Translations under genes and position numbers: made by a program
Notes under the pieces: generated by a model
Told to the model about the DNA's origin: nothing
Seen by the model: the letters and a program-made list of their open reading frames with translations, nothing else
Databases searched by the model: none
In this document: one piece after another, positions 1-64,000 of the stretch
How positions within the stretch are numbered: position 1 is the first letter of the stretch
Layout: each line of letters begins with the position of its first letter
Origin: Eledone cirrhosa
Lineage: Eukaryota
Assembly: GCA_964016885.1 (NCBI GenBank)
Contig: OZ024753.1
Coordinates: 9,052,001 to 9,116,000 of the forward strand
Reading direction: 5' to 3'
Length of the DNA stretch: 64,000 nucleotides

Positions 1-370
1 ATAGAGGTATGGCTCTTTATGATCTGAGTTCAAATCTCGCCGAGGTTAACTTTGCCTTTCATCCTTACGGGGTCGATAAAATAAAGTACCAGTAATGCAC
101 TGGGTGTTTGCTGGCCTTGTGCCTAAAATAGAAACAATTATTATTATTTGGATTGGCAATATCAGTAGAGTGTCGGGCACCAAGCTTTGCAGCATAGAGT
201 TATGGCCCTTTACGTTCTAAGTTCAAATCTTGCCGAGGTTAACGTTGCCTTTCATCCTTACGGGGTTGATAAAATAAAGTACCAGTAATGCACTAGGGTC
301 GATTTAATCAACTCACCCCTCTCCTTCAAATTGCTGACCTTGTGCCTAAAGTAGAAATAAGTATTATTAT
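1..370 (+). mobile_element. Two tandem Nin/Deu-domain-like tRNA-derived SINE copies
   Basis: Box-B-like GAGTTCAAATC, core GCCTTTCATCCTTACGGGGTCGATAAAATAAAGTACCAG and (ATT)n tail; more than 10 copies of this family in the window. Confidence 0.85.
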
Positions 371-1400
371 TGTTTGTTATTATTGCTGTTGCTATTGCTG
401 CTACTGTTGTTGTTGTTACTGCTGCTGTTGTTACTGCTGTTGTTGTTGTTGTTACTGTTGTTGTTGTTGTTACTGCTGCTGCTGTTGTTGTTACTGCTGC
501 TGTTGTTGTTGTTACTGCTGCTGTTGTTGTTACTGCTGCTGTTGTTGTTGTTACTGCTGCTGTTGTTGTTGCTGTTGCTGTTGTTGTTACTGCTGCTCTT
601 GTTGTTGTTATTGCTGCTGTTGTTACTGCTGCTGCTGTTGTTACTGCTGCTGTTGTTACTGCTGCTGTTGCTATTTCTGTTGTTGTTACTGCTGCTGTTG
701 TTACTGCTGCTGTTGCTATTTCTGTTGTTGTTACTGCTGCTGTTGTTACTGCTGCTGTTGTTACTGCTGCTGTTGCTATTGCTGTTGTTGTTACTGCTGC
801 TGTTGCTATTGCTGTTGTTGTTACTGCTGCTGTTGTTACTGCTGCTGTTGCTATTGCTGTTGTTGTTACTGCTGCTGTTGTTACTGCTGCTGTTGTTACT
901 GCTGCTGTTGCTATTGCTGTTGTTACTGCTGCTGTTGTTATTGCTGTTGTTGTTACTGCTGCTGTTGCTATTTCTGTTGTTGTTACTGCTGCTGTTGTTA
1001 CTGCTGCTGTTGCTATTGCTGTTGTTGTTACTGCTGCTGTTGTTGTTACTGTTGTTGTTACTGCTGCTGTTGCTATTGCTGTTGTTGTTACTGCTGCTGT
1101 TGTTGTTACTGTTGTTGTTACTGCTGCTGCTGTTGTTGTTACTGCTGTTGTTACTGCTGCTGTTGCTATTGCTGTTGTTATTACTGTTGTTGTTGCTGTT
1201 ATTATTACTGTTGCTGCTGTTGCTATTGCTGTTACTGCTGTTGCTGTTATTACTGTTGTTGTTGTTACTGTTGCTGCTGTTGTTGTTATTACTGTTGTTG
1301 TTGTTACTGTTATTACTGTTGTTGTTGTTACTGTTGCTGCTGTTGTTGTTATTACTGTTGCTGCTGTTGTTGCTGTTATTACTGTTGTTGTTATTACTAT
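371..1400. repeat. Degenerate trinucleotide (GTT/GCT/ACT/ATT) array grown from a SINE ATT tail
   Basis: NNT triplet register kept over ~1 kb, starting directly after the SINE tail. Confidence 0.95.
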
Positions 1401-1828
1401 TATATACCCCCTGTATTTCCTTCCACTTCATTAAATATATGCTTTTAAAGTGTTATTCCAATAATGAATATATAGGCACACAATTATATACAACAAAAGT
1501 TATGATTGTGAATAGTCCAGAATGAAAACAGGTCTTATGTGTTTATATTATCCTTTGGGAATAAAAGAGATTGGTAAATTTTTTTGTTTTCTTTTAATAT
1601 ATATTCTACACATAATTCAGTGTTAAATTATTTGTTAATAAAAATAATGTTGCCATAAAAGTTTATTTCTAATAAATAATGTTTTTCATACGTTGTGTTT
1701 AACCCATAATTCAATGAACGCAATGCTTAGATTCACTAAATACAATATACACATAAAACACTATTCATAAATAATGTTAAACTTTTTGCATCATTGCATC
1801 ATCACATGTTTATAATGCATATAATGCA

Positions 1829-3140
1829 TGTGAAGGCGCATGGTTTAGTGGTTAGAGCATTGGGCTTGCAATCAGAAGGTTGTCAGTTCAATTCTTGAAC
1901 CAGGTGATGAGCCAAACCCTATATATATTAGTGTTAGGTAGGGCATCCAGCTGTAGAAATGTGAAGGAGCATGGGTTAGTGGTTAGAGCATTGGGCTTGC
2001 AATCAAAAGGTTGTAGGTTCGATTCTCAGACCGGTTGATGTGTTGTGTTTTTTAGCCAAACCCTATATATATTAGTGTTAGGTAGGGCATCCAGCTGTAG
2101 AAATGTGAAGGAGCAAGGCTTAGTGGTTAGAGCATTGGGCTTGCAATCAAAAGGTTGTCAGTTCGATTCTCGGATGTGTGATGTGTTGTGTTCTTGAGCC
2201 AAACCCTATATATATTAGTGTTAGGTAAGGCATCCAGCTGTAGAAATGTGAAGGAGCAAGGCTTAGTGGTTAGAGCATTGGGCTTGCAATCAAAAGGTTG
2301 TCAGTTCGATTCTCGGATGTGTGATGTGTTGTGTTCTTGAGCCAAACCCTATATATATTAGTGTTAGGTAGGGCATCCAGCTGTAGAAATGTGAAGGAGC
2401 AAGGCTTAGTGGTTAGAGCATTGGGCTTGCAATCAAAAGGTTGTCAGTTCGATTCTCAGACAGGGTGATGCGTTGTGTTCTTGAGACAAACCCTATATAT
2501 ATTAGTGTTAGGTAGGGCATCCAGCTGTAGAAATGTGAAGGAGCAAGGCTTAGTGGTTAGAGCATTGGGCTTGCAATCAAAAGGTTGTCAGTTCGATTCT
2601 CGGATGGGTGATGTGTTGTGTTCTTGAGCCAAACCCTATATATATTAGTGTTAGGTAGGGCATCCAGCTGTAGAAATGTGAAGGAGACTGGCTTAGTGGT
2701 TAGAGCATTGGGCTTGCAATCAAAAGGTTGTCAGTTCGATTCTCAGACAGGGTGATGCGTTGTGTTCTTGAGACAAACCCTATATATATTAGTGTTAGGT
2801 AGGGCATCCAGCTGTAGAAATGTGAAGGAGCAAGGCTTAGTGGTTAGAGCATTGGGCTTGCAATCAAAAGGTTGTCAGTTCGATTCTCGGATGGGTGATG
2901 TGTTGTGTTCTTGAGCCAAACCCTATATATATTAGTGTTAGGTAGGGCATCCAGCTGTAGAAATGTGAAGGAGACTGGCTTAGTGGTTAGAACATTGGGC
3001 TTGCAATCAAAAGGTTGTGAGTTCAATTCTCAGACCAGGTGATGTGTTGTGTTCTTGAGCAAGAAACTTTATTTCACGTTGCTCCAGTTTACTCAGCTGT
3101 AGAAATGAGTTGTGATTTCACTGGTGCCAAGCTGTATTGG
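1829..3140 (+). repeat. Tandem array of ~143-144 bp SINE-derived units (9 tRNA-like heads)
   Basis: GTGAAGG heads at ~1829, 1961, 2105, 2248, 2391, 2535, 2678, 2822 and 2965, each with box A (GGCTTAGTGGTTAGAGC) and box B (GTTCGATTC). Confidence 0.9.
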
Positions 3141-3165
3141 CCATTGTTGTTTACATGGACAACAC

Positions 3166-3760
3166 CATATATAGTGTATAGAGTGTATATATACAGAGTA
3201 TATAGTGTATATATGGAGTATTGAGTGTATATATACAGAGTATATAGTGTATATATAGAGAGTATATAGTGTATATATAGAGAGTGTATAGTATATATAG
3301 TGTATATATAATGTATATATAGTGTATATATAATGTATATGTAGTGTATATATAGTGTATATATAATGTATATGTAGTGTATATATAATGTATATATAGT
3401 GTATATATAATGAATATGTAGTGTATATATAATGTATATATAGTGTATATATAATGTATATATAGTGTATATATAATGTATATATAGTGTATATATAATG
3501 TATATATAGTGTATTTATAATGTATATATAGTGTATATATAGTGTATATATAATGTATATATAGTGTATATATAGTGTATTTATAATGTATATGTAGTGT
3601 ATATATAGTGTATATATAGTGTATATATAATGTATATATAGTGTATATGTAGTGTGTATATAATGTATATATAGTGTATATATAATGTAAATGTAGTGTA
3701 TATATATAATGTAAATGTAGTGTATATACAGTGTATATATAGTGTATATACAGTGTATAT
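3166..3760. repeat. TA/TG-rich compound microsatellite
   Basis: Repeats of (A/G)TGTATATATA. Confidence 0.95.
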
Positions 3761-4055
3761 AGGAGTTGCGAGTCACTGGTGTCAAGCTGTCTCAGCCATT
3801 ACCTTTCCCTTGGACAACATCTGTGACATGGAAAGGGGAGACTGGTATACATGGACGACTACTGGTCTTCCACAAAACAAACCTTGACCAGGCTTGTGCC
3901 TCGGAGGCAAAAACCATGGTCATTTGTGATCGAGTGGGGGCCATAAAAAAACATAATGCACACATGTATGCAGAAACAGATGAGGAAGTCCTAATCCAGT
4001 GAGTTTACTTGCTAGAAATAGCAGTTAAATCTCCCTCAATTAACTTCAATCTTAA

Positions 4056-4115
4056 CCCTTTAGTTACCAACCCAGCCAAAACTGGCTCTGGTTATATGAC
4101 TTAAAACCATCTATT

Positions 4116-4152
<37 letters not shown>

Positions 4153-4359
4153 AATGATTGTGTACAGTGCTCAGGTGCACTACAACTTTAAAGGTTTCCA
4201 ATTTAAATTAAAATATTCCAACATAATTTTATATAAGTACCTTACATTAAGTCAATATTTTAGTAATGGAATAATTAATGATTTTAGTAAATCCCTCAAA
4301 ATTATTCATTGATTAATTAAAACAGAGTGTATTTCATTAGAAATGTGGTCAAGAGAGGG
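4056..4359. mobile_element. piggyBac-like MITE
   Basis: TTAA|CCCTTT...GAGAGGG|TTAA termini. Confidence 0.65.
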
Positions 4360-4462
4360 TTAAAGTAGCAACATTTTGGATATTCTAGTCATAGAGATGG
4401 ATACAGGAATCTGTTTAGATCTGTATGTTGCAGTAGTCGACTCAGGGCTCGTGATTTACTAC

Positions 4463-4820
4463 TCACATTATAGTGCATAACCTATTCATACCACGAGTTG
4501 ATCTTTTTATATGACCATATAATTTGAGTACTCTTGACTTGATATTTGATGTAATTGGTCTAACTTTGGTAATGTTGAGTAGCTCACTGATACAGATACA
4601 GTCGCTGAGCCGCTTGCCAATCATAAGTCTCATTGCTCTAGGTTGGGCAGCTTTCAACAAGAACAAGGAAGTACTAACATCAAAACAAGTTTTCTATCAT
4701 TTGAAGGCTAAGATCTTTGATACTTACAGCCTACCAGTTGTGTTATATGGTCTTGACTGTTAATTGGACGAGGACAAGGTCACTTCAGAAGCTCTCTCTC
4801 TACATCATGAGACTTATGAA
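4463..4820. mobile_element. RTE-type LINE fragment with an internal inversion
   Basis: Plus strand gives IALGWAAF...KAKIFDTYSLPVVLYGLD; minus strand gives the downstream MRLMIGKRLSD...LKLYGHIKR. Confidence 0.75.
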
Positions 4821-4922
4821 GGAATGTATAAGTACAGCACAATAAAGACTAAGACACCAATCTATAGTATCCAACTTGCTGAGTACATGGAAACATTAAT
4901 ATTGCTGCTCATGATATAACTG

Positions 4923-4938
4923 TTGGTGGTGGTGGTGG

Positions 4939-5004
<66 letters not shown>

Positions 5005-5033
5005 CCACCACCACCACCACCACCACCACCACC

Positions 5034-5067
<34 letters not shown>

Positions 5068-5105
5068 CCACCACCACCATCATCATCACCACCATCATCA
5101 TCATA
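4923..5105. repeat. Compound (GGT)n(GAT)n(CAC)n(CAT)n microsatellite
   Basis: Read directly from the sequence. Confidence 0.95.
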
Positions 5106-5172
5106 GTCAAAGCAGTTGAGAAACTATTATTTTTAACTCACAACAATTCCTTATTTTATCAAACTTTAAAGT

Positions 5173-5462
5173 ATCGGTAGAGCATCAGACACCATGCTCT
5201 GCAGCATAGAGTTATGGCTCTTTACGGTCTGAGTTCAAATCCTGCCAAGGTTAACTTTGCCTTTCATCCTTACGGGGGTCGATAAAATAAAGTACCAGTA
5301 ATACACTGGGGTAATTGCTGGCCTTGTGCCAAAAGTAGAAACAATATTATATCAATCGGTATACAAACAGTTTTGCCTTTCATCCTTACGGGGCTGATAA
5401 AATAAAGTACCAGTAATGCACTGTGGTAATTACTGGCCTTGTGCCAAAAGTAGAAACAGTTA
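5173..5462 (+). mobile_element. Nin/Deu-like SINE plus a duplicated 3' half
   Basis: Family core GCCTTTCATCCTTACGGGG present twice. Confidence 0.85.
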
Positions 5463-5920
5463 TTTTTAACTCACAATTCTTTATTTTATCAAACTTTAAA
5501 GTAAAACCATATAAACCAGCGATAAAGTTTTATCTGATAAAATGTATTTCTTTATCATTTCTTCCATTAAAATTCATTTAAATTCTTACCTCAAAAACTG
5601 AATTGTACATTTATAACTATTTGCCTTATTTTTCTTAAGTTCTGACTAAATTTTACAAAACATTCAAAAGATTTCCCCCAAATTTTAAATTAGAAGTGAA
5701 AAACATATAACATATGTAAAATATGACATGTTTGCAGGTTACAAGATTATATATATATTTTTCAATTACATACATCAAAATCTATGAAATTATAATGTAT
5801 ATTTTTTGTTACTTGTCTACTAACTACAGTTTCTCTGAAATCCACTTTCAAAAACAAATGCTTTCAGTTCAAACTGAGTCATAACATCAATTTTGTATCA
5901 GAAAACCTAATATATTCTAT

Positions 5921-6258
5921 GGAGGCACATGGCTTAGTGGTTAGAGCATTGGCCTTGCAATCGAAAGGTTGTGAGTTCAATTCTCAGACCAGGGGATGTT
6001 TGTTTCCTTGAGCAAGACACTTTATTACACATTGCTCCAGTTTACTCAGCTGTAGAAATAAGATGATAGGGACTGGGGTCCCTATCATTCCACTGCAAAG
6101 TGGTCGTGGAGGTGCCACGGCCAAAAAGCACCCAGCACTCACTGTAAATGAGGTTGGTGTTAGGAAGGGCATCCAGCTGTAGAAATCAAGCCAGAATCAG
6201 TTCCCGTCCCACCCTTGCAAGCAGGGAAAAGTGGACGTAAAAATGATGAATGATGATT
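5921..6258 (+). mobile_element. CORE-like tRNA-derived SINE with RTE-derived 3' tail
   Basis: Boxes A and B, CCTTGAGCAAGACACTT core, tail CCCGTCCCACCCTTGCAAGCAGGGAAAAGTGGACGTAAAA(ATG)n. Confidence 0.9.
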
Positions 6259-6420
6259 CTCTCTGTAGTGAAATCTTCAAAATGTAAATTAATTGAACAG
6301 ATATATCATTGAACTACAATACCAACAGGAGTTCAAAATCATTGCAGGAATTTCACAGGATTTTATATTGCTTATTATACATCCAGTTACTGCAATAACC
6401 CAGTGGTAGAGAGGAGGGTT

Positions 6421-6690
6421 CAAGGCCCCAAGCTCTTTAATAAGCTGCCAAAGAATCTGAGAGATCTACGTGGTGCACATGTAGAAGTTTTTAAGAAACA
6501 TCTCGAAATTCTGCTAAACAAGATCCCAGATGAGCCCATAGCATAAGCTGAAGCACAAACATGGGTAACAACAACAAAACTCCCTTTTGCATCAATGGTC
6601 AACCAAGGAAGGGTGGTTATAGAAAATGTAGCATCAATGGTGGTGCTCTAACATGGCCTCAGCTGGAACATGTAAAAGAAAAGAGTAAAA
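6421..6690 (+). mobile_element. CR1-like LINE 3' fragment
   Basis: Frame from 6421 reads QGPKLFNKLPKNLRDLRGAHVEVFKKHLEILLNKIPDEP, resembling a CR1-group ORF2 C-terminus. Confidence 0.7.
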
Positions 6691-6774
6691 ATGTAAATAA
6701 GTCTACTAGAAATATGTACCAGATCGTCTAGGACTGTTTACTCCAGAAAGTTCAAGTTTATTTTGAGTCTAGAG

Positions 6775-7411
6775 CAGGGTTTCCCAACTTTTTTTCAGTC
6801 AGCGCAAACCTTTTTGTCAACGCCGCCCTCTCAAATTAAATTTCAAATAAGATACTGAATTCATAAGACATACCACTGGTGTATGGCTGCAGTTCAAATG
6901 GGTACAAAATCTAAAACAAATGTGTATGTGTGCGGCCAATTTAAGTTCAATCGCAGAAAGGAATTCAATACACGCAATTTTATTTACATACAAACATACA
7001 CACATACCCATACATACAAACACATACATATCAGCCAATCCCAAGAGCCAGTTTCATCCAAAATTCTGACCACCATTCTTTATATATTTCTACTCTACAC
7101 AAATATACAGATTCAGCTTTTCGCTTTGATTCATTGTTTTGTTTTTTTTTCTTTTAGTCGTCTGTCACCGTTCATTTGTTTTTTTGTTTTTGTTTTCGGG
7201 GTTTCACTTTAGCAACACCAGTTACACCTGGTGCCAGGAATTTGCTTCGTCTCGCCAAATTGGAAAAAGTGTTTTTATAATTTTTGAAAATTTGAAAGAA
7301 AAAATATTGATAAATACCTGCCACTCACCTGAGTATATTCACCCCCCCCCCCCCCAAATGAAATAAAAACTGTCAACGCCCCCTTTCAACAGCGCCCACG
7401 GTGGAACACTG
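6775..7411. mobile_element. hAT-type non-autonomous element
   Basis: CAGGGTTTCCC...GGAACACTG termini; near-identical 8 bp TSD GTCTAGAG/GCCTAGAG. Confidence 0.75.
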
Positions 7412-7657
7412 GCCTAGAGGCTCATCAGGCTGATGCTTAAGCTGATTTCATATGAAAGTGACTCAGAGGATGCACATATCCTTTGAAAGTTTAACCTACT
7501 AACTGCTGCTGATACTCATATTGTTTTTTTTTTATTGCAGCTGAATGAACTGAAGCAGTGTGGAAATAAAGGGTGTTGTTGAAGGAAACAACATGCCTAG
7601 AAATTGAACCCAAACCTTATGATCATGAACCTAACAGTGTAATCACTAAGGTATGTG

Positions 7658-10600
7658 CCTTCACAAGAAAGGCAGGCTTATTATTCTACCTTCACAAGAA
7701 AGGCAGGCTTATTATTCTACCTTCACAAGAAAGGCTGGCTTATTATTCTACCTTCACAAGAAAGGCAGGCTTATTATTCTACCTTCACAAGAAAGGCTGG
7801 CTTATTATTCTACCTTCACAAGAAAGGCAGGCTTATTATTCTACCTTCACAAGAAAGGCAGGCTTATTATTCTACCTTCACAAGAAAGGCAGGCTTATTA
7901 TTCTACCTTCACAAGAAAGGCTGGCTTATTATTCTACCTTCACAAGAAAGGCAGGCTTATTATTCTACCTCCACAAGAAAGGCTGGCTTATTATTCTACC
8001 TTCACAAGAAAGGCAGGCTTATTATTCTACCTCCACAAGAAAGGCTGGCTTATTATTCTACCTTCACAAGAAAGGCAGGCTTATTATTCTACCTCCACAA
8101 GAAAGGCTGGCTTATTATTCTACCTTCACAAGAAAGGCAGGCTTATTATTCTACCTTCACAAGAAAGGCAGGCTTATTATTCTACCTCCACAAGAAAGGC
8201 TGGCTTATTATTCTACCTTCACAAGAAAGGCAGGCTTATTATTCTACCTCCACAAGAAAGGCTGGCTTATTATTCTACCTTCACAAGAAAGGCAGGCTTA
8301 TTATTCTACCTTCACAAGAAAGGCAGGCTTATTATTCTACCTTCACAAGAAAGGCAGGCTTATTATTCTACCTTCACAAGAAAGGCTGGCTTATTATTCT
8401 ACCTTCACAAGAAAGGCAGGCTTATTATTCTACCTTCACAAGAAAGGCAGGCTTATTATTCTACCTTCACAAGAAAGGCAGGCTTATTATTCTACCTTCA
8501 CAAGAAAGGCAGGCTTATTATTCTACCTTCACAAGAAAGGCTGGCTTATTATTCTACCTCCACAAGAAAGGCTGGCTTATTATTCTACCTTCACAAGAAA
8601 GGCTGGCTTATTATTCTACCTTCACAAGAAAGGCAGGCTTATTATTCTATGTACCTTCACAAGAAAGGCAGGCTTATTATTCTATGTACCTTCACAAGAA
8701 AGGCAGGCTTATTATTCTACCTTCACAAGAAAGGCTGGCTTATTATTCTACCTTCACAAGAAAGGCAGGCTTATTATTCTACCTCCACAAGAAAGGCTGG
8801 CTTATTATTCTACCTTCACAAGAAAGGCAGGCTTATTATTCTACCTCCACAAGAAAGGCTGGCTTATTATTCTACCTTCACAAGAAAGGCAGGCTTATTA
8901 TTCTACCTCCACAAGAAAGGCAGGCTTATTATTCTACCTTCACAAGAAAGGCTGGCTTATTATTCTACCTTCACAAGAAAGGCAGGCTTATTATTCTACC
9001 TCCACAAGAAAGGCTGGCTTATTATTCTACCTTCACAAGAAAGGCAGGCTTATTATTCTACCTTCACAAGAAAGGCAGGCTTATTATTCTACCTTCACAA
9101 GAAAGGCAGGCTTATTATTCTACCTTCACAAGAAAGGCTGGCTTATTATTCTACCTCCACAAGAAAGGCAGGCTTATTATTCTACCTTCACAAGAAAGGC
9201 TGGCTTATTATTCTACCTCCACAAGAAAGGCAGGCTTATTATTCTATGTACCTTCACAAGAAAGGCAGGCTTATTATTCTATGTACCTTCACATGAAAGG
9301 CAGGCTTATTATTCTATGTACCTTCACAAGAAAGGCAGGCTTATTATTCTATGTACCTTCACAAGAAAGGCAGGCTTATTATTCTATGTACCTTCACAAG
9401 AAAGGCAGGCTTATTATTCTATGTACCTTCACAAGAAAGGCAGGCTTATTATTCTATGTACCTTCACAAGAAAGGCAGGCTTATTATTCTATGTACCTTC
9501 ACAAGAAAGGCAGGCTTATTATTCTATGTACCTTCACAAGAAAGGCTGGCTTATTATTCTATGTACCTTCACAAGAAAGGCAGGCTTATTATTCTATGTA
9601 CCTTCACAAGAAAGGCAGGCTTATTATTCTATGTACCTTCACAAGAAAGGCAGGCTTATTATTCTATGTACCTTCACAAGAAAGGCAGGCTTATTATTCT
9701 ATGTACCTTCACAAGAAAGGCAGGCTTATTATTCTACCTTCACAAGAAAGGCAGGCTTATTATTCTACCTTCACAAGAAAGGCAGGCTTATTATTCTACC
9801 TTCACAAGAAAGGCTGGCTTATTATTCTACCTCCACAAGAAAGGCTGGCTTATTATTCTACCTTCACAAGAAAGGCTGGCTTATTATTCTACCTTCACAA
9901 GAAAGGCAGGCTTATTATTCTATGTACCTTCACAAGAAAGGCAGGCTTATTATTCTATGTACCTTCACAAGAAAGGCAGGCTTATTATTCTATGTACCTT
10001 CACAAGAAAGGCAGGCTTATTATTCTACCTTCACAAGAAAGACAGGCTTATTATTCTACCTCCACAAGAAAGGCTGGCTTATTATTCTACCTTCACAAGA
10101 AAGGCAGGCTTATTATTCTACCTCCACAAGAAAGGCTGGCTTATTATTCTACCTTCACAAGAAAGGCAGGCTTATTATTCTACCTCCACAAGAAAGGCTG
10201 GCTTATTATTCTACCTTCACAAGAAAGGCAGGCTTATTATTCTACCTTCACAAGAAAGGCTGGCTTATTATTCTACCTCCACAAGAAAGGCTGGCTTATT
10301 ATTCTACCTTCACAAGAAAGGCAGGCTTATTATTCTACCTCCACAAGAAAGGCTGGCTTATTATTCTACCTTCACAAGAAAGGCAGGCTTATTATTCTAC
10401 CTTCACAAGAAAGGCAGGCTTATTATTCTACCTTCACAAGAAAGGCAGGCTTATTATTCTACCTCCACAAGAAAGGCTGGCTTATTATTCTACCTTCACA
10501 AGAAAGGCAGGCTTATTATTCTACCTCCACAAGAAAGGCTGGCTTATTATTCTACCTTCACAAGAAAGGCAGGGTTATTATTCTACCTTCACAAGAAAGG

Positions 10601-11553
10601 CAGGCTTATTATTCTACCTTCACAAGAAAGGCAGGCTTATTATTCTACCTTCACAAGAAAGGCTGGCTTATTATTCTACCTTCACAAGAAAGGCAGGCTT
10701 ATTATTCTACCTTCACAAGAAAGGCAGGCTTATTATTCTACCTTCACAAGAAAGGCAGGCTTATTATTCTACCTTCACAAGAAAGGCAGGCTTATTATTC
10801 TACCTTCACAAGAAAGGCTGGCTTATTATTCTACCTCCACAAGAAAGGCTGGCTTATTATTCTACCTTCACAAGAAAGGCTGGCTTATTATTCTACCTTC
10901 ACAAGAAAGGCAGGCTTATTATTCTATGTACCTTCACAAGAAAGGCAGGCTTATTATTCTATGTACCTTCACATGAAAGGCTGGCTTATTATTCTATGTA
11001 CCTTCACAAGAAAGGCAGGCTTATTATTCTATGTACCTTCACAAGAAAGGCAGGCTTATTATTCTATGTACCTTCACAAGAAAGGCAGGCTTATTATTCT
11101 ATGTACCTTCACAAGAAAGGCAGGCTTATTATTCTATGTACCTTCACAAGAAAGGCAGGCTTATTATTCTATGTACCTTCACAAGAAAGGCAGGCTTATT
11201 ATTCTATGTACCTTCACAAGAAAGGCTGGCTTATTATTCTATGTACCTTCACAAGAAAGGCAGGCTTATTATTCTATGTACCTTCACAAGAAAGGCAGGC
11301 TTATTATTCTATGTACCTTCACAAGAAAGGCAGGCTTATTATTCTATGTACCTTCACAAGAAAGGCAGGCTTATTATTCTATGTACCTTCACAAGAAAGG
11401 CAGGCTTATTATTCTATGTACCTTCACAAGAAAGGCAGGCTTATTATTCTATGTACCTCCACAAGAAAGGCTGGCTTATTATTCTATGTACCTCCACAAG
11501 AAAGGCTGGCTTATTATTCTATGTACCTCCACAAGAAAGGCAGGCTTATTATT
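7658..11553. repeat. 31/35 bp minisatellite (CCTTCACAAGAAAGGCAGGCTTATTATTCTA[TGTA])
   Basis: About 3.9 kb of near-identical units; accounts for the >1300 aa ORFs in several frames. Confidence 0.98.
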
Positions 11554-11883
11554 CAAGGGGATATTTATCTTTTGACAACCAAGTTTTGTGATGTACAATA
11601 AATGTAAAAGTTTCTTCACAACTTAACAGACTTTACCATTTACATTTTATAAAATGTAGTTTACACAGGTTCAGAACAGTAATTATTTGCAAATCATATT
11701 ATCACTATTCCAACATTTCTCAACAAATCAAATTCACTGAAAAACCAAATATGCTTTTTCAACAATGTCTATCTATTAATACATCAAATATAAATTATAT
11801 ATGAGCATACATCTAAATGCCAAGCTGCAAGTTTATCAAGAAATTTTGTGCATGAAAGCATCTTCAAAGTGTAACATATTTAA

Positions 11884-12091
11884 CCCTTGAGCATTTACAT
11901 TATTCTATATATACTATTATATTTTCATGGTAAAAGCTTTACTTCACATGATTATTTCACATAATATCAAATCTATGAAATTTTGATATTATTTATTTTG
12001 AGAACAATACTTTAACATCAGTATGAACAGATGATTACAGAAAGAGGTGAGAGAATTCTGGCCGGATACAGCCGTTTTAAATGCTTAAGGT
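11884..12091. mobile_element. piggyBac-like MITE
   Basis: TTAA-CCCTTGAGCATTT...AAATGCTTAAGGT-TTAA. Confidence 0.6.
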
Positions 12092-12214
12092 TTAAGGGAG
12101 AGAATTGGCATAACCATTGAAGCACAAGTCAAGATGTCTTGAAATATATGTACTAGCTTTCTGAACTTTGAGTTCAAATCCTGACAAAATCCCCTTTGCC
12201 TTTTATCTTTTAAT

Positions 12215-12460
12215 CATTATCATCATTTTTACATCTGTTTTTCAATGCTTGCATGGGTTGGATGGGTCCTTTTCAATACAGCATCTCTCCACTCGCTCTG
12301 ATCTTTTGTCATCTCCTCAGTGAGTCTCAGCGACTTCAGATCAGCTCTCACCACCTCTGCCCAGGTCTTCCTCTATTGCAGCTTGTTTCTACTGGCACTT
12401 CTTCACCTAGCGACCATCATCCATGCACATCGCATGTCCATCCCAGCACTGTCTTCTCTC
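12215..12460 (-). mobile_element. Degenerate RTE LINE 3' fragment
   Basis: Similar to the 3' end at 48520-48780; (CAT)n tail on the left. Confidence 0.7.
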
Positions 12461-13721
12461 TTACAAACAACTTTAGATTTCTCTTAATGGTTGTTAAAAT
12501 AAAGTCCATTAAAAAAAGGGCGGTAACTCAGGTTGTTTTGATTTGTTTCTTTAGAATTTGTACACGTTGTTTTCCTCGATCGTAAAAATGATAGAAAGAT
12601 AAATTACGACTGAAAAGTTGGGGTAAATAAATCAAAAATTTCACTTAGGTGACTTAGGGGAACCATTCAGAAAGCTTCGCGGGCCGCAGGTTGCCCATGA
12701 CTGCTCTAGAGTTTATTTATCTTTTCACAAAGTCAGAACAATTGGAGATGGTTGCTTCTGACAGGACCCGCTGGAAGGAGTATTTGGGGACTCTGCTCCC
12801 ACGACCTTCTCAGGAATAAGGGGGCAAAAAAGAAGCAGCAGAAGAAGACACTTTTATGGATTGATAAGATAAGTACCAGTGCTCTTGTTGTTGTTGTTTA
12901 ACCTCGAGTCAACCCTGACTAAGCAGACCTATCATTAGAGATATTCCATTTGTGATCATCCTATTTTTGTAAAATTAAATTTTCTTTTCTACATGCACAA
13001 TTACCAAAATCTGCATTATTTAATTGTACCCCTTCTTATGTTAGGATGATAGGCTGTAATTTGAAGGAGACTTGCCTGCTATTTCTAGCAGACCAAGTAA
13101 CCCTGTAGAGGTCTTGGTGGTTAGCTCAAACAAGTGCTAGTAATATACTGAAGTCAATTCAGTTAACTACATCCATTTCCTCTAACACAAATTAGTCTTG
13201 TGTTATATCAAAAGAAATCGATAGTTTGTCTTTATGCTTCTGCCTTGTTACATTATTAAGCAGCTGTACTGAATGTAATTAAAATTGTCTGCTATATTGC
13301 AGTAGACATTAACTAAATATCTCCTCACAGTTTCTACATTGTTGAACCCAGTAATGATCCAGTCATTCACTGTAGTGTCACTTCCTTTGTGATAGGCTTG
13401 TTAAATCCTTCTCTTCTTGCTCCCTTAACACTGTTTTTAACAATAATTGTTAATAACAATAATTGGCAAGGGAGAGAGAGTCAAGTTGAGTTTCATGGTG
13501 CCTTCATGGCTTTGCTTGACCAAGTGGATTAAATATTATATTAGGAAACGCTTCATTGAATTTATTGGCAGTTTAAATCATGCAGAAAATCACATATTAC
13601 TGAGTTAATAAGAAAGGCTAGAAGTTCATGTCCTGTTTCTTACAACATTGCATTGTATTCGTGACTAGCACACATCCCTTATAATAAACTGCATGTAGAG
13701 GTTCTGGAATAGTATTGACAT

Positions 13722-14117
13722 TATCATCATTTTACATTCGCTTTTCCCTGCCTGCAAGGGTGGAACGGGTCCTTTTCAGCATAGCCATTCGTCACGGTCC
13801 TTCGTCATCTCCTCTGTAAGCTTCAGCGATCTGAGGTCAGCTCTCACCACCTCCGCCCATGTTTTTCGTGGTCTTCCTCTACTGTATCTTCCTTCCACTG
13901 GGATTTCTTGGCACTTCTTCACCCAGCGGTCATATTCCATGCACATCACATGTCCATACCACCGCAGTCTTCTCTCCTGCACACTACAGCATATCCCTCT
14001 TATACACAGGTTCTCTCTCAACTTGTCTATGCTTGGTCGATCACGCACATTGACATTGCACATCCAACTGAGCATGCTTGCTTCATTTCTCTCCAGCTGT
14101 TGCATATCCTCTGCAGT
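13722..14117 (-). mobile_element. RTE LINE 3' fragment
   Basis: ERNEASML...RRLRWYGHV...RGRPRKTW, same family as 48500-50025. Confidence 0.9.
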
Positions 14118-14144
14118 ATATATATATATATATATATATATATA

Positions 14145-14295
14145 CTGTATTTCCCGTCGTCGAAGATGCTACTTTTTTCTTAAGGTAAGTCTTAAAAATC
14201 TGCCGTGTGTCCAGGAGGCCGAAGGTTGTTTATTATTTTTTTTCAAATTTTTGGTTGTCCAAATTAGGGTGGGTCCTCAAGGACGGGAAATATGG
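14145..14295. mobile_element. Tc1/mariner (pogo/Tigger-like) MITE
   Basis: TA|CTGTATTTCCCGTC...GACGGGAAATATGG|TA. Confidence 0.75.
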
Positions 14296-15631
14296 TATAT
14301 ATAGTTCATTGCTATCAGTAGTAGCAGCCCTATAAAATCAGTTACTACTATATCAAAGTCTAACTCCTCCCATGAGAAAATAGGAGGAAATAGTATCAAA
14401 GTGTACTGGAAGGTAGAGGTTCTCAAAGTGGGTGCTACCACCCCCCAGGGGTCATTGAGAAGGTCCAGTAGGACACTGGGCCTAAGAGGGCAGTGGGCGA
14501 CAGTAGAGATGATATGATAATATATTAAATATCAAAAGATATAATATATATAAGTATAGTAAAAATTTAAAAAATATTTATTTATACATAGTATTGTCTC
14601 AGAACGGGACAACTTGTCTAACCCATGCTAACGTGGAAAGTGGACATTAAACAGTGGTGATGAGTTAGACATGTTTGTCTCATTTAGAGGCAAGTTGGGT
14701 TGGGTGACCATGTCTCACTCATATATATATAAGCAGGATCGAAGTCAATTGCAGCATATATATAAACTTTATCGGCATATTGCAATCACATCAATATCGA
14801 TCATCTCAGGGTACAATTATAATGACCGGGGCCCGGCTCTGCCTCAATATCTCATCAGATATGTGAGTTTATGTGAGCAAAAACACATTCACACTGCCTG
14901 TAGCTTTAATTACAGACTTATCTAACATATAATTGTGTACATATCCTCAGCAAGACTGAAGACTCATCTCTACTCTAAGTTGTCTTTGTTCATTTGCTAA
15001 ACACTTCAAAAAGTTTTGAGTGTGCACAAAAAGCTAAATCAATCCGAAACTATTTGAACTCAAAACATTAAGATAAAACTAAATACCACTAATCTTTTAA
15101 TCTAGTATTTTATTGCTTCTGTCTATCAAGCATCTTAAAGGGATATCCATAATATAGATGAGGTTAAACAAGTGCCACTACACTCGACAGTTTCTCAAAA
15201 GATCCAAGTTACACCGAAAGATTGCTAAGTATTGAAATTACTCTCTTCCATGGCATGAAATTAGATGGAATAGGAAAAACCATAAAATTATATTGCTGAA
15301 CTGGTAACATGGTTTTGTAAGTTATTGGCAAAAGCTTAACACTGTTAACTTGCTCAAAGAAACCAATTTTGTGATTTTTCTATTTCCATACATTCAGCTG
15401 AAAATTATAGAAAAAGAAAAAGAGAGAAGAAAGAAAAAGAAAAGATGTACTTATTGCCTTTAATAGTAAGTTTCTTACAACTGTTTCTGAGAGGTTTTAC
15501 ACTATTAAGGAAAATAGATGTAATAATTTTGAAGTAGAAAAAAAAAAAGAAAATTTTTTCACACAAAGTAATTCATAAATTATATATATTACATTTTATA
15601 GTTGAAGCTAGCCTAAGCTTCACTCACCTAC

Positions 15632-15801
15632 CTCTTACTCATAATTGATGTGTCCTTTTCTGTCTTTCCTGCCGTTACTGCAATAGTCTCTTCTGAAATA
15701 GCTGATTGTATGCCTTCTTCTCTATCTAGACCCACTAAATTCATTGCTTCTTCTCTTCCCACCATTTCATTACATCTCCTATCTTCTCTGCCCACAAGAA
15801 C
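15632..15801 (-). CDS. Candidate internal exon of an unidentified host gene (VLVGREDRRCNEMVGREEAMNLVGLDREEGIQSAISEETIAVTAGKTEKDTSIMSK)
   Basis: Unique purine-rich sequence on the minus strand with tatag| acceptor, AG|gtaggtgagt donor and one open frame; no recognised homology. Confidence 0.45.
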
Positions 15802-16621
15802 CTATACAATTTAAGGAAATATTTACATGGTCATTCGAGCTGCTAAAAATAGCAACCAACTCACGCTCAAGTCACATTCAACAGTATTAAAGAAAGAGAA
15901 AGACACAGTAGATGATTTTTAAAAAATCTATCAACAAGATCCGACTTCATTTCCTTAGTGAGTGGATAGAACTCATCAAATCAGACCATGGAAATAATGT
16001 TTCCATTGATCTCTCCATTGCTAATACTATCTACCGATTGCAACTCCTGGCAGGAAGAGCATAACGCATCACTCAGTCCGGGAATTGAACTCACAACCTC
16101 ATGATTGTGAATCCAATTCTCTAACCACTTAGCCACATATGTATATATATATATATATATATGAATATATCATATATATTTATGGAAAGTAAGATCAAAA
16201 TAATTGTGATATCTTCTGTGCCTTTTGCATTGTATCAATCCCCATTATATATTTTCTGTTAAAATCTTGTGGATAGTGCTTCGGGAAACCTCAGGAACCA
16301 AAATGCAGAGAGCATCCAGAATGATCCGCCGATCTTTACACGTTTTCCTCAGAAGGAGACCTTACTTTTGGGATTGCCCTCTATAGAATAACTGCGCGAA
16401 ATTCGCACTTGGCGGTAGCATTCAACGGGAGCTCCATTCAGAACGGCTGCCAAGCCAAAATTGAGCATCCCAGCAAAGCGCGCGCATGCTTGTTGGGGAG
16501 TGAAGGAAGCACCAATAACAACAGTGTTGCCAACAGCCATACCAACAGTTTCTCTGCGTCCCCATCTCTTTGGAGACCTTAATTTTGGGATTATCCTCGT
16601 ATATGTACATATATATATATA

Positions 16622-16656
<35 letters not shown>

Positions 16657-17230
16657 AAGGAGAACAGTGAGTTAGTGTTAAAGTAAAGGAAAATAAAAAG
16701 AATGAATGTGTATTTTCCAAAAAACCCACACACAGATAAAATATGAAAGAATAAAGGAAAACAGCAAACATAACGTAACTTATTGATAGCCAATAAAAAC
16801 TGTCTATCAAGTGACTTCTTTAACAGATAGTAATGTAGAATATCATTAATAACCAGGATGTTATCACAGCATTATAATAAAGCATAAATGAATATATAGA
16901 AGTTATTAAAAAAAGGCACCAACGCTACATAGTTTTGAATAAATGTATATATTATACGAACTGTGGTTAAGGAGATTGTGTTTTAGCGATATAATTTTAG
17001 GTTTAATCCCACTGTGTAGCATCTTGGGCAAGTGTCTTCTACATGTTGACCAATGGTTTGTGTGTGAAATTTGGTTGATTGAAACAGCAGAAGCCCCTTA
17101 TATCATCGTCATCATCATCATCATACATATGCCGCTTTTCCCTGCTTGCAAGGGTGAGACGGGTCCTATTCAGTACTGCATCTCTCCATTCGTCATCGCC
17201 TCCATGTATATGTGTATATATATATATATA

Positions 17231-17313
17231 TAGGAAAATAGTCAGGACCCCGACAGCTGAGCTCTGGCTGTTGAAACAGAGCTCAGCCGTCGGGGTCCTG
17301 AACTCTTTTCCTA
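17231..17313. repeat. Long GC-rich hairpin, tiny MITE-like element
   Basis: TAGGAAAA-AGTCAGGACCCCGACAGCTGAGCTCTG pairs with CAGAGCTCAGCCGTCGGGGTCCTGAACT-TTTTCCTA. Confidence 0.85.
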
Positions 17314-17486
17314 TTACTCGCTCTAGTACGCTAACTATGGAGTACTCTGGTGCGTTATGATCCACCTGGTATCTTACCACACCTTTGTTATGTATGTATG
17401 TAAAAGGTAAACAGAAATAACAAGACAATCGATACAGCATATGGAAGGAACATATTAGGTTAACGCTTGAAGTAGCAGGAAGAGGG

Positions 17487-17523
17487 TCTTAACGTTTCGG
17501 ACGCTGGTCTTTCATCAGAAGAA
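17487..17523 (-). ncRNA. Minimal type-I hammerhead ribozyme motif (Penelope-like)
   Basis: Minus strand: tctt-CTGATGA-aa-gac-cagc-gtc-c-GAAAC-GTT-aaga. Confidence 0.7.
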
Positions 17524-17679
17524 AGAATGATAAATAAGATAGATTGACGGGACGGGCGGGGTAGAATTTAAAAAAATATCTTTAGATAAAAATAACAGGT
17601 CCATTCATGTTGACATCTCTTATATATATTTATATGTATTGGAATTTTGTATTTCTAAAGAAATATGGTGTGTTTCATC

Positions 17680-18012
17680 ATTTCATCATTTCATTTTGCG
17701 TCCACTTTTCCCTGCTTGCAAGGGTGGGACGGGAACTGATTCTGGCTTGATTTCTACAGCTGGATGCCCTTCCTAACACCAACCTCATTTACAGTGAGTG
17801 CTGGGTGCTTTTTTGCCGTGGCACCTCCACGACCACTTTGCAGTGGAATGATATGGACCCCAGTCCCTATCATCTCATTTCTACAGCTGAGTAAACTGGA
17901 GCAATGTGTGAAATAAAGTGTCTTGCTCAAGGAAACAACACATCACCCGGTCTGAGAATTGAACTCACAATCTTTCGATTGCAAGGCCTATGCTCTAACC
18001 ACTAAGCCATGT
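17680..18012 (-). mobile_element. CORE-like SINE with RTE tail
   Basis: Reverse complement of the 5921-6258 family. Confidence 0.9.
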
Positions 18013-18589
18013 TTATAGATGAATATTAAGAAGGACGTAGTTATGCAAAAACACCGGAGGCTATTACCCCCAGGTGGTGTCCAGCAGAAGCAAGAGGGAC
18101 GATCGTCGATGCATTTCAAACTTAACTGGTTCTCACCAGGACGATCCCTCCCACTGCTCTGCGACTGCTGGACTTGAAGACAGGTGAGAATATATAGTTT
18201 TCTCGTCTGTGTAAATGAGGTGATTAATCTCATTTGCATATGAAGCTGCATAAGTTGGCTCAACTTAGAATAGAATAGAATTAGTATTTAGCTTTGAGCT
18301 TAGCTGTATACAGATATGTATTAGAATGCCATATTTCTAAAGAAATACAGTATGTTTATAGATAAACATACCAGTGTTTTTTGCATAGCTACGGCTTTCC
18401 AATTGTTTATATATATATATATACCTATACATGACAACCACCCTAGTGTTGGTACCAGTTAGTAAAGTCAGTAAAGTGGTTTTTGTAAGGGCATCCCTCC
18501 AAATATGGGGTCAGTAGGACTCTCCTGCTATATCAAAGACATGACAACCTCATTAGTGCTGGTGTCTTGATAAAAATGAACTCAGTAAT

Positions 18590-19480
18590 AGTGTTGTAGT
18601 ATGGCCTGGCTGTTTAGATAGTGCTCTAGCATGGCCTGGCTTGTTAGATGGTGCTGTAGTATGTCCTGGCTTCTTACATGGTGTTGTAGCATAGCCAGGC
18701 TTCTTAGATGGTGCTGTAGCATGGCCAGGTTTGTTAGAATATGCTGCAGCATGGCCAGGCTTCTCAGGTGGTGCCCTAGCATGACCTGGCTTGTTAGATG
18801 GTGCTGTAGCATGGCCTGGCTTGTTAGATGGTGCTGTAGCATGGCCAGGCTGATTAGATTGTGCTGCAGCATGGCCAGGCTTCTCAGGTGGTGCCCTAGC
18901 ATGGCCAGGCTTGTTAGATGGTGCTGTAGCATGGCCAGGCTGTTTAGATGGTGCTGCAGCATGGCTAGGTTTGTTAGAATATGCTGCAGCATGGCCAGGC
19001 TTCTCAGGTGGTGCCCTAGCATGGCCTGGCTTGTTAGATGGTGCTGTAGCATGGCCAGGCTTTTCAGGTGGTACCCTAGCATGGCCAGGCTTTTCAGGTG
19101 GTGCCCTAGCATGGCCAGGCTTGTTAGATGGTGCTGTAGCATGGCCAGGCTGTTTAGATGATGCTGCAGCATGGCCAGGTTTGTTAGAATATGCTGCAGC
19201 ATGGCCAGGCTTCTCAGGTCGTGCCCTAGCATGGCCTGGCTTGTTAGATGGTGCTGTTGTACGGCCTGGTTTGTTAGATTGTGCTGTAGCATGGCCTGGT
19301 TTGTTAGAATATGTTGTAGCATGGCCTGGTTTGTTAGAATATGTTGTAGCATGGCCAGGTTTGTTAGATGGTGTTGTAGTATGGCCTGGCTTCTTACATG
19401 GTGTTGTAACCTGGCCTGGCTTGTTAGATGGTGCTTTGGCATGGCCAGGCTCTTTAGATGGAGCCCTGTGGAACGGCCAG
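18590..19480. repeat. 30 bp minisatellite (ATGGCCAGGCTTGTTAGATGGTGCTGTAGC), ~29 units
   Basis: Exact 30 bp register; 2-3-unit versions occur at ~24760, 33575, 35245, 40270 and 43360. Confidence 0.97.
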
Positions 19481-20206
19481 GATACTTGGAACAATCATTT
19501 CTAAATTTCGCGCATGCGCATTCAACTCCATCCAAACCAAGAAGAACAAAACAAATGGCCGTCAGTTTGGAGAATTTTTCAAGCTCTACAAAACTCTTGT
19601 TAAATGGTTTCAAAAGAGACAGTTGCAGTTTTCTGAAAGGTAACGTAAATGTTTATATTATGTTAAGATATTTTGGTAAATCTTTCCTTCATAATCAACC
19701 ATTTTAACGAAAGTCTTTCTCTACTTACGGTATTTCTAATGAAATACACAGACCACGTGTTCCAATTCATGTTGAAAATGAAAAAAATAAAATGTAGGGA
19801 TTTAATAATAAAATTCAACGCGTTTCTTTTTATTTTGCAAAAAATGTATCTAGTGTATTTTTTAAAAACTCTTCCTAGTTTTCCCTGTAACAGCTCAGTT
19901 GTCTTTAGCAAATATTTTCGATGTATTTAAATGTTTCTTTCAAGATTGAGATGAAAGACTGCAAATTGTCCATTCGATACTTCAGCAATGTTAAACATTT
20001 TCTGAAACTTGCAAATTAATTTTGTATTCTGGAGCAGATTCTACGGGGGGTCTCCTATGAGGTTATCTGGTGTTTTAAAGATAGGGGCCACAGCCCAATT
20101 ACCTGATCCCGCTCACATATTCCTGAGAGGGTCGTAAAAGCAGATTCCTCAACAACTTATCCCAGCGCGTCCAAGAGTTGTTTTAGACCCTGATAAAATG
20201 TGTGCC

Positions 20207-20243
<37 letters not shown>

Positions 20244-20874
20244 CGGTCTTAGATAATTGTTGCTAAATATTATCTAAAAATGTTGTAAATTAATTTCAGT
20301 TTTTAAAGCACTTTAACCCTCGATATGTTCGTTCTACGGGGGTGCTTCACATATGACGTTTGTCTGGTGTTTTAACAAAAGGGCCCGGCACATACACTAA
20401 CATCTCTCTCTATATATATATATATAAACTGGTTTTAAATAACCCGCTGGGTCAGGCCATTATAATGTGGAATCTTCGTTTATGTTGATGTATTATGGGT
20501 AAACTGTTTTTAGTTCCCTTCATAATATCGTCATTAGGGGTAGGTGGGTTCGATTCCTGGACTGGGTTGGGTGTTGTGTTTATTTTATTTCACGTTGCTC
20601 CAGTATACTCAGCTGTAGCTGGGTGGTTAACTCTGCGATGGACTGGCGCCCTGTCCAGCGCGTAGTCTTGTATTCTTAGATGTTTCACGCCATGGAATCC
20701 GGGGTACGCACCGGCGTGATGAGCCTCCGACCTTGGGACAGACTTTAGATATCATCAACCATTTGAACAGCCTTTTTTCTTGGACTCCAACCCTCGTGGT
20801 ACCCTATTTCTAACGGAATACACAGCCCATGCACCGCGATTAATATTGGAAAATAATGAAACTTTTGAAGGAAT

Positions 20875-21195
20875 TTAATAATTGTTTCTACTTTAGGCAC
20901 AAGGCCAGCAATTACCCAGTACATTACTGGTACTTTATTTTATCGACCCCCGTAAGGATGAAAGGCAAAGTCAACGGAATTTAATAATGATTTCTAGCAT
21001 TGGCACATGGCCAACAATTTAGGGTGAGGGGGAAGTCGACCCAGTACATTACTGGTGCTTTATTTACCGATGCCGTGAGGATGGAAGGCAAAGCTAACCT
21101 CGGTAGAATTTGAACTCAGAACGTAAATGGCCGTCACTCTGTGCCATAAAGCATATTGTCCGACGCTCTATCGATACTGCCAATTCACAGCCGTG
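20875..21195 (-). mobile_element. Two Nin/Deu-like SINE copies (one partial)
   Basis: Reverse complement of the family core and tail. Confidence 0.8.
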
Positions 21196-21689
21196 AAGGA
21201 ATTTAATAAAACCACCTTGGCTATCGTTTAACTTGTTGCGTGTAGGTCACTTAATCTGGATAAACATCACCTTTGTTCTTGCACGGCTATCGGAGCGGAG
21301 TTAGCTACGAGTGAGCCCTGCGAGATGCATTAGCTGTTTCAGTGTGTCACCCTTGCCATCCTCCCTAGCTCCGGAACCACGATTATATTTACTTAAGCAC
21401 TATTGTTGTATTATTAAAAAATGAAAAACCTGTGTGTTTGTTTTTTATTCACAAAATTAATGTTGAAAATAAACAATAAAATGTTGTGATTTAATAATAA
21501 AATTCAGCTTGTCTTCAGCAAATCTTTCGATTGGTTTAAATGTTTCTTTCAGGATTGAGATCAAAGACCGTAAATTTATGTTACAATTGTTTCATAAAGC
21601 CTACAGTTTGACAAATGTGTCCGAACACGGAAGAACCGAACTCCCACTGCCATCGCCTCCATCTCTCTGTATGGTGAGCAAATGGGGTC

Positions 21690-23900
21690 CTACGTGCTGA
21701 CCGCCCCACAGCTCCGGTGGACAGAATGGAGAAGGAGTTTTCCCGGAAGATGGTAAGGGAGATGCGCTGGAAGAGCCAATCCACCCTGCGAGGTTCACAC
21801 CTGCGGCTGGCCAGCTGACACCTGTGTCTAGTCAGCTCACACCTGCGGCTAGCCATCTCAGCGCCTATGGTGGTAAGTAGGGAGGTAGCTCTAGAGCCAA
21901 GGACACCAGAAGTCTCCATTGCTAAGGGCACGACTGCAAATCTGTCGGATAGCGACCGATACTTGAAGCGTTTGCCCTCATCAGCCCGAAGTATAGCAGA
22001 ACCTGGGTTAGTCACAGACTGTACCAGGAGAAAGTGACGCTGCAAGTGGCATCACAGACGAGGGGTTTGCCAAACAGAACGGGAAGATGGTCATACCATC
22101 TGGCCTTTTGCCGTACCCTCGGTCTAGCCCCACCGGCTCCAGCTGGGAGGGGAAGCCTACAGCACCAAAGCCATGATTTGTGACCTCTTTGAGGGTGGAA
22201 GGCGGACAGGAAAGCGGGTGGCGGCCGAAAGAGTCCACAGCGACATTTGTGTGGCTCACAGATCCGGAGGCCAAGCCTCAGGGAAACTCCGATATGCAGG
22301 CTATCGTTGTCAGTGGAGGAGGGTAAGGCATGGAGCCAGGTACCACTGTGGGGTTGTGAGGCCGCGCGAAAACTGCAAGATGACGCGTTAGAGATTTAAT
22401 GGCATCCCAAATATACTGAGATGCCATCCCAAATACTCTGGGGGAACATGACGTCAGCAGGGGGAGGAGGGACGTCTACTGGGCCAAGTCCAAGCTGGTT
22501 CCACGACTCACAGGCGACCTCACGTTCCTCGATCACAGAGGATTCCATTGTGTTTAGGAGAACCCTGTTGACGAGGACGTGGCATGAGATTACGGGCAAA
22601 GCCACCATATCTAAGAGGTAAGTTGACCTGTTGCCATCCAATGTTGTCAAACTTGACGTTGCATATCTCCTCGGCTGCCGCTTGGATACAAGTATCGAGG
22701 TCAGCGAGGAGAGATGCATGGCTGTAGCACTGCGAAGGGTATAGAGGAGCTTCGGCATGGCGAAGCAGTTCCTCAACAGGTAGAGGGCTGGGTGGGCGTC
22801 GATTATGCCCAGTCTGCACGTGAGGGTCTTTAGTTGCTGGAGCGGGTGGATTGGTGACCCAAAGATGAGGACATCTCCTTTGGGGGGGTCACCTGTACCG
22901 AGATGGAGGCTGCAAAGATCTCAGCAACATAGTTGACAGTCACCACCTCCGACTTGGAAGAGTTGACCTGGAGGCCGATTCCCGCCAGAGGAGGAACCAC
23001 TGATTGTAGGTGACAATCAGTCTCCACGGGCTCACCTAACGTAACATCATCCAGGTACCAAACGTTGAGAGGGGCCGTCATACTCTGGGCAATGTGGTCT
23101 ATTCCAAAAGCAAATAGGCGGAGGTCCCAAAGGGTCACCCTGTTGGACCCCATTATTTGAAGGTATGACCATAGCAGCAGCAAGGAACATGCTCGGGGCT
23201 CCATATGACAGGTAGGCAGAGGGGGCTCGGCTGAGGCAGGCATCAAGCAGGTAGTCACTGCGTATGGAGTCGAAGGCATTCCTCATGTCAAGCTTGACAA
23301 TGAGGTGCCTGGATGCCGGTTCCGGTCGGCAGCTGTGGAAGAACTGTGCGGCCACCGGACACGCCGACATCCAGTTGCACCGGACTCAGCTCCTCGCCCA
23401 GTTCAGGTGTGATGGACCTGCAGACCACCTTAGCAGCTAGCCTCCAGAAGACATTGCCCACAGCGAATGCCACTCACTTTCTTCCTGAGAGCAGTCAGAC
23501 TAGCTGAAAAAAGAAAGGCATCATGCGTGAGGGTCCAGGGCGCCATGGATGAGCCTATTTGTGAGTGCCACAATTGCACATAGAAGGCGGCGCCCGGCCT
23601 CAGTGGAGAGGGGAGATAACAACTCCTTGAGGTGGCCAGGTCAGAGACCATCAGCACCTGCGTTGCTGTTGGCTGGGAAGGTCTTGATGGGAAACATGAT
23701 GTCTACGCCGGAAGCCACTAGGAGCAAGTGAGGATCAGATAGGTCTAAGGTCGGCGGGCGGCTCAGGGTGCTTAAGCCGTAGGGTAGCCAGCACCTCCTC
23801 GGTGGGTTGGAGGACAATGTCCTCCGGGGCAACCACCCTGACTGCAGCCGAGATATCACCCATGATTAGTTTGGCGTAAAAGCTTTGCGCTGGCCTCAGC
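21690..23900 (-). pseudogene. Decayed CRE-clade non-LTR retrotransposon (RT plus restriction-like endonuclease), copy 1
   Basis: Frameshifted motifs AVGNVFWRLAAK, LIVKLDMRNAF, GVQQGDPLGP, WYLDD, LRNCFAMPKLLYTLR, LPLRYGG, KRPDG, PLAMETSG, WLFQRIS. Confidence 0.9.
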
Positions 23901-26900
23901 GGTGGAGGATTGGAGACCCCCCAAGAGCAAAGGGTGTGGAGTCCTTCGGTACACTTGGGATGGGGGCTTGCCCATAGGTCGAAACATTGGTTCAATTCTT
24001 CAGCAGTGCTAAATATTTTCTAAAACTGTAATTACAATTTAAATCCCCAAAGGAGGTGGAGGTTTTCTGCTGTAGCAGGCAGATAGGGGGGAGGGGCGAC
24101 TGTGCGTTGGCCACGGGCATCATTTCGGGAAAAGAACTTAATAAATTTGATTGATTTATATTAAAATCGAATAAAGCGTTTATATCGTGTTTCATCTGTT
24201 TATATATTCAAAATGTTTTCCTTTCTCAATATATTAGGCCTTATACTTGAGTCTTTGGGGCATTAGGGATTATACTTGAGTCTTTGGGGCATACAATCAA
24301 GATTTGCCCCGGGCATCACCAGAGCTCCGCACGTCGCTGTTTCTCTGGTCTGTCGCGAGCCAAGAAGCTTATCCCGTAAAGTGACTGAGAGTACAAGACG
24401 CCAGTCCATCACAAGCCCCCCCCCCCCCCCTCACTCATTTCTGGTACTCATTTTCAGCTGAATTATGCTGGCCGTAAAAACTAAAACAATTGTAAATTTA
24501 TTTCAGTTTTTCGATCACTTTCTTCCGCTGTATGTTCATCATTAGTTAACTGTCGATCAGTGTTTGCAAAGATCGATATCGACTAACTTGAGAGTTTATT
24601 TCGCCATCATTAAGTCCCAGGTTCGAACACACCCCATGTGAAACTGGTTAGACAGAAACTCTATAGAAGTCTGTCATCTGTAATTCAAATGGCCAGTCTC
24701 ATAAGGCTGAATCTTCCTGAGCATTAAGTATGTTCGCAATTATAGATTAATTTCTAGTGCTGTAGCATGACCAAGTTCTTTATATAATGCTGTAGCATGG
24801 CCAGGCTGTTTAGATGGTGCTGTAGCATGGCCAGGATACTTGGAACATGCGCACTGGGTTTCTAAATCTCGCGTTTGCGCATTCGACTCCATCCAACACA
24901 AGAAAATAAAATGGCCATCAGTTTACTAAATGGTTTAACAATGGACAATAGCAGCTTTCCGAAAGGTAACGTAGATTTTTATATTATGTTGAGAAATGTT
25001 TGTAAATCTTTCCCTCTTAGTCTCCTTCGTATAATCTACTATTTACACATACCTAGTTGTTCTCTTATTAACGTATTTTTAATGAAATACACACCTACAT
25101 GTTTCAATACATTGCGAATATAATAAGATTTAACAGATATTTTTAATTAATAAATATGTATCTAGTATAGTTTAAAATTCATTCCTACTTCTTCCTGGGG
25201 GTAGTTCCTTTGTCTTTATCAAATCCTGCTGTCGACTATTTCTCCTCATCAACATGTGGTTGTCTTCCTCTCCAGATCGAACTCGCTCCCACTTAGCAAT
25301 CGAACGAGGTGGTTTCGATCGTTGACTTTGGGAACTTTCCAAAAGCTGCCCACCTCCTGCAATGTTTAACAATGGATAATAGCAGCTTACCGAAAGGTAA
25401 CGTAGATTTTTATATTATGTTGAGGTATTTTTGTAGACCTTTCCCCCCTCTGTTCCTGGGGTAGTTCCTGTGTCTTTATCAAATCCTTCTGTCGACTATT
25501 TCTCCTCACCAATATGTGATTGTCTTCCTCTCCAGATCAAACTCGCTCCCACTTAGCATTCGAAAGTGATGGTTTCGATTGTTGACTTTTCCAAAAGTTA
25601 CCCACCCCTTGCAATCTTTCCGAGGTACACACAATAAGTCCACCTGTTCTCCATCTATGTTTTAAACCCCTTTACTCCCATTTGACTTTGTCGATGGGGG
25701 AATCTTATCTTCCGTCTTGTAATGTTGTACATTTAATTCTATACATCTAAGTTTTGTTTTCATCTTATTAGTCCAAGAACAGTGTACGTCTGTTCTTCTG
25801 GTAATCATGGTTGAAGTATTGATCAGTGTTAACAGATCGATATCTATTTCCCATCATTAGGTGAGAGAGTGACAACTTCGGCAAGTGTCATCATAACCTT
25901 CAGTTGGCCCATGTCCTGTGAGTTAAATTTAGTAGACAGAAACTGTCTGGAAGCCTATAAGATGGACTCTACCTGTAATAGAGACAGTCTTGTCACAGAC
26001 CGTGTGAAACTTCAGTATTTCTTCCCATAGTGGTTACAATGTTGAACTTACGATCATAATGTGATAAGTTCGATTCCTTGATCGTGTTGTGTTCTTGAGC
26101 AAAACACATCATTTCACGTATACTTATCTGAAAATGAATACCAGCAGCATCTTTGGGGTTTAACTCTGGAAGACAGTACTTCTAACGATCTTTCCTTCGT
26201 TTTGTTTTTGTCTTAATACTCCAAGAACAGTGTTGATTATTTTGACTTGTTGGTAATACATATATACACTGGTTCTTCTCCACTGCCTTGGTGTCCACTC
26301 TAATAGTTCACCTACTGTGGGGAAGCAAGAGTCGTGGCCAGCCCATCTATATTTGCCCGGTTATGTTCATTCAATTTTGTTGCTCTTCCTGGTATGATTT
26401 GCTCCATTCAGCTTCACGGTGGTCTGCCTTCTTGTGCTGTATAATGCCTTCAGGTCTCTTCAGTTATAAGCCTCTTTACTGGAACCTCAGATCACCATTC
26501 GATCTTTATTTTTCGTGTTTTACTTTGCAGTTTTGATTTTGCTTCTGATAAAGCTTATTCTTGTCATCGAACCAGTCTCTGTGTTTTGTCTTCTTAATAT
26601 ACAGTTCATCAGCCCCAACACTATAAACTTATGTTTTAAACTCTTCCCAAGTTCCACGACGTTGTCAAGTGCATTTCTAAACTAAAGTTTTGACACGTTT
26701 TGGCATTTGTACCCCTGCTGTCCTCATTTATTTCCATATTAATTGTTCTGCAAATATATATAGAAACGGAGTGAGATAACACACGAAATATATTTTGAGA
26801 CGTGTTACCTCCCTTTCTTTCCGTTTCTATATATTTAAAAAAAAAATAAACAAAATTTTACCTATAAGTATGACTAATTTACTCAGCAGAATTGCTGTTT

Positions 26901-27200
26901 AGCGTGGCGATGCGCGCAGCGGCTCGGACTTCGTCGTCAACATATGTATGTGTCGTTTCCATACTATGTGTCGGAAGTTCGAATCGTTGTGGTGTGCACG
27001 TGGCTGGGACTATTTGCAGGCTGGCTAGATGCGCGCGAAAAATCCGTCTTACCCCCTTTTGATCAAAAATGTTATTAGAGTTATCTCCCTCTATGTAACT
27101 CTTCTCTTTTTTTCAATTGACTTCCGGTTGTTTGAAAGAAAGCCATTTTGGATATCTTTCTCATGTAAAGAGGTATGTAATGTTTTCTTTCCTGCACACG

Positions 27201-27428
27201 AGGACTATCTAAGAAACTAAACCTTCTCTCTATACACATACATTTTATAAGATACACACTTTATGTAAATAACTCTCTCTTTGCTGTATACTAGGACTCT
27301 CTAAGAAACAAAACCTTCTCTCTATACACATACATTTTATAAGGTGCACACTATATGTCAATAACTCTCTCTTTGCTGTATACTAGGACTCTCTAAGAAA
27401 CAAAACCTTCTCACTATACACATACACT
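27201..27428. repeat. 92 bp tandem repeat (~2.5 copies)
   Basis: AGGACT(A/C)TCTAAGAAAC at 27201, 27293 and 27385. Confidence 0.9.
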
Positions 27429-27884
27429 TCTTTTCAAGTCTTCCACATAATGGTGGTTGAATATTACACCCCTATCGAAACTTAAGTTTTGAACGATTAT
27501 TATTTTAGAAAGTTCATTTACATTCTTAAGATTTACCATTTTTACGGAGGTAAAGCAACACCGCATATTTCTCTTCTAGATAAAACTTCATCTACATCCT
27601 TAGACGTTTCTTGCTTAAGAAACTTCTTCTACATTCTTAGTTTCTCTCTTCAGAAACATCAATGTCTCTATAATAAAAAACAAAGTCGGAAGAATTTTGT
27701 AAACATTCTTTTTATTGACAACGTACGTACATGACTTTAATAGATTTTCTTATTTCAGATGTCCAGCCTTCTAGGTCATGTGCTGTAACAATTGGGAATG
27801 ACGAAGTTTGTTAATAAAGAAAGTTTACAGATGTCCAGCCTTCTAGGTCATATGTTGTTTGCTGTAACAAGTCGGAATGAAGAA

Positions 27885-28236
27885 AGTTTATTTTGACAAA
27901 AATGAATAAAGAAATCAAGAGTCTATATGAAACTGAGTAAAACATAATAAAGAAAGTTTACATACTATATACGAATTGTGTTCAGTTTATTTTGACAAAA
28001 ATGAATAAAGAAATCAAGAGTCTATATGAAACTGAGTAAGACAATAAAGAAAGTTTACATACTATATACGAATTGTGTTCAGTTTATTTTGACAAAAATG
28101 AATAAAGAAATCAAGAGTCTATATGAAACTGAGTAAGACAATAAAGAAAGTTTACATATTATATACGAATTGTGTTCAGTTTATTTGACAAAAATGAATA
28201 AAGAAATCAAGAGTCTATATGAAACTGAGTAAGACG
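27885..28236. repeat. ~97-99 bp tandem repeat (~3.5 copies)
   Basis: AGTTTATTTTGACAAAAATGAATAAAGAAATCAAGAG recurs four times. Confidence 0.9.
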
Positions 28237-28395
28237 TACTAAAAAGAAACTAGGAAGTTTCTTTAGAAAGAATGTAAGTAAAGTGTCTGAAGAAAGTTTC
28301 TTAGGGAAGAATGTAGATCAAGTGTCTAAAAATAATCTGAATCAAGTTTCTTTAGAAGAATGTAGATGAAGTGGCTAAAAAAATGAACTTTTTTA

Positions 28396-28697
28396 AGAAT
28401 GTAGATGAAGTGTCTTAAAAAAAGGTACTAAGAATGTAGATGAAGTGTCTTAAAAAAAAAAGATACTAAAAATGTAGATGAAGTGTCTTAAAAAAAGATA
28501 ATAAGAATGTAGATGAAGTGTCTTAAAAAAGATAATAAGAATGTAGATGAAGTGTCTTAAAAAAAGATAATAAGAATGTAGATGAAGTGTCTTAAAAAAA
28601 GATAATAAGAATGTAGATGAAGTGTCTTAAAAAAAGATAATAAGAATGTAGATGAAGTGTCTTAAAAAAAGATAATAAGAATGTAGATAAAGTGTCA
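28396..28697. repeat. 35 bp minisatellite (AAGAATGTAGATGAAGTGTCTTAAAAAAAGATAAT)
   Basis: 8-9 units with a degenerate lead-in from ~28250. Confidence 0.93.
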
Positions 28698-31600
28698 AAA
28701 AAAAAAAATCTATATGAAATGTGTGTTTTTGAAAAGTCGAAAAAAATTTCTATATGAAATGAGTGTTTTTGAAAAGTCGAAAAAAAAATCTATATGAAAT
28801 GTGTGTTTTTCAAAAGTCGAAAAAAATTTCTATATGAAATGAGTGTTTTTGAAAAGTCGAAAAAAATTTCTATATGAAATGTGTGTTTTTGAAAAGTCGA
28901 AAAAAAAATCTATATGAAATGTGTGTTTTTCAAAAGTCGAAAAAAATTTCTATATGAAATGTGTGTTTTTGAAAAGTCGAAAAAAATTTCTATATGAAAT
29001 GTGTGTTTTTGAAAAGTCGAAAAAAATTTCTATATGAAATGAGTGTTTTTGAAAAGTCGAAAAAAATTTCTATATGAAATGTGTGTTTTTGAAAAGTCGA
29101 AAAAAAAATCTATATGAAATGTGTGTTTTTCAAAAGTCGAAAAAAATTTCTATATGAAATGTGTGTTTTTCAAAAGTCGAAAAAAATTTCTATATGAAAT
29201 AAGTGTTTTTGAAAAGTCGAAAAAAATTTCTATATGAAATGTGTGTTGTCGAAAAAAAAATCTATATGAAATGTGTGTTTTTGAAAAGTCGAAAAAAATT
29301 TCTATATGAAATGAGTGTTTTTGAAAAGTCGAAAAAAATTTCTATATGAAATGTGTGTTTTTCAAAAGTCGAAAAAAATTTCTATATGAAATGTGTGTTT
29401 TTGAAAAGTCGAAAAAAAAATCTATATGAAATGTGTGTTTTTCAAAAGTCGAAAAAAATTTCTATATGAAATGTGTGTTTTTGAAAAGTCGAAAAAAATT
29501 TCTATATGAAATGAGTGTTTTTGAAAAGTCGAAAAAAATTTCTATATGAAATGTGTGTTTTTGAAAAGTCGAAAAAAATTTCTATATGAAATGTGTGTTT
29601 TTGAAAAGTCGAAAAAAAAATCTATATGAAATGTGTGTTTTTCAAAAGTCGAAAAAAATTTCTATATGAAATGTGTGTTTTTGAAAAGTCGAAAAAAATT
29701 TCTATATGAAATGAGTGTTTTTGAAAAGTCGAAAAAAATTTCTATATGAAATGTGTGTTTTTGAAAAGTCGAAAAAAAAATCTATATGAAATGTGTGTTT
29801 TTCAAAAGTCGAAAAAAATTTCTATATGAAATGTGTGTTTTTCAAAAGTCGAAAAAAATTTCTATATGAAATAAGTGTTTTTGAAAAGTCGAAAAAAATT
29901 TCTATATGAAATGTGTGTTTTTGAAAAGTCGAAAAAAAAATCTATATGAAATGTGTGTTTTTGAAAAGTCGAAAAAAATTTCTATATGAAATGAGTGTTT
30001 TTGAAAAGTCGAAAAAAATTTCTATATGAAATGTGTGTTTTTCAAAAGTCGAAAAAAATTTCTATATGAAATGTGTGTTTTTGAAAAGTCGAAAAAAAAA
30101 TCTATATGAAATGTGTGTTTTTCAAAAGTCGAAAAAAATTTCTATATGAAATGAGTGTTTTTGAAAAGTCGAAAAAAATTTCTATATGAAATGTGTGTTT
30201 TTGAAAAGTCGAAAAAAATTTCTATATGAAATGAGTGTTTTTGAAAAATCGAAAAAAATTTCTATATGAAATGTGTGTTTTTGAAAAGTCGAAAAAAATT
30301 TCTATATGAAATGTGTGTTTTTGAAAAGTCGAAAAAAAAATCTATATGAAATGTGTGTTTTTCAAAAGTCGAAAAAAATTTCTATATGAAATGAGTGTTT
30401 TTGAAAAGTCGAAAAAAATTTCTATATGAAATGTGTGTTTTTGAAAAGTCGAAAAAAATTTCTATATGAAATGTGTGTTTTTGAAAAGTCGAAAAAAAAA
30501 TCTATATGAAATGTGTGTTTTTGAAAAGTCGAAAAAAATTTCTATATGAAATGTGTGTTTTTCAAAAGTCGAAAAAAAAATCTATATGAAATGTGTGTTT
30601 TTCAAAAGTCGAAAAAAATTTCTATATGAAATGTGTGTTTTTCAAAAGTCGAAAAAAATTTCTATATGAAATAAGTGTTGTCGAAAAAAATTTCTATATG
30701 AAATGTGTGTTTTTGAAAAGTCGAAAAAAAAATCTATATGAAATGTGTGTTTTTGAAAAGTCGAAAAAAATTTCTATATGAAATGAGTGTTTTTGAAAAG
30801 TCGAAAAAAATTTCTATATGAAATGTGTGTTTTTCAAAAGTCGAAAAAAATTTCTATATGAAATGTGTGTTTTTGAAAAGTCGAAAAAAAAATCTATATG
30901 AAATGTGTGTTTTTCAAAAGTCGAAAAAAATTTCTATATGAAATGAGTGTTTTTGAAAAGTCGAAAAAAATTTCTATATGAAATGTGTGTTTTTGAAAAG
31001 TCGAAAAAAATTTCTATATGAAATGAGTGTTTTTGAAAAGTCGAAAAAAATTTCTATATGAAATGTGTGTTTTTGAAAAGTCGAAAAAAATTTCTATATG
31101 AAATGTGTGTTTTTGAAAAGTCGAAAAAAAAATCTATATGAAATGTGTGTTTTTCAAAAGTCGAAAAAAATTTCTATATGAAATGAGTGTTTTTGAAAAG
31201 TCGAAAAAAATTTCTATATGAAATGTGTGTTTTTGAAAAGTCGAAAAAATTTCTATATGAAATGAGTGTTTTTGAAAAGTCGAAAAAAATTTCTATATGA
31301 AATGTGTGTTTTTGAAAAGTCGAAAAAAATTTCTATATGAAATGAGTGTTTTTGAAAAGTCGAAAAAAATTTCTATATGAAATGTGTGTTTTTCAAAAGT
31401 CGAAAAAAATTTCTATATGAAATGTGTGTTTTTGAAAAGTCGAAAAAAATTTCTATATGAAATAAGTGTTTTTGAAAAGTCGAAAAAAATTTCTATATGA
31501 AATGTGTGTTTTTCAAAAGTCGAAAAAAATTTCTATATGAAATGTGTGTTTTTGAAAAGTCGAAAAAAATTTCTATATGAAATAAGTGTTTTTGAAAAGT

Positions 31601-31908
31601 CGAAAAAAATTTCTATATGAAATGTGTGTTTTTCAAAAGTCGAAAAAAATTTCCATATGAAATGTGTGTTTTTGAAAAGTCGAAAAAAAAATCTATATGA
31701 AATGTGTGTTTTTGAAAAGTCGAAAAAAATTTCTATATGAAATGAGTGTGTCGAAAAAAATTTCTATATGAAATGTGTGTTTTTGAAAAGTCGAAAAAAA
31801 AAATCTATATGAAATGTGTGTTTTTCAAAAGTCTAAAAAAATTTCTATATGAAATGTGTGTTTTTGAAAAGTCGAAAAAAAAATCTATATGAAATGTGTG
31901 TTTTTGAA
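28698..31908. repeat. 40 bp satellite (TCTATATGAAATGTGTGTTTTTGAAAAGTCGAAAAAAATT), ~80 units
   Basis: Read directly from the sequence; highly homogeneous. Confidence 0.98.
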
Positions 31909-32559
31909 AGTTAAGTTAATTATCTTTCAAACAACCGGAAGTCAATTGAAAAAAAAGAGAAGAGTTAAATAAAGGGAGATAATTCTAACAATTTTTAGCA
32001 AAAGGGGGTAAAGCGGATTCTCATCGTGGTCTAGGACGCAGGCCAGCATATAGCCAGCCTGCAAACATCCCAGCCGCCGTAGCCACGTGCACACCACAAC
32101 GATTCGAACTTGCGATACATAGTATGGAAACGACACATACATACGTAGCCGACGAAGTCCGAGCCGTTGCGCGCATCGCCACGCACAAGCCGCAATTCTA
32201 CTAAGTGAAATAGTCATACTTATAGGTAAAATTTTATTTATCTTTTTAAAAAAAATATAGAAACGGAAAGGGAGATAACACGTCGCAAGATATATTTCGT
32301 GTGTTATCTCTCATTCCGTTTCTATATATATATAAAGTAATTTTGAACGTATATACGGAACAATTTTTATGGAAATAAATATAATTATGTCAAGCTGGTA
32401 ACATATAATACAGGTAGACCTGTGTGGGGGGACAACTACCACTGTATATCGGGTACGTTAAAAGGCAGGCCCATTCTGTTATCTCAGAGAAAGAGTCTTG
32501 CCGCGTATCACTTCCAGTTTCTCAGAGGCTGGACTGTAAGTAAGCTTAAAGAAGATGGA

Positions 32560-32850
32560 GGTATTCCACCAGCCTGCACCTCAGGAAGTTTACCACCCTC
32601 CCCATTGACGAGACTGAACTGAAAACAGTCCATCAATTTCAGCTACCTGGGGTACATCGGATGCCAAGATTGACAGGGAAATCAGCAACAAACTGGCAAA
32701 GATGAGCAGTGAATTTGGTAGACTAACGTGTGGAAGATTAAACATGAAGCTGAACTCCCAACTACGCTGGGCAGGGCACGTCTTTAGGATGATGGATCAT
32801 CTTTATAGGCGTTCGTGATAAGAAGGCCAAATATCAAGAACTTGTGAGGG
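32560..32850 (+). mobile_element. Degenerate RTE/BovB-like fragment, paralogue of 36520-36990
   Basis: Translations FSYLG...DAKIDREISNKLAK and QLRWAGHV. Confidence 0.65.
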
Positions 32851-35506
32851 GTGTTACGGTTGAGGGCGAAAATTCCCAATGAACGTAAGTGAATAAACAA
32901 TTTAAGGTCTTTGATCTCAATCTTGAAAAAAGCATTTAAATATTAACTAAAACTAGGAAGAGTTTTTAAAAAATACAATCACATATTTTCTGTGAATAAA
33001 AAATAAATGTTATTAATTCCCTACATTTTCAACCATGATTACCAGAAGAACAGACGTACACTGTTCTTAGACTAATAAGATGAAAACAAAACTTAGATGT
33101 ATAGAATTAAATGTACGACATTACAAGACGGAAGATAAGATTCCCCCATCGACGAAGTCAAATGGGAGAAAAAGGGTTTAAAACATAGATGGAGAACAGG
33201 TGGACTTATTGTGTGTACCTCGGAAAGATTGCAAGGGGTGGGAAACTTTTGGAAAAGTCAACAATCGAAACATATCACTTTCGATTGCTCAGTGGGAGCG
33301 AGTTTGATCTGGTGAGGAGAAATAGTCGGCAGAAGGATTTGATAAAGACAAAGGAACAGAGGAGGGAAAAATCTACAAAAATACCTCAACATAATATAAA
33401 AATCTACGTTACCTTTCGGTAAGCTGCTATTATCCATTGTTAAACCATTTAGCAAGAGTTTTTATAAAGCTTGTAAAATTCTACAAACTGATGGCCATTT
33501 TTTGTTTGTTTGTTTTGGATGGAGTAGAATGCGCAAGCGCAAGATTTAGGAACTCAGTGCGCATGTTCCAAGTATCCTGGCCATACTACAGCACCATCTA
33601 AACAGCCTGGCCATACTACAGCATTATCTAAACAGCCCGGCCATGCTACAGCATGTATCATTTCATCAAAGAATAATTTAAAAAATCGATACAAATGTGA
33701 CTAATACGTACCTTGATGGCTTCCATGTTTAAGGGTGTGCGATTGACACATGGCCCCAGTTCTTGGCATGTTAAAAGACAGGTCATCCTTTTATAAGCTG
33801 CAAATGTGGACCGTATGGAGGGACAGCAGACCTCACCTTATATCAGATGTGACACCGTATCATGGTACAATCTGAATGACCGGGACCCGGATCTGCCACA
33901 ATATCTCATCAGATATGAGCAAAAACACATTCACACCTTTAACTTTAATTACGGAATTACCTAATATATATGTTTGTAAGCGTGGGGATTGAATAACTGC
34001 ACTGTGGAGCTTATCGTTAAAACCTCACCCATAGATCCTGCTCCAGAATACAAAATATTTAGCACTGTTGAAGAATTGAATCAACAATTTAAGGTCTTTG
34101 ATCTCAATCTTGAAAGAAGCCTTTAAATACACCTAAATCTTGGAAGAGTTTTAAAGAAATACAATCGACATATTTTCTGTGAATAAAAAAGAAATATGTT
34201 ATTAATTCCCTACATTTTATTGTTTCTTTTCAACACGTGCTCTGTGTATTTCATTAGGAATACGGTAAGAAGGGACTTCCTCTAGATAGGACGCCAGTCG
34301 ATTGCAAGGTTAAAGTATGTCTCAAACCCGGAGGCTCATTGGACCGGTGCTTAGTCGGCTGAAAATACAAGAGCCTCACCTACTGGAGCCACATGAAATG
34401 AAGTGTTTTGCTCAAGAACACAACACGATCAAGGAATCGATCTTATCACATATGATCGTAACCACTATGGGAAGAAATACTGAAGTATGTGACAAGACTG
34501 ACTCAATTACAGGTACAGTCCATCTTACAGGCTTCCAGAGAGATTCTGTCTACTAAATTTCACTCGCAGGACATGGGTCAACTGACGGTTATGATGACCC
34601 TTGCCCAAGATGTCTCTCTCTCTCACCTAATGATTGAGAATTCACGTGGGGAAAAGTTAATCGATATCGTTCTGATCAATACTTCAACCATGATTACCAG
34701 AAGAACAGACGTACACTGTTCTTAGACTAATAAGATGAAAACAAAACTTAGATGTACAACATTACAAGACGGAAGATAAGATTCCCCCATCGACAAAGTC
34801 AAATGGGAGAAAAGGGGTTTAAAACATAGATGGAGAACAGGTGGACTTATTGTGTGTACCTCGGAAAGATTGCAAGGGGTGGGTAACTTTTGGAAAAGTC
34901 AACAATCGAAACCATCACTTTCGATTGCTAAGTGGGAGCGAGTTTGATCTGGAGAGGAAGACAGTCACATATTGGTGAGGAGAAATAGTCGACAGAAGGA
35001 TTTGATAAAGACACAGGAACTACCCCAGGAACAGAGGGGGGAAAGGTCTACAAAAATACCTCAACATAATATAAAAATCTACGTTACCTTTCGGTAAGCT
35101 GCTATTATCCATTGTTAAACCATTTAGCAAGAGTTTATATAAAGCTTGTAAAATTCTACAAACTGTCGGCCATTTTTTGTTGGTTTGGGATGGAGTAGAA
35201 TGCGCAAGCGCGAGATTTAGAAACTCAGTGCGCATGTTCCAAGTATCCTGGCCATACTACAGCACCATCTAAGATCCATGGCCATGCTACAGCATTATCT
35301 AAACAGCCCGGCCATGCTACAGCATATATCATTTTATCAACGAATAACTAAAAAAATCGATACAAATGTGACTAATACATACCTTGATGGATTCCATGTT
35401 TAAGGGTGTGCGATTGACACATGACCCCCAGTTCTTGGGATGTTAAAAGACAAACACAACCTTAGATGTAACAGCTGCCGTGTGGGGGACAGCTACCACA
35501 ATAAAC

Positions 35507-36205
35507 TCTATGTAAAAAGATTGTCAATGCTCTAGGGACCACATTAGGCGATTTAGCGATCTTTCTCTTTTTAGATAGATACATACATATAACGTCCCGC
35601 CCTTATAATATATGTCTGCATTACCACTTCCCTGAGGATGTCTGTGAGTTTGAATCCCTAAAACTCGAGAAGTACCCAACCGACTTTTTTCAAACTTTAC
35701 ATGTGTATTACTTATGTTTCAGGGAGTGTTATGCACATAAAATCAACTTTTTGATCTCCTAGGGCCCGCATTAGGTGAAAAACTGCGTTTTTAAGCTTTT
35801 TACGGTTTTTTTGAGGCGTTACGTCAGACCGATTTCCTTGAAATTGTAACTATGTATTAGTCAGTTTCTTCATACCGTGAGCAAAGAAAATTCAACTTTT
35901 TTATGGCCTAGGGCCCGCATTAGGTGAAAAACTTCATTTTTTCAGCTTTTTGGAGGCGTTACGTCTAGCCGATTTTCCCAAAATTTCAAGGCATATTATG
36001 CACATAAAAAAAATTCATTTTCTTGATCCTCTAGGGCCCGCATTAGGTGAAAACCTGCTTCATCGAGGAAAATCTTAAAGATTATCCAGCCATCAGAGTA
36101 TTCGGTTTAATTTCTTTACATATTGTCCATGCATGCAGTTTTTCCACGATTAGGTCTGTTGGCGGCCCGCGTTCCAAAATACCTTACGCCGGGTATCACT
36201 GCTAG
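35507..36205 (+). mobile_element. Non-autonomous Helitron
   Basis: 3' ACGCCGGG...CTGCTAG|T end shared with the other Helitrons; internal CTAGGGCCCGCATTAGGTGAAAA repeated three times; similar to 50081-50637; 5' end approximate. Confidence 0.7.
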
Positions 36206-36519
36206 TACTCTATATAAGGGACCTTAAGAGACAGGCTCATCCTTAGATGTAACTGTGGGCCGTATGGAGGAACAGCTTCCACAATACACTGTATATCAGG
36301 GAAGTTAAAAGACAGACCCATCTTTTAACGGCTGTCGTGTGTGTTGGGGGGGGGGGGGGGGGGGGGGGACACACAGCTACCACTGTATTTCAGGGACGTT
36401 AAAAGACAGGCCCATTCTGTTATCACAGAGAAAGAATCTTGTTGCGTATCACTTCCAGTTTCGCAGAGGCTGCCCAGCTTTCTGGACTGTAAGCAAGCTT
36501 AAAGAAGATGGAGGTATTC

Positions 36520-36990
36520 CACCAGCAGACTGCACCTCAGGAAGAGTACCACCCTCCCCATTGGCGAGACTGAACAGAAAACAGTCCATCATTTCAGCTA
36601 CCTGGGGTGCATCTTCACATCGGATGCCAAGATTGACAGGGAAATCAGCAACAAACTGGCAAAGGTGAGCAGAGAATTTGGTAGACTGTACTAACGTGTG
36701 GAAGATTAAATATGAAGCTGAACTCCCAACTACGCCTGCCCAGGATCACTCTCAAATATCTATAGGCGTACGTGTGACAAGAAGGCCAAATATCAAGAAT
36801 CTGTGCAGGAGAAAGGTTCGCAAGTATGGCTATTTCCATTCGAAGTGGGCTGCAGGGGATTCTCGGCCCAATCAGTATGGAGAATGCTCACAATCATTAG
36901 AATGAGAGGACGAGTGAAGAAGGCTGTACTACGCAGGATGGGGGGGCAGCAGAAAAGGCTTCCTTTTAGCTTTGGATCGGAAGAGAGGAG
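36520..36990 (+). mobile_element. RTE-like fragment joined to a HERO-like RLE C-terminal fragment
   Basis: FSYLGCIFTSDAKIDREISNKLAK, followed by KKAKYQE...VWLFPFEVGCRGFSAQSVWRML. Confidence 0.65.
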
Positions 36991-37612
36991 ATAAGCTGGA
37001 AGCTAGGTGGCGATAATGGGCAGTAATTCCCAATGAACGTAGGACACGGCCAATTGACATCAACACCTCCTGGCCAAGGCTATGTCCATCGAAGGTGAAT
37101 GAATGTGAGGCACCTGAGTACATAATTATGCCTATATATATATATCATCATCATCATCATCGTTTAATCTTCCACCCTAGCATGGATTAGACGGGTTTGT
37201 CCCATTTAGAGGCAAATTGGGTCGGGTGGCCGTGTCTCGCTCATATATATATATATAAGCAGGAACGAAGTCAATTGCAGCATACATATAAATTTTATTG
37301 GCATATTGCAATCGTATCAATACCGATCATATCATGGTGCAATCAGAATGACCGGTGCAATCAATATCTCATCAGATATGTGAGTTTATATGAGCAAAAA
37401 CATATTCACACCTGTAACTTGAATTACGGAATTACCTAATATATATGTTTGTAAGCGTGGGGATTGAATAACTGCACTGTGGAGCTTATCGTTAAAACCT
37501 CACCCATAGATCCTGCTCCAGAATACAAAATATTTAGCACTGTTGAAGAATTGAATCAACAATTTAAGGTCTTTTATCTCAATCTTGAAAGAAGCCTTTA
37601 AATACACCTAAA

Positions 37613-39793
37613 TCTTTATATATATAAAAGCGAGGATGTGTGTGTGTCTGTGTACAACTTTGCATGCATAAGGCTTTCACAATTACCAACTGAATTTGAC
37701 CAAATTTTCTGTGCACGTTGCACATGTCGCTAAGATTGTCACATCACAAACATTTTTCAAACCGACCCACGTTGAGTAATAAAAAATCGATATCAAAATG
37801 ATCGGTAGAAAAATTGATTTAAGGGAAATAACAAACTTTATTGACAATCCTTATAAAAAAGGGAGATAACCTTTTCACCAAATATGCCTCGTAAAAGAAA
37901 GTATGCACATATTGGCTATCGGTCGAAGAAAACAATGCGTGTAAATGACGCTCCGCCGATAACCGAAAATAGACAATCACTAAATGCGGTGAGTACAGTT
38001 ATTGCAACATCTTTGTCCGCCGCTGAGCGTCGGTTAGTGCGGCGAACCAATAATGCTGAAGCAACTGCTGCAGAGCAACGTGAAACACGCCTTGCTATGG
38101 ATGCTACAGATACTGCTGCAGCAAGATCTGCAGAGACAGTACAAAAGTATGAAAGGCAGCAACTTTGCTCCCTGGTGGAAGGACGGCACATTCAGTTTTT
38201 AAATTGCCCCTTGATTTGGCAAAATTGGAAACTCCTACTTGTCATATCACCAAAAACTCCGAAAGGGCTCATCTGCTGCGAAGGTGTCACCTTATTGTTT
38301 GGGATGAGTGCACAATGGCACACAAAGGTGCTCTTGAGGCACTAGACGGGTCTTTACAAGACCTACGGGATTGCAGTGATGTTATGGGGGGTGTCACCCT
38401 TATGCTATCAGGAGACTTCAGACAGACTCTTCATATAATACCGAAAGGAACAAGAGCAGATGCGGTAAATGCATGTCTTAAGTCTTCACCATTATGGCGA
38501 CAAGTGACATCATTAAGACTAACTACCAACATGCGTGCAAGGCTGCATGGGGACCCTCTGTCATCAACATTTTCTGGAGACATTCTTACAATAGGAGATG
38601 GTAACCTATCTCCGGATACAGATGGACACATAGCAATTGATCACATCTGCAATGTAGTTGAAACTGTCTATGATCTCAAGACGAGTGTATTCCCGAACTT
38701 GCGTGATAACTATACGAATCTTTGGCTATGCAAAAGAGCCATTCTTGCACCCCAAAATATCACGGTTAGCTGTATTAATGATCAGTTTCTTCCTGGATGT
38801 CCAGGGATATATAAATCTATTGATACTGTATGTGCTCCACAGGATGCGGTCAACTATCCAGTTGAATTTCTAAATTCTTTAAATCCTCCTGGTTTACCTC
38901 CTAATACATTGGTTCTGAAAGTGGGAACGCCAGTTATTTTGCTGAGAAATATCACTCCTCCAAAACTATGCAATGGTACACGCCCTGTGGTTAAAAAACT
39001 GTCTCCTCTTAGTATTGACGCTACCATTCTATCAGGATGTGGAAAAGGTGAGGATGTGATAATAACAAAAATTAGCCTGACTACATCAGGCGTGGATACT
39101 CCATTCTCCTTTCGCCGAACCCAATTTCCCCTTCGTGTTGCCTTTGCGATGTCCATAAACAAGTCGCAAGGTGAAACTCTGTCCGTCGCTGGAATTCACT
39201 TGGATGAACCTTGCTTTTCGCACGGACAATTCTACGTTGCCTGCTCACGAGTTGGCAGTCGAGATAATCTCTTTGCGTTTGTTCCGAAAAGAAAAACAAA
39301 GAATATCGTCTATCCTGAAGTGCTTTAGTGTTAACAAAAAAACTTATTACAGCTCTGCCTTGACTTTACCTTACACATTACAAAACATACCAATGAATAT
39401 GTCATGCAGGATATTTTGGATTATAAGTTCAAAATGTAACCATACACAGCAAAGGATGCTCTCAAAGAATAGATTTTCTCTTATTCTACTCATTGTTTTT
39501 TTGTTTGTATACAACTCTGCTTTCATTACAACTTTTGGTACTTTAGCAAAACTGCCTGTTTTTTTTTTATAGATTTGCAACGTGTATTGTCTTTAATCAT
39601 TTGTATAACTACATCCTGTTCAGTGTTTTCCTTCATTATCAGCATAGTTTTATGTGTACAAAGATTGCATTAATTATTGAAGACTTCTGCTTATTTTGAC
39701 AGGTTGGGGAGAAATAATGTTCTTCTTTTACTTCCTAGCTGTATATTCTTAGCATAATTTCAAACCCTGAGCAACGCCGGGTAAATCTGCTAG
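37613..39793 (+). mobile_element. Internally deleted Helitron
   Basis: A|TC 5' end; subterminal hairpin CCCTGAGCAACGCCGGG; CTAG|T 3' end; PIF1 helicase ORF inside. Confidence 0.93.
37884..39328 (+). pseudogene. Truncated Helitron Rep/Hel: N-terminus joined out of frame to the PIF1 helicase C-terminal part
   Basis: MPRKRK...EQRETRL, then GGRTAHSVFK, IVWDECTM, GDFRQTL, LCNGTR, QFPLRVAFAMSINKSQG, FSHGQFYVACSRV, NIVYPEVL; HUH domain and Walker A absent. Confidence 0.9.
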
Positions 39794-41324
39794 TATTAAC
39801 TAAAACTAGGAAGAGTTTTAAAGAAATACAATCGACATATTTTCTGTGAATAAAAAAGAAATATGTTATTGATTCCCTACATTTTATTGTTTCTTTTCAA
39901 CACGTGCTCTGTGTATTTCATTAGGAATACGGTAAGAAGGGACTTCCTCTAGATAGGACGCCAGTCGATTGCAAGGTTAAAGTATGTCTCAAACCCGGAG
40001 GCTCATTGGACCGGTGCTTAGTCGGCTGAAAATATAGGAACCTGACCTACTGGAGCCACATGAAATGAAGTGTTTTGCTCAAGAACACAACACGATCAAG
40101 GAATTGATCTTATCACATATGATCGTAACCACTATGGGAAGAAATACTGAAGTATGTGACAAGACTGACTCAATTACAGGTACAGTCTATCTTACAGGCT
40201 TCCAGAGAGATTCTATCTACTAAATGTCACTCACAGGACATTTAGAAACTCAGTGCGCATGTTCCAAGTATCCTGGCCATACTACAGCACCATCTAAACA
40301 GCCTGGCCATACTACAGCATTATCTAAACAGCCCGGACATGCTACAGCACTAGAAGTTAATCTATAATTACGAAGATACGTAATTCTCAGGGAGATCTTA
40401 CGATCTTTGATCTCAATCTTGAAAGAAACATTTAAATCCACTGAAAGATTTGCTAAAGACATCAGAGCTGTTAAGGGAACACTAGGAAAAGTTTTTTAAA
40501 AAATATACACTAAATATATTCTCTGTGAATAAAAAAGAAACATGTTAAATTTTATTATTATTTTATTAATCCCTACATTTGGTTGGTACCTCCTGGACAG
40601 GGCGCCTTGTCCATCGCAGGGTTAACTCTACAGCCGAGTCTACTGGAGCAACGTGAAATAAAATAAACACAACACCCAACCCAGTCCAGGAATCGAACCC
40701 ACCTACCCCTAATGACGATATTATGAAGGGAACTAAAAACAGTTTACCCAGAATACATCAACATAAACTAAGATTCCACATTATAATGGCCTGACCCACC
40801 GGGTTATTTAAAACCAGTTTATATATATATATATAGATGTTAGTGTATGTGCCGGGCCGGACCCTTTTGTTAAAACACCAGACAAACGTCATATGTGAAG
40901 CACCCCCCGTAGAACGAACATATCGAGGGTTAAAGTGCTTTAAAAACTGAAATTAATTTACAACACTTTTAGATAATATTTAGCAACAATTATCTAAGAC
41001 CGATTTATATCTATATATATGGCACACATTTTATCAGGGTTTAAACAACTCTTGGACGCGCTGGGAGAAGTTGTTGAGGAATCTGCTTTTACGACCCTCT
41101 CAGGAATATGTGTGCGGGGATTGGGTAATTGGACCCTATCTTTAAAACACCAGAGAAAACCTCATAGGAGACACCCCCGTAGAATCTGCTCCAGAATACA
41201 AAATTAATTTGCAAGTTTCAGAAAATGTTTAACATTGCTGAAGTATCGAATGGACAATTTGCAGTCTTTCATCTCAATCTTGAAAGAAACATTTAAATAC
41301 ATCGAAAATATTTGCTAAAGACAA

Positions 41325-43175
41325 CTGGCTGCCAAGATGATCTGCAAGTCCGTCACACACGAACTGGGTGAGGAGTTTAGTCCGGTGCAACTGGGTGTTG
41401 GCGTCTCCGGTGGCCGCTCATGCAACCAGGCAGTTCTTCAGCAGCTGCCCATCGGTACCGCCATCCAGGGACTCCAGGCACCTCATTGTCAAGCTTGACA
41501 TGAGGTATGCCTTCAACTCTTTACGCCAGGATCATCTGCTCGAGGCCTGCCTCAGCCGAGCCCCCTCTTCCTGGCCTACCTGTCATATGGAGCCCCGAGC
41601 ATTCTCCTAGCTGCTGATACGGTTATACCTTCGGCTACTGGGGTCCAACAGGGTGACCCTTTGGGACCCCTCCTGTTCGCCCTTGGTATTGACCACATCG
41701 CCTGGAGTATCACGGCCCTTCTGAACGTTTGGTATCTGGATGATGCTACGTTGGGCGGGCCCATACGGACGGTCTGTCATGACCTTCAATCGGTGGTTCC
41801 TGTCCTGGTGGGAATCGGCCTCCAGGTCAACTCGGAGGTGGTGAACGTCAGCCTCGATGCTGCGAGCTTTGCAGCCTCCGTCTTGGACGTGTGATCCATT
41901 CTCCGCAAGGTTCAGGTGACCCCAAAGAGGATGTCCTCATCCTCGGGTCACCGATCCACCATCAAGTCCAGGCTTCAACAGCTCCAGACTCTCACGAGCC
42001 GACTGAGCTTGATTGACGGCCACCCAGCTCTCTTTCTGCTGAGGAACTGCTTCGCCATGCCGAATCTCCTCTATACACTCTGCAACGCTCCATGCTACAC
42101 CCAGACATCTCTCCTCGCAGACCTTGATATTTGTATCCGAGTAGCAGCCGAGGGGATATGCAACGTCAAGCTTGACGACATAGGGTGGCAACAGGCCACT
42201 TTACCTGTCAGGTATGGCGGCCTTGGCCTCTGGTCCCCGATCTCACTAGCTTTGCCAGCGTATCTTTCGTTGGTAACTCGTGCCGCGTCCTCAACAGCAG
42301 GGTTCTTCAAAACACAACTGAACCCTCTGTGTTCAGAGAACATGAGACCGGCTGGGACTTAGCCCAGTAGGCGTCCCTCCTCCTTCTCCCCCTGTTGTCG
42401 TCAAGTCCCCCCAACGCACTTGGGATGCCATCCAGTGCAGCCTGGCCTCAGAAAGGCTCACGCGCCAGCTCAACCAGCACCGCCTTGCTTGTTTTCGTGC
42501 GGCCTCCAAACCCCATAGTGGTGCCTGGCTTCATGCCTTGCCCTCCTTCTCCACTGGCACGCAGCTAGACAACCATAGTCTGCGCATCGGCGTTTCCCTG
42601 AGGCTCGGCCTCTGGATCTGCCAGCCACACCAAAGTCGCTGCGGTTCCACCGTGGACTCTTTCGGCCTCCACCCGCTTTCCTGTCGCCACAGTGCCGGCG
42701 GCATTCCACGTCATGCTGCCCTCAACGAGGTCATTAAGCATGGCTTGGACGCTGCAGGCTTCCCTTCCCAGCTCGAGCCGGTGGGGCTGGATCGAGGGGA
42801 CGGCAAAAAGCCAGATGTCATGACAATCTTCCCGTTCCGTGGTGGCAAACCCCTCGTCTGGGATGCCACTTGCACCGACACTTTCTGCAGCCGCAACCTG
42901 CGACTGACCCAGGTTCTGCTGCACATCGGGCTGAAGGGACCAAACTCCTCAAATACCGGCTGCTCTCCGACAGGTTTGCGGTCGTACACCTGGCAGTGGA
43001 GACTTCTGGTGCCCTCGGCCCCAGGGCTACCTCCTTACTCACCACCATAGGTGCTGAGCTGGCCAGCCCCAGGTGTGAGCCCCGCGAGTTGGAGTGGCTT
43101 TTCCAGCGCGTCTCCATTGCTGTCCTCTGGGGGAAACGCTTTCTTCATTGTCCGCCAGGGATGTGGGTGGGCCCC
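41325..43175 (+). pseudogene. Decayed CRE-clade retrotransposon, copy 2 (opposite orientation)
   Basis: LIVKLDMRYAFNS, GVQQGDPLGPLLF, WYLDDATLGG, QATLPVRYGGLGL, zinc-knuckle C..RCGSTVDSFGLHPLSC, KKPD..VWDATC, LFQRVSIA. Confidence 0.9.
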
Positions 43176-43906
43176 ATCACGTACCGTTGTAGTTATGGTA
43201 TACAGATTTTGCCATCATTATTATTATTGTCTTTCTGTCTAGCCCTGAATTAGATCCCGTCATTATACTAGCATCCTAGCTTAAAATCCAAAACCTTTCT
43301 TAACTTATTTACTGAGCTGTTACAGGGAAAACTAGGAAGAGTTTTAAAAAAATAATGTAAGAAGCCAGGCTGTACTACGGCATCATCTAACAAGCCAGGC
43401 CATGCTACAGCACCATCTTAAACAGCCAGGCTATGCTACAGCACTATTACCGAGTGCATTTTTATTGGAACACCAGCACTAATGAGGTTGCCATGTCTTC
43501 GATATAGCAGGAGAGTCCCCCTGACCCCATATTTGGAGGGATGCCTTTACGAAAACCACTTTACTGACTTTACTAAGTGATACCAACACTAGGGTGGTTG
43601 TCATGTATTTGATACAGTTGAAGGGTCCTCCTTGTTTCTGTTTTGGGCTCAAAGCTAACAATTTTTGGGGAGGGGAAAGTTGATTAACTCGACCCCAGTG
43701 CATTATTGTATGCTTACCTGGCAGGTGCTTAGGTATATTGTGCGCTGGGGTTAGCCCCTCTAGGTGTGTCGTCTTACCCTTCTCCCAGTTGTACCTATCA
43801 TTCTCCTGAGAATAACTGTTTCTACTTTTGGCACAACGCCAGAAATTTCCCCAGTTCATTACTGGTGTTTTATTTTATTAAAGTTAACCAATGATGAACA
43901 TAAAGA

Positions 43907-44060
43907 TGGTGCATGGCTTAGTAGTTAGAGTATTGGGCTTGCAATTGAAAAGTTGTGAGTTCAATTCTCGGACCGGGTGATGTGTTGTTTCCTTGAGCAA
44001 GACACTTTATTTCACGTTGCTCCAGTTTACTCAGCTGTAGAGATGAGATGATAGGGACTG
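43907..44060 (+). mobile_element. CORE-like SINE, 5' half
   Basis: Boxes A and B plus core. Confidence 0.85.
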
Positions 44061-44297
44061 ATATGAATTTACAACTGTTTTAGTTTTTACGTATGATTCA
44101 GCTGAAAATGAGTACCAGCAATAAGTGGAGGGTTAATCCTGTGATGGACTAGCACCCTGTCCAGGGGAGAGTCTTGTACTCTGTCACTTTAGGGGATAAG
44201 CTTCTGAGCTTGTGACAGACAAGAGAACCTCCACATACTTTAGGGATTTAAGGCCACAAGACAATTGCTGACTAAATAACAATTATTAAATTGTGAA

Positions 44298-44488
44298 TGG
44301 CGGTGGATTGGCAGTATCGGTAGAGGGTCGGACGCCATGCTTTGATGCATAGAGTTACGGCCCTTGCTATTCTGAGTTCAAATCCCGCCGAGGTTAACTT
44401 TGCCTTTCATCCTTACGGGGTCGATAAAATAAAGTACCAGTAATGTACTGGGTAATTTCTGGCCTTGTGCCAATAGTAGAAACAATTA
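44298..44488 (+). mobile_element. Nin/Deu-like SINE with TSD
   Basis: Full head to tail; ATTAAATTGTGA repeated on both sides. Confidence 0.9.
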
Positions 44489-45009
44489 AATTGTGATTAC
44501 AGTTTTAGAAAATATTTAGCACTGCTGAAGTATTGAACCAATGTTTCGAACTTTGGACAAGCGCCATCCCAACCTAATCATGGGTGATGTCTTGGCTGCA
44601 GTCAGAGTGGTTGCCTCGGAGGACACTGGCCTCCGACCCACTGAGGAAGTCATGGTCATCAGCAATCAACAATTTACGGTCTTTGATATCAATCTTAAAA
44701 GAAACATTTAAATCCACCAAAAGATTTGCTAAAGACATCAGAGCTGTTACAGGGAAAACTAGGAACAGTTTTAAAACAAAATACACTGTGAATAAAAAAG
44801 AAACATGTTGAATTTTATTATTATTTTATTAATCCCTACATTTTATTGTTTATTTTCAATATTAATTTTGTGAATAAAAAACAAACACAGGTTTTTCATG
44901 TTTTAATAATATAATAATAGTGGTTAAGTAAATATATTCTACATGCCCTCGCCATAAACAAAACTTAAGGGTCAGTCTGTCTCGGACGTAAAATGATGAT
45001 GATGATGAA

Positions 45010-45212
45010 AGAAGTGCAAAGAAATCCCAGTAGAAGGAAGACGCAGTAGAGGAAGACCACGAAAAACATGGGCAGAGGTGGTGAGAGCAGACCTCAGATC
45101 GCTGAAACTCTCAGAGGAGATGACGAAGGACCCTGACAAGTGGAGTGGCGCTGTGTTGAATAGGACCCATCCCGCCCTTGAAAGCAGGGAAAAGCAGACG
45201 TAAAATGATGAT
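45010..45212 (+). mobile_element. RTE LINE 3' end
   Basis: RGRPRKTWAEVVRADL followed by the family tail. Confidence 0.85.
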
Positions 45213-45247
45213 ATATATATATATATACCTCTCTCTCTATATATATA

Positions 45248-45915
45248 TCATCATCATCATCATCAACGTTTAACGTCCGTGTTCCACGCTTGCATGGGTT
45301 TGGACGGGGGTTTTCCCACTTGAGGCAAGAGTGATTGTCTTGCTCGCATAGGACTGTCTGGCGGGTTTTCTACAGCTGGATGCCCTTCCTAACACCAACC
45401 ACATTTACAGTGTGGGACTGGGAGGTTTTTACCGTGTTGCCTACACGGCCACATTACAGCGTGGACTGTCTGGCAGGTTTTCTACAGCTGGATGCCCTTC
45501 CTAACACCAACCACATTTACAGTGTGGGACTGGGAGGTTTTTACCGTGTTGCCTACACGGCCACATTACAGCGTGGACTGTCTGGCAGGTTTTCTACAGC
45601 TGGATGCCCTTCCTAACACCAACCACATTTACAGTGTGGGACTGGGAGGTTTTTACCGTGTTGCCTACACGGCCACATTACAGCGTGGACTGTCTGGCAG
45701 GTTTTCTACAGCTGGATGCCCTTCCTAACACCAACCACATTTACAGTGTGGGACTGGGAGGTTTTTACCGTGTTGCCTACACGGCCACATTACAGCGTGG
45801 ACTGTCTGGCAGGTTTTCTACAGCTGGATGCCCTTCCTAACACCAACCACATTTACAGTGTGGGCCTGGGAGGTTTTTACCGTGTTGCCTACACGGCCAC
45901 ATTACAGCGTGAACT
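45248..45915 (-). repeat. RTE-tailed short retroposon containing five tandem 112 bp units
   Basis: (CAT)n tail, then the unit GGACTGTCTGGC...CATTACAGCGT five times. Confidence 0.9.
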
Positions 45916-45918
45916 CTC

Positions 45919-45958
<40 letters not shown>

Positions 45959-46374
45959 CATATACATGCAAACAATGCTTTGTCATATGTGAAACTATTA
46001 AGCTGAGTTAAAATACAAAAGAAAAGTTTGGATGTTAATGGAGTTTATATATACATGTGTGTATACATATATATATATACATACATATGTGGATATATGT
46101 TTGTGTGTGTGTGTATTAGTAAATAATTCATATCTAAAATATACTTTTACAGCTTTATATACCGTAATATAAATATATTGTTAAAATATCTCAACACAGA
46201 AACTGGTAAAAGTCTATTTTATTTATAACTTACAATGTTTACTTCTTATTTTGGCTGAACAACAACTTCATTAATATATATAAGATTTTCTATATATAAA
46301 TATATATACTATCTCTAGCAGATAGCTAGTGTATATATATACAATAAATGGAAACTATATTTATAAAACCATAT

Positions 46375-46440
46375 TTATTTTATTATATATATTTCAAGGG
46401 TACCAAGACAACATTGGTACGCTCTCATCAGATAAAATAC
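46375..46440 (-). ncRNA. Type-I hammerhead ribozyme
   Basis: Minus strand: tattttat-CTGATGA-gagcgtaccaa-loop-ttggtaccctt-GAAA-tatata-TA-ataaaata. Confidence 0.8.
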
Positions 46441-46621
46441 AAAGTTTGTTTTATAAATAGAGACATACCCATGAAAATCATACCTTATCGGTTGGAAATT
46501 AAAACTGTTGAGTGTTCTAAATCAGTTATAAACATTTATATTTGTTGGACTTCTAACAAATTAAATACACTTTCTACTTATATATATATATATTTATATT
46601 TTTCTCGGTGCAATACTTGCT

Positions 46622-46653
<32 letters not shown>

Positions 46654-46764
46654 TGTGTATATATGTATATATATATATATATATGTATGTTATTTTATCC
46701 AGGAAAAACTTGAACCGTTAAGGTATTTTTTCTTGGTTATGTCAATATTTACAAAACCAACTTT

Positions 46765-46826
46765 GTATTTTATCTGATGAGAGCGTACCAAAGATTTGGT
46801 ACCCTTGAAATATATATAATAGAATA
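46765..46826 (+). ncRNA. Type-I hammerhead ribozyme (inverted copy)
   Basis: tattttat-CTGATGA-gagcgtaccaa-agat-ttggtaccctt-GAAA-tatata-TA-atagaata. Confidence 0.8.
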
Positions 46827-46907
46827 AATATGCTTTTATAAATATATATATATATATATATAACTATTACTTCAAAATATTAATAGAGACATTCATGTGA
46901 TAAAATA

Positions 46908-46973
46908 TATTTTATTATACATATTTCAGAGATACTGAGCTATTTTAACAGTACGTCCTCATCAGATAAAATA
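46908..46973 (-). ncRNA. Type-I hammerhead ribozyme with a different stem II
   Basis: Minus strand: tattttat-CTGATGA-ggacgtactg-loop-cagtatctct-GAAA-tatgta-TA-ataaaata. Confidence 0.72.
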
Positions 46974-47309
46974 AGTTGATGCCTGACATACCTTGACTAT
47001 GTTGATGGCTATAATTTAGTCATGGCAGTCATGTCTATATTTATTAATATTTTGAAGTAATATTAATAACTCCAGAAAACCTTACTGTAGAGTGCTTATA
47101 ATCTATTGTGAAACTTTATTCATTGATGAATTCATTGAACCTTGTTAAACTTTTAATTATATATATATATCTATATCTATATCCAAAATTAAGATAAATC
47201 AAAATGAATTTAATCTAAATCAAAATTATGGGTGTCATGCCAGAAAGACATGCGCCATATCACCCGCAAAATAAGCTCTAAGACTCTAACGAATAGGTCC
47301 GAGCATTTT

Positions 47310-47806
47310 ATAATAACTAGAAATTAATTAACATGAAATAAACATGAATAATCACAGGAGATAATGTTTACAAGTGTGTAACCACACATAGCTAGGTAGG
47401 TAACTAAATAAAGTTAACCAGAACTTCAAAAATAGATACCTTATAATATGATTAATCTTCCCTGTATATATTCCATTAAAGAAATATATTTCACCAATTA
47501 ATCGAATGGTAAACCACGGATGCCGATACTTGGATTTTCAACAAGGAAGAAGTTTCAGCGATCTATGTTTACACATCAAGTTCAAATCAGCGACTGGCCA
47601 GCAACACGTGCTGTATCTACTAGAAATACACACATCGTACTAGCTTCGTCCCAGTGGCGTGAATAGGGTTATCAACAACTAGAAACAGCAGTTAAGTCCT
47701 TGGTTAACTTTATTTAGTTACGTACCTAGCTATGTGTGCTTACACACTTGTAAAAATTATCTCCTGTGATTATTCAGGTTTATTTATATGTTAATCAATT
47801 TCTAGT

Positions 47807-47812
<6 letters not shown>
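47310..47812. repeat. ~110 bp inverted repeats around a ~280 bp spacer
   Basis: 47310-47420 is the reverse complement of 47700-47812; ends next to a TA run. Confidence 0.85.
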
Positions 47813-47862
<50 letters not shown>

Positions 47863-48117
47863 ATCAAAAGATGGTTATATTATGTATACTCCAGTCCTAC
47901 AAACTGTAGAGTGCTTCTTATCCGATATCTGCATTGCTTTATTGTACTACAATAAAACTCACCTCCTACATATATATATATATATTCTACAGTTGAAAGT
48001 ATGGGTGCTTGTGTGTGAATTTTATAAAAATATTTCATGCAATAGAATGTGCCTATATATATATATCATCATCATCATTTTACGTCCGCTTTTTCCTGCT
48101 TGCAAGGGTGGGACAGA

Positions 48118-48123
48118 AATATA

Positions 48124-48157
<34 letters not shown>

Positions 48158-48333
48158 CACATATCTGTGTGTGCGTCCGTCCATTTATATATATATGTGT
48201 GTGTATGCGTCCGTCCATTTATATTTATATGTGTGTGTGTATCCGTCCATTTATATATATATATATATGTGTGTGTGTGCGTCTTTCCATTTATATATAT
48301 ATATATATGTGTGTGTGTGTGCGTCTGTCCATT

Positions 48334-48367
<34 letters not shown>

Positions 48368-48417
48368 CGTCTGTCCATTTATATATATATATATGTGTGT
48401 GTGTGCGTCTTTCCATT

Positions 48418-48455
<38 letters not shown>

Positions 48456-48500
48456 CGTCTGTCCATTTATATATATATGTGTGAGTGCGTCCGTCCATTT
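48118..48500. repeat. (TA)n(TG)n-GCGTCCGTCCATT compound minisatellite
   Basis: About eight variable units next to the LINE tail. Confidence 0.9.
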
Positions 48501-50025
48501 CATCATCATCATCATCATTTTACGTCCGCTTTTCCCTGTTTGCAAGGGTGGGACGGGTCTTATTCAGGACAGCAGCTCTCCACTCGTCACAGTCCCTCGT
48601 CATCTCCACCGTGAGCTTCAATGATCTGAGGTCTGTTCTCACCACCTCCGCCCTTGTTTTTCGTGGTCTACCTCTACCACGTCTTCCTTCAACTGGCATT
48701 TCCTGGCACTTCGTCACCCATCGGTCATCCTCCATGTGCATCACATGTCCATACCACCTCAGTCTCCTCTCCCGTACACTACATTCTATCCCTCTCAGAC
48801 ACAGTTTCTCTCTCAACACATTCATGCCGGGTCGTTCATGCACATTGACACTGCACAACCAACGGAGCATGCTTGCCTCATTTCTCTCCAGCCGTCGCAT
48901 ATCCTCTGCAGTTGCTGCCCATGTCTCACTACCATGCAGCATCGTGTTCCTCACACAGGCATCATATAACTGGCTTTTCGAACGCAGGGAGAAACCCTTC
49001 TTCGTCAGCAGAGGAAGCAGCTCCCTAAACTTCTTCCAACCCGTCCTTATTCTAGATACTATGGCCTTGGAACATCCCCCTCCCATGCTAATCTGATCTC
49101 CTAGGTACCGGAAGCTATCCACCACTTCTATAGCACCCGCCTGCATTTGAAAAATGTGTCTATCAATGTGACTTCTACTGTCTAATTTCCCTGTACATCT
49201 ACTGCATACATATTTCTCCCTACCTGTTAGTTTGCCTGCTATCCTGCTACATCTGCATTGTGTGCATTTTATAGAATTTATGCCAGTTCCTTTTCTGCAT
49301 ATTGAACATGGCCATTTCCCTGACGGAATCAGGGTTTTGTCCTCTTTTCTACTCATCAACACTTTTGTCTTAGCTAGGTTCACTGTCAGTCCTCTTGCTT
49401 CCAACTGCTGTTTCCATAGCCAGAATTTATTCTCTAGCTCCTCTACTGATTCTGCTATAAGAACCAGATTGTCAGCATAGAGAAGTTCCCATGGACAGCC
49501 AGTCTTAAACTCCTCTGTTATGGCTTGGAGGACTATAATGAACAAGAGTGGGCTGAGGACCGAACCTTGATGTACTCCTACTTGTATCTGGAATTCCTCA
49601 CTAAACTATTCCTACCCTGACTTTACAGAGAGTACCTCTGTACAAAGTTTGCACTGTCCTCACAAGCCATTCCTCAACACCTAGTTTCCTTAGGGACTAC
49701 CAGATGACAGGTCGGGGTACCCTATCAAAGGCCTTCTCTAGGTCAACAAAGGCTTATAGTGGCTTATTTTTCTCTAAGAACCTCTCTTGTAATTGTCTCA
49801 CCAAGAAGAGGGCATCTGTTGTACTCTTTCCAGGCACAAAACCAAACTGTATCTCATCTAGTTTGACTCTTTCTCTAATTAGTTGTGCTAATATCCTTTC
49901 TGCCACTTTCATAACCTGATGCTTCAGTTTTATACCCCTATAATTGCTCCTCTCCAGAGCATCCCCTTTACCTTTGTAGCAATTTATGAGAATACTGCTG
50001 CACCAGTCTTTGGGTATGACACCAC
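48500..50025 (-). mobile_element. 5'-truncated RTE-clade LINE (RT with Cys-rich insert), inactivated
   Basis: SNYRGIKL, QFGFVPGKSTTDA, EKAFDRVPR, GVHQGSVLSPLLF, LLYADN (YADD mutated), FRYLGD, MLHGSETW, RRLRWYGHV; frameshifts; (ATG)n tail. Confidence 0.95.
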
Positions 50026-50080
50026 CAGTAATGCACTGGGGTAATTGCTGGCCTTGTGCCGAAAGTAGAAGCAATTATTA

Positions 50081-50451
50081 TCTACATATCTAAAACAGAT
50101 AATTTCTGTCTGTCTTTCAGCCCCCTAAAACTCGAAATGCCCTAGGGACCGCATTAGGCGATTTAGTGATCTCTCTCTATAATTCTTAGTTTTTCTATTT
50201 AGTAAGATACATAGATATAACATTGCGCCCTTATATCTGTCTGTATGTCTGGCTGGCTGTCTGCAGTACGACATTATGACGCTGTGTGTGTGTGTGTGTA
50301 TATATGTATATATAGTGTGTGTGTATATATATATAAAGTATGTAACGTTTTTCGAAATATTTACTTCTGTGTTCACAGATTGATTTTTTAGTTTCAGAAG
50401 ATCCCGTTAAGGGTGAAAGCAGCAATTCTTTGCTTAAACTTTAATCTGTTA

Positions 50452-50498
<47 letters not shown>

Positions 50499-50637
50499 GT
50501 GTACAGATATTTTTGCATAGACAATAACAAAATATAAACAAACGTATTTATTTCACGAGGCTCGATAAGGATAAATATATATCAAATATATAAGAACCCT
50601 AGAGCAAATCCTGAGCAATGCCGGGCCATTCTGCTAG
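50081..50637 (+). mobile_element. Non-autonomous Helitron
   Basis: A|TCTACATATCTAAAA 5' end; CCTGAGCAATGCCGGG...CTGCTAG|T 3' end; inserted into a SINE (ATT)n tail. Confidence 0.85.
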
Positions 50638-50952
50638 TTATTACTAAATCCCTCTGATTTTTCATTATTTTCAAAGTAAATTGAAAATCATTGGCAGTGT
50701 CTTTCCTTGGAAATATGGTATTGGAAGGGTTAGAAATGTACTTTTAGGTCAACATATGACTTGCTGTATAATATATTTATGCTGGTAAAATATCTCTTAT
50801 GATAACAATAAAATAGTTCACATGTAAAGGGATTTTTCAAGAACTCAAGCAGAATACACAATGGATATTATCTACACCTGAAAATATGAAATTTCAAAAT
50901 ATCTCATGAGTAAATACGTTTACCACACATACACACACATAGTCACAATATA

Positions 50953-51003
<51 letters not shown>

Positions 51004-51008
51004 ATATA

Positions 51009-51039
<31 letters not shown>

Positions 51040-51040
<1 letters not shown>

Positions 51041-51392
51041 ATGAATAATAAACAATACAATATAATTACCTCATTACCAGAGGTTTCCCGAATAAGACGA
51101 ATACGAAAAACGTCCTCATATATGTGTATATGTATGTATATACACTCTTGTGAGTGTATATACATACATATACACATACCCTAACTATATTTCCTTTTTT
51201 TTTTTATATATATCTCTTGCATTACTTTTTCCTTTTATTTATATATTTTTTGCATTTCTTGAGGAGACTTTTCAAATATTTCACTATGTTTTAAATTGCC
51301 TTGTCCGACGAACGAATGAGGACGTTTTTCGTATTCGTCTTATTCGGGAAACCTCTGGTAATGAGGTAATTATATTGTATTGTTTATTATAC
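51040..51392. repeat. ~80 bp inverted repeat with a degenerate hammerhead-like motif
   Basis: 51045-51120 is the reverse complement of 51316-51390; CCGACGA-stem-GAAAC-CTC...GAG-GTA. Confidence 0.7.
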
Positions 51393-51483
51393 ATTAAATT
51401 TTGCTCTCGTACTTACATAGAGCACTCTTCACTCCTATGACTTTTTCAATTTTCAACGGAAACTTCAATACATATATATATAT

Positions 51484-52135
51484 GGAGGCACATGGCTTGC
51501 ACATTGGGCTTGCAATCGAAAGGTTGTGAGTTCAATTCTCAGACCGGGTGATGTGTTGTTTCCTTGAGCAAGACACTTTATTTCACATTGCTCCAGTTTA
51601 CTCAGCTGTAGAAATGAGATCATAGGACTGGGGTCCCTATCATTCCTCTGCAAAGTGGTCGTGGAGGTGCCACGGCAAAAAAACACCCAGCCCACACTGT
51701 AAAATGGACGTGTAGGCGCCTCGGAAAAAAAGCACCCAGCACTCACTGTAAATGAGGTTGGTGTTAGGGAGGGCATCCAGCCGTAGAAATCAAGCCAGAA
51801 TAAGTTCCCGTCCCAAGCTTGCAAGCGGACGTAAAATGACGATGATGATGATGATATATATATCATCATCATCATCACCATTTTACGTCCATTCTTCCAC
51901 GCTAGCATGGGTTATACGGGTTGTCCTGTTGTGGGCAGTGTCCAGTCTGCTGGCATTGTCTTGCTCATACGGAAACTGATTCTGGCTTGGTTTCTACAGC
52001 TGGATGCCCTTCCTAAGACAAACCTCATTTACAGTGAGAACTGGGTGCTTTTTTTCCTGTGGCGCCTACACGTCCACTTTATAGTGTCAGCTGGGTGCTT
52101 TTTTGCCATGGCACCTCCACGACCACTTTGCAGTG
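51484..52135. mobile_element. Tail-to-tail CORE-like SINE pair (full + copy, partial - copy)
   Basis: 51484-51850 on +; ~51975-52135 on -. Confidence 0.85.
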
Positions 52136-52992
52136 GGAGGGTGTGGGGGCATATTGTCTATATGCTTCAGCTTTGGCTCGTACCCGTGGGGGGGGGGGGT
52201 CTTCTGTATTACTGCGTGATGCCAGAGGTCACGGTATATATATATGTGTATATATATATATATATTTTTATATATATATTTTATATATGTATATTATATA
52301 TATATATATATATATAAAATATACACAGTATAGAACTTTTAAGTTTAGACAATGCATGTAACAGAGTTCATATATCTATAATTTAAAATAAAAAAGTTTT
52401 TGTTTACATATATACATAGATACATACACACATACATAGATACATACATGCATAGATATATACATAGATACATACACACATAAATAGATACATACATGCA
52501 TAGATATATACATAGATACATACACACATACATAGATACATACACACACACATGCACATAGATACATACACACACACATGCATATATATACATACACACA
52601 CACATGCATATATATACATACACCTATACACACACATAATTTCTTATATAAGCACTATTGTTTGAAATATAAAAAATTTTATTTTGTACCAGAAATATCT
52701 ATAGAATATTTTCCAGAACATCTTTTATGTTTTGACTCCTGTCTCTGTAGGAAATAGAATATTTTTTATTCACTAAATTATATATTTATAAATAAGAATG
52801 TGTCACTTGAGAACATTTTAAGCAGGAAATTTTGGAAAAAGATGTTGGAAATTAACTAATGTACAAGTTAGTGAGTATATTTTCAATTAGTTACTCTTTA
52901 CTTAGTAGTATCTATTTTTTATAAAATGTATAGTTATTATAAGTTTTTTAAATGTATTCGCCAATGGACAAGTTTGTGTTAATGTAAAACTA

Positions 52993-53377
52993 AATAATTG
53001 TTTCTACTTTAGGCACAAGGCCAGCAAATTACCCAGTGCATTACTGGTACTTTATTTTATCGGCCCCATAAGGATGAAAGGCAAAGTCAACCTCGCCGGG
53101 ATTTGAACTCAGATCGTAAAGGGACGTAACTATGCTGGAAAGCATGGCGTCCGACCCTCTACCGATACTGCCAATCCACCACCCTTTAAATAATTGTTTC
53201 TACTTTAGGCACAAGGCCAGCAATTACCCAGTGCATTACTGGTACTTTATTTTATCGGCCCCGTAAGGATGAAAGGCAAAGTCAACCTCGGCGGGATTTG
53301 AACTCAGATCGTAAAGGGACGTAACTATGCTGGAAAGCATGGCGTCCGACCCTCTACCGATACTGCCAATCCACCAT
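52993..53377 (-). mobile_element. Tandem dimer of near-identical Nin/Deu-like SINEs
   Basis: Two ~190 bp copies head to tail. Confidence 0.92.
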
Positions 53378-53428
53378 GCACTGTCAAGTAATTTAGTGAA
53401 GAAGGGTAGCTGACTATATATATGTATA

Positions 53429-53513
53429 TATATAAGCTGAGGAGCTGCTGATTCCACAGTCAGGACCGATCGCTCCTCGAGCAGATCAGCAGTGAAACAT
53501 ATGTAATTATGTA
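53429..53513 (+). ncRNA. Type-I hammerhead-like motif
   Basis: CTGAGGA-gctgctgat...atcagcagt-GAAAC-ATAT-GTA; stem I has a mismatch next to the core. Confidence 0.65.
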
Positions 53514-53549
53514 AATGATGCAATACTGATTCTTTGTTGCCTATACGTA

Positions 53550-53873
53550 TGGCTTAGTGGTTAGAGCATTGACCTTGCAATCGAAAGGTTGTGAGTTCAA
53601 TTCTCAGACCGGGTGACGTGTTGTTTCCTTGAGCAAGACACTTTATTTCACATTGCTCCAGTTTACTCAGCTGTAGAAATGAGATGATAGGGACTGGGGT
53701 CCATATCATTCCACTGCAAAGTGGTCGTGGAGGTGCCATGGCAAAAAAGCACCCAGCACTCACTGTAAGTGAGGTTGGTGTTAGGAAGGGCATCCAGCTG
53801 TAGAAATCATGCCAGAATCAGTTCCCGTCCCACCCTTGCAAGCAGGGAAAAGTGGACGTAAAATGATGATGAT
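53550..53873 (+). mobile_element. CORE-like SINE followed by a long TA/CA microsatellite (to ~54250)
   Basis: Matches the family consensus. Confidence 0.9.
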
Positions 53874-53919
53874 GTATATATATATATACGTATATATATA
53901 TACATATATATATATACAT

Positions 53920-53958
<39 letters not shown>

Positions 53959-53985
53959 TATATATACATATATATATATATACAC

Positions 53986-54018
<33 letters not shown>

Positions 54019-54021
54019 CAC

Positions 54022-54054
<33 letters not shown>

Positions 54055-54089
54055 CACATATATATATATATACACATATATATATACAC

Positions 54090-54203
<114 letters not shown>

Positions 54204-54603
54204 ATGTATGTATATGTATATATATATATATATGTGTATATATATATATATCCAGGGTGTGTAACTTGGTGTTACTGTAGGTTCACCCGAGTGAGGACTC
54301 GGTGTTTAGGTTCACTTCAGTGTCGAGGTGTAGAGCTAGACAGAGTGTATATATATGTATACACACACACACACACATGTATATATATATATATATATGT
54401 ATAAGTGTGTGTGTGTGTTACAGCTATAATATATATATATAGATAAAACATCTTTCTATTTATCTCCCCTTCCTCTCTCTAAATATCTATATGCCACCAG
54501 TTCTTTTAGAAAACAACACCATACTTTGGGTCAGGGCATATCAAAGGACCAAAATAACAGAGGTAAACTTTGTTCCATCATTATGTTTTTCTGTTCAAGT
54601 TAT

Positions 54604-54662
54604 AGCTGCCTGATGAGGCCATAGCTGTTGAATAATGTTATCACCGAAATATATATTACTGC
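54604..54662 (+). ncRNA. Hammerhead-like motif (weak stems)
   Basis: CTGATGA-gg...cc-GAAA-tatata. Confidence 0.5.
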
Positions 54663-54667
54663 GAATA

Positions 54668-54851
54668 CGACGGTGGATTGGCAGTATCGGTAGAGGGTCG
54701 GATGCCATGCTTTCCAGCATAGTTACGTCCCTTTACGATCTGATTTCAAATCCCGCCGAGGTTGACTTTGCCTTTCATCCTTACGGAGTCGATAAAATAA
54801 AGTACCAGTAATGAACTGGGTAATTGCTGGCCTTGTGCCTAAAGTAGAAAC
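54668..54851 (+). mobile_element. Nin/Deu-like SINE with 21 bp TSD
   Basis: AAATATATATTACTGCGAATA at 54647-54667 and 54852-54872. Confidence 0.92.
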
Positions 54852-54942
54852 AAATATATATTACTGCGAATATGAATAAACAAAGTTAATTTTAACCTGT
54901 TGACTTACACTTGTTTTAATATATATATATATATATACATTA

Positions 54943-55087
54943 TTATTTCTGAAGACGGCATATGTATGTGTTGGTATGTATATTCTATTTGATAGTTTGT
55001 ATAATTTTGTATAATTTTGTACATAGATCTGTTGAATATGCATGCCAATTCTAACACATATATGTCCTAGAAACGATCGTTAAATAA
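54943..55087 (+). ncRNA. Type-I hammerhead motif with long stem II
   Basis: ttattt-CTGAAGA-c-ggcatatgtatgtgtt...aacacatatatgtcc-ta-GAAAC-GATC-GTT-aaataa. Confidence 0.62.
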
Positions 55088-55088
55088 T

Positions 55089-55232
55089 TGTTTCTACTTT
55101 TGGCACAAGGCCAGCAATTACCCAGTGCATTACTGGTACTTTATTTTATCGACCCCGTAAGGATGAAAGGCAAAGTTAACCTCGGCGGGATTTGAACTCA
55201 GAATGGCAAGGGCCGTAACTCTATACGTCAAA
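55089..55232 (-). mobile_element. 5'-truncated Nin/Deu-like SINE with 13 bp TSD
   Basis: ATCGTTAAATAAT at 55076-55088 and 55233-55245. Confidence 0.88.
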
Positions 55233-55769
55233 ATCGTTAAATAATGAACTTTTTTTGTTTAATATAAGGAACTGTTTCATTGTTTTATTCATTATTTTTT
55301 TAATATTTTATATATATACATATATATATATTATATATCATCATGATCATCTTTTAACATACACTTTCCCTTCTAGCGAGGCTTGCACGGGTCTACATAG
55401 ATCAAGTCAGAATGAAAGCGGAGCTACTGACCTACCAGACAGGCTGAAGGGTCCTCTATCTTGCTTCTGGTTATATATTCTATCAAGTCCAGAAGAGAAA
55501 CTGTTGTTTCTTTTGACACAAACTGAAGGGTCCTTCCAAATCCTTGTTTCGCCTGTTTTCCATGAGGGGATGCTATTCTTAACACCAACCACTTTACAGT
55601 ATGTACTGTGTGTTTTTATTGTGTAGATCATTAGCACTAGGATGGTTGTCATGTCTTTGATACAACTGAATATTCCTGCCAACCATTTGTTTGGACAGCT
55701 TTCTATGACTAGATGCCTTCCTATCATCAATCACTTATCATCATCATCTTCATTATTTAACGTATGTTA

Positions 55770-55955
55770 GGGCGGTGGATTGGCAGTATCGGTAGAGGGT
55801 CGGACGCCATGCTTTCCAGCATAGTTACGTCCCTTTATGATCTGAGTTCAAATCCTGCCGAGGTTGACCTTGCCTTTCATCCTTAAGGGGTCGATAAAAT
55901 AAAGTACCAGTAATGCACTGGGTAATTGCTGGCCTTGTGCCTAACGTAGAAACAA
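55770..55955 (+). mobile_element. Nin/Deu-like SINE with TSD
   Basis: ATTATTTAACGTAT on both sides. Confidence 0.9.
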
Positions 55956-57727
55956 TTATTTAACGTATATTTTCACAAGTGTTGGACAATTTATAACAAA
56001 GTAACTCAGTATTTAGTCAGAGTTGCTAACATCTCAGATGAGTTGGAGGCTGCATTTCCCTTGCAAACATTTCCTATACTTTCTCCCTCACTGCAGTGTA
56101 TTTTTGTTTCACCAGCATGTGGGTGGCTATCAGGTCTTGGACACAACTGAAAATTTCTCTTTCCATTTTGTTTGGCAAGTTTTCTATTACTAATTACTTT
56201 ACATAGAGTGCTTGGTGTGTTTTATCATGTCACCAACACTAGAGAGGTTAATACATGTTTGACACTATTGAAGAGTTCTCGCAACATTTTCTTTTCGTAG
56301 TTATCTGTAGGAAAACTACCCACCTCAAATTCTTGTATCATTAATTATTTATCAAAGATGGCAGCACAGAACAAAATAAAATCTCTACATATCTTTACCT
56401 TACTTAATGTTGTTACCACTACATCATTTCATCCACACACATATCAACAATTTAATTTAGCACATTATACCAGTGTTAAAACATTATAATTGTATTACAT
56501 ATGCAATACAAATGTAAAGATGTGTCCATAACTCATACATCATCCTCACAATATCTATAAAAGTATTTAAATAAAATCTATATATATGATACAATAGATT
56601 ACAATAAAATGTCATTAAGCAACTAATACAACTTTATTATTAAAATTGAGGTATCATACAATAAAACTTCTGCTCCAACTCAAATAAAATATTGCCAAAG
56701 CAATTATTACAATCCTATAAAGAGTCTAAGACAGGTTATTATAGTATTCTATTTTGCCTAACTTAATAGCAGATAAGATGAATAATATATAAGATTTATA
56801 TACCACCAATCCTTGGTGAATGTATTTAAAAAACTTATAATAGTTATATTAACCATACATTTTATAAAATCATGCTAAATAAACAATAAATAATTGAAAA
56901 ATTTAATGTAATATATGATTTTTAGCTCTACACAATACCTATTTTACATTTAAAGAACACAAACATAATTTTCTGTGCCATCCTATTGTTAGATTAATTA
57001 ACTGAACAAAAACTGTAAGTATATTCTAGATATTGCTAAAGTTTAAAAGCCTCAGTGGTTTCTCAGTAGAGCAATACCAAGGAAGACATTACCTGGTTCC
57101 AATCTATACAACATAAACATACATGCAATTTTATTCACGTTGGTGTACAGAAATATTCCATGTCTATTACTAAATAACTTTTATTTGATCCCCTAAATTT
57201 GGCCAAAAAATCCACACCCATTTCAGATTCTGATATCAATATTTTCCAATATGTTAGAAAGTCTATTTTGTTTTATGGTCATAATATTTAGATCAAGAAC
57301 CACTAATGTTCCTTTTTATGTTAGTGTGGGATCAAGATATTCTACAGGGATTACAATATCCAAAGATTGTATATATACTGAAAGTTACCAGGTTTGTATG
57401 GTTCGATAAGCAACTCCAAAGCAGAAAGTGGATATTTTTTTAGTATAGGCATTCCTAGAAATATAAGGGAAGGTGATGACATACAGTAAATTGCTGGGAT
57501 GCTGTTCTTGGAGAAATGATAAGGGTCTATGTATGTCATGTTGATCTTATATATATATCATCATCATCATCATTTCCGTTTAACATCAATTTTTTCACGC
57601 TTGCATGGGTTAGACGGGTCGTCCATGCTGGGAGGTAAGTCTGGTCAGGATTGGCGATGAGTTGCGTCATGCTCCAGCAAGGACTGTAAATACACACTGT
57701 TTATATATAAATACATATACATATACA

Positions 57728-58213
57728 TGGAGGCACATGGCTTAGTGGTTAGAGCATTGGCCTTGCAATCGAAAGATTGTGAGTTCAATTCTCAGACACT
57801 TTATTTCACATTGCTCCAGTTTACTCAGCTGTAGAAATGAGATGATAGAGACTGGAGTCCCTATCATTCCACTGTAAAGTGGTCGTGGAGGTGCCACGGC
57901 AAAAAATCACCCAGCCCTCACTGTAAATGGGGTTGGTGTTAGGAAGGGCATCCAGCTGGATGCCCTTCCTAACACCAACCCCATTTACAGTGAGGTCTGG
58001 GTGCTTTTTTGCTGTGGCACCTCCACGACCACTTTGCAGTGGAATGATAGGGACTCCAGTCCCTATCATCTCATTTCTACAGCTGAGTAAACTGGAGCAA
58101 TGTGAAATAAAGCGTCTTGCTCAAGGAAACAACACATCACCTGGTCTGAGAATTGAAGTCACCACCTTTCGATTGCAAGGCCAATGCTCTAACCACTAAG
58201 CCATGTGCCTCCA
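57728..58213. mobile_element. Spacer-less inverted fusion of two CORE-like SINEs
   Basis: Symmetry centre GGGCATCCAG|CTGGATGCCC at 57955/57956. Confidence 0.93.
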
Positions 58214-58591
58214 TTGTGTATATATATTTATAGACACAATGTTTACAAAATTAGAAGAGACAAGCTTTAGGCAACTACATAATACAAAGGAAATGGCTAG
58301 GTTCACTTTATTATGGAAGAATTAGTTATCTAAGGAGGTTGTCAAGTCCATAATAACTGACCAATTTAGAAATATATTTGATAACTATCGGAAGAATATT
58401 AAATTCTAAACATCTTTCTAATTAATATATTGAAAGAACTGATTATAAACCAAGACAGCTTCGTAAACTTTGCCTATCACTTATTTATTTTGTCTTTAGC
58501 AGTTTTATTTACACTCATTTTTTTTTTGTCCCATGTGGTCTTTTTATAAGAGAAGTATTTACATTTATATGTAAATACGTCTTTAACACTA

Positions 58592-58970
58592 GGCACATGG
58601 CTTAGTGGTTAGAGCATTGGCCTTGCAATCAAAAGGTTGTGACTTCAATTCTCAGACCGGGTGATGTGTTGTTTCCTTGAGCAAGACACTTTATTTCACA
58701 TTGCTCCAGTTTACTCAGCTGTAGAAATGAGATGATAGGGACTGGGGTCCATATCATTCCACTGCAAAGTGGTCGTGGAGGTGCCACGGCAAAAAGCACC
58801 CAGCACTCACTGTAAAGTGGTTGTGGAGGTGCCATGGCAAAAAAGTACCCAGCACTCACTGTAAATGGGGTTGGTGTTAGGAAGGGCATCCAGCTGTAGA
58901 AATCAAGCCAGAATCAGTTCCCGTCCCACCCTTGCAAGCAGGGCAAAGCGAACGTAAAATGATAATGATG
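58592..58970 (+). mobile_element. CORE-like SINE with an internal ~50 bp duplication
   Basis: Matches the family consensus. Confidence 0.9.
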
Positions 58971-59254
58971 ATACATACAAAAACACGCATATATATACGT
59001 GCATATTACAAATACACAAATATATATTGTTTGATGTGTTTTTTTTATATATATATGTCATTCAACTTTTAATTTAATGTTAATAAATCCTCAGATTTAT
59101 TACTTGGTATCTTTGAGCTTATTCCACAGGTGGTATGGGGCATGCTTCTGATATTCTCAGACATGGCATCTTTAATCTAATTTTGGTAGTATATATACAT
59201 ATATATGAATATACACACACACACACACATATATATTTATATAAATGTACACAG

Positions 59255-59482
59255 TTCACGCTGTAATGGGGTTGTGTAGGTAATGCGGTAAAAAGCTCCC
59301 AGTCCACACTGTAAATGTGGTTGGTGTTAGGAAAGGCATCCAGCCATAGAAAACCTGCCAGATAGTCCTACATGAGCGAGACACGGTCATCCAATCAATA
59401 TTGCCTCAAGGGGGACAACTCCCATCTAACCCATGCTAGCATGGAAGATAGACGTTAAATGATGATAATGATGATGATGATA
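59255..59482 (+). mobile_element. Single-unit version of the 112 bp-unit retroposon
   Basis: One copy of the unit, then CCCATGCTAGCATGGAA...(GAT)n tail. Confidence 0.75.
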
Positions 59483-60026
59483 ATAAATACACATATCGTC
59501 TAACCCATGCTAGCGTGGAAGATGGACGTTAAACGATGATGATGATGATATGCACAAAAATATATACCAAAGAATTCGCAAGTGTGTACATATGTGTGTA
59601 CACAGAAGCATGGACACTCACACACGACTATACCAACCAGTCCCCCAGGAACTCAGGAGAGTCAACGGCCAGCCAATAATTTTCTTTTTTTTTCTTGTGG
59701 AATAAGAGACTCCAAGTCTTCATTAAGACTTCTGTTTAGGAGAAGATAACTCTGATATGAAACCAGTGACTTCGTTTGCATCCAATGATGTAGGCCAGTT
59801 ATTATTTTGGGGCAAATGCATTTGATGTTCAGAGAGTGGAATTGGCCCCGTGCGACACCTTTCCTCACAGCTATCGCTTGATATGTGACATTTTTTGCGA
59901 TGCGTGGTATTGCTGGCCATAGGCAAGTCCCTAGCAGGACTAAAAAGCCATGTCCATGATGCTCATGCTTAAGTATCAAACGATGACATTACTAGAAATC
60001 AAGTTGCAACGATCATGTATGTATGC

Positions 60027-60078
<52 letters not shown>

Positions 60079-60254
60079 ATATATATATATATATTCCCTC
60101 CCGTGTTTTCCCAATAACTTATTGAACAGTTATTGAACTCTCTGGGTGGTAGATATCTTGGAAATATCCAAGACCCCCAGTAAACAACTGATGAGGAAAA
60201 CTCCCTCCTGTTCTTGCTTTCTTCTTATCCTCACTCCATTTTAAGCTATATATA

Positions 60255-60602
60255 TCATCATCATCATCATCATCATTTTACGTCTGCTTTTCCCTGCTTG
60301 CAAGGGTGGGACGGGAACTGATTCTGGCTTGATTTCTACAGCTGGATGCCCTTCCTAACACCAACCCCATTTACAGTGAGGGCTGGGTGCTTTTTTTTTT
60401 GCCGTGGCACCTCCACGACCACTTTACAGTGGAATGATATGGACCCCAATCCCTATCATCTCATTTCTACAGCTGAGTAAACTGGAGCAATGTGAAATAA
60501 AGTGCCTTGCTCAAGGAAACAACACATCACCCAGTCTGAGAATTGAAGTCACAACCTTTCGATTGTAAGGCCAATGCTCTAACCACTAAGCCATGTGCCT
60601 CC
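60255..60602 (-). mobile_element. CORE-like SINE
   Basis: Matches the family consensus. Confidence 0.9.
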
Positions 60603-61985
60603 ATATATATATATGCACATATATGCCCCCATGAAAAATGAATATAAAAGGGTGAAGCTGATGACAATGATGATGATATTGACATGTTTGAGGGGTGGGG
60701 TGAAATATTTGTCATCAATGCTTACAAAACAAGTCTTTCTTTTCTTTTCTTGTTTACTTCAATGTTTTATTGTACAAGTCATACCATATATAGTAGGCAA
60801 AGTCTTTGTTTATTTTCATTGAGAAATCCTTATTGCTTACTGTAAAACTTCACCTATTCATAATGAGAAGAATAAGAAGGCTCCATCCAACAAAGAAAAA
60901 AAACAACAAAATTGAAACAAAGAAAAAAACAACAAAATTGAAACAAAAAAAAGATTTCAATAATATTAAATTCCCTAGCGTATATATATATATATGTGTG
61001 TGTGTGTGTATGTATGTCTCTCTCTCTATATATATATATGTATGCGTGTATATATATGTATATATGTTTGTATATATATATATATATGTATGTATATATA
61101 TATATATGTATATATAGAAAGAGGAGTAAGTGGTGTTAAAAAATGTCTATGCATTAAATTTATGATATTATGCCAAAATCTCTAACATTTCCAAGACAAC
61201 TGCTATGCACATATATTTGAATGATAAAAGGAGGCAAATCTTCAAAGACAAGTCATGTGATCTTGTTTTATTCAAGTACAATTATAATTTACTGCAACTG
61301 ATGTAGTTAACTACACATGTATCAACTTTTTATTGCCTTATTAGCTTGCAATGACAAAGATAACTGCCTTCATTTAAATCATTGAAAAAAAATTTTATCT
61401 TTTTATATAGAATTTTTTTGGGGGGTATTTCAAAATTTTACTATCTTTTTTATTTATGTTTTTGAGCTCTTTTATTTAAATATTTTCCTATGTTTTTTCT
61501 TTTTAAAGATTTTCGGGTCTTTTATTTAGATATTTTTTAAAATCTTTTTTTAAAAGTGTTTTGACCTTTTATTTAAAGTTTTTCCCTCTCAAAGATAGAA
61601 GTTTAAATGAATAGATACTGATAATAACAAACCTAGATACATTCACTCATAGATCAGACTTCAAATGTTGAGAAATAATCATAAGAAAAAAAAAAGAATT
61701 AATATTTAATATTATTGTATATATGTAAAAATTATTAGTTTACTATATATCTCTCTCTCTATATATACACGTATATATATATATAATCATTATCATCGAT
61801 TAACATCTATCTTCCATGCTAGCATGGGTTAGACAGCAAGTTGGGTTGGGTGACTATGTCTCACTCATATAGGAGAGTTTCTGGCTGCATGCCCTTCCTA
61901 ATGCCAACCACATTTACAGTGTGTGCAGGGTACTTGTTGTTGTGACACCTACACAGTATATATATATATATATATATATATATAA

Positions 61986-62421
61986 TGGAAGCACATGGCT
62001 TAGTGGTTAGAGCATTGGCCTTGCAATCGAAAGGTTGTGAGTTCAATTCTCAGACCGAGTGATGTGTTGTTTCCTTGAGCAAGACACTTTGTTTCACATT
62101 GCTCCAGTTTACTCAGCTGTAGAAATGAGATGATAGGGACTGGGGTCCCTATGATTCCACTGCAAAGTGGTCGTGGAGGTACCACAGCAAAAAAAGCACC
62201 CAGCACTCACTGTAAAGTGGACGTGTAGGCGCCACAGCAAAAAAGCACCCAGCACTCACTGTAAAGTGGACGTGTAGGCGCCACAGCAAAAAAGCAACCA
62301 GCACTCACTGTAAATGAGGTTGGTGTTAGGAAGGGCATCCAGCTGTAGAAATCAAACCATAATTAGTTCCCGTCCCACCCTTGCAAGCAGGGAAAAGCGG
62401 ACGTAAAATGATGATGATGAT
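61986..62421 (+). mobile_element. CORE-like SINE with internal ~49 bp tandem repeats
   Basis: CCACAGCAAAAAAGCA(C/A)CCAGCACTCACTGTAAA present three times. Confidence 0.9.
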
Positions 62422-62864
62422 GCGAGAAAAGCTACAAACCTTCCATCTCAACTCTACTTTTGAAAAGCAGAAGAACTGCGAAACCGGTAAAGGAACCAGA
62501 TAAATATATAATTTTTAAAAAAAAAGACTCAAGTTGCATTTTCGATTTCATCTTTTTTCCTTCTACTTTCACTCGTGTAGGACACCTCGTTTTTTTTATT
62601 TTTGTAAAAAAACCCTCACTTTCTAATAATGTTTATATATATATATATATACATACATATAATATATATATACACACATACAATATATATATATATATGA
62701 ATAAAGAGAAAGAGAGAGTTAGTTCTATAAATTAGCAAACCATACTCAAGGACGTTTCACCAAATGGATTTTTAACTCGTGTATGGCTGGGATATATATA
62801 TATGTGTATGTGCGTGTGTGTGTGTATGTGTATGTGTGTGTGTGTGTGTTTATGCATGTATGTA

Positions 62865-63200
62865 TGTATGTAAAAGGTAAACAGAAATAGCAAAAATAAC
62901 AAAACAAACGGCACAGTAAATGGAAGAAATATATTAGTTTAATGCTTGAAATAGCAGGAGAGTCTTAATGTTTTGGACACTAGACCTTCATCTGAAGATA
63001 GAGTTAGAAATAGAAGATAAATAGAAAGTAAAGCGTGATTGATATATATATATCTATCTATGCAAAAATTAGACAGAAATAACAAAGCAGACAACACAGT
63101 ACAATGGATAAATAGATTAGTTTTATGCTTGATATAACATGGAAAGTGTCTTCAAGTTTCTAATGTTAGTCCTTCATCAGAAAATAGAATGAGAAATTAA
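62865..63200 (-). mobile_element. Two decayed copies of the hammerhead-bearing element seen at 17395-17540
   Basis: TGTAAAAGGTAAACAGAAATA...CCTTCATC(T/A)GAA; degenerate CTGATGAAGG...AAAC cores on the minus strand. Confidence 0.65.
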
Positions 63201-63367
63201 AGAAGAAAAGCAAAGGCAGACGAGAATGAGCAGAGGCAAAAACAGAAAAAAATTTCTTGAAGAAAAAGTAGATCCTTTCTGGTCGTCAGGTCCTGGAAAC
63301 CTGTTGAATTCAGCATCTTCATATAAAGATTTTAGTTGCCCATCTTTTGAAAGGCTATATATACTAT

Positions 63368-63928
63368 ATCATCATCATCATCATCATCAATGTTTAACGT
63401 CAGTGTTCCACGCTTGCATGGGTTTGGACGGGGGTTTTCCCACTTGAGGCAAGAGTGGTTGTCTTGCTCGCATAGGACTGTCTGGCGGGTTTTCTACAGT
63501 TGGATGCTCTTCCTAACACCAACCACATTTACAGTGTGGGGCTGGGAGGTTTTTACCATGTTGCCTACACGGCCACATTACAGCGTGGACTGTCTGGCGG
63601 GTTTTCTATGGCTGGATGCCCTTCCGAACACCAACCACATTTACAGTGTAGGGCTGGGAGGTTTTTACCATGTTGCCTACACGGCCACATTACAGCGTGG
63701 ACTGTCTGGCGGGTTTTCTACGGCTGGATGCCCTTCCTAACACCAACCACATTTACAGTGTGGGGCTGGGAGGTTTTTTCCATGTTGCCTACATGGCCAC
63801 ATTACAGCGTGGACTGTCTGGCGGGTTTTCTACGGCTGGATGCCCTTCCTAACACCAACGACATTTACAGTGTGGGGCTGGGAGGTTTATACCGTGTTGC
63901 CTACACGGCCACATTACAGCGTGAACTG
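63368..63928 (-). repeat. RTE-tailed retroposon with four tandem 112 bp units
   Basis: Same element as 45248-45915, with locus-specific variants. Confidence 0.9.
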
Positions 63929-64000
63929 TGTGTTTTTATATATATATATACACACTTATACATATATATATAGATGTATTTATGTATTTGTGTTTGTATG

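Follow-up and report, generated by a model that had tools for sequence, protein, structure and literature searches.

Foldback transposons such as Tetris of Drosophila virilis, FB and Galileo have long non-repetitive outer arms and inverted inner repeats, and Tetris-type elements lack coding capacity and show satellite growth out of their internal repeats, according to the sections of the source used here (PMC4079207). Long spaced TIRs have been proposed, in the portion of another report cited here, to fold into secondary structures and to cause breaks (PMC2775673). For maize Ac/Ds, sister-chromatid or alternative transposition is described, in the excerpt drawn upon, as producing inverted duplications that start at transposon ends (10.1101/2020.01.07.897926), while the passages available for DUP-TRP/INV-DUP and ODIRA describe an inverted copy made at an inverted repeat and a palindrome that is later rearranged (PMC11293582, PMC10766186). 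The spacer palindromes of mammalian X and Y chromosomes, as far as the accounts used here go, consist of two inverted arms that are separated by a spacer and homogenised in local tracts. On the reading favoured below, the locus analysed here is alike to each of these systems in the respects named, and the anatomy of its central element matches the domain layout of Tetris.

Layout of the mirrored domain and its repeated unit

The window, which is the whole 64-kb stretch of DNA analysed, was searched for the inverted pairs listed in an earlier note, and all of them were found on opposite strands close to where it had placed them. Its observation that the modules face one way on the left and the opposite way on the right was confirmed as well, given that 124 of the 125 BLAST matches of at least 40 bp across the centre were on the minus strand and that the single plus-strand match was a SINE. 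Inside either single arm the BLAST self-comparison gave no opposite-strand match. Of the 8327 bp of the left arm, 5861 lie in opposite-strand matches, or 4255 when the CRE pair is set aside; for the right arm, with its 12609 bp, the figures are 6264 and 4511. Unit-module matches within the domain, which are not independent of one another, were counted by hand as 24/24 plus on the left and 38/38 minus on the right, with omission of modules W and Y as these are defined from the right arm only. There is one orientation switch in the window, which all unit modules obey, dispersed SINEs of either orientation occur on each side of the centre, and a second (switch-back) junction is absent from the 64 kb. 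Unit homology stops short of the central element by about 630 bp on the left and about 550 bp on the right, and the two flanks of the element are mutually non-homologous beyond 23-31 bp in the shuffle comparison. The outer ends at 18427 and 44939 are unrelated, not mirrors of each other, and no termini were seen when they were inspected.

The modules are ordered parts of one unit together with independent transposable element insertions, not shuffled cargo. The unit, which is short and resembles the start of a gene, consists, in this order, of a 30-bp minisatellite, a promoter-like stretch, an exon-like stretch, an intron and a second exon-like stretch, and about ten broken copies of it face inward from both sides, four on the left (+) and six on the right (-). 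Module order is preserved within every copy, and R2-R3'-R3 on the right is the mirror of L1-L2-L3 on the left; the permuted order reported earlier is only an appearance, caused by the extra copy R1, the triplication R3-R5 and deletions. The most complete copy, L1 (18427..20658, +), comprises an upstream block P, the minisatellite (18591..19461, +; 29 copies in L1 and 2.6-2.8 in other units), the promoter-like and exon-1-like stretch (19462..19640, +), the intron, the exon-2-like stretch (19893..20010, +), which is preceded by a pyrimidine tract and a CAG acceptor-like site, and a downstream part. It is followed on the same strand by L2 (21381..24550), made of an intron end, an exon-2-like stretch interrupted by a CRE-like insertion, and a SINE, by L3 (24711..25367) and by L4 (25364..25815). 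The minus-strand copies of the right arm are R5 (32887..33780), R4 (33858..35452; 4.0% from R5 and 2.6-2.7% from R3), R3 (37330..40396), which mirrors L3 at 10% and is broken by a Helitron, the L2-type fragment R3' (40404..40580), which a deletion has brought next to the mirror of 24711, R2 (40593..43608), which mirrors L1 at 8.5% in the P block and at 2.3% in the exon-2/downstream tract, and the extra L2-type copy R1 (43870..44939). L2, R3' and R1 are roughly equidistant from one another (49-98 sites). Contigs and reads of another individual point to unit copies beyond those in the window, so that donors may sit outside it. In these data, which come from a haplotype other than that of the window (several positions carry solely the other letter) and in which summed contig depth is not copy number, unit modules have a depth of 70-630, three to four orders below that of the SINE (4e6), and CRE has a depth of 1e4-1e5.

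A CRE-like (RLE-type) retrotransposon with stops, frameshifts and a weak RVT_1 match lies within the exon-2-like stretch of L2 (21577..23986, -), and its motifs suggest that it belongs to the CRE clade. Its remnant is retained in R1 (44542-44663), with an identical 5' junction in both copies. A second CRE-like insertion, 5'-truncated and flanked by a 4-bp target duplication (CAGT), is found in R2 (41328..43310, +). As the two occupy different sites and have different 3' ends, they represent two independent insertions and not the duplicated pair that the earlier note had seen in 21700-23440 and 41325-43170. At 25816..26753, a SINE-derived block V is followed by a minus-strand LINE-like fragment, which has no database match and is presumably of RTE type, going by its motifs; the relative found for the LINE is a 206-aa C-terminal piece only. 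The right arm holds an RTE-like LINE fragment (32432..32846, +) with a direct duplicate at 36373-36805 (7.2%), a non-autonomous Helitron-like insertion (35560..36205, +) with TC...CTAG between A and T, and the Helitron in R3 (37613..39793, +), which has TC...CTAG ends and a PIF1 helicase frame at 38153-39325 (E 8e-40). Pfam comparison of 99 frames (64/64 of at least 75 aa in 17-46 kb and 35/43 of at least 80 aa outside, with eight low-complexity frames and the tandem-array frames omitted) identified PIF1 and four fragments of RT, as well as three weak matches that are unrelated and lie below cut-off. No transposase was present in the 64/64 stop-free frames of at least 75 aa in 17-46 kb, where the mobile-element frames are those of the Helitron helicase and the RT fragments.

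The promoter and exon roles of 19462..19640 are putative. CpG o/e in the promoter-like stretch is 0.81 vs 0.54 for the window, and in L1 this stretch contains the palindromic GCGCATGCGC at 19510; NRF1/YY1 are putative labels here. The exon-1-like stretch terminates in a donor-like GAAAG|GTAACGT that is kept in five copies, and frameshifts separate the copies of the exon-like stretches. Short tests gave no codon periodicity in these stretches, and no protein homolog was found for them among 7504 candidates (Atlas scores at most 0.80); the one HMMER match, P0001, was rejected as a 9-fold repeated protein with 12 residues matched. The six frames of the window hold no C2H2 zinc-finger pattern. The unit copies are likely non-coding or pseudogenic. 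Spliced-leader RNA genes, in the part of the source used, are characterised by a WWG|GTA donor and, in the intron, an Sm site of the form AT4-6G (PMC3795323). By inspection, the five copies that keep the donor-like end have the WWG|GTA donor in 5/5 and an Sm-like run in 4/5; in the window 11 of 190 such donors, those of the five copies included, have an Sm-like run within 50 nt. In place of the three-stem Y structure of spliced leaders there is a single weak hairpin (z between -0.3 and -1.6), the main stem of the fold at the donor is without double-sided change, and a pre-miRNA fold considered there is weak. The 61 Rfam matches at E 0.1 include no SL family, are all under the gathering score and have no member inside 18427-44940, and no tRNA genes were found.

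The central foldback-like element and the layers of divergence

The anatomy of the central element is of the foldback type, with long inverted arms, inverted inner repeats and no coding capacity. Its arms of about 390 bp, which differ by 9.6%, carry 80-nt hairpins at their tips, with DNA fold z values of -6.0 for the left arm (26754..27145, +) and -10.5 for the right arm (31917..32331, -). A 17-bp motif flips strand inside the arms, with three copies on the minus strand (27511..27638) and then 12 copies in 35/49-bp arrays on the plus strand (28268..28693), at least 16 matches having been reached in 0/100 shuffles, and the symmetry centre of the element lies between 27638 and 28268. The inner sides of the arms are asymmetric. 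A 40-bp satellite of 81 copies and 3.2 kb (28700..31909, +) shows weak similarity to 35- and 97-bp units. Outside the left hairpin tip, a 23-bp stretch (26726..26748, +) is mirrored at 32358-32380 in 21/23 positions, which was reached in 0/300 shuffles, and it may in truth be the end of the arm itself.

No open frame of at least 150 aa exists in 26.7-32.4 kb, and the shorter frames scanned there have no Pfam match. TA runs occur at both tips, where a TA-type target duplication is indistinguishable from the microsatellite, and no target-site duplication of another type was found among the 25 longest candidates listed, which gave TA-run overlaps and one 7-mer. The 64 kb hold no third copy of the arm, metagenome contigs gave 0 matches to the hairpin-tip pattern, and a hairpin at 17230-17314, considered as a relative of the tips, is unrelated. 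In the other individual's data the arm bin has a depth of 543-599 vs 133-181 for the flank and 55-73 for the interior bins, given as summed contig depth and not as copy number.

Divergences, from which gaps are excluded, are uneven as the earlier note had stated. Its pairs range from 2.4% for 19895-20660 vs 40590-41325 to 16.3% for the CRE pair, with 3.3% for 25366-26120 vs 34395-35120, 8.4% for 21385-21580 vs 44670-44937, 8.5% for 18427-18650 vs 43360-43607, 10.7% for 23780-24040 vs 44487-44655 and 14.7% for 24330-24500 vs 44060-44230, while 24755-25000 is 10.3% from 33380-33655 and 8.4% from 35065-35325. Three layers are seen, at about 15-17%, about 9% and 1-4%. Together with the element arms, seven mirror blocks (9.3%) form a homogeneous group (chi-square p=0.64, or p=0.78 once CpG and gap-adjacent sites are removed), and the pooled blocks do not differ from the arms (116/1248 vs 37/384, Fisher p=0.84), although the equal age is a loose one that cannot show cause, since the old and young groups were picked after the divergences had been seen and the blocks are short (140-384 sites). 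Two young tracts, L4/R4 at 0.9% and L1/R2 at 2.3%, depart from this pool at p<1e-9 and adjoin blocks of 7-9%. The closest relatives lie across the centre: L1 and R2 have 0/54 differences in exon 2, and L4 differs from R4 at 0/83 sites of exon 1 and at 2/167 of block T. These tracts point to later arm-to-arm copying, and L4 was likely copied across the centre. The template switching proposed earlier finds support, as a later event, for this one tract, which has 3-4-bp microhomology at its join.

Origin of the mirror and rival explanations

With slightly better than even confidence, the region is a decayed spacer-palindrome around the foldback-like element. A single inverted duplication of a small tandem array of the gene-start-like unit, by fold-back or template switch, centred in the element and probably seeded by it, is at that same confidence the favoured origin, the causal role being one that we infer. 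The tie between duplication and element claimed earlier is thereby upheld indirectly, by the similar divergence of arms (9.6%) and blocks (9.3%) and by the mirrored bases at the tips, while "repeated" inverted duplication was an overstatement, as one switch with ordinary tandem duplication and deletion suffices.

Such a history would begin with an older tandem duplication yielding the L1, L2 and L3 types, upon which the inverted duplication, now about 9% diverged, would have given both arms, the two arms of the element being of equal age. Tandem triplication of an L3-type unit on the right (R3, R4, R5; 2-4%) and the rise of the extra L2-type copy R1 would have followed, gene conversion or template switching across the centre would then have overwritten L1/R2 and L4/R4, and the symmetry would finally have been broken by deletions, Helitrons, SINEs, the second CRE and satellite growth. 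A selected function is not required for this history. It is distinctly unlikely that the element represents an undescribed family which repeatedly turns its neighbourhood into palindromes by end-primed fold-back copying of flanking host DNA; if so, its other insertions would also lie between mirrored flanks, multiplying promoter/first-exon modules genome-wide.

The inverted duplication could also have arisen independently, by a staggered break or a template switch at a short repeat, with the element as a passenger inserted in the spacer at about that time. This course of events is conceivable though doubtful: the flanks are non-homologous past about 30 bp, the TA runs permit a TA-type target duplication, the depth of the arm bin exceeds that of the flank and interior bins several-fold, as expected of a dispersed element end, and Drosophila breakpoints, in the section cited, often have inverted duplications of non-repetitive sequence (17/29, PMC1885836), but the ages must then agree by chance, and the 23 mirrored bases must belong to the element. 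A Galileo-type inversion by ectopic recombination, in which the arm divergence would be that of a chimeric element, appears rather improbable. Flipping the right arm back does give a plain tandem array, and chimeric Galileo copies with TIRs about 6% divergent are described at inversion breakpoints in the excerpt used (PMC2775673); no third arm copy exists in the 64 kb, however, though the right array stops at 44939, and an exchange of flanks would not leave a single copy with mirrored sequence outside each of its tips.

The earlier suggestion of a giant composite transposon of 26 kb, moving as a unit while its long arms collect cargo, must be considered very improbable, for its outer ends are neither mirrored nor provided with matching termini, its arms are of mixed ages, its modules are ordered parts of one unit with independent insertions and the scanned frames hold no transposase, even if unit modules and element arm look multi-copy in the other individual's data. 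The longest contig piece among those listed, of about 310 aligned bases, would allow an assembly artefact, such as a fold-back chimera or collapsed repeats, yet the divergence of all arm pairs lies at 0.9-15%, numerous indels and transposable element insertions private to single copies are present, and the L3-specific junction at 25003-25227 is matched, among the pieces listed, by contigs in 2/3 runs of one sample, which leaves this explanation a negligible probability. Independent arrival of dispersed repeats in random orientation is true of the SINEs and of the two CRE-like insertions, with their high depth and, for CRE, differing sites and 3' ends, but deserves hardly any credence for the unit modules, whose colinearity, depth and exceptionless obedience to the orientation switch contradict it inside the window.

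Comparison with known systems

SINE patterns tentatively suggest a cephalopod-like animal, and a search of open-licence PMC and bioRxiv literature for cephalopods and foldbacks found no paper. Unlike foldback transposons, the element at the centre of this probable palindrome has no target duplication that could be found of the 8-10 bp expected for a Mutator type, each of its tips is an 80-nt hairpin and its satellite is one-sided; its mobility and transposase are putative. The maize Ac/Ds cases, in the portion cited, involve a transposase that is known and show footprints and target duplications of 8 bp, features that cannot be demonstrated for the old event at this locus. DUP-TRP/INV-DUP and ODIRA appear in the passages used as variants of recent origin in humans, with two junctions and arms that are nearly identical, whereas here one switch is visible. 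Mammalian X/Y palindrome arms, in the accounts available, are more than 99% identical and longer than 10 kb, in contrast to the fragmented arms seen here, with about 91% identity in most blocks and two young tracts that presumably reflect arm-to-arm conversion.

If the favoured reading is true, this one locus preserves, in compact layers, how a foldback-type element combined with inverted duplication, copying between arms and the birth of a satellite. Mirrored flanks around further copies of the element would raise its importance, and so would proof that the unit is an expressed promoter or small-RNA gene preferred by CRE elements. Each of the processes is known from flies, maize and mammals, and the value of the locus is thus that of a test case and of a lead to a new repeat family: the mechanisms are already known, and the locus is a new and unusually datable example of them.

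Orientation switch and repeat-unit copies

The window is eukaryotic DNA of 38% G+C, with abundant TA microsatellites, SINEs and LINE fragments; its SINEs resemble those of cephalopods in pattern. The inverted pairs on which the earlier note had based a shuffled palindromic domain were all recovered by self-BLAST, all on opposite strands. Cross-centre matches of at least 40 bp comprised 124 opposite-strand matches vs one same-strand match, the latter a SINE, and self-BLAST found no inverted matches inside one arm. Since dispersed SINEs occur in both orientations on either side of the centre, the strand switch belongs to the local modules themselves; random dispersal of modules is an unlikely explanation.

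Painting of the window with 20 reference blocks gave a single master order of upstream block P, a 30-bp minisatellite, promoter-like, exon-1-like, intron, exon-2-like and downstream stretches, which is kept across unit copies, deletions and insertions aside. Left of the centre lie plus-strand copies L1 (18427-20658), L2 (21381-24550), L3 (24711-25367) and L4 (25364-26119); on the right lie, from outermost to innermost, minus-strand copies R1, R2, R3', R3, R4 and R5. L1-L2-L3 are mirrored colinearly by R2-R3'-R3, with readable deletion junctions, while R1 is an additional L2-type copy and R4 and R5 are R3-type direct duplicates (2.6-4.0% divergence). The permuted module order proposed earlier is therefore only apparent, because the extra R1, the duplicates R4/R5 and the deletions overlie a colinear mirror. 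Two adjacent units may each have contributed to R4 and to R3, making these copies chimeric.

Judging by the junctions only, R4 at 34120-34140 resembles R3 minus its Helitron (37613-39793) after an almost exact deletion, the first four Helitron bases being left and about 14 bp of 3' flank gone. From its sequence, 50190-50637 is a probable second non-autonomous Helitron, with a 5' end like that at 35560 and a 3' end like the 39793 terminus. Tandem arrays at 1828-3060, 7658-11554, 45351-45919 and 63475-63929 have units of 143 bp (SINE-derived, x8), 31 bp (x121) and 112 bp (in opposite halves of the right end), and a further local palindrome at 57706-58232 consists of two inverted SINE copies (84%).

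Central foldback-like element and age layers

The arms of the central element (26754-27145 and 31917-32331) each carry an 80-nt hairpin at the tip (z -6.0 and -10.5). The interior holds a 17-bp motif, in three minus-strand and then 12 plus-strand copies, followed by 81 copies of a 40-bp satellite. This foldback layout and satellite growth fit the description of Tetris (PMC4079207). No target duplication was found at the element beyond TA runs. Just outside both tips, 23 bp are mirrored at 21/23 positions (best of 300 shuffles, 18) and may be either host flank or true arm tip; past them lie unrelated LINE-like pieces. Both arms have a CpG o/e of 1.4-1.5, and the left arm carries at its inner end (27122-27180) motifs that we take to be ETS- and YY1-like, then a donor-like site. 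A separate strong 85-nt hairpin (17230-17314, z -11.1) adjoining a TA run, unrelated to the element tips, is possibly a small MITE.

L1 differs from L3, R4 and R5 by 15-17%. Seven cross-centre blocks diverge by 7.3-13.6% (pooled 116/1248, 9.3%) and the element arms by 9.6% from each other (37/384); these eight comparisons are homogeneous (p=0.64, or p=0.78 once CpG and gap-adjacent sites are removed), the arms vs the pooled blocks giving p=0.84. Two cross-centre tracts are much younger, L1/R2 (17/724 differences) and L4/R4 (4/438; p<1e-9 for each); layer membership was set after the divergences were seen, so that these tests describe the grouping and are not independent proof. At the start of L4, block T meets mid-exon-1 across 3-4 bp of microhomology, as expected for template switching or conversion from R4.

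The unit, its CRE insertions and copies elsewhere

A donor-like 12-mer is exact in five unit copies (0.23 matches expected), an acceptor-like tract is present in all four copies keeping that region, and the upstream stretch has mild CpG enrichment (0.74-0.87 vs 0.54) and a palindromic GCGC motif, features that would suggest a gene 5' end. Frameshifts separate the copies and no protein homolog of the unit was found. The exon-1 3' end, donor and AT4-5G run (19606-19690; copies at 24932, 25364, 35122(-) and 33447(-)) were likened to spliced-leader RNA anatomy (PMC3795323). A weak conserved hairpin spans the donor, its fold not significant, and the stretch has no Rfam match; that it is a spliced-leader RNA is very improbable. 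Elsewhere, 16330-16560 (-), richer in GC/CpG, with a donor-like site near 16368 and a 156-aa stop-free frame (16352-16819; no Pfam or PDB match), may belong to a gene running leftward, as one of its exons, and just upstream of L1 another stretch (18072-18183) looks like an exon, bounded by acceptor- and donor-like sequences.

The retrotransposon copies, presumably of the CRE clade by their motifs and weak RVT_1 matches, had been counted among the mirrored blocks. They do lie on opposite strands, at 21577/23986 and 41324-41327/43311-43314, but are not a duplicated pair: the R2 copy has a separate 4-bp target duplication and, measured along the unit, lies about 75 bp away, and the 3' tails do not align past ~125 bp. 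The long copies are 14.3% apart at non-CpG sites, with codon periodicity in their substitutions (0/2000 shuffles), and are independent insertions from one family, which is very deep in the contig sets described below. L2 and R1 (a 120-bp remnant) share one 5' junction and therefore one insertion. Both independent insertions lie antisense in paralogous copies of one exon-2-like stretch. As RLE clades including CRE are for the most part target-specific (PMC4640811), the elements may prefer this stretch, although their family is a highly abundant one.

Three contig sets (one sample) and one RAD run, all short sequences of a haplotype other than the window's, were compared with 19465-27880. Two contig pieces match exactly (depth 6.4 and 7.5). 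Summed contig depth, used for ranking alone and not as copy number, reaches about 4 million on a SINE and 14,000-168,000 across most of the CRE-like insertion, against 70-630 on unit modules; it is 543-599 on the element arm, 133-181 just outside that arm and 55-73 inside the element. The unit and element arm are thus low-copy and probably more numerous than within the window. Nearly all RAD reads from the SphI site 19512 are unlike L1 (314/315 at 19648), which points to more L1-like copies or alleles.

Origin of the palindrome

We lean somewhat towards a simplest history in which an old array of three units would have undergone a single inverted duplication centred in, and seeded by, the foldback-like element, then tandem triplication and two events of arm-to-arm copying, with deletions and TE insertions. 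Of the repeated inverted duplication or template switching suggested earlier, the inverted duplication centred in the element and the arm-to-arm copying are retained, while one inverted duplication suffices. That the element was causal is inferred from its matching age and mirrored flank. Of the two main rivals, a passenger element is rather unlikely, and an inversion of the Galileo type by way of a chimeric element (PMC2775673) slightly more so. A mobile giant element and a misassembly are also unlikely.

No cephalopod foldback literature was found in a search of open-licence PMC and bioRxiv papers. Taken together, the palindromic feature is real and largely explained by known processes, with precedents in transposon-induced inverted duplication in maize (10.1101/2020.01.07.897926), Drosophila breakpoints with inverted duplications (PMC1885836), template switching at human inverted repeats (PMC11293582, PMC10766186) and palindrome conversion.

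Follow-up and report, generated by a model that had tools for sequence, protein, structure and literature searches.

Within the window (the whole 64,000-nt stretch of Eledone cirrhosa contig OZ024753.1 analysed here, whose coordinates are used throughout), positions 26757..32326 hold a 5.6-kb non-coding element with inverted, palindrome-capped ends and four tandem arrays inside, which we read as probably a non-autonomous foldback DNA transposon. Its features, including the terminal inverted repeats (TIRs) and two short blocks just outside, are as follows (strand given where one was assigned):

26726..26748: left outer block, an inverted copy of 32358-32380, overlapping a retrotransposon-like ORF relic
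26754..27139, plus strand: left TIR, counted from within a TA run, with the exact terminus somewhere in 26755-26763
26756..26834: left terminal palindrome, ~25-nt arms and an AT-rich loop; -14.5 kcal/mol, z -5.5
26890..27139: CpG-rich inner part of the left TIR, CpG observed/expected 1.40 versus 0.54 for the whole window
26911, 26997 and 27120: motifs of the inner left TIR, respectively TGCGCGCA, CACGTG and CCGGAAGT
27078..27089, minus strand: inner copy of the palindrome-arm motif GGGAGATAAYTC in the left TIR, a candidate secondary transposase site
27186..27426: 92-bp tandem array, 2.6 copies
27497..27680, minus strand: left inner arm, with the 35-bp motif in inverted, degenerate copies
27753..27892: imperfect duplication with 72-bp spacing, near the symmetry centre
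27885..28235: 97-bp tandem array, 3.6 copies
28356..28705, plus strand: 35-bp tandem array, 9.8 copies; degenerate copies start at ~28270
28700..31909, plus strand: 40-bp satellite, 80.9 copies with 81 monomer starts, four main variants interspersed
31923..32331, minus strand: right TIR, counted into a TA run, with the exact terminus somewhere in 32322-32330
31974..31985, plus strand: inner copy of the palindrome-arm motif in the right TIR, a 12-nt word in common with the palindrome
32255..32327: right terminal palindrome; -21.6 kcal/mol, z -9.0
32358..32380: right outer block, an inverted copy of 26726-26748

The original prediction was of a single long-TIR, satellite-bearing, non-coding element, and TIRs, palindromes, arrays and coding scans all support it. 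The TIR pair (26754-27139 versus 32331-31923) is identical at 344 of 417 columns (82% with gaps, E 6e-104), with 33 substitutions per 371 aligned columns (8.9%) and indels besides, and its lengths of ~390 and ~410 bp agree with the long TIRs of foldback elements. A GC-rich TIR segment containing CACGTG and a second motif had been foreseen and was found; one CACGTG lies in each TIR (two of the eight occurrences in the window), and both window copies of CCGGAAGT lie inside the TIRs. This CpG-rich segment may be promoter-like; a bacterial promoter scan, a method ill-suited to animal DNA, returned no promoter. TA direct repeats border the element on either side, and the target duplication can be read as 2, 4, 6 or 8 bp; because of the TA runs at both ends, neither the terminus nor the duplication length nor the superfamily can be fixed. 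The TA duplication of Tc1/mariner is an allowed, non-unique reading, and for Mutator/MULE elements, which duplicate 8-10 bp, a G or AG terminus is compatible with an 8-bp duplication of pure TA repeat but not with one of 9 bp. Merlin was rejected because no reading of the terminus gives terminal GG, and Kolobok and piggyBac because TTAA is absent from both junctions; KolobokP differs in having long repeats that are direct, not inverted.

Each TIR begins, as predicted, with an imperfect palindrome of about 70 nt, AT-rich and mismatched, whose stability was equalled by none of 200 shuffles, left and right alike. Two Rfam miRNA-family matches were far below gathering scores and were dismissed as chance hairpin matches. 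The best reading of the palindrome makes it a facing pair of one motif; each TIR carries a further copy ~320-340 bp inward, and the motif is likely to be a transposase site. The motif occurs three times per end, significantly so for the right end: no shuffle in 500 equalled the right inner copy, and 191 of 500 equalled the left one, which taken alone is not significant. A 70-bp MITE consisting of the palindrome by itself was rejected, since diverged contigs join palindrome to TIR and depth is higher just inside than over the palindrome, a depth comparison to be read with the caveat that palindromes may assemble poorly.

These contigs come from public sequencing runs, four of which, listed under one species label and one study, contain words of the element; none contains half of the words, and no RNA run is among those listed. 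To the mapped region, the left end at 26450-27900, we assigned 341, 336 and 365 contigs of three runs from one sample and 116 reads from another study, most of them less than 95% alike to the locus. In run X1, summed contig depth, which does not equal copy number, ranged from 400 to 1222 across 26744-26890 and reached 633 in the interior, and contigs identical to the locus had a depth of 5-10. Diverged contigs (13-31 other letters; records 2, 3 and 4) span the palindrome and inner TIR, one contig crosses the TIR-interior border (record 21, 27052-27187), and the symmetry centre is covered as well (record 7, 27700-27838; joints 27738-27824). Linkage of palindrome, TIR and left interior is preserved in many diverged copies. 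The left end is therefore no solo MITE, and for this end the chance opposition of two solo MITEs, named beforehand as the outcome that would overturn the prediction, was not what we found. Within the TIR, the stretch shared most widely stops near 26895, ~135 bp in, and interior depth falls to 2-15 at 27381-27429, indicating that not every copy shares the interior. At 26808, 26887 and 26939 the majority of contigs carry the right-TIR letter, which argues that the left TIR decayed privately. The family is thus dispersed, multi-copy and mostly non-coding, as foldback elements are, the copies being those seen for the left 1.1 kb.

The four arrays had been predicted at 92, ~98, 35 and 40 bp, and the measured periods were 92, 97, 35 and 40 bp. 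The inverted trace of the 35-bp motif announced near ~27586 was recovered as an alignment of 27500-27680 with 28564-28390 (68% over 184 columns, E 2.6e-18, 0/500 shuffles), and strand skew reverses at about 27771. For a shared 16-nt core (at most 3 mismatches), picked after inspection of the data, all 4 matches within 27141-27700 are minus-strand and all 96 within 27701-31920 plus-strand. With its 35-bp motif inverted in the left arm and its strand-skew flip, the interior is mirrored, and it is from this that we derive the foldback anatomy: arms with mirrored tandem repeats whose copy numbers differ. A common origin of all four array units found no support, since none of 12 tests comparing whole units of 92, 97, 35 and 40 bp with one another was significant. 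The 40-mers differ from the commonest one by 1.5 bases in 40, below the 8.9% between TIRs. The arrays do not resemble cargo of foreign origin, and at least the 35-bp array is native to the mirrored inner arms; the earlier image of a satellite container needs changing to that extent.

An interior without ORF had also been claimed. The scanned parts hold no coding relic; the sole interior stop-to-stop frame of at least 100 aa (31942-32310) sits in the right TIR and had no match in Pfam. A Pfam search of twelve read-through frames of 26757-28700 and 31900-32330, with the 40-bp array left out, gave one match below cut-off (DUF5327, E 0.014), and in these non-satellite parts of this copy the Pfam scans showed no relic of NS1, Rep, VP/capsid, pPolB or integrase.

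These scans bear on a further suggestion of the original prediction, a rolling-hairpin or linear replicon. The element would then be a non-coding derivative of a hairpin-ended, long-TIR replicon (parvovirus/densovirus- or Polinton-like), its palindromes being replication hairpins and its TIR a promoter, which we consider quite improbable. Densovirus ITRs contain promoters, and the simple hairpin at either end is in keeping with such an origin, as are long inverted ends that include a CpG-rich, promoter-like stretch. Parvoviral termini occur as flip and flop isomers, whereas here the same palindrome isomer lies at both ends (score 116 versus 80; two ends only); no flip/flop was seen among the variants listed, 40 of 207, from contigs on the left 1.1 kb. 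In the available text on Parvoviridae (PMC6537627), hairpin-forming sequence lies at either end of genomes of 4-6 kb, a range that includes the element; this size match is accidental, as one satellite makes up more than half of the length. The same text gives hairpins of 120-600 nt, in contrast to the shorter, AT-rich, mismatched hairpin here. The NS1/Rep and VP genes of parvoviruses left no relic in the scanned parts of this copy, and the family is multi-copy, diverged and transposon-like. Polinton/Maverick elements are characterised by TIRs 100-1500 bp long, terminal AG and a duplication of 5-8 bp; the TIR length here fits, and one of the permitted readings of the ends is AG with 6 bp duplicated; a non-autonomous derivative is compatible with the lack of any pPolB, integrase or capsid relic. 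A connection of Polintons with terminal hairpins was considered and not borne out, the words hairpin and palindrome having no occurrence in PMC10748475. Four pattern scans of viral contigs gave a single match (L001), which lies by chance in a phage tail gene and shows no further resemblance to the window; one scan of metagenome contigs likewise gave one (L002), a chance bacterial palindrome adjoining a recombinase gene, and one of prokaryotic genomes gave none. With a single isomer, no replication-protein relic and viral scans empty but for a chance match, the suggestion gained no positive support. It would also be a long shot to see here the gene-less satellite of an undescribed animal mobile replicon, with palindromes as hairpin telomeres or nicking sites for an HUH enzyme or resolvase, inward promoters and integration into TA runs; if true, this would connect hairpin-ended DNA viruses with TIR transposons.

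Just outside the palindromes, the outer 23-bp blocks are identical in inverted orientation at 21 of 23 positions (0/2000 shuffles). The left flank is a minus-strand ORF relic of retrotransposon-like character, presumably RTE-like to judge from its motifs, and because the left outer block overlaps it, that block is probably flank; true ends at the outer blocks are disfavoured, since depth is ~40-47 there versus ~350-400 in the next bin and the relic's alignment reaches 26739. Pfam and word-based searches gave no match that names the flank relics, comparison with 120 RT proteins gave none below E 1e-3, and the ten unnamed proteins that did match carry no useful Pfam label. No continuation of the left relic was found in the right flank, and the flanks therefore do not read as one split target. 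Flanks without mutual continuation and with an inverted duplication could mean that halves of two family copies stand head to head, through ectopic recombination (an inversion breakpoint) or opposed insertions, in a unit that was never mobile. The TIR divergence (8.9% substitutions, plus indels) and inner arms merely 68% alike and of very unequal length point the same way. We nonetheless think this unlikely: no recognisable foreign DNA separates the halves, contigs run across the symmetry centre, the left-TIR differences resemble private decay, and foldbacks, judging from the available descriptions of Tm1 and Tetris, normally have unequal arms.

Helitrons and Helentrons have asymmetric ends, a 3' hairpin and a RepHel partner. 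The ends here are symmetric, and a Helitron-type PIF1 helicase relic 6 kb from the element is unlinked to it; the element has no sequence in common with the helicase region or the rest of the window. That relic would nevertheless suit an AT-inserting element moved by an HUH (Helitron/Helentron-type) enzyme using terminal stem-loops on single-stranded DNA, as would a reading of the ends in which TA termini are set between A and T. HUH-type mobilisation has been weighed for the Aedes aegypti ATons, which, in the available text (PMC3422177), are also non-autonomous, have TIRs and end in TA between A and T; ATon-I has a putative stem-loop close to either end, and no partner is known. The AT context agrees with ours, but size and TIR length do not, since ATons are described there as shorter than 500 bp, with 15-17 bp TIRs in ATon-I and -II and no mention of satellites, and symmetric 400-bp TIRs are foreign to Helitrons, which typically lack them (PMC3422177). 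HUH mobilisation thus appears to us rather implausible.

For a foldback transposon, a partner transposase encoded elsewhere in the genome would excise the element and paste it into TA runs. The palindrome would act as double-stranded DNA that presents two facing GGGAGATAAC-type transposase sites, folding being unnecessary, and a third GGGAGATAAC-type copy would lie ~320-340 bp inside each TIR, whose CpG-rich segment may be the promoter of a lost or autonomous partner. Short arm repeats could have expanded into arrays via slippage or unequal exchange, the 40-bp array last, when TIR decay had already begun. As to superfamily, our judgement, which was not computed, is that within the foldback reading the element may tentatively be placed with Mutator/foldback-type elements or, as tentatively, with TA-/AT-targeting types (Tc1/mariner, ISL2EU, ATon-like); a superfamily outside those considered is possible to a slightly lesser degree, and IS3EU/GingerRoot is a doubtful candidate.

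If it is a foldback transposon, the element would be a probable mollusc case of such a transposon generating satellites out of its own arms, and a single element would show several array stages (2-4, 10 and 81 copies). It would be of use for repeat annotation and satellite evolution and would introduce no new principle, and its distinctive palindromic end should provide a handle for finding the partner transposase in a genome search. Greater weight would attach to a partner that is an HUH, resolvase or polymerase element, because hairpin-ended, long-TIR integrating elements are not described in the available portions of the literature surveyed. The literature search, with subscription papers, Repbase and Dfam outside its scope, found no description of this family, and a search with the element's motif returned no paper.

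Among known systems, as far as the available text of each source goes, IS3EU/GingerRoot (PMC10045372, PMC6839031) has TA..TA termini with a 6-bp duplication, an allowed but non-unique reading here, and GingerRoot TIRs of 100-150 bp, within which the ~135-bp most-shared TIR part falls; GingerRoot differs in its preference for GC-rich targets, with neither palindrome nor hairpin mentioned, and the TIR pair here is ~390 bp. MuTAnT of Medicago (PMC4486113) differs as a plant element whose termini are GGGG, whose length is mostly 200-300 bp and whose Mutator partner is known. Galileo (P superfamily, foldback-like; PMC3688188) and Tm1 (Mutator/Foldback; PMC3169594) share long, internally repetitive TIRs of unequal length, and for Galileo binding assays showed secondary transposase sites inside the TIR (PMC3688188). 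Their transposases are known (PMC3688188, PMC3169594), whereas the sites proposed here are predicted and have no linked transposase, and Tm1 generates 9-bp duplications (PMC3169594). The available text on Tetris of Drosophila virilis (PMC4079207), in which a word search found no mention of palindrome or hairpin, describes 8-9 bp target duplications and 220-bp repeats, unlike the ends in TA runs with a 70-nt palindrome seen here. Tetris is otherwise alike: it is non-autonomous, its long TIRs combine a flanking domain with tandem repeats farther in, satellite arrays of kb size have expanded within it, and an autonomous partner was not found (PMC4079207). By this analogy, the element would have a Tetris/Galileo-like anatomy, that of a foldback with internal satellites, which is an already known design.

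The two ends of the element align as an inverted pair (26754–27139 against 32331–31923) with 344 of 417 columns identical and, gaps left out, substitutions at 33 of 371 positions, bearing out the long opposed TIRs of the original prediction; no further copy of TIR or interior was found elsewhere in the 64-kb window. The imperfect palindrome said to head each TIR also held up, folding with z −5.5 on the left and −9.0 on the right (0/200 shuffles folding as well in each case). As predicted, the TIR includes a GC-rich, motif-bearing segment: the inner TIR is CpG-rich (1.35–1.40 versus 0.54 for the window) and contains all occurrences in the window of CCGGAAGT (two) and TGCGCGCA (two), which we take to be animal promoter motifs of a putative promoter. 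The interior was expected to hold four arrays and no ORF, and this is what we found, with no coding relic in the 12 read-through frames of the non-satellite parts or, by Pfam scan, in the single long frame:

Tandem arrays of the element interior
92-bp unit, 2.6 copies
97-bp unit, 3.6 copies
35-bp unit, 9.8 copies
40-bp unit, 80.9 copies

Mirror symmetry extends past the TIRs into the interior, and this is how foldbacks are built. The inverted trace of the 35-bp motif, already suspected, was confirmed at 27500–27680 (68% over 184 columns; 0/500 shuffles), and purine skew and GC skew both reverse at 27771–27772. A 16-nt core common to the 35- and 40-bp units (11/16 identical), picked after inspection, had all its matches at three mismatches on the minus strand in 27141–27700 (4/4) and on the plus strand in 27701–31920 (96/96). 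Because this core was chosen post hoc and whole-unit comparisons among the four arrays were non-significant in 12 of 12 tests, one common origin for all four is only suggested. With 81 monomer starts, four main variants and a mean difference of 1.5 of 40 bases from the most frequent monomer, the 40-bp array varies less than the two TIRs do, and thus likely grew, or was homogenised, at a later stage.

Element sequence occurred in public sequencing runs under one species label only. Three contig sets from a single sample, together with one reduced-representation read set, were placed at 80% likeness on 26450–27900, which stops short of the right end and three of the arrays; this yielded 341, 336 and 365 contigs plus 116 reads, most of them <95% alike. 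Summed depth in one contig set (X1), not to be read as copy number, was ~10 in the far flank, 47 at 26695–26743, 400–1222 across 26744–26890, 78–348 over the remaining TIR and 15–633 in the interior to 27870. Finer details come from 24 of 1134 records (individual placed contigs), 40 of 207 variant rows, 24 of 499 loose ends and 15 of 31 joints. Among the records listed, numbers 2, 3 and 4 are diverged contigs running from the palindrome into the inner TIR, and number 21 crosses from TIR to interior, with 88 letters on one side of that border and 48 on the other; several deletion-bearing joints among those listed also connect TIR with interior, their short sides being only 21–26 letters. Diverged contigs linking palindrome, inner TIR and interior argue for a single long-TIR element, as predicted, rather than a left-end solo MITE; the element is genuine, exists in multiple copies and belongs to a known kind. 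Loose ends behind 26895, among those listed, show subfamilies alike over the first 135 bp and diverging thereafter. At three diagnostic sites most contigs match the right TIR (among the variant rows listed), so the left TIR appears to have decayed independently and this copy not to be young.

The arm motif GGGAGATAAYTC is present in three copies per end, two facing in the palindrome and one ~320–340 bp inward; the right inner copy has a 12-nt word in common with the palindrome (0/500 shuffles) and the left an 8-nt match that is not significant (191/500 shuffles). By analogy with Galileo, whose transposase binds secondary sites within long TIRs (PMC3688188), we read these copies as candidate repeated protein-binding sites. 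Behind 26841, two contigs each in X1 and X3 (another contig set of the sample) have a further degenerate arm-motif copy after the palindrome, a two-contig consensus that weakly suggests additional repeats in the arms of some family members. We consider it probable that the element is a foldback of the non-autonomous, cut-and-paste type: its ends would be bound at the candidate sites by a transposase acting in trans, which would excise and insert it, and repeats in its arms would have bred the satellites.

The original prediction had also hinted at rolling-hairpin or linear replicons, and descent from a hairpin-ended or Polinton-like replicon, for which architecture is the one argument, now appears very unlikely: the hairpin is short and AT-rich (parvoviral termini span 120–600 nt; PMC6537627), the element bears no replication-gene relic and both ends carry the same isomer (score 116 versus 80 for the flipped form), their differences, judged by eye, not being compensatory. 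Moreover, pattern scans of viral contigs, metagenome contigs and prokaryotic genomes returned two chance matches and otherwise nothing. The chance match in a bacterial metagenome contig (L002, 2517–2565) is a short palindrome with a tRNA-like stretch on one side and a gene resembling a recombinase on the other, possibly an attachment site. That the element is a gene-less satellite of an undescribed mobile replicon, its palindromes serving as working hairpin telomeres or HUH/resolvase nicking sites, we regard as an equally long shot.

The element ends within TA runs (four units left, six right), where exact direct repeats of 2, 4, 6 or 8 bp all fit, depending on the chosen terminus. These readings are compatible with Tc1/mariner, AT-targeting and 8-bp-duplication types and with IS3EU/GingerRoot (TA..TA plus 6 bp) and Polinton-like elements (AG plus 6 bp); Merlin, which needs terminal GG, and the TTAA-targeting Kolobok and piggyBac were ruled out. 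Beyond the ends, a 23-bp block at 26726–26748 is repeated inverted at 32358–32380 (21/23; 0/2000 shuffles), as diverged as the TIRs, its left copy overlapping the first of two ORF relics:

Coding relics flanking the element
26420–26739, minus strand, retrotransposon-like ORF relic of the left flank, reading away from the element, matched by ten database proteins
32432–32846, plus strand, retrotransposon-like ORF relic of the right flank, reading away from the element

Two of the ten proteins align up to 26739, and from its motifs we take the left relic to be an RTE-type retrotransposon, although neither Pfam nor a comparison with 120 RT proteins gave it a name; its continuation was sought on the right flank and not found. 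The right relic recurs at 36373–36805 (83%). The inverted block and the uncontinued relic are the main support for a head-to-head hybrid of two family copies, a reading that we think unlikely; the insertion may also have hit a snap-back palindrome, or the flanks may have been rearranged by the element itself.

The window (37.8% GC) abounds in short repeats, microsatellites and the remains of retrotransposons and Helitrons, including:

Neighbouring features
38153–39328, plus strand, PIF1-type helicase frame of 391 aa (Pfam PF05970, E 8e-40; PF21530)
48523–49605, minus strand, RT relic (Pfam RVT_1, E 1e-11)
41499–41894, plus strand, RT relic (Pfam RVT_1, E 2e-4)
18591–19461, 24755–24835, 33576–33653, 35245–35324, 40272–40350 and 43358–43444, six modules that share one 30-bp minisatellite

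The helicase frame is likely a Helitron relic; its relatives are 47–63% identical, the named ones animal, with four Octopus bimaculoides proteins among the 120 listed. Relatives of the RT relic at 48523–49605 frequently have a PHD finger, the top identity among 120 listed being 65%, to an O. bimaculoides protein. From these two listings, the host is probably an octopus or an animal related to one. The two minisatellite modules left of the element lie in one orientation and the four to its right in the other, and longer inverted matches connect 18427–26119 with 33028–43608; this layout could reflect either the dispersal of a Helitron-like family or an old duplication, in inverted form, on both sides of the element locus. 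Elsewhere, a 31-bp satellite at 7658–11554 (121 copies, 96% matches) leaves some frames open for >1300 codons, tandem arrays of 143 bp (×8) and 112 bp (×5, ×4) at 1908–3060, 45351–45919 and 63475–63929 are seemingly assembled from pieces of short interspersed repeats, presumably SINEs, and a palindrome at 57794–58117 (163-nt arms, 96%) consists of two back-to-back copies of a dispersed repeat.

A literature search, with Repbase, Dfam, the AcademH paper and two supplements outside its scope, found no account of this family. By structure the element is a foldback, whose superfamily placement is not possible. ATon-I provides a precedent for stem-loops near both ends (PMC3422177), as does FARE1, cited in another paper, for palindromic ends; an HUH-moved, ATon- or Helitron-like element seems to us improbable. 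The preferred cut-and-paste foldback has counterparts of similar build in Tm1 (PMC3169594), MuTAnT (PMC4486113) and Galileo (PMC3688188), and would work in the manner of Tetris, a foldback with TIR repeats that expanded into kb-size satellites (PMC4079207).
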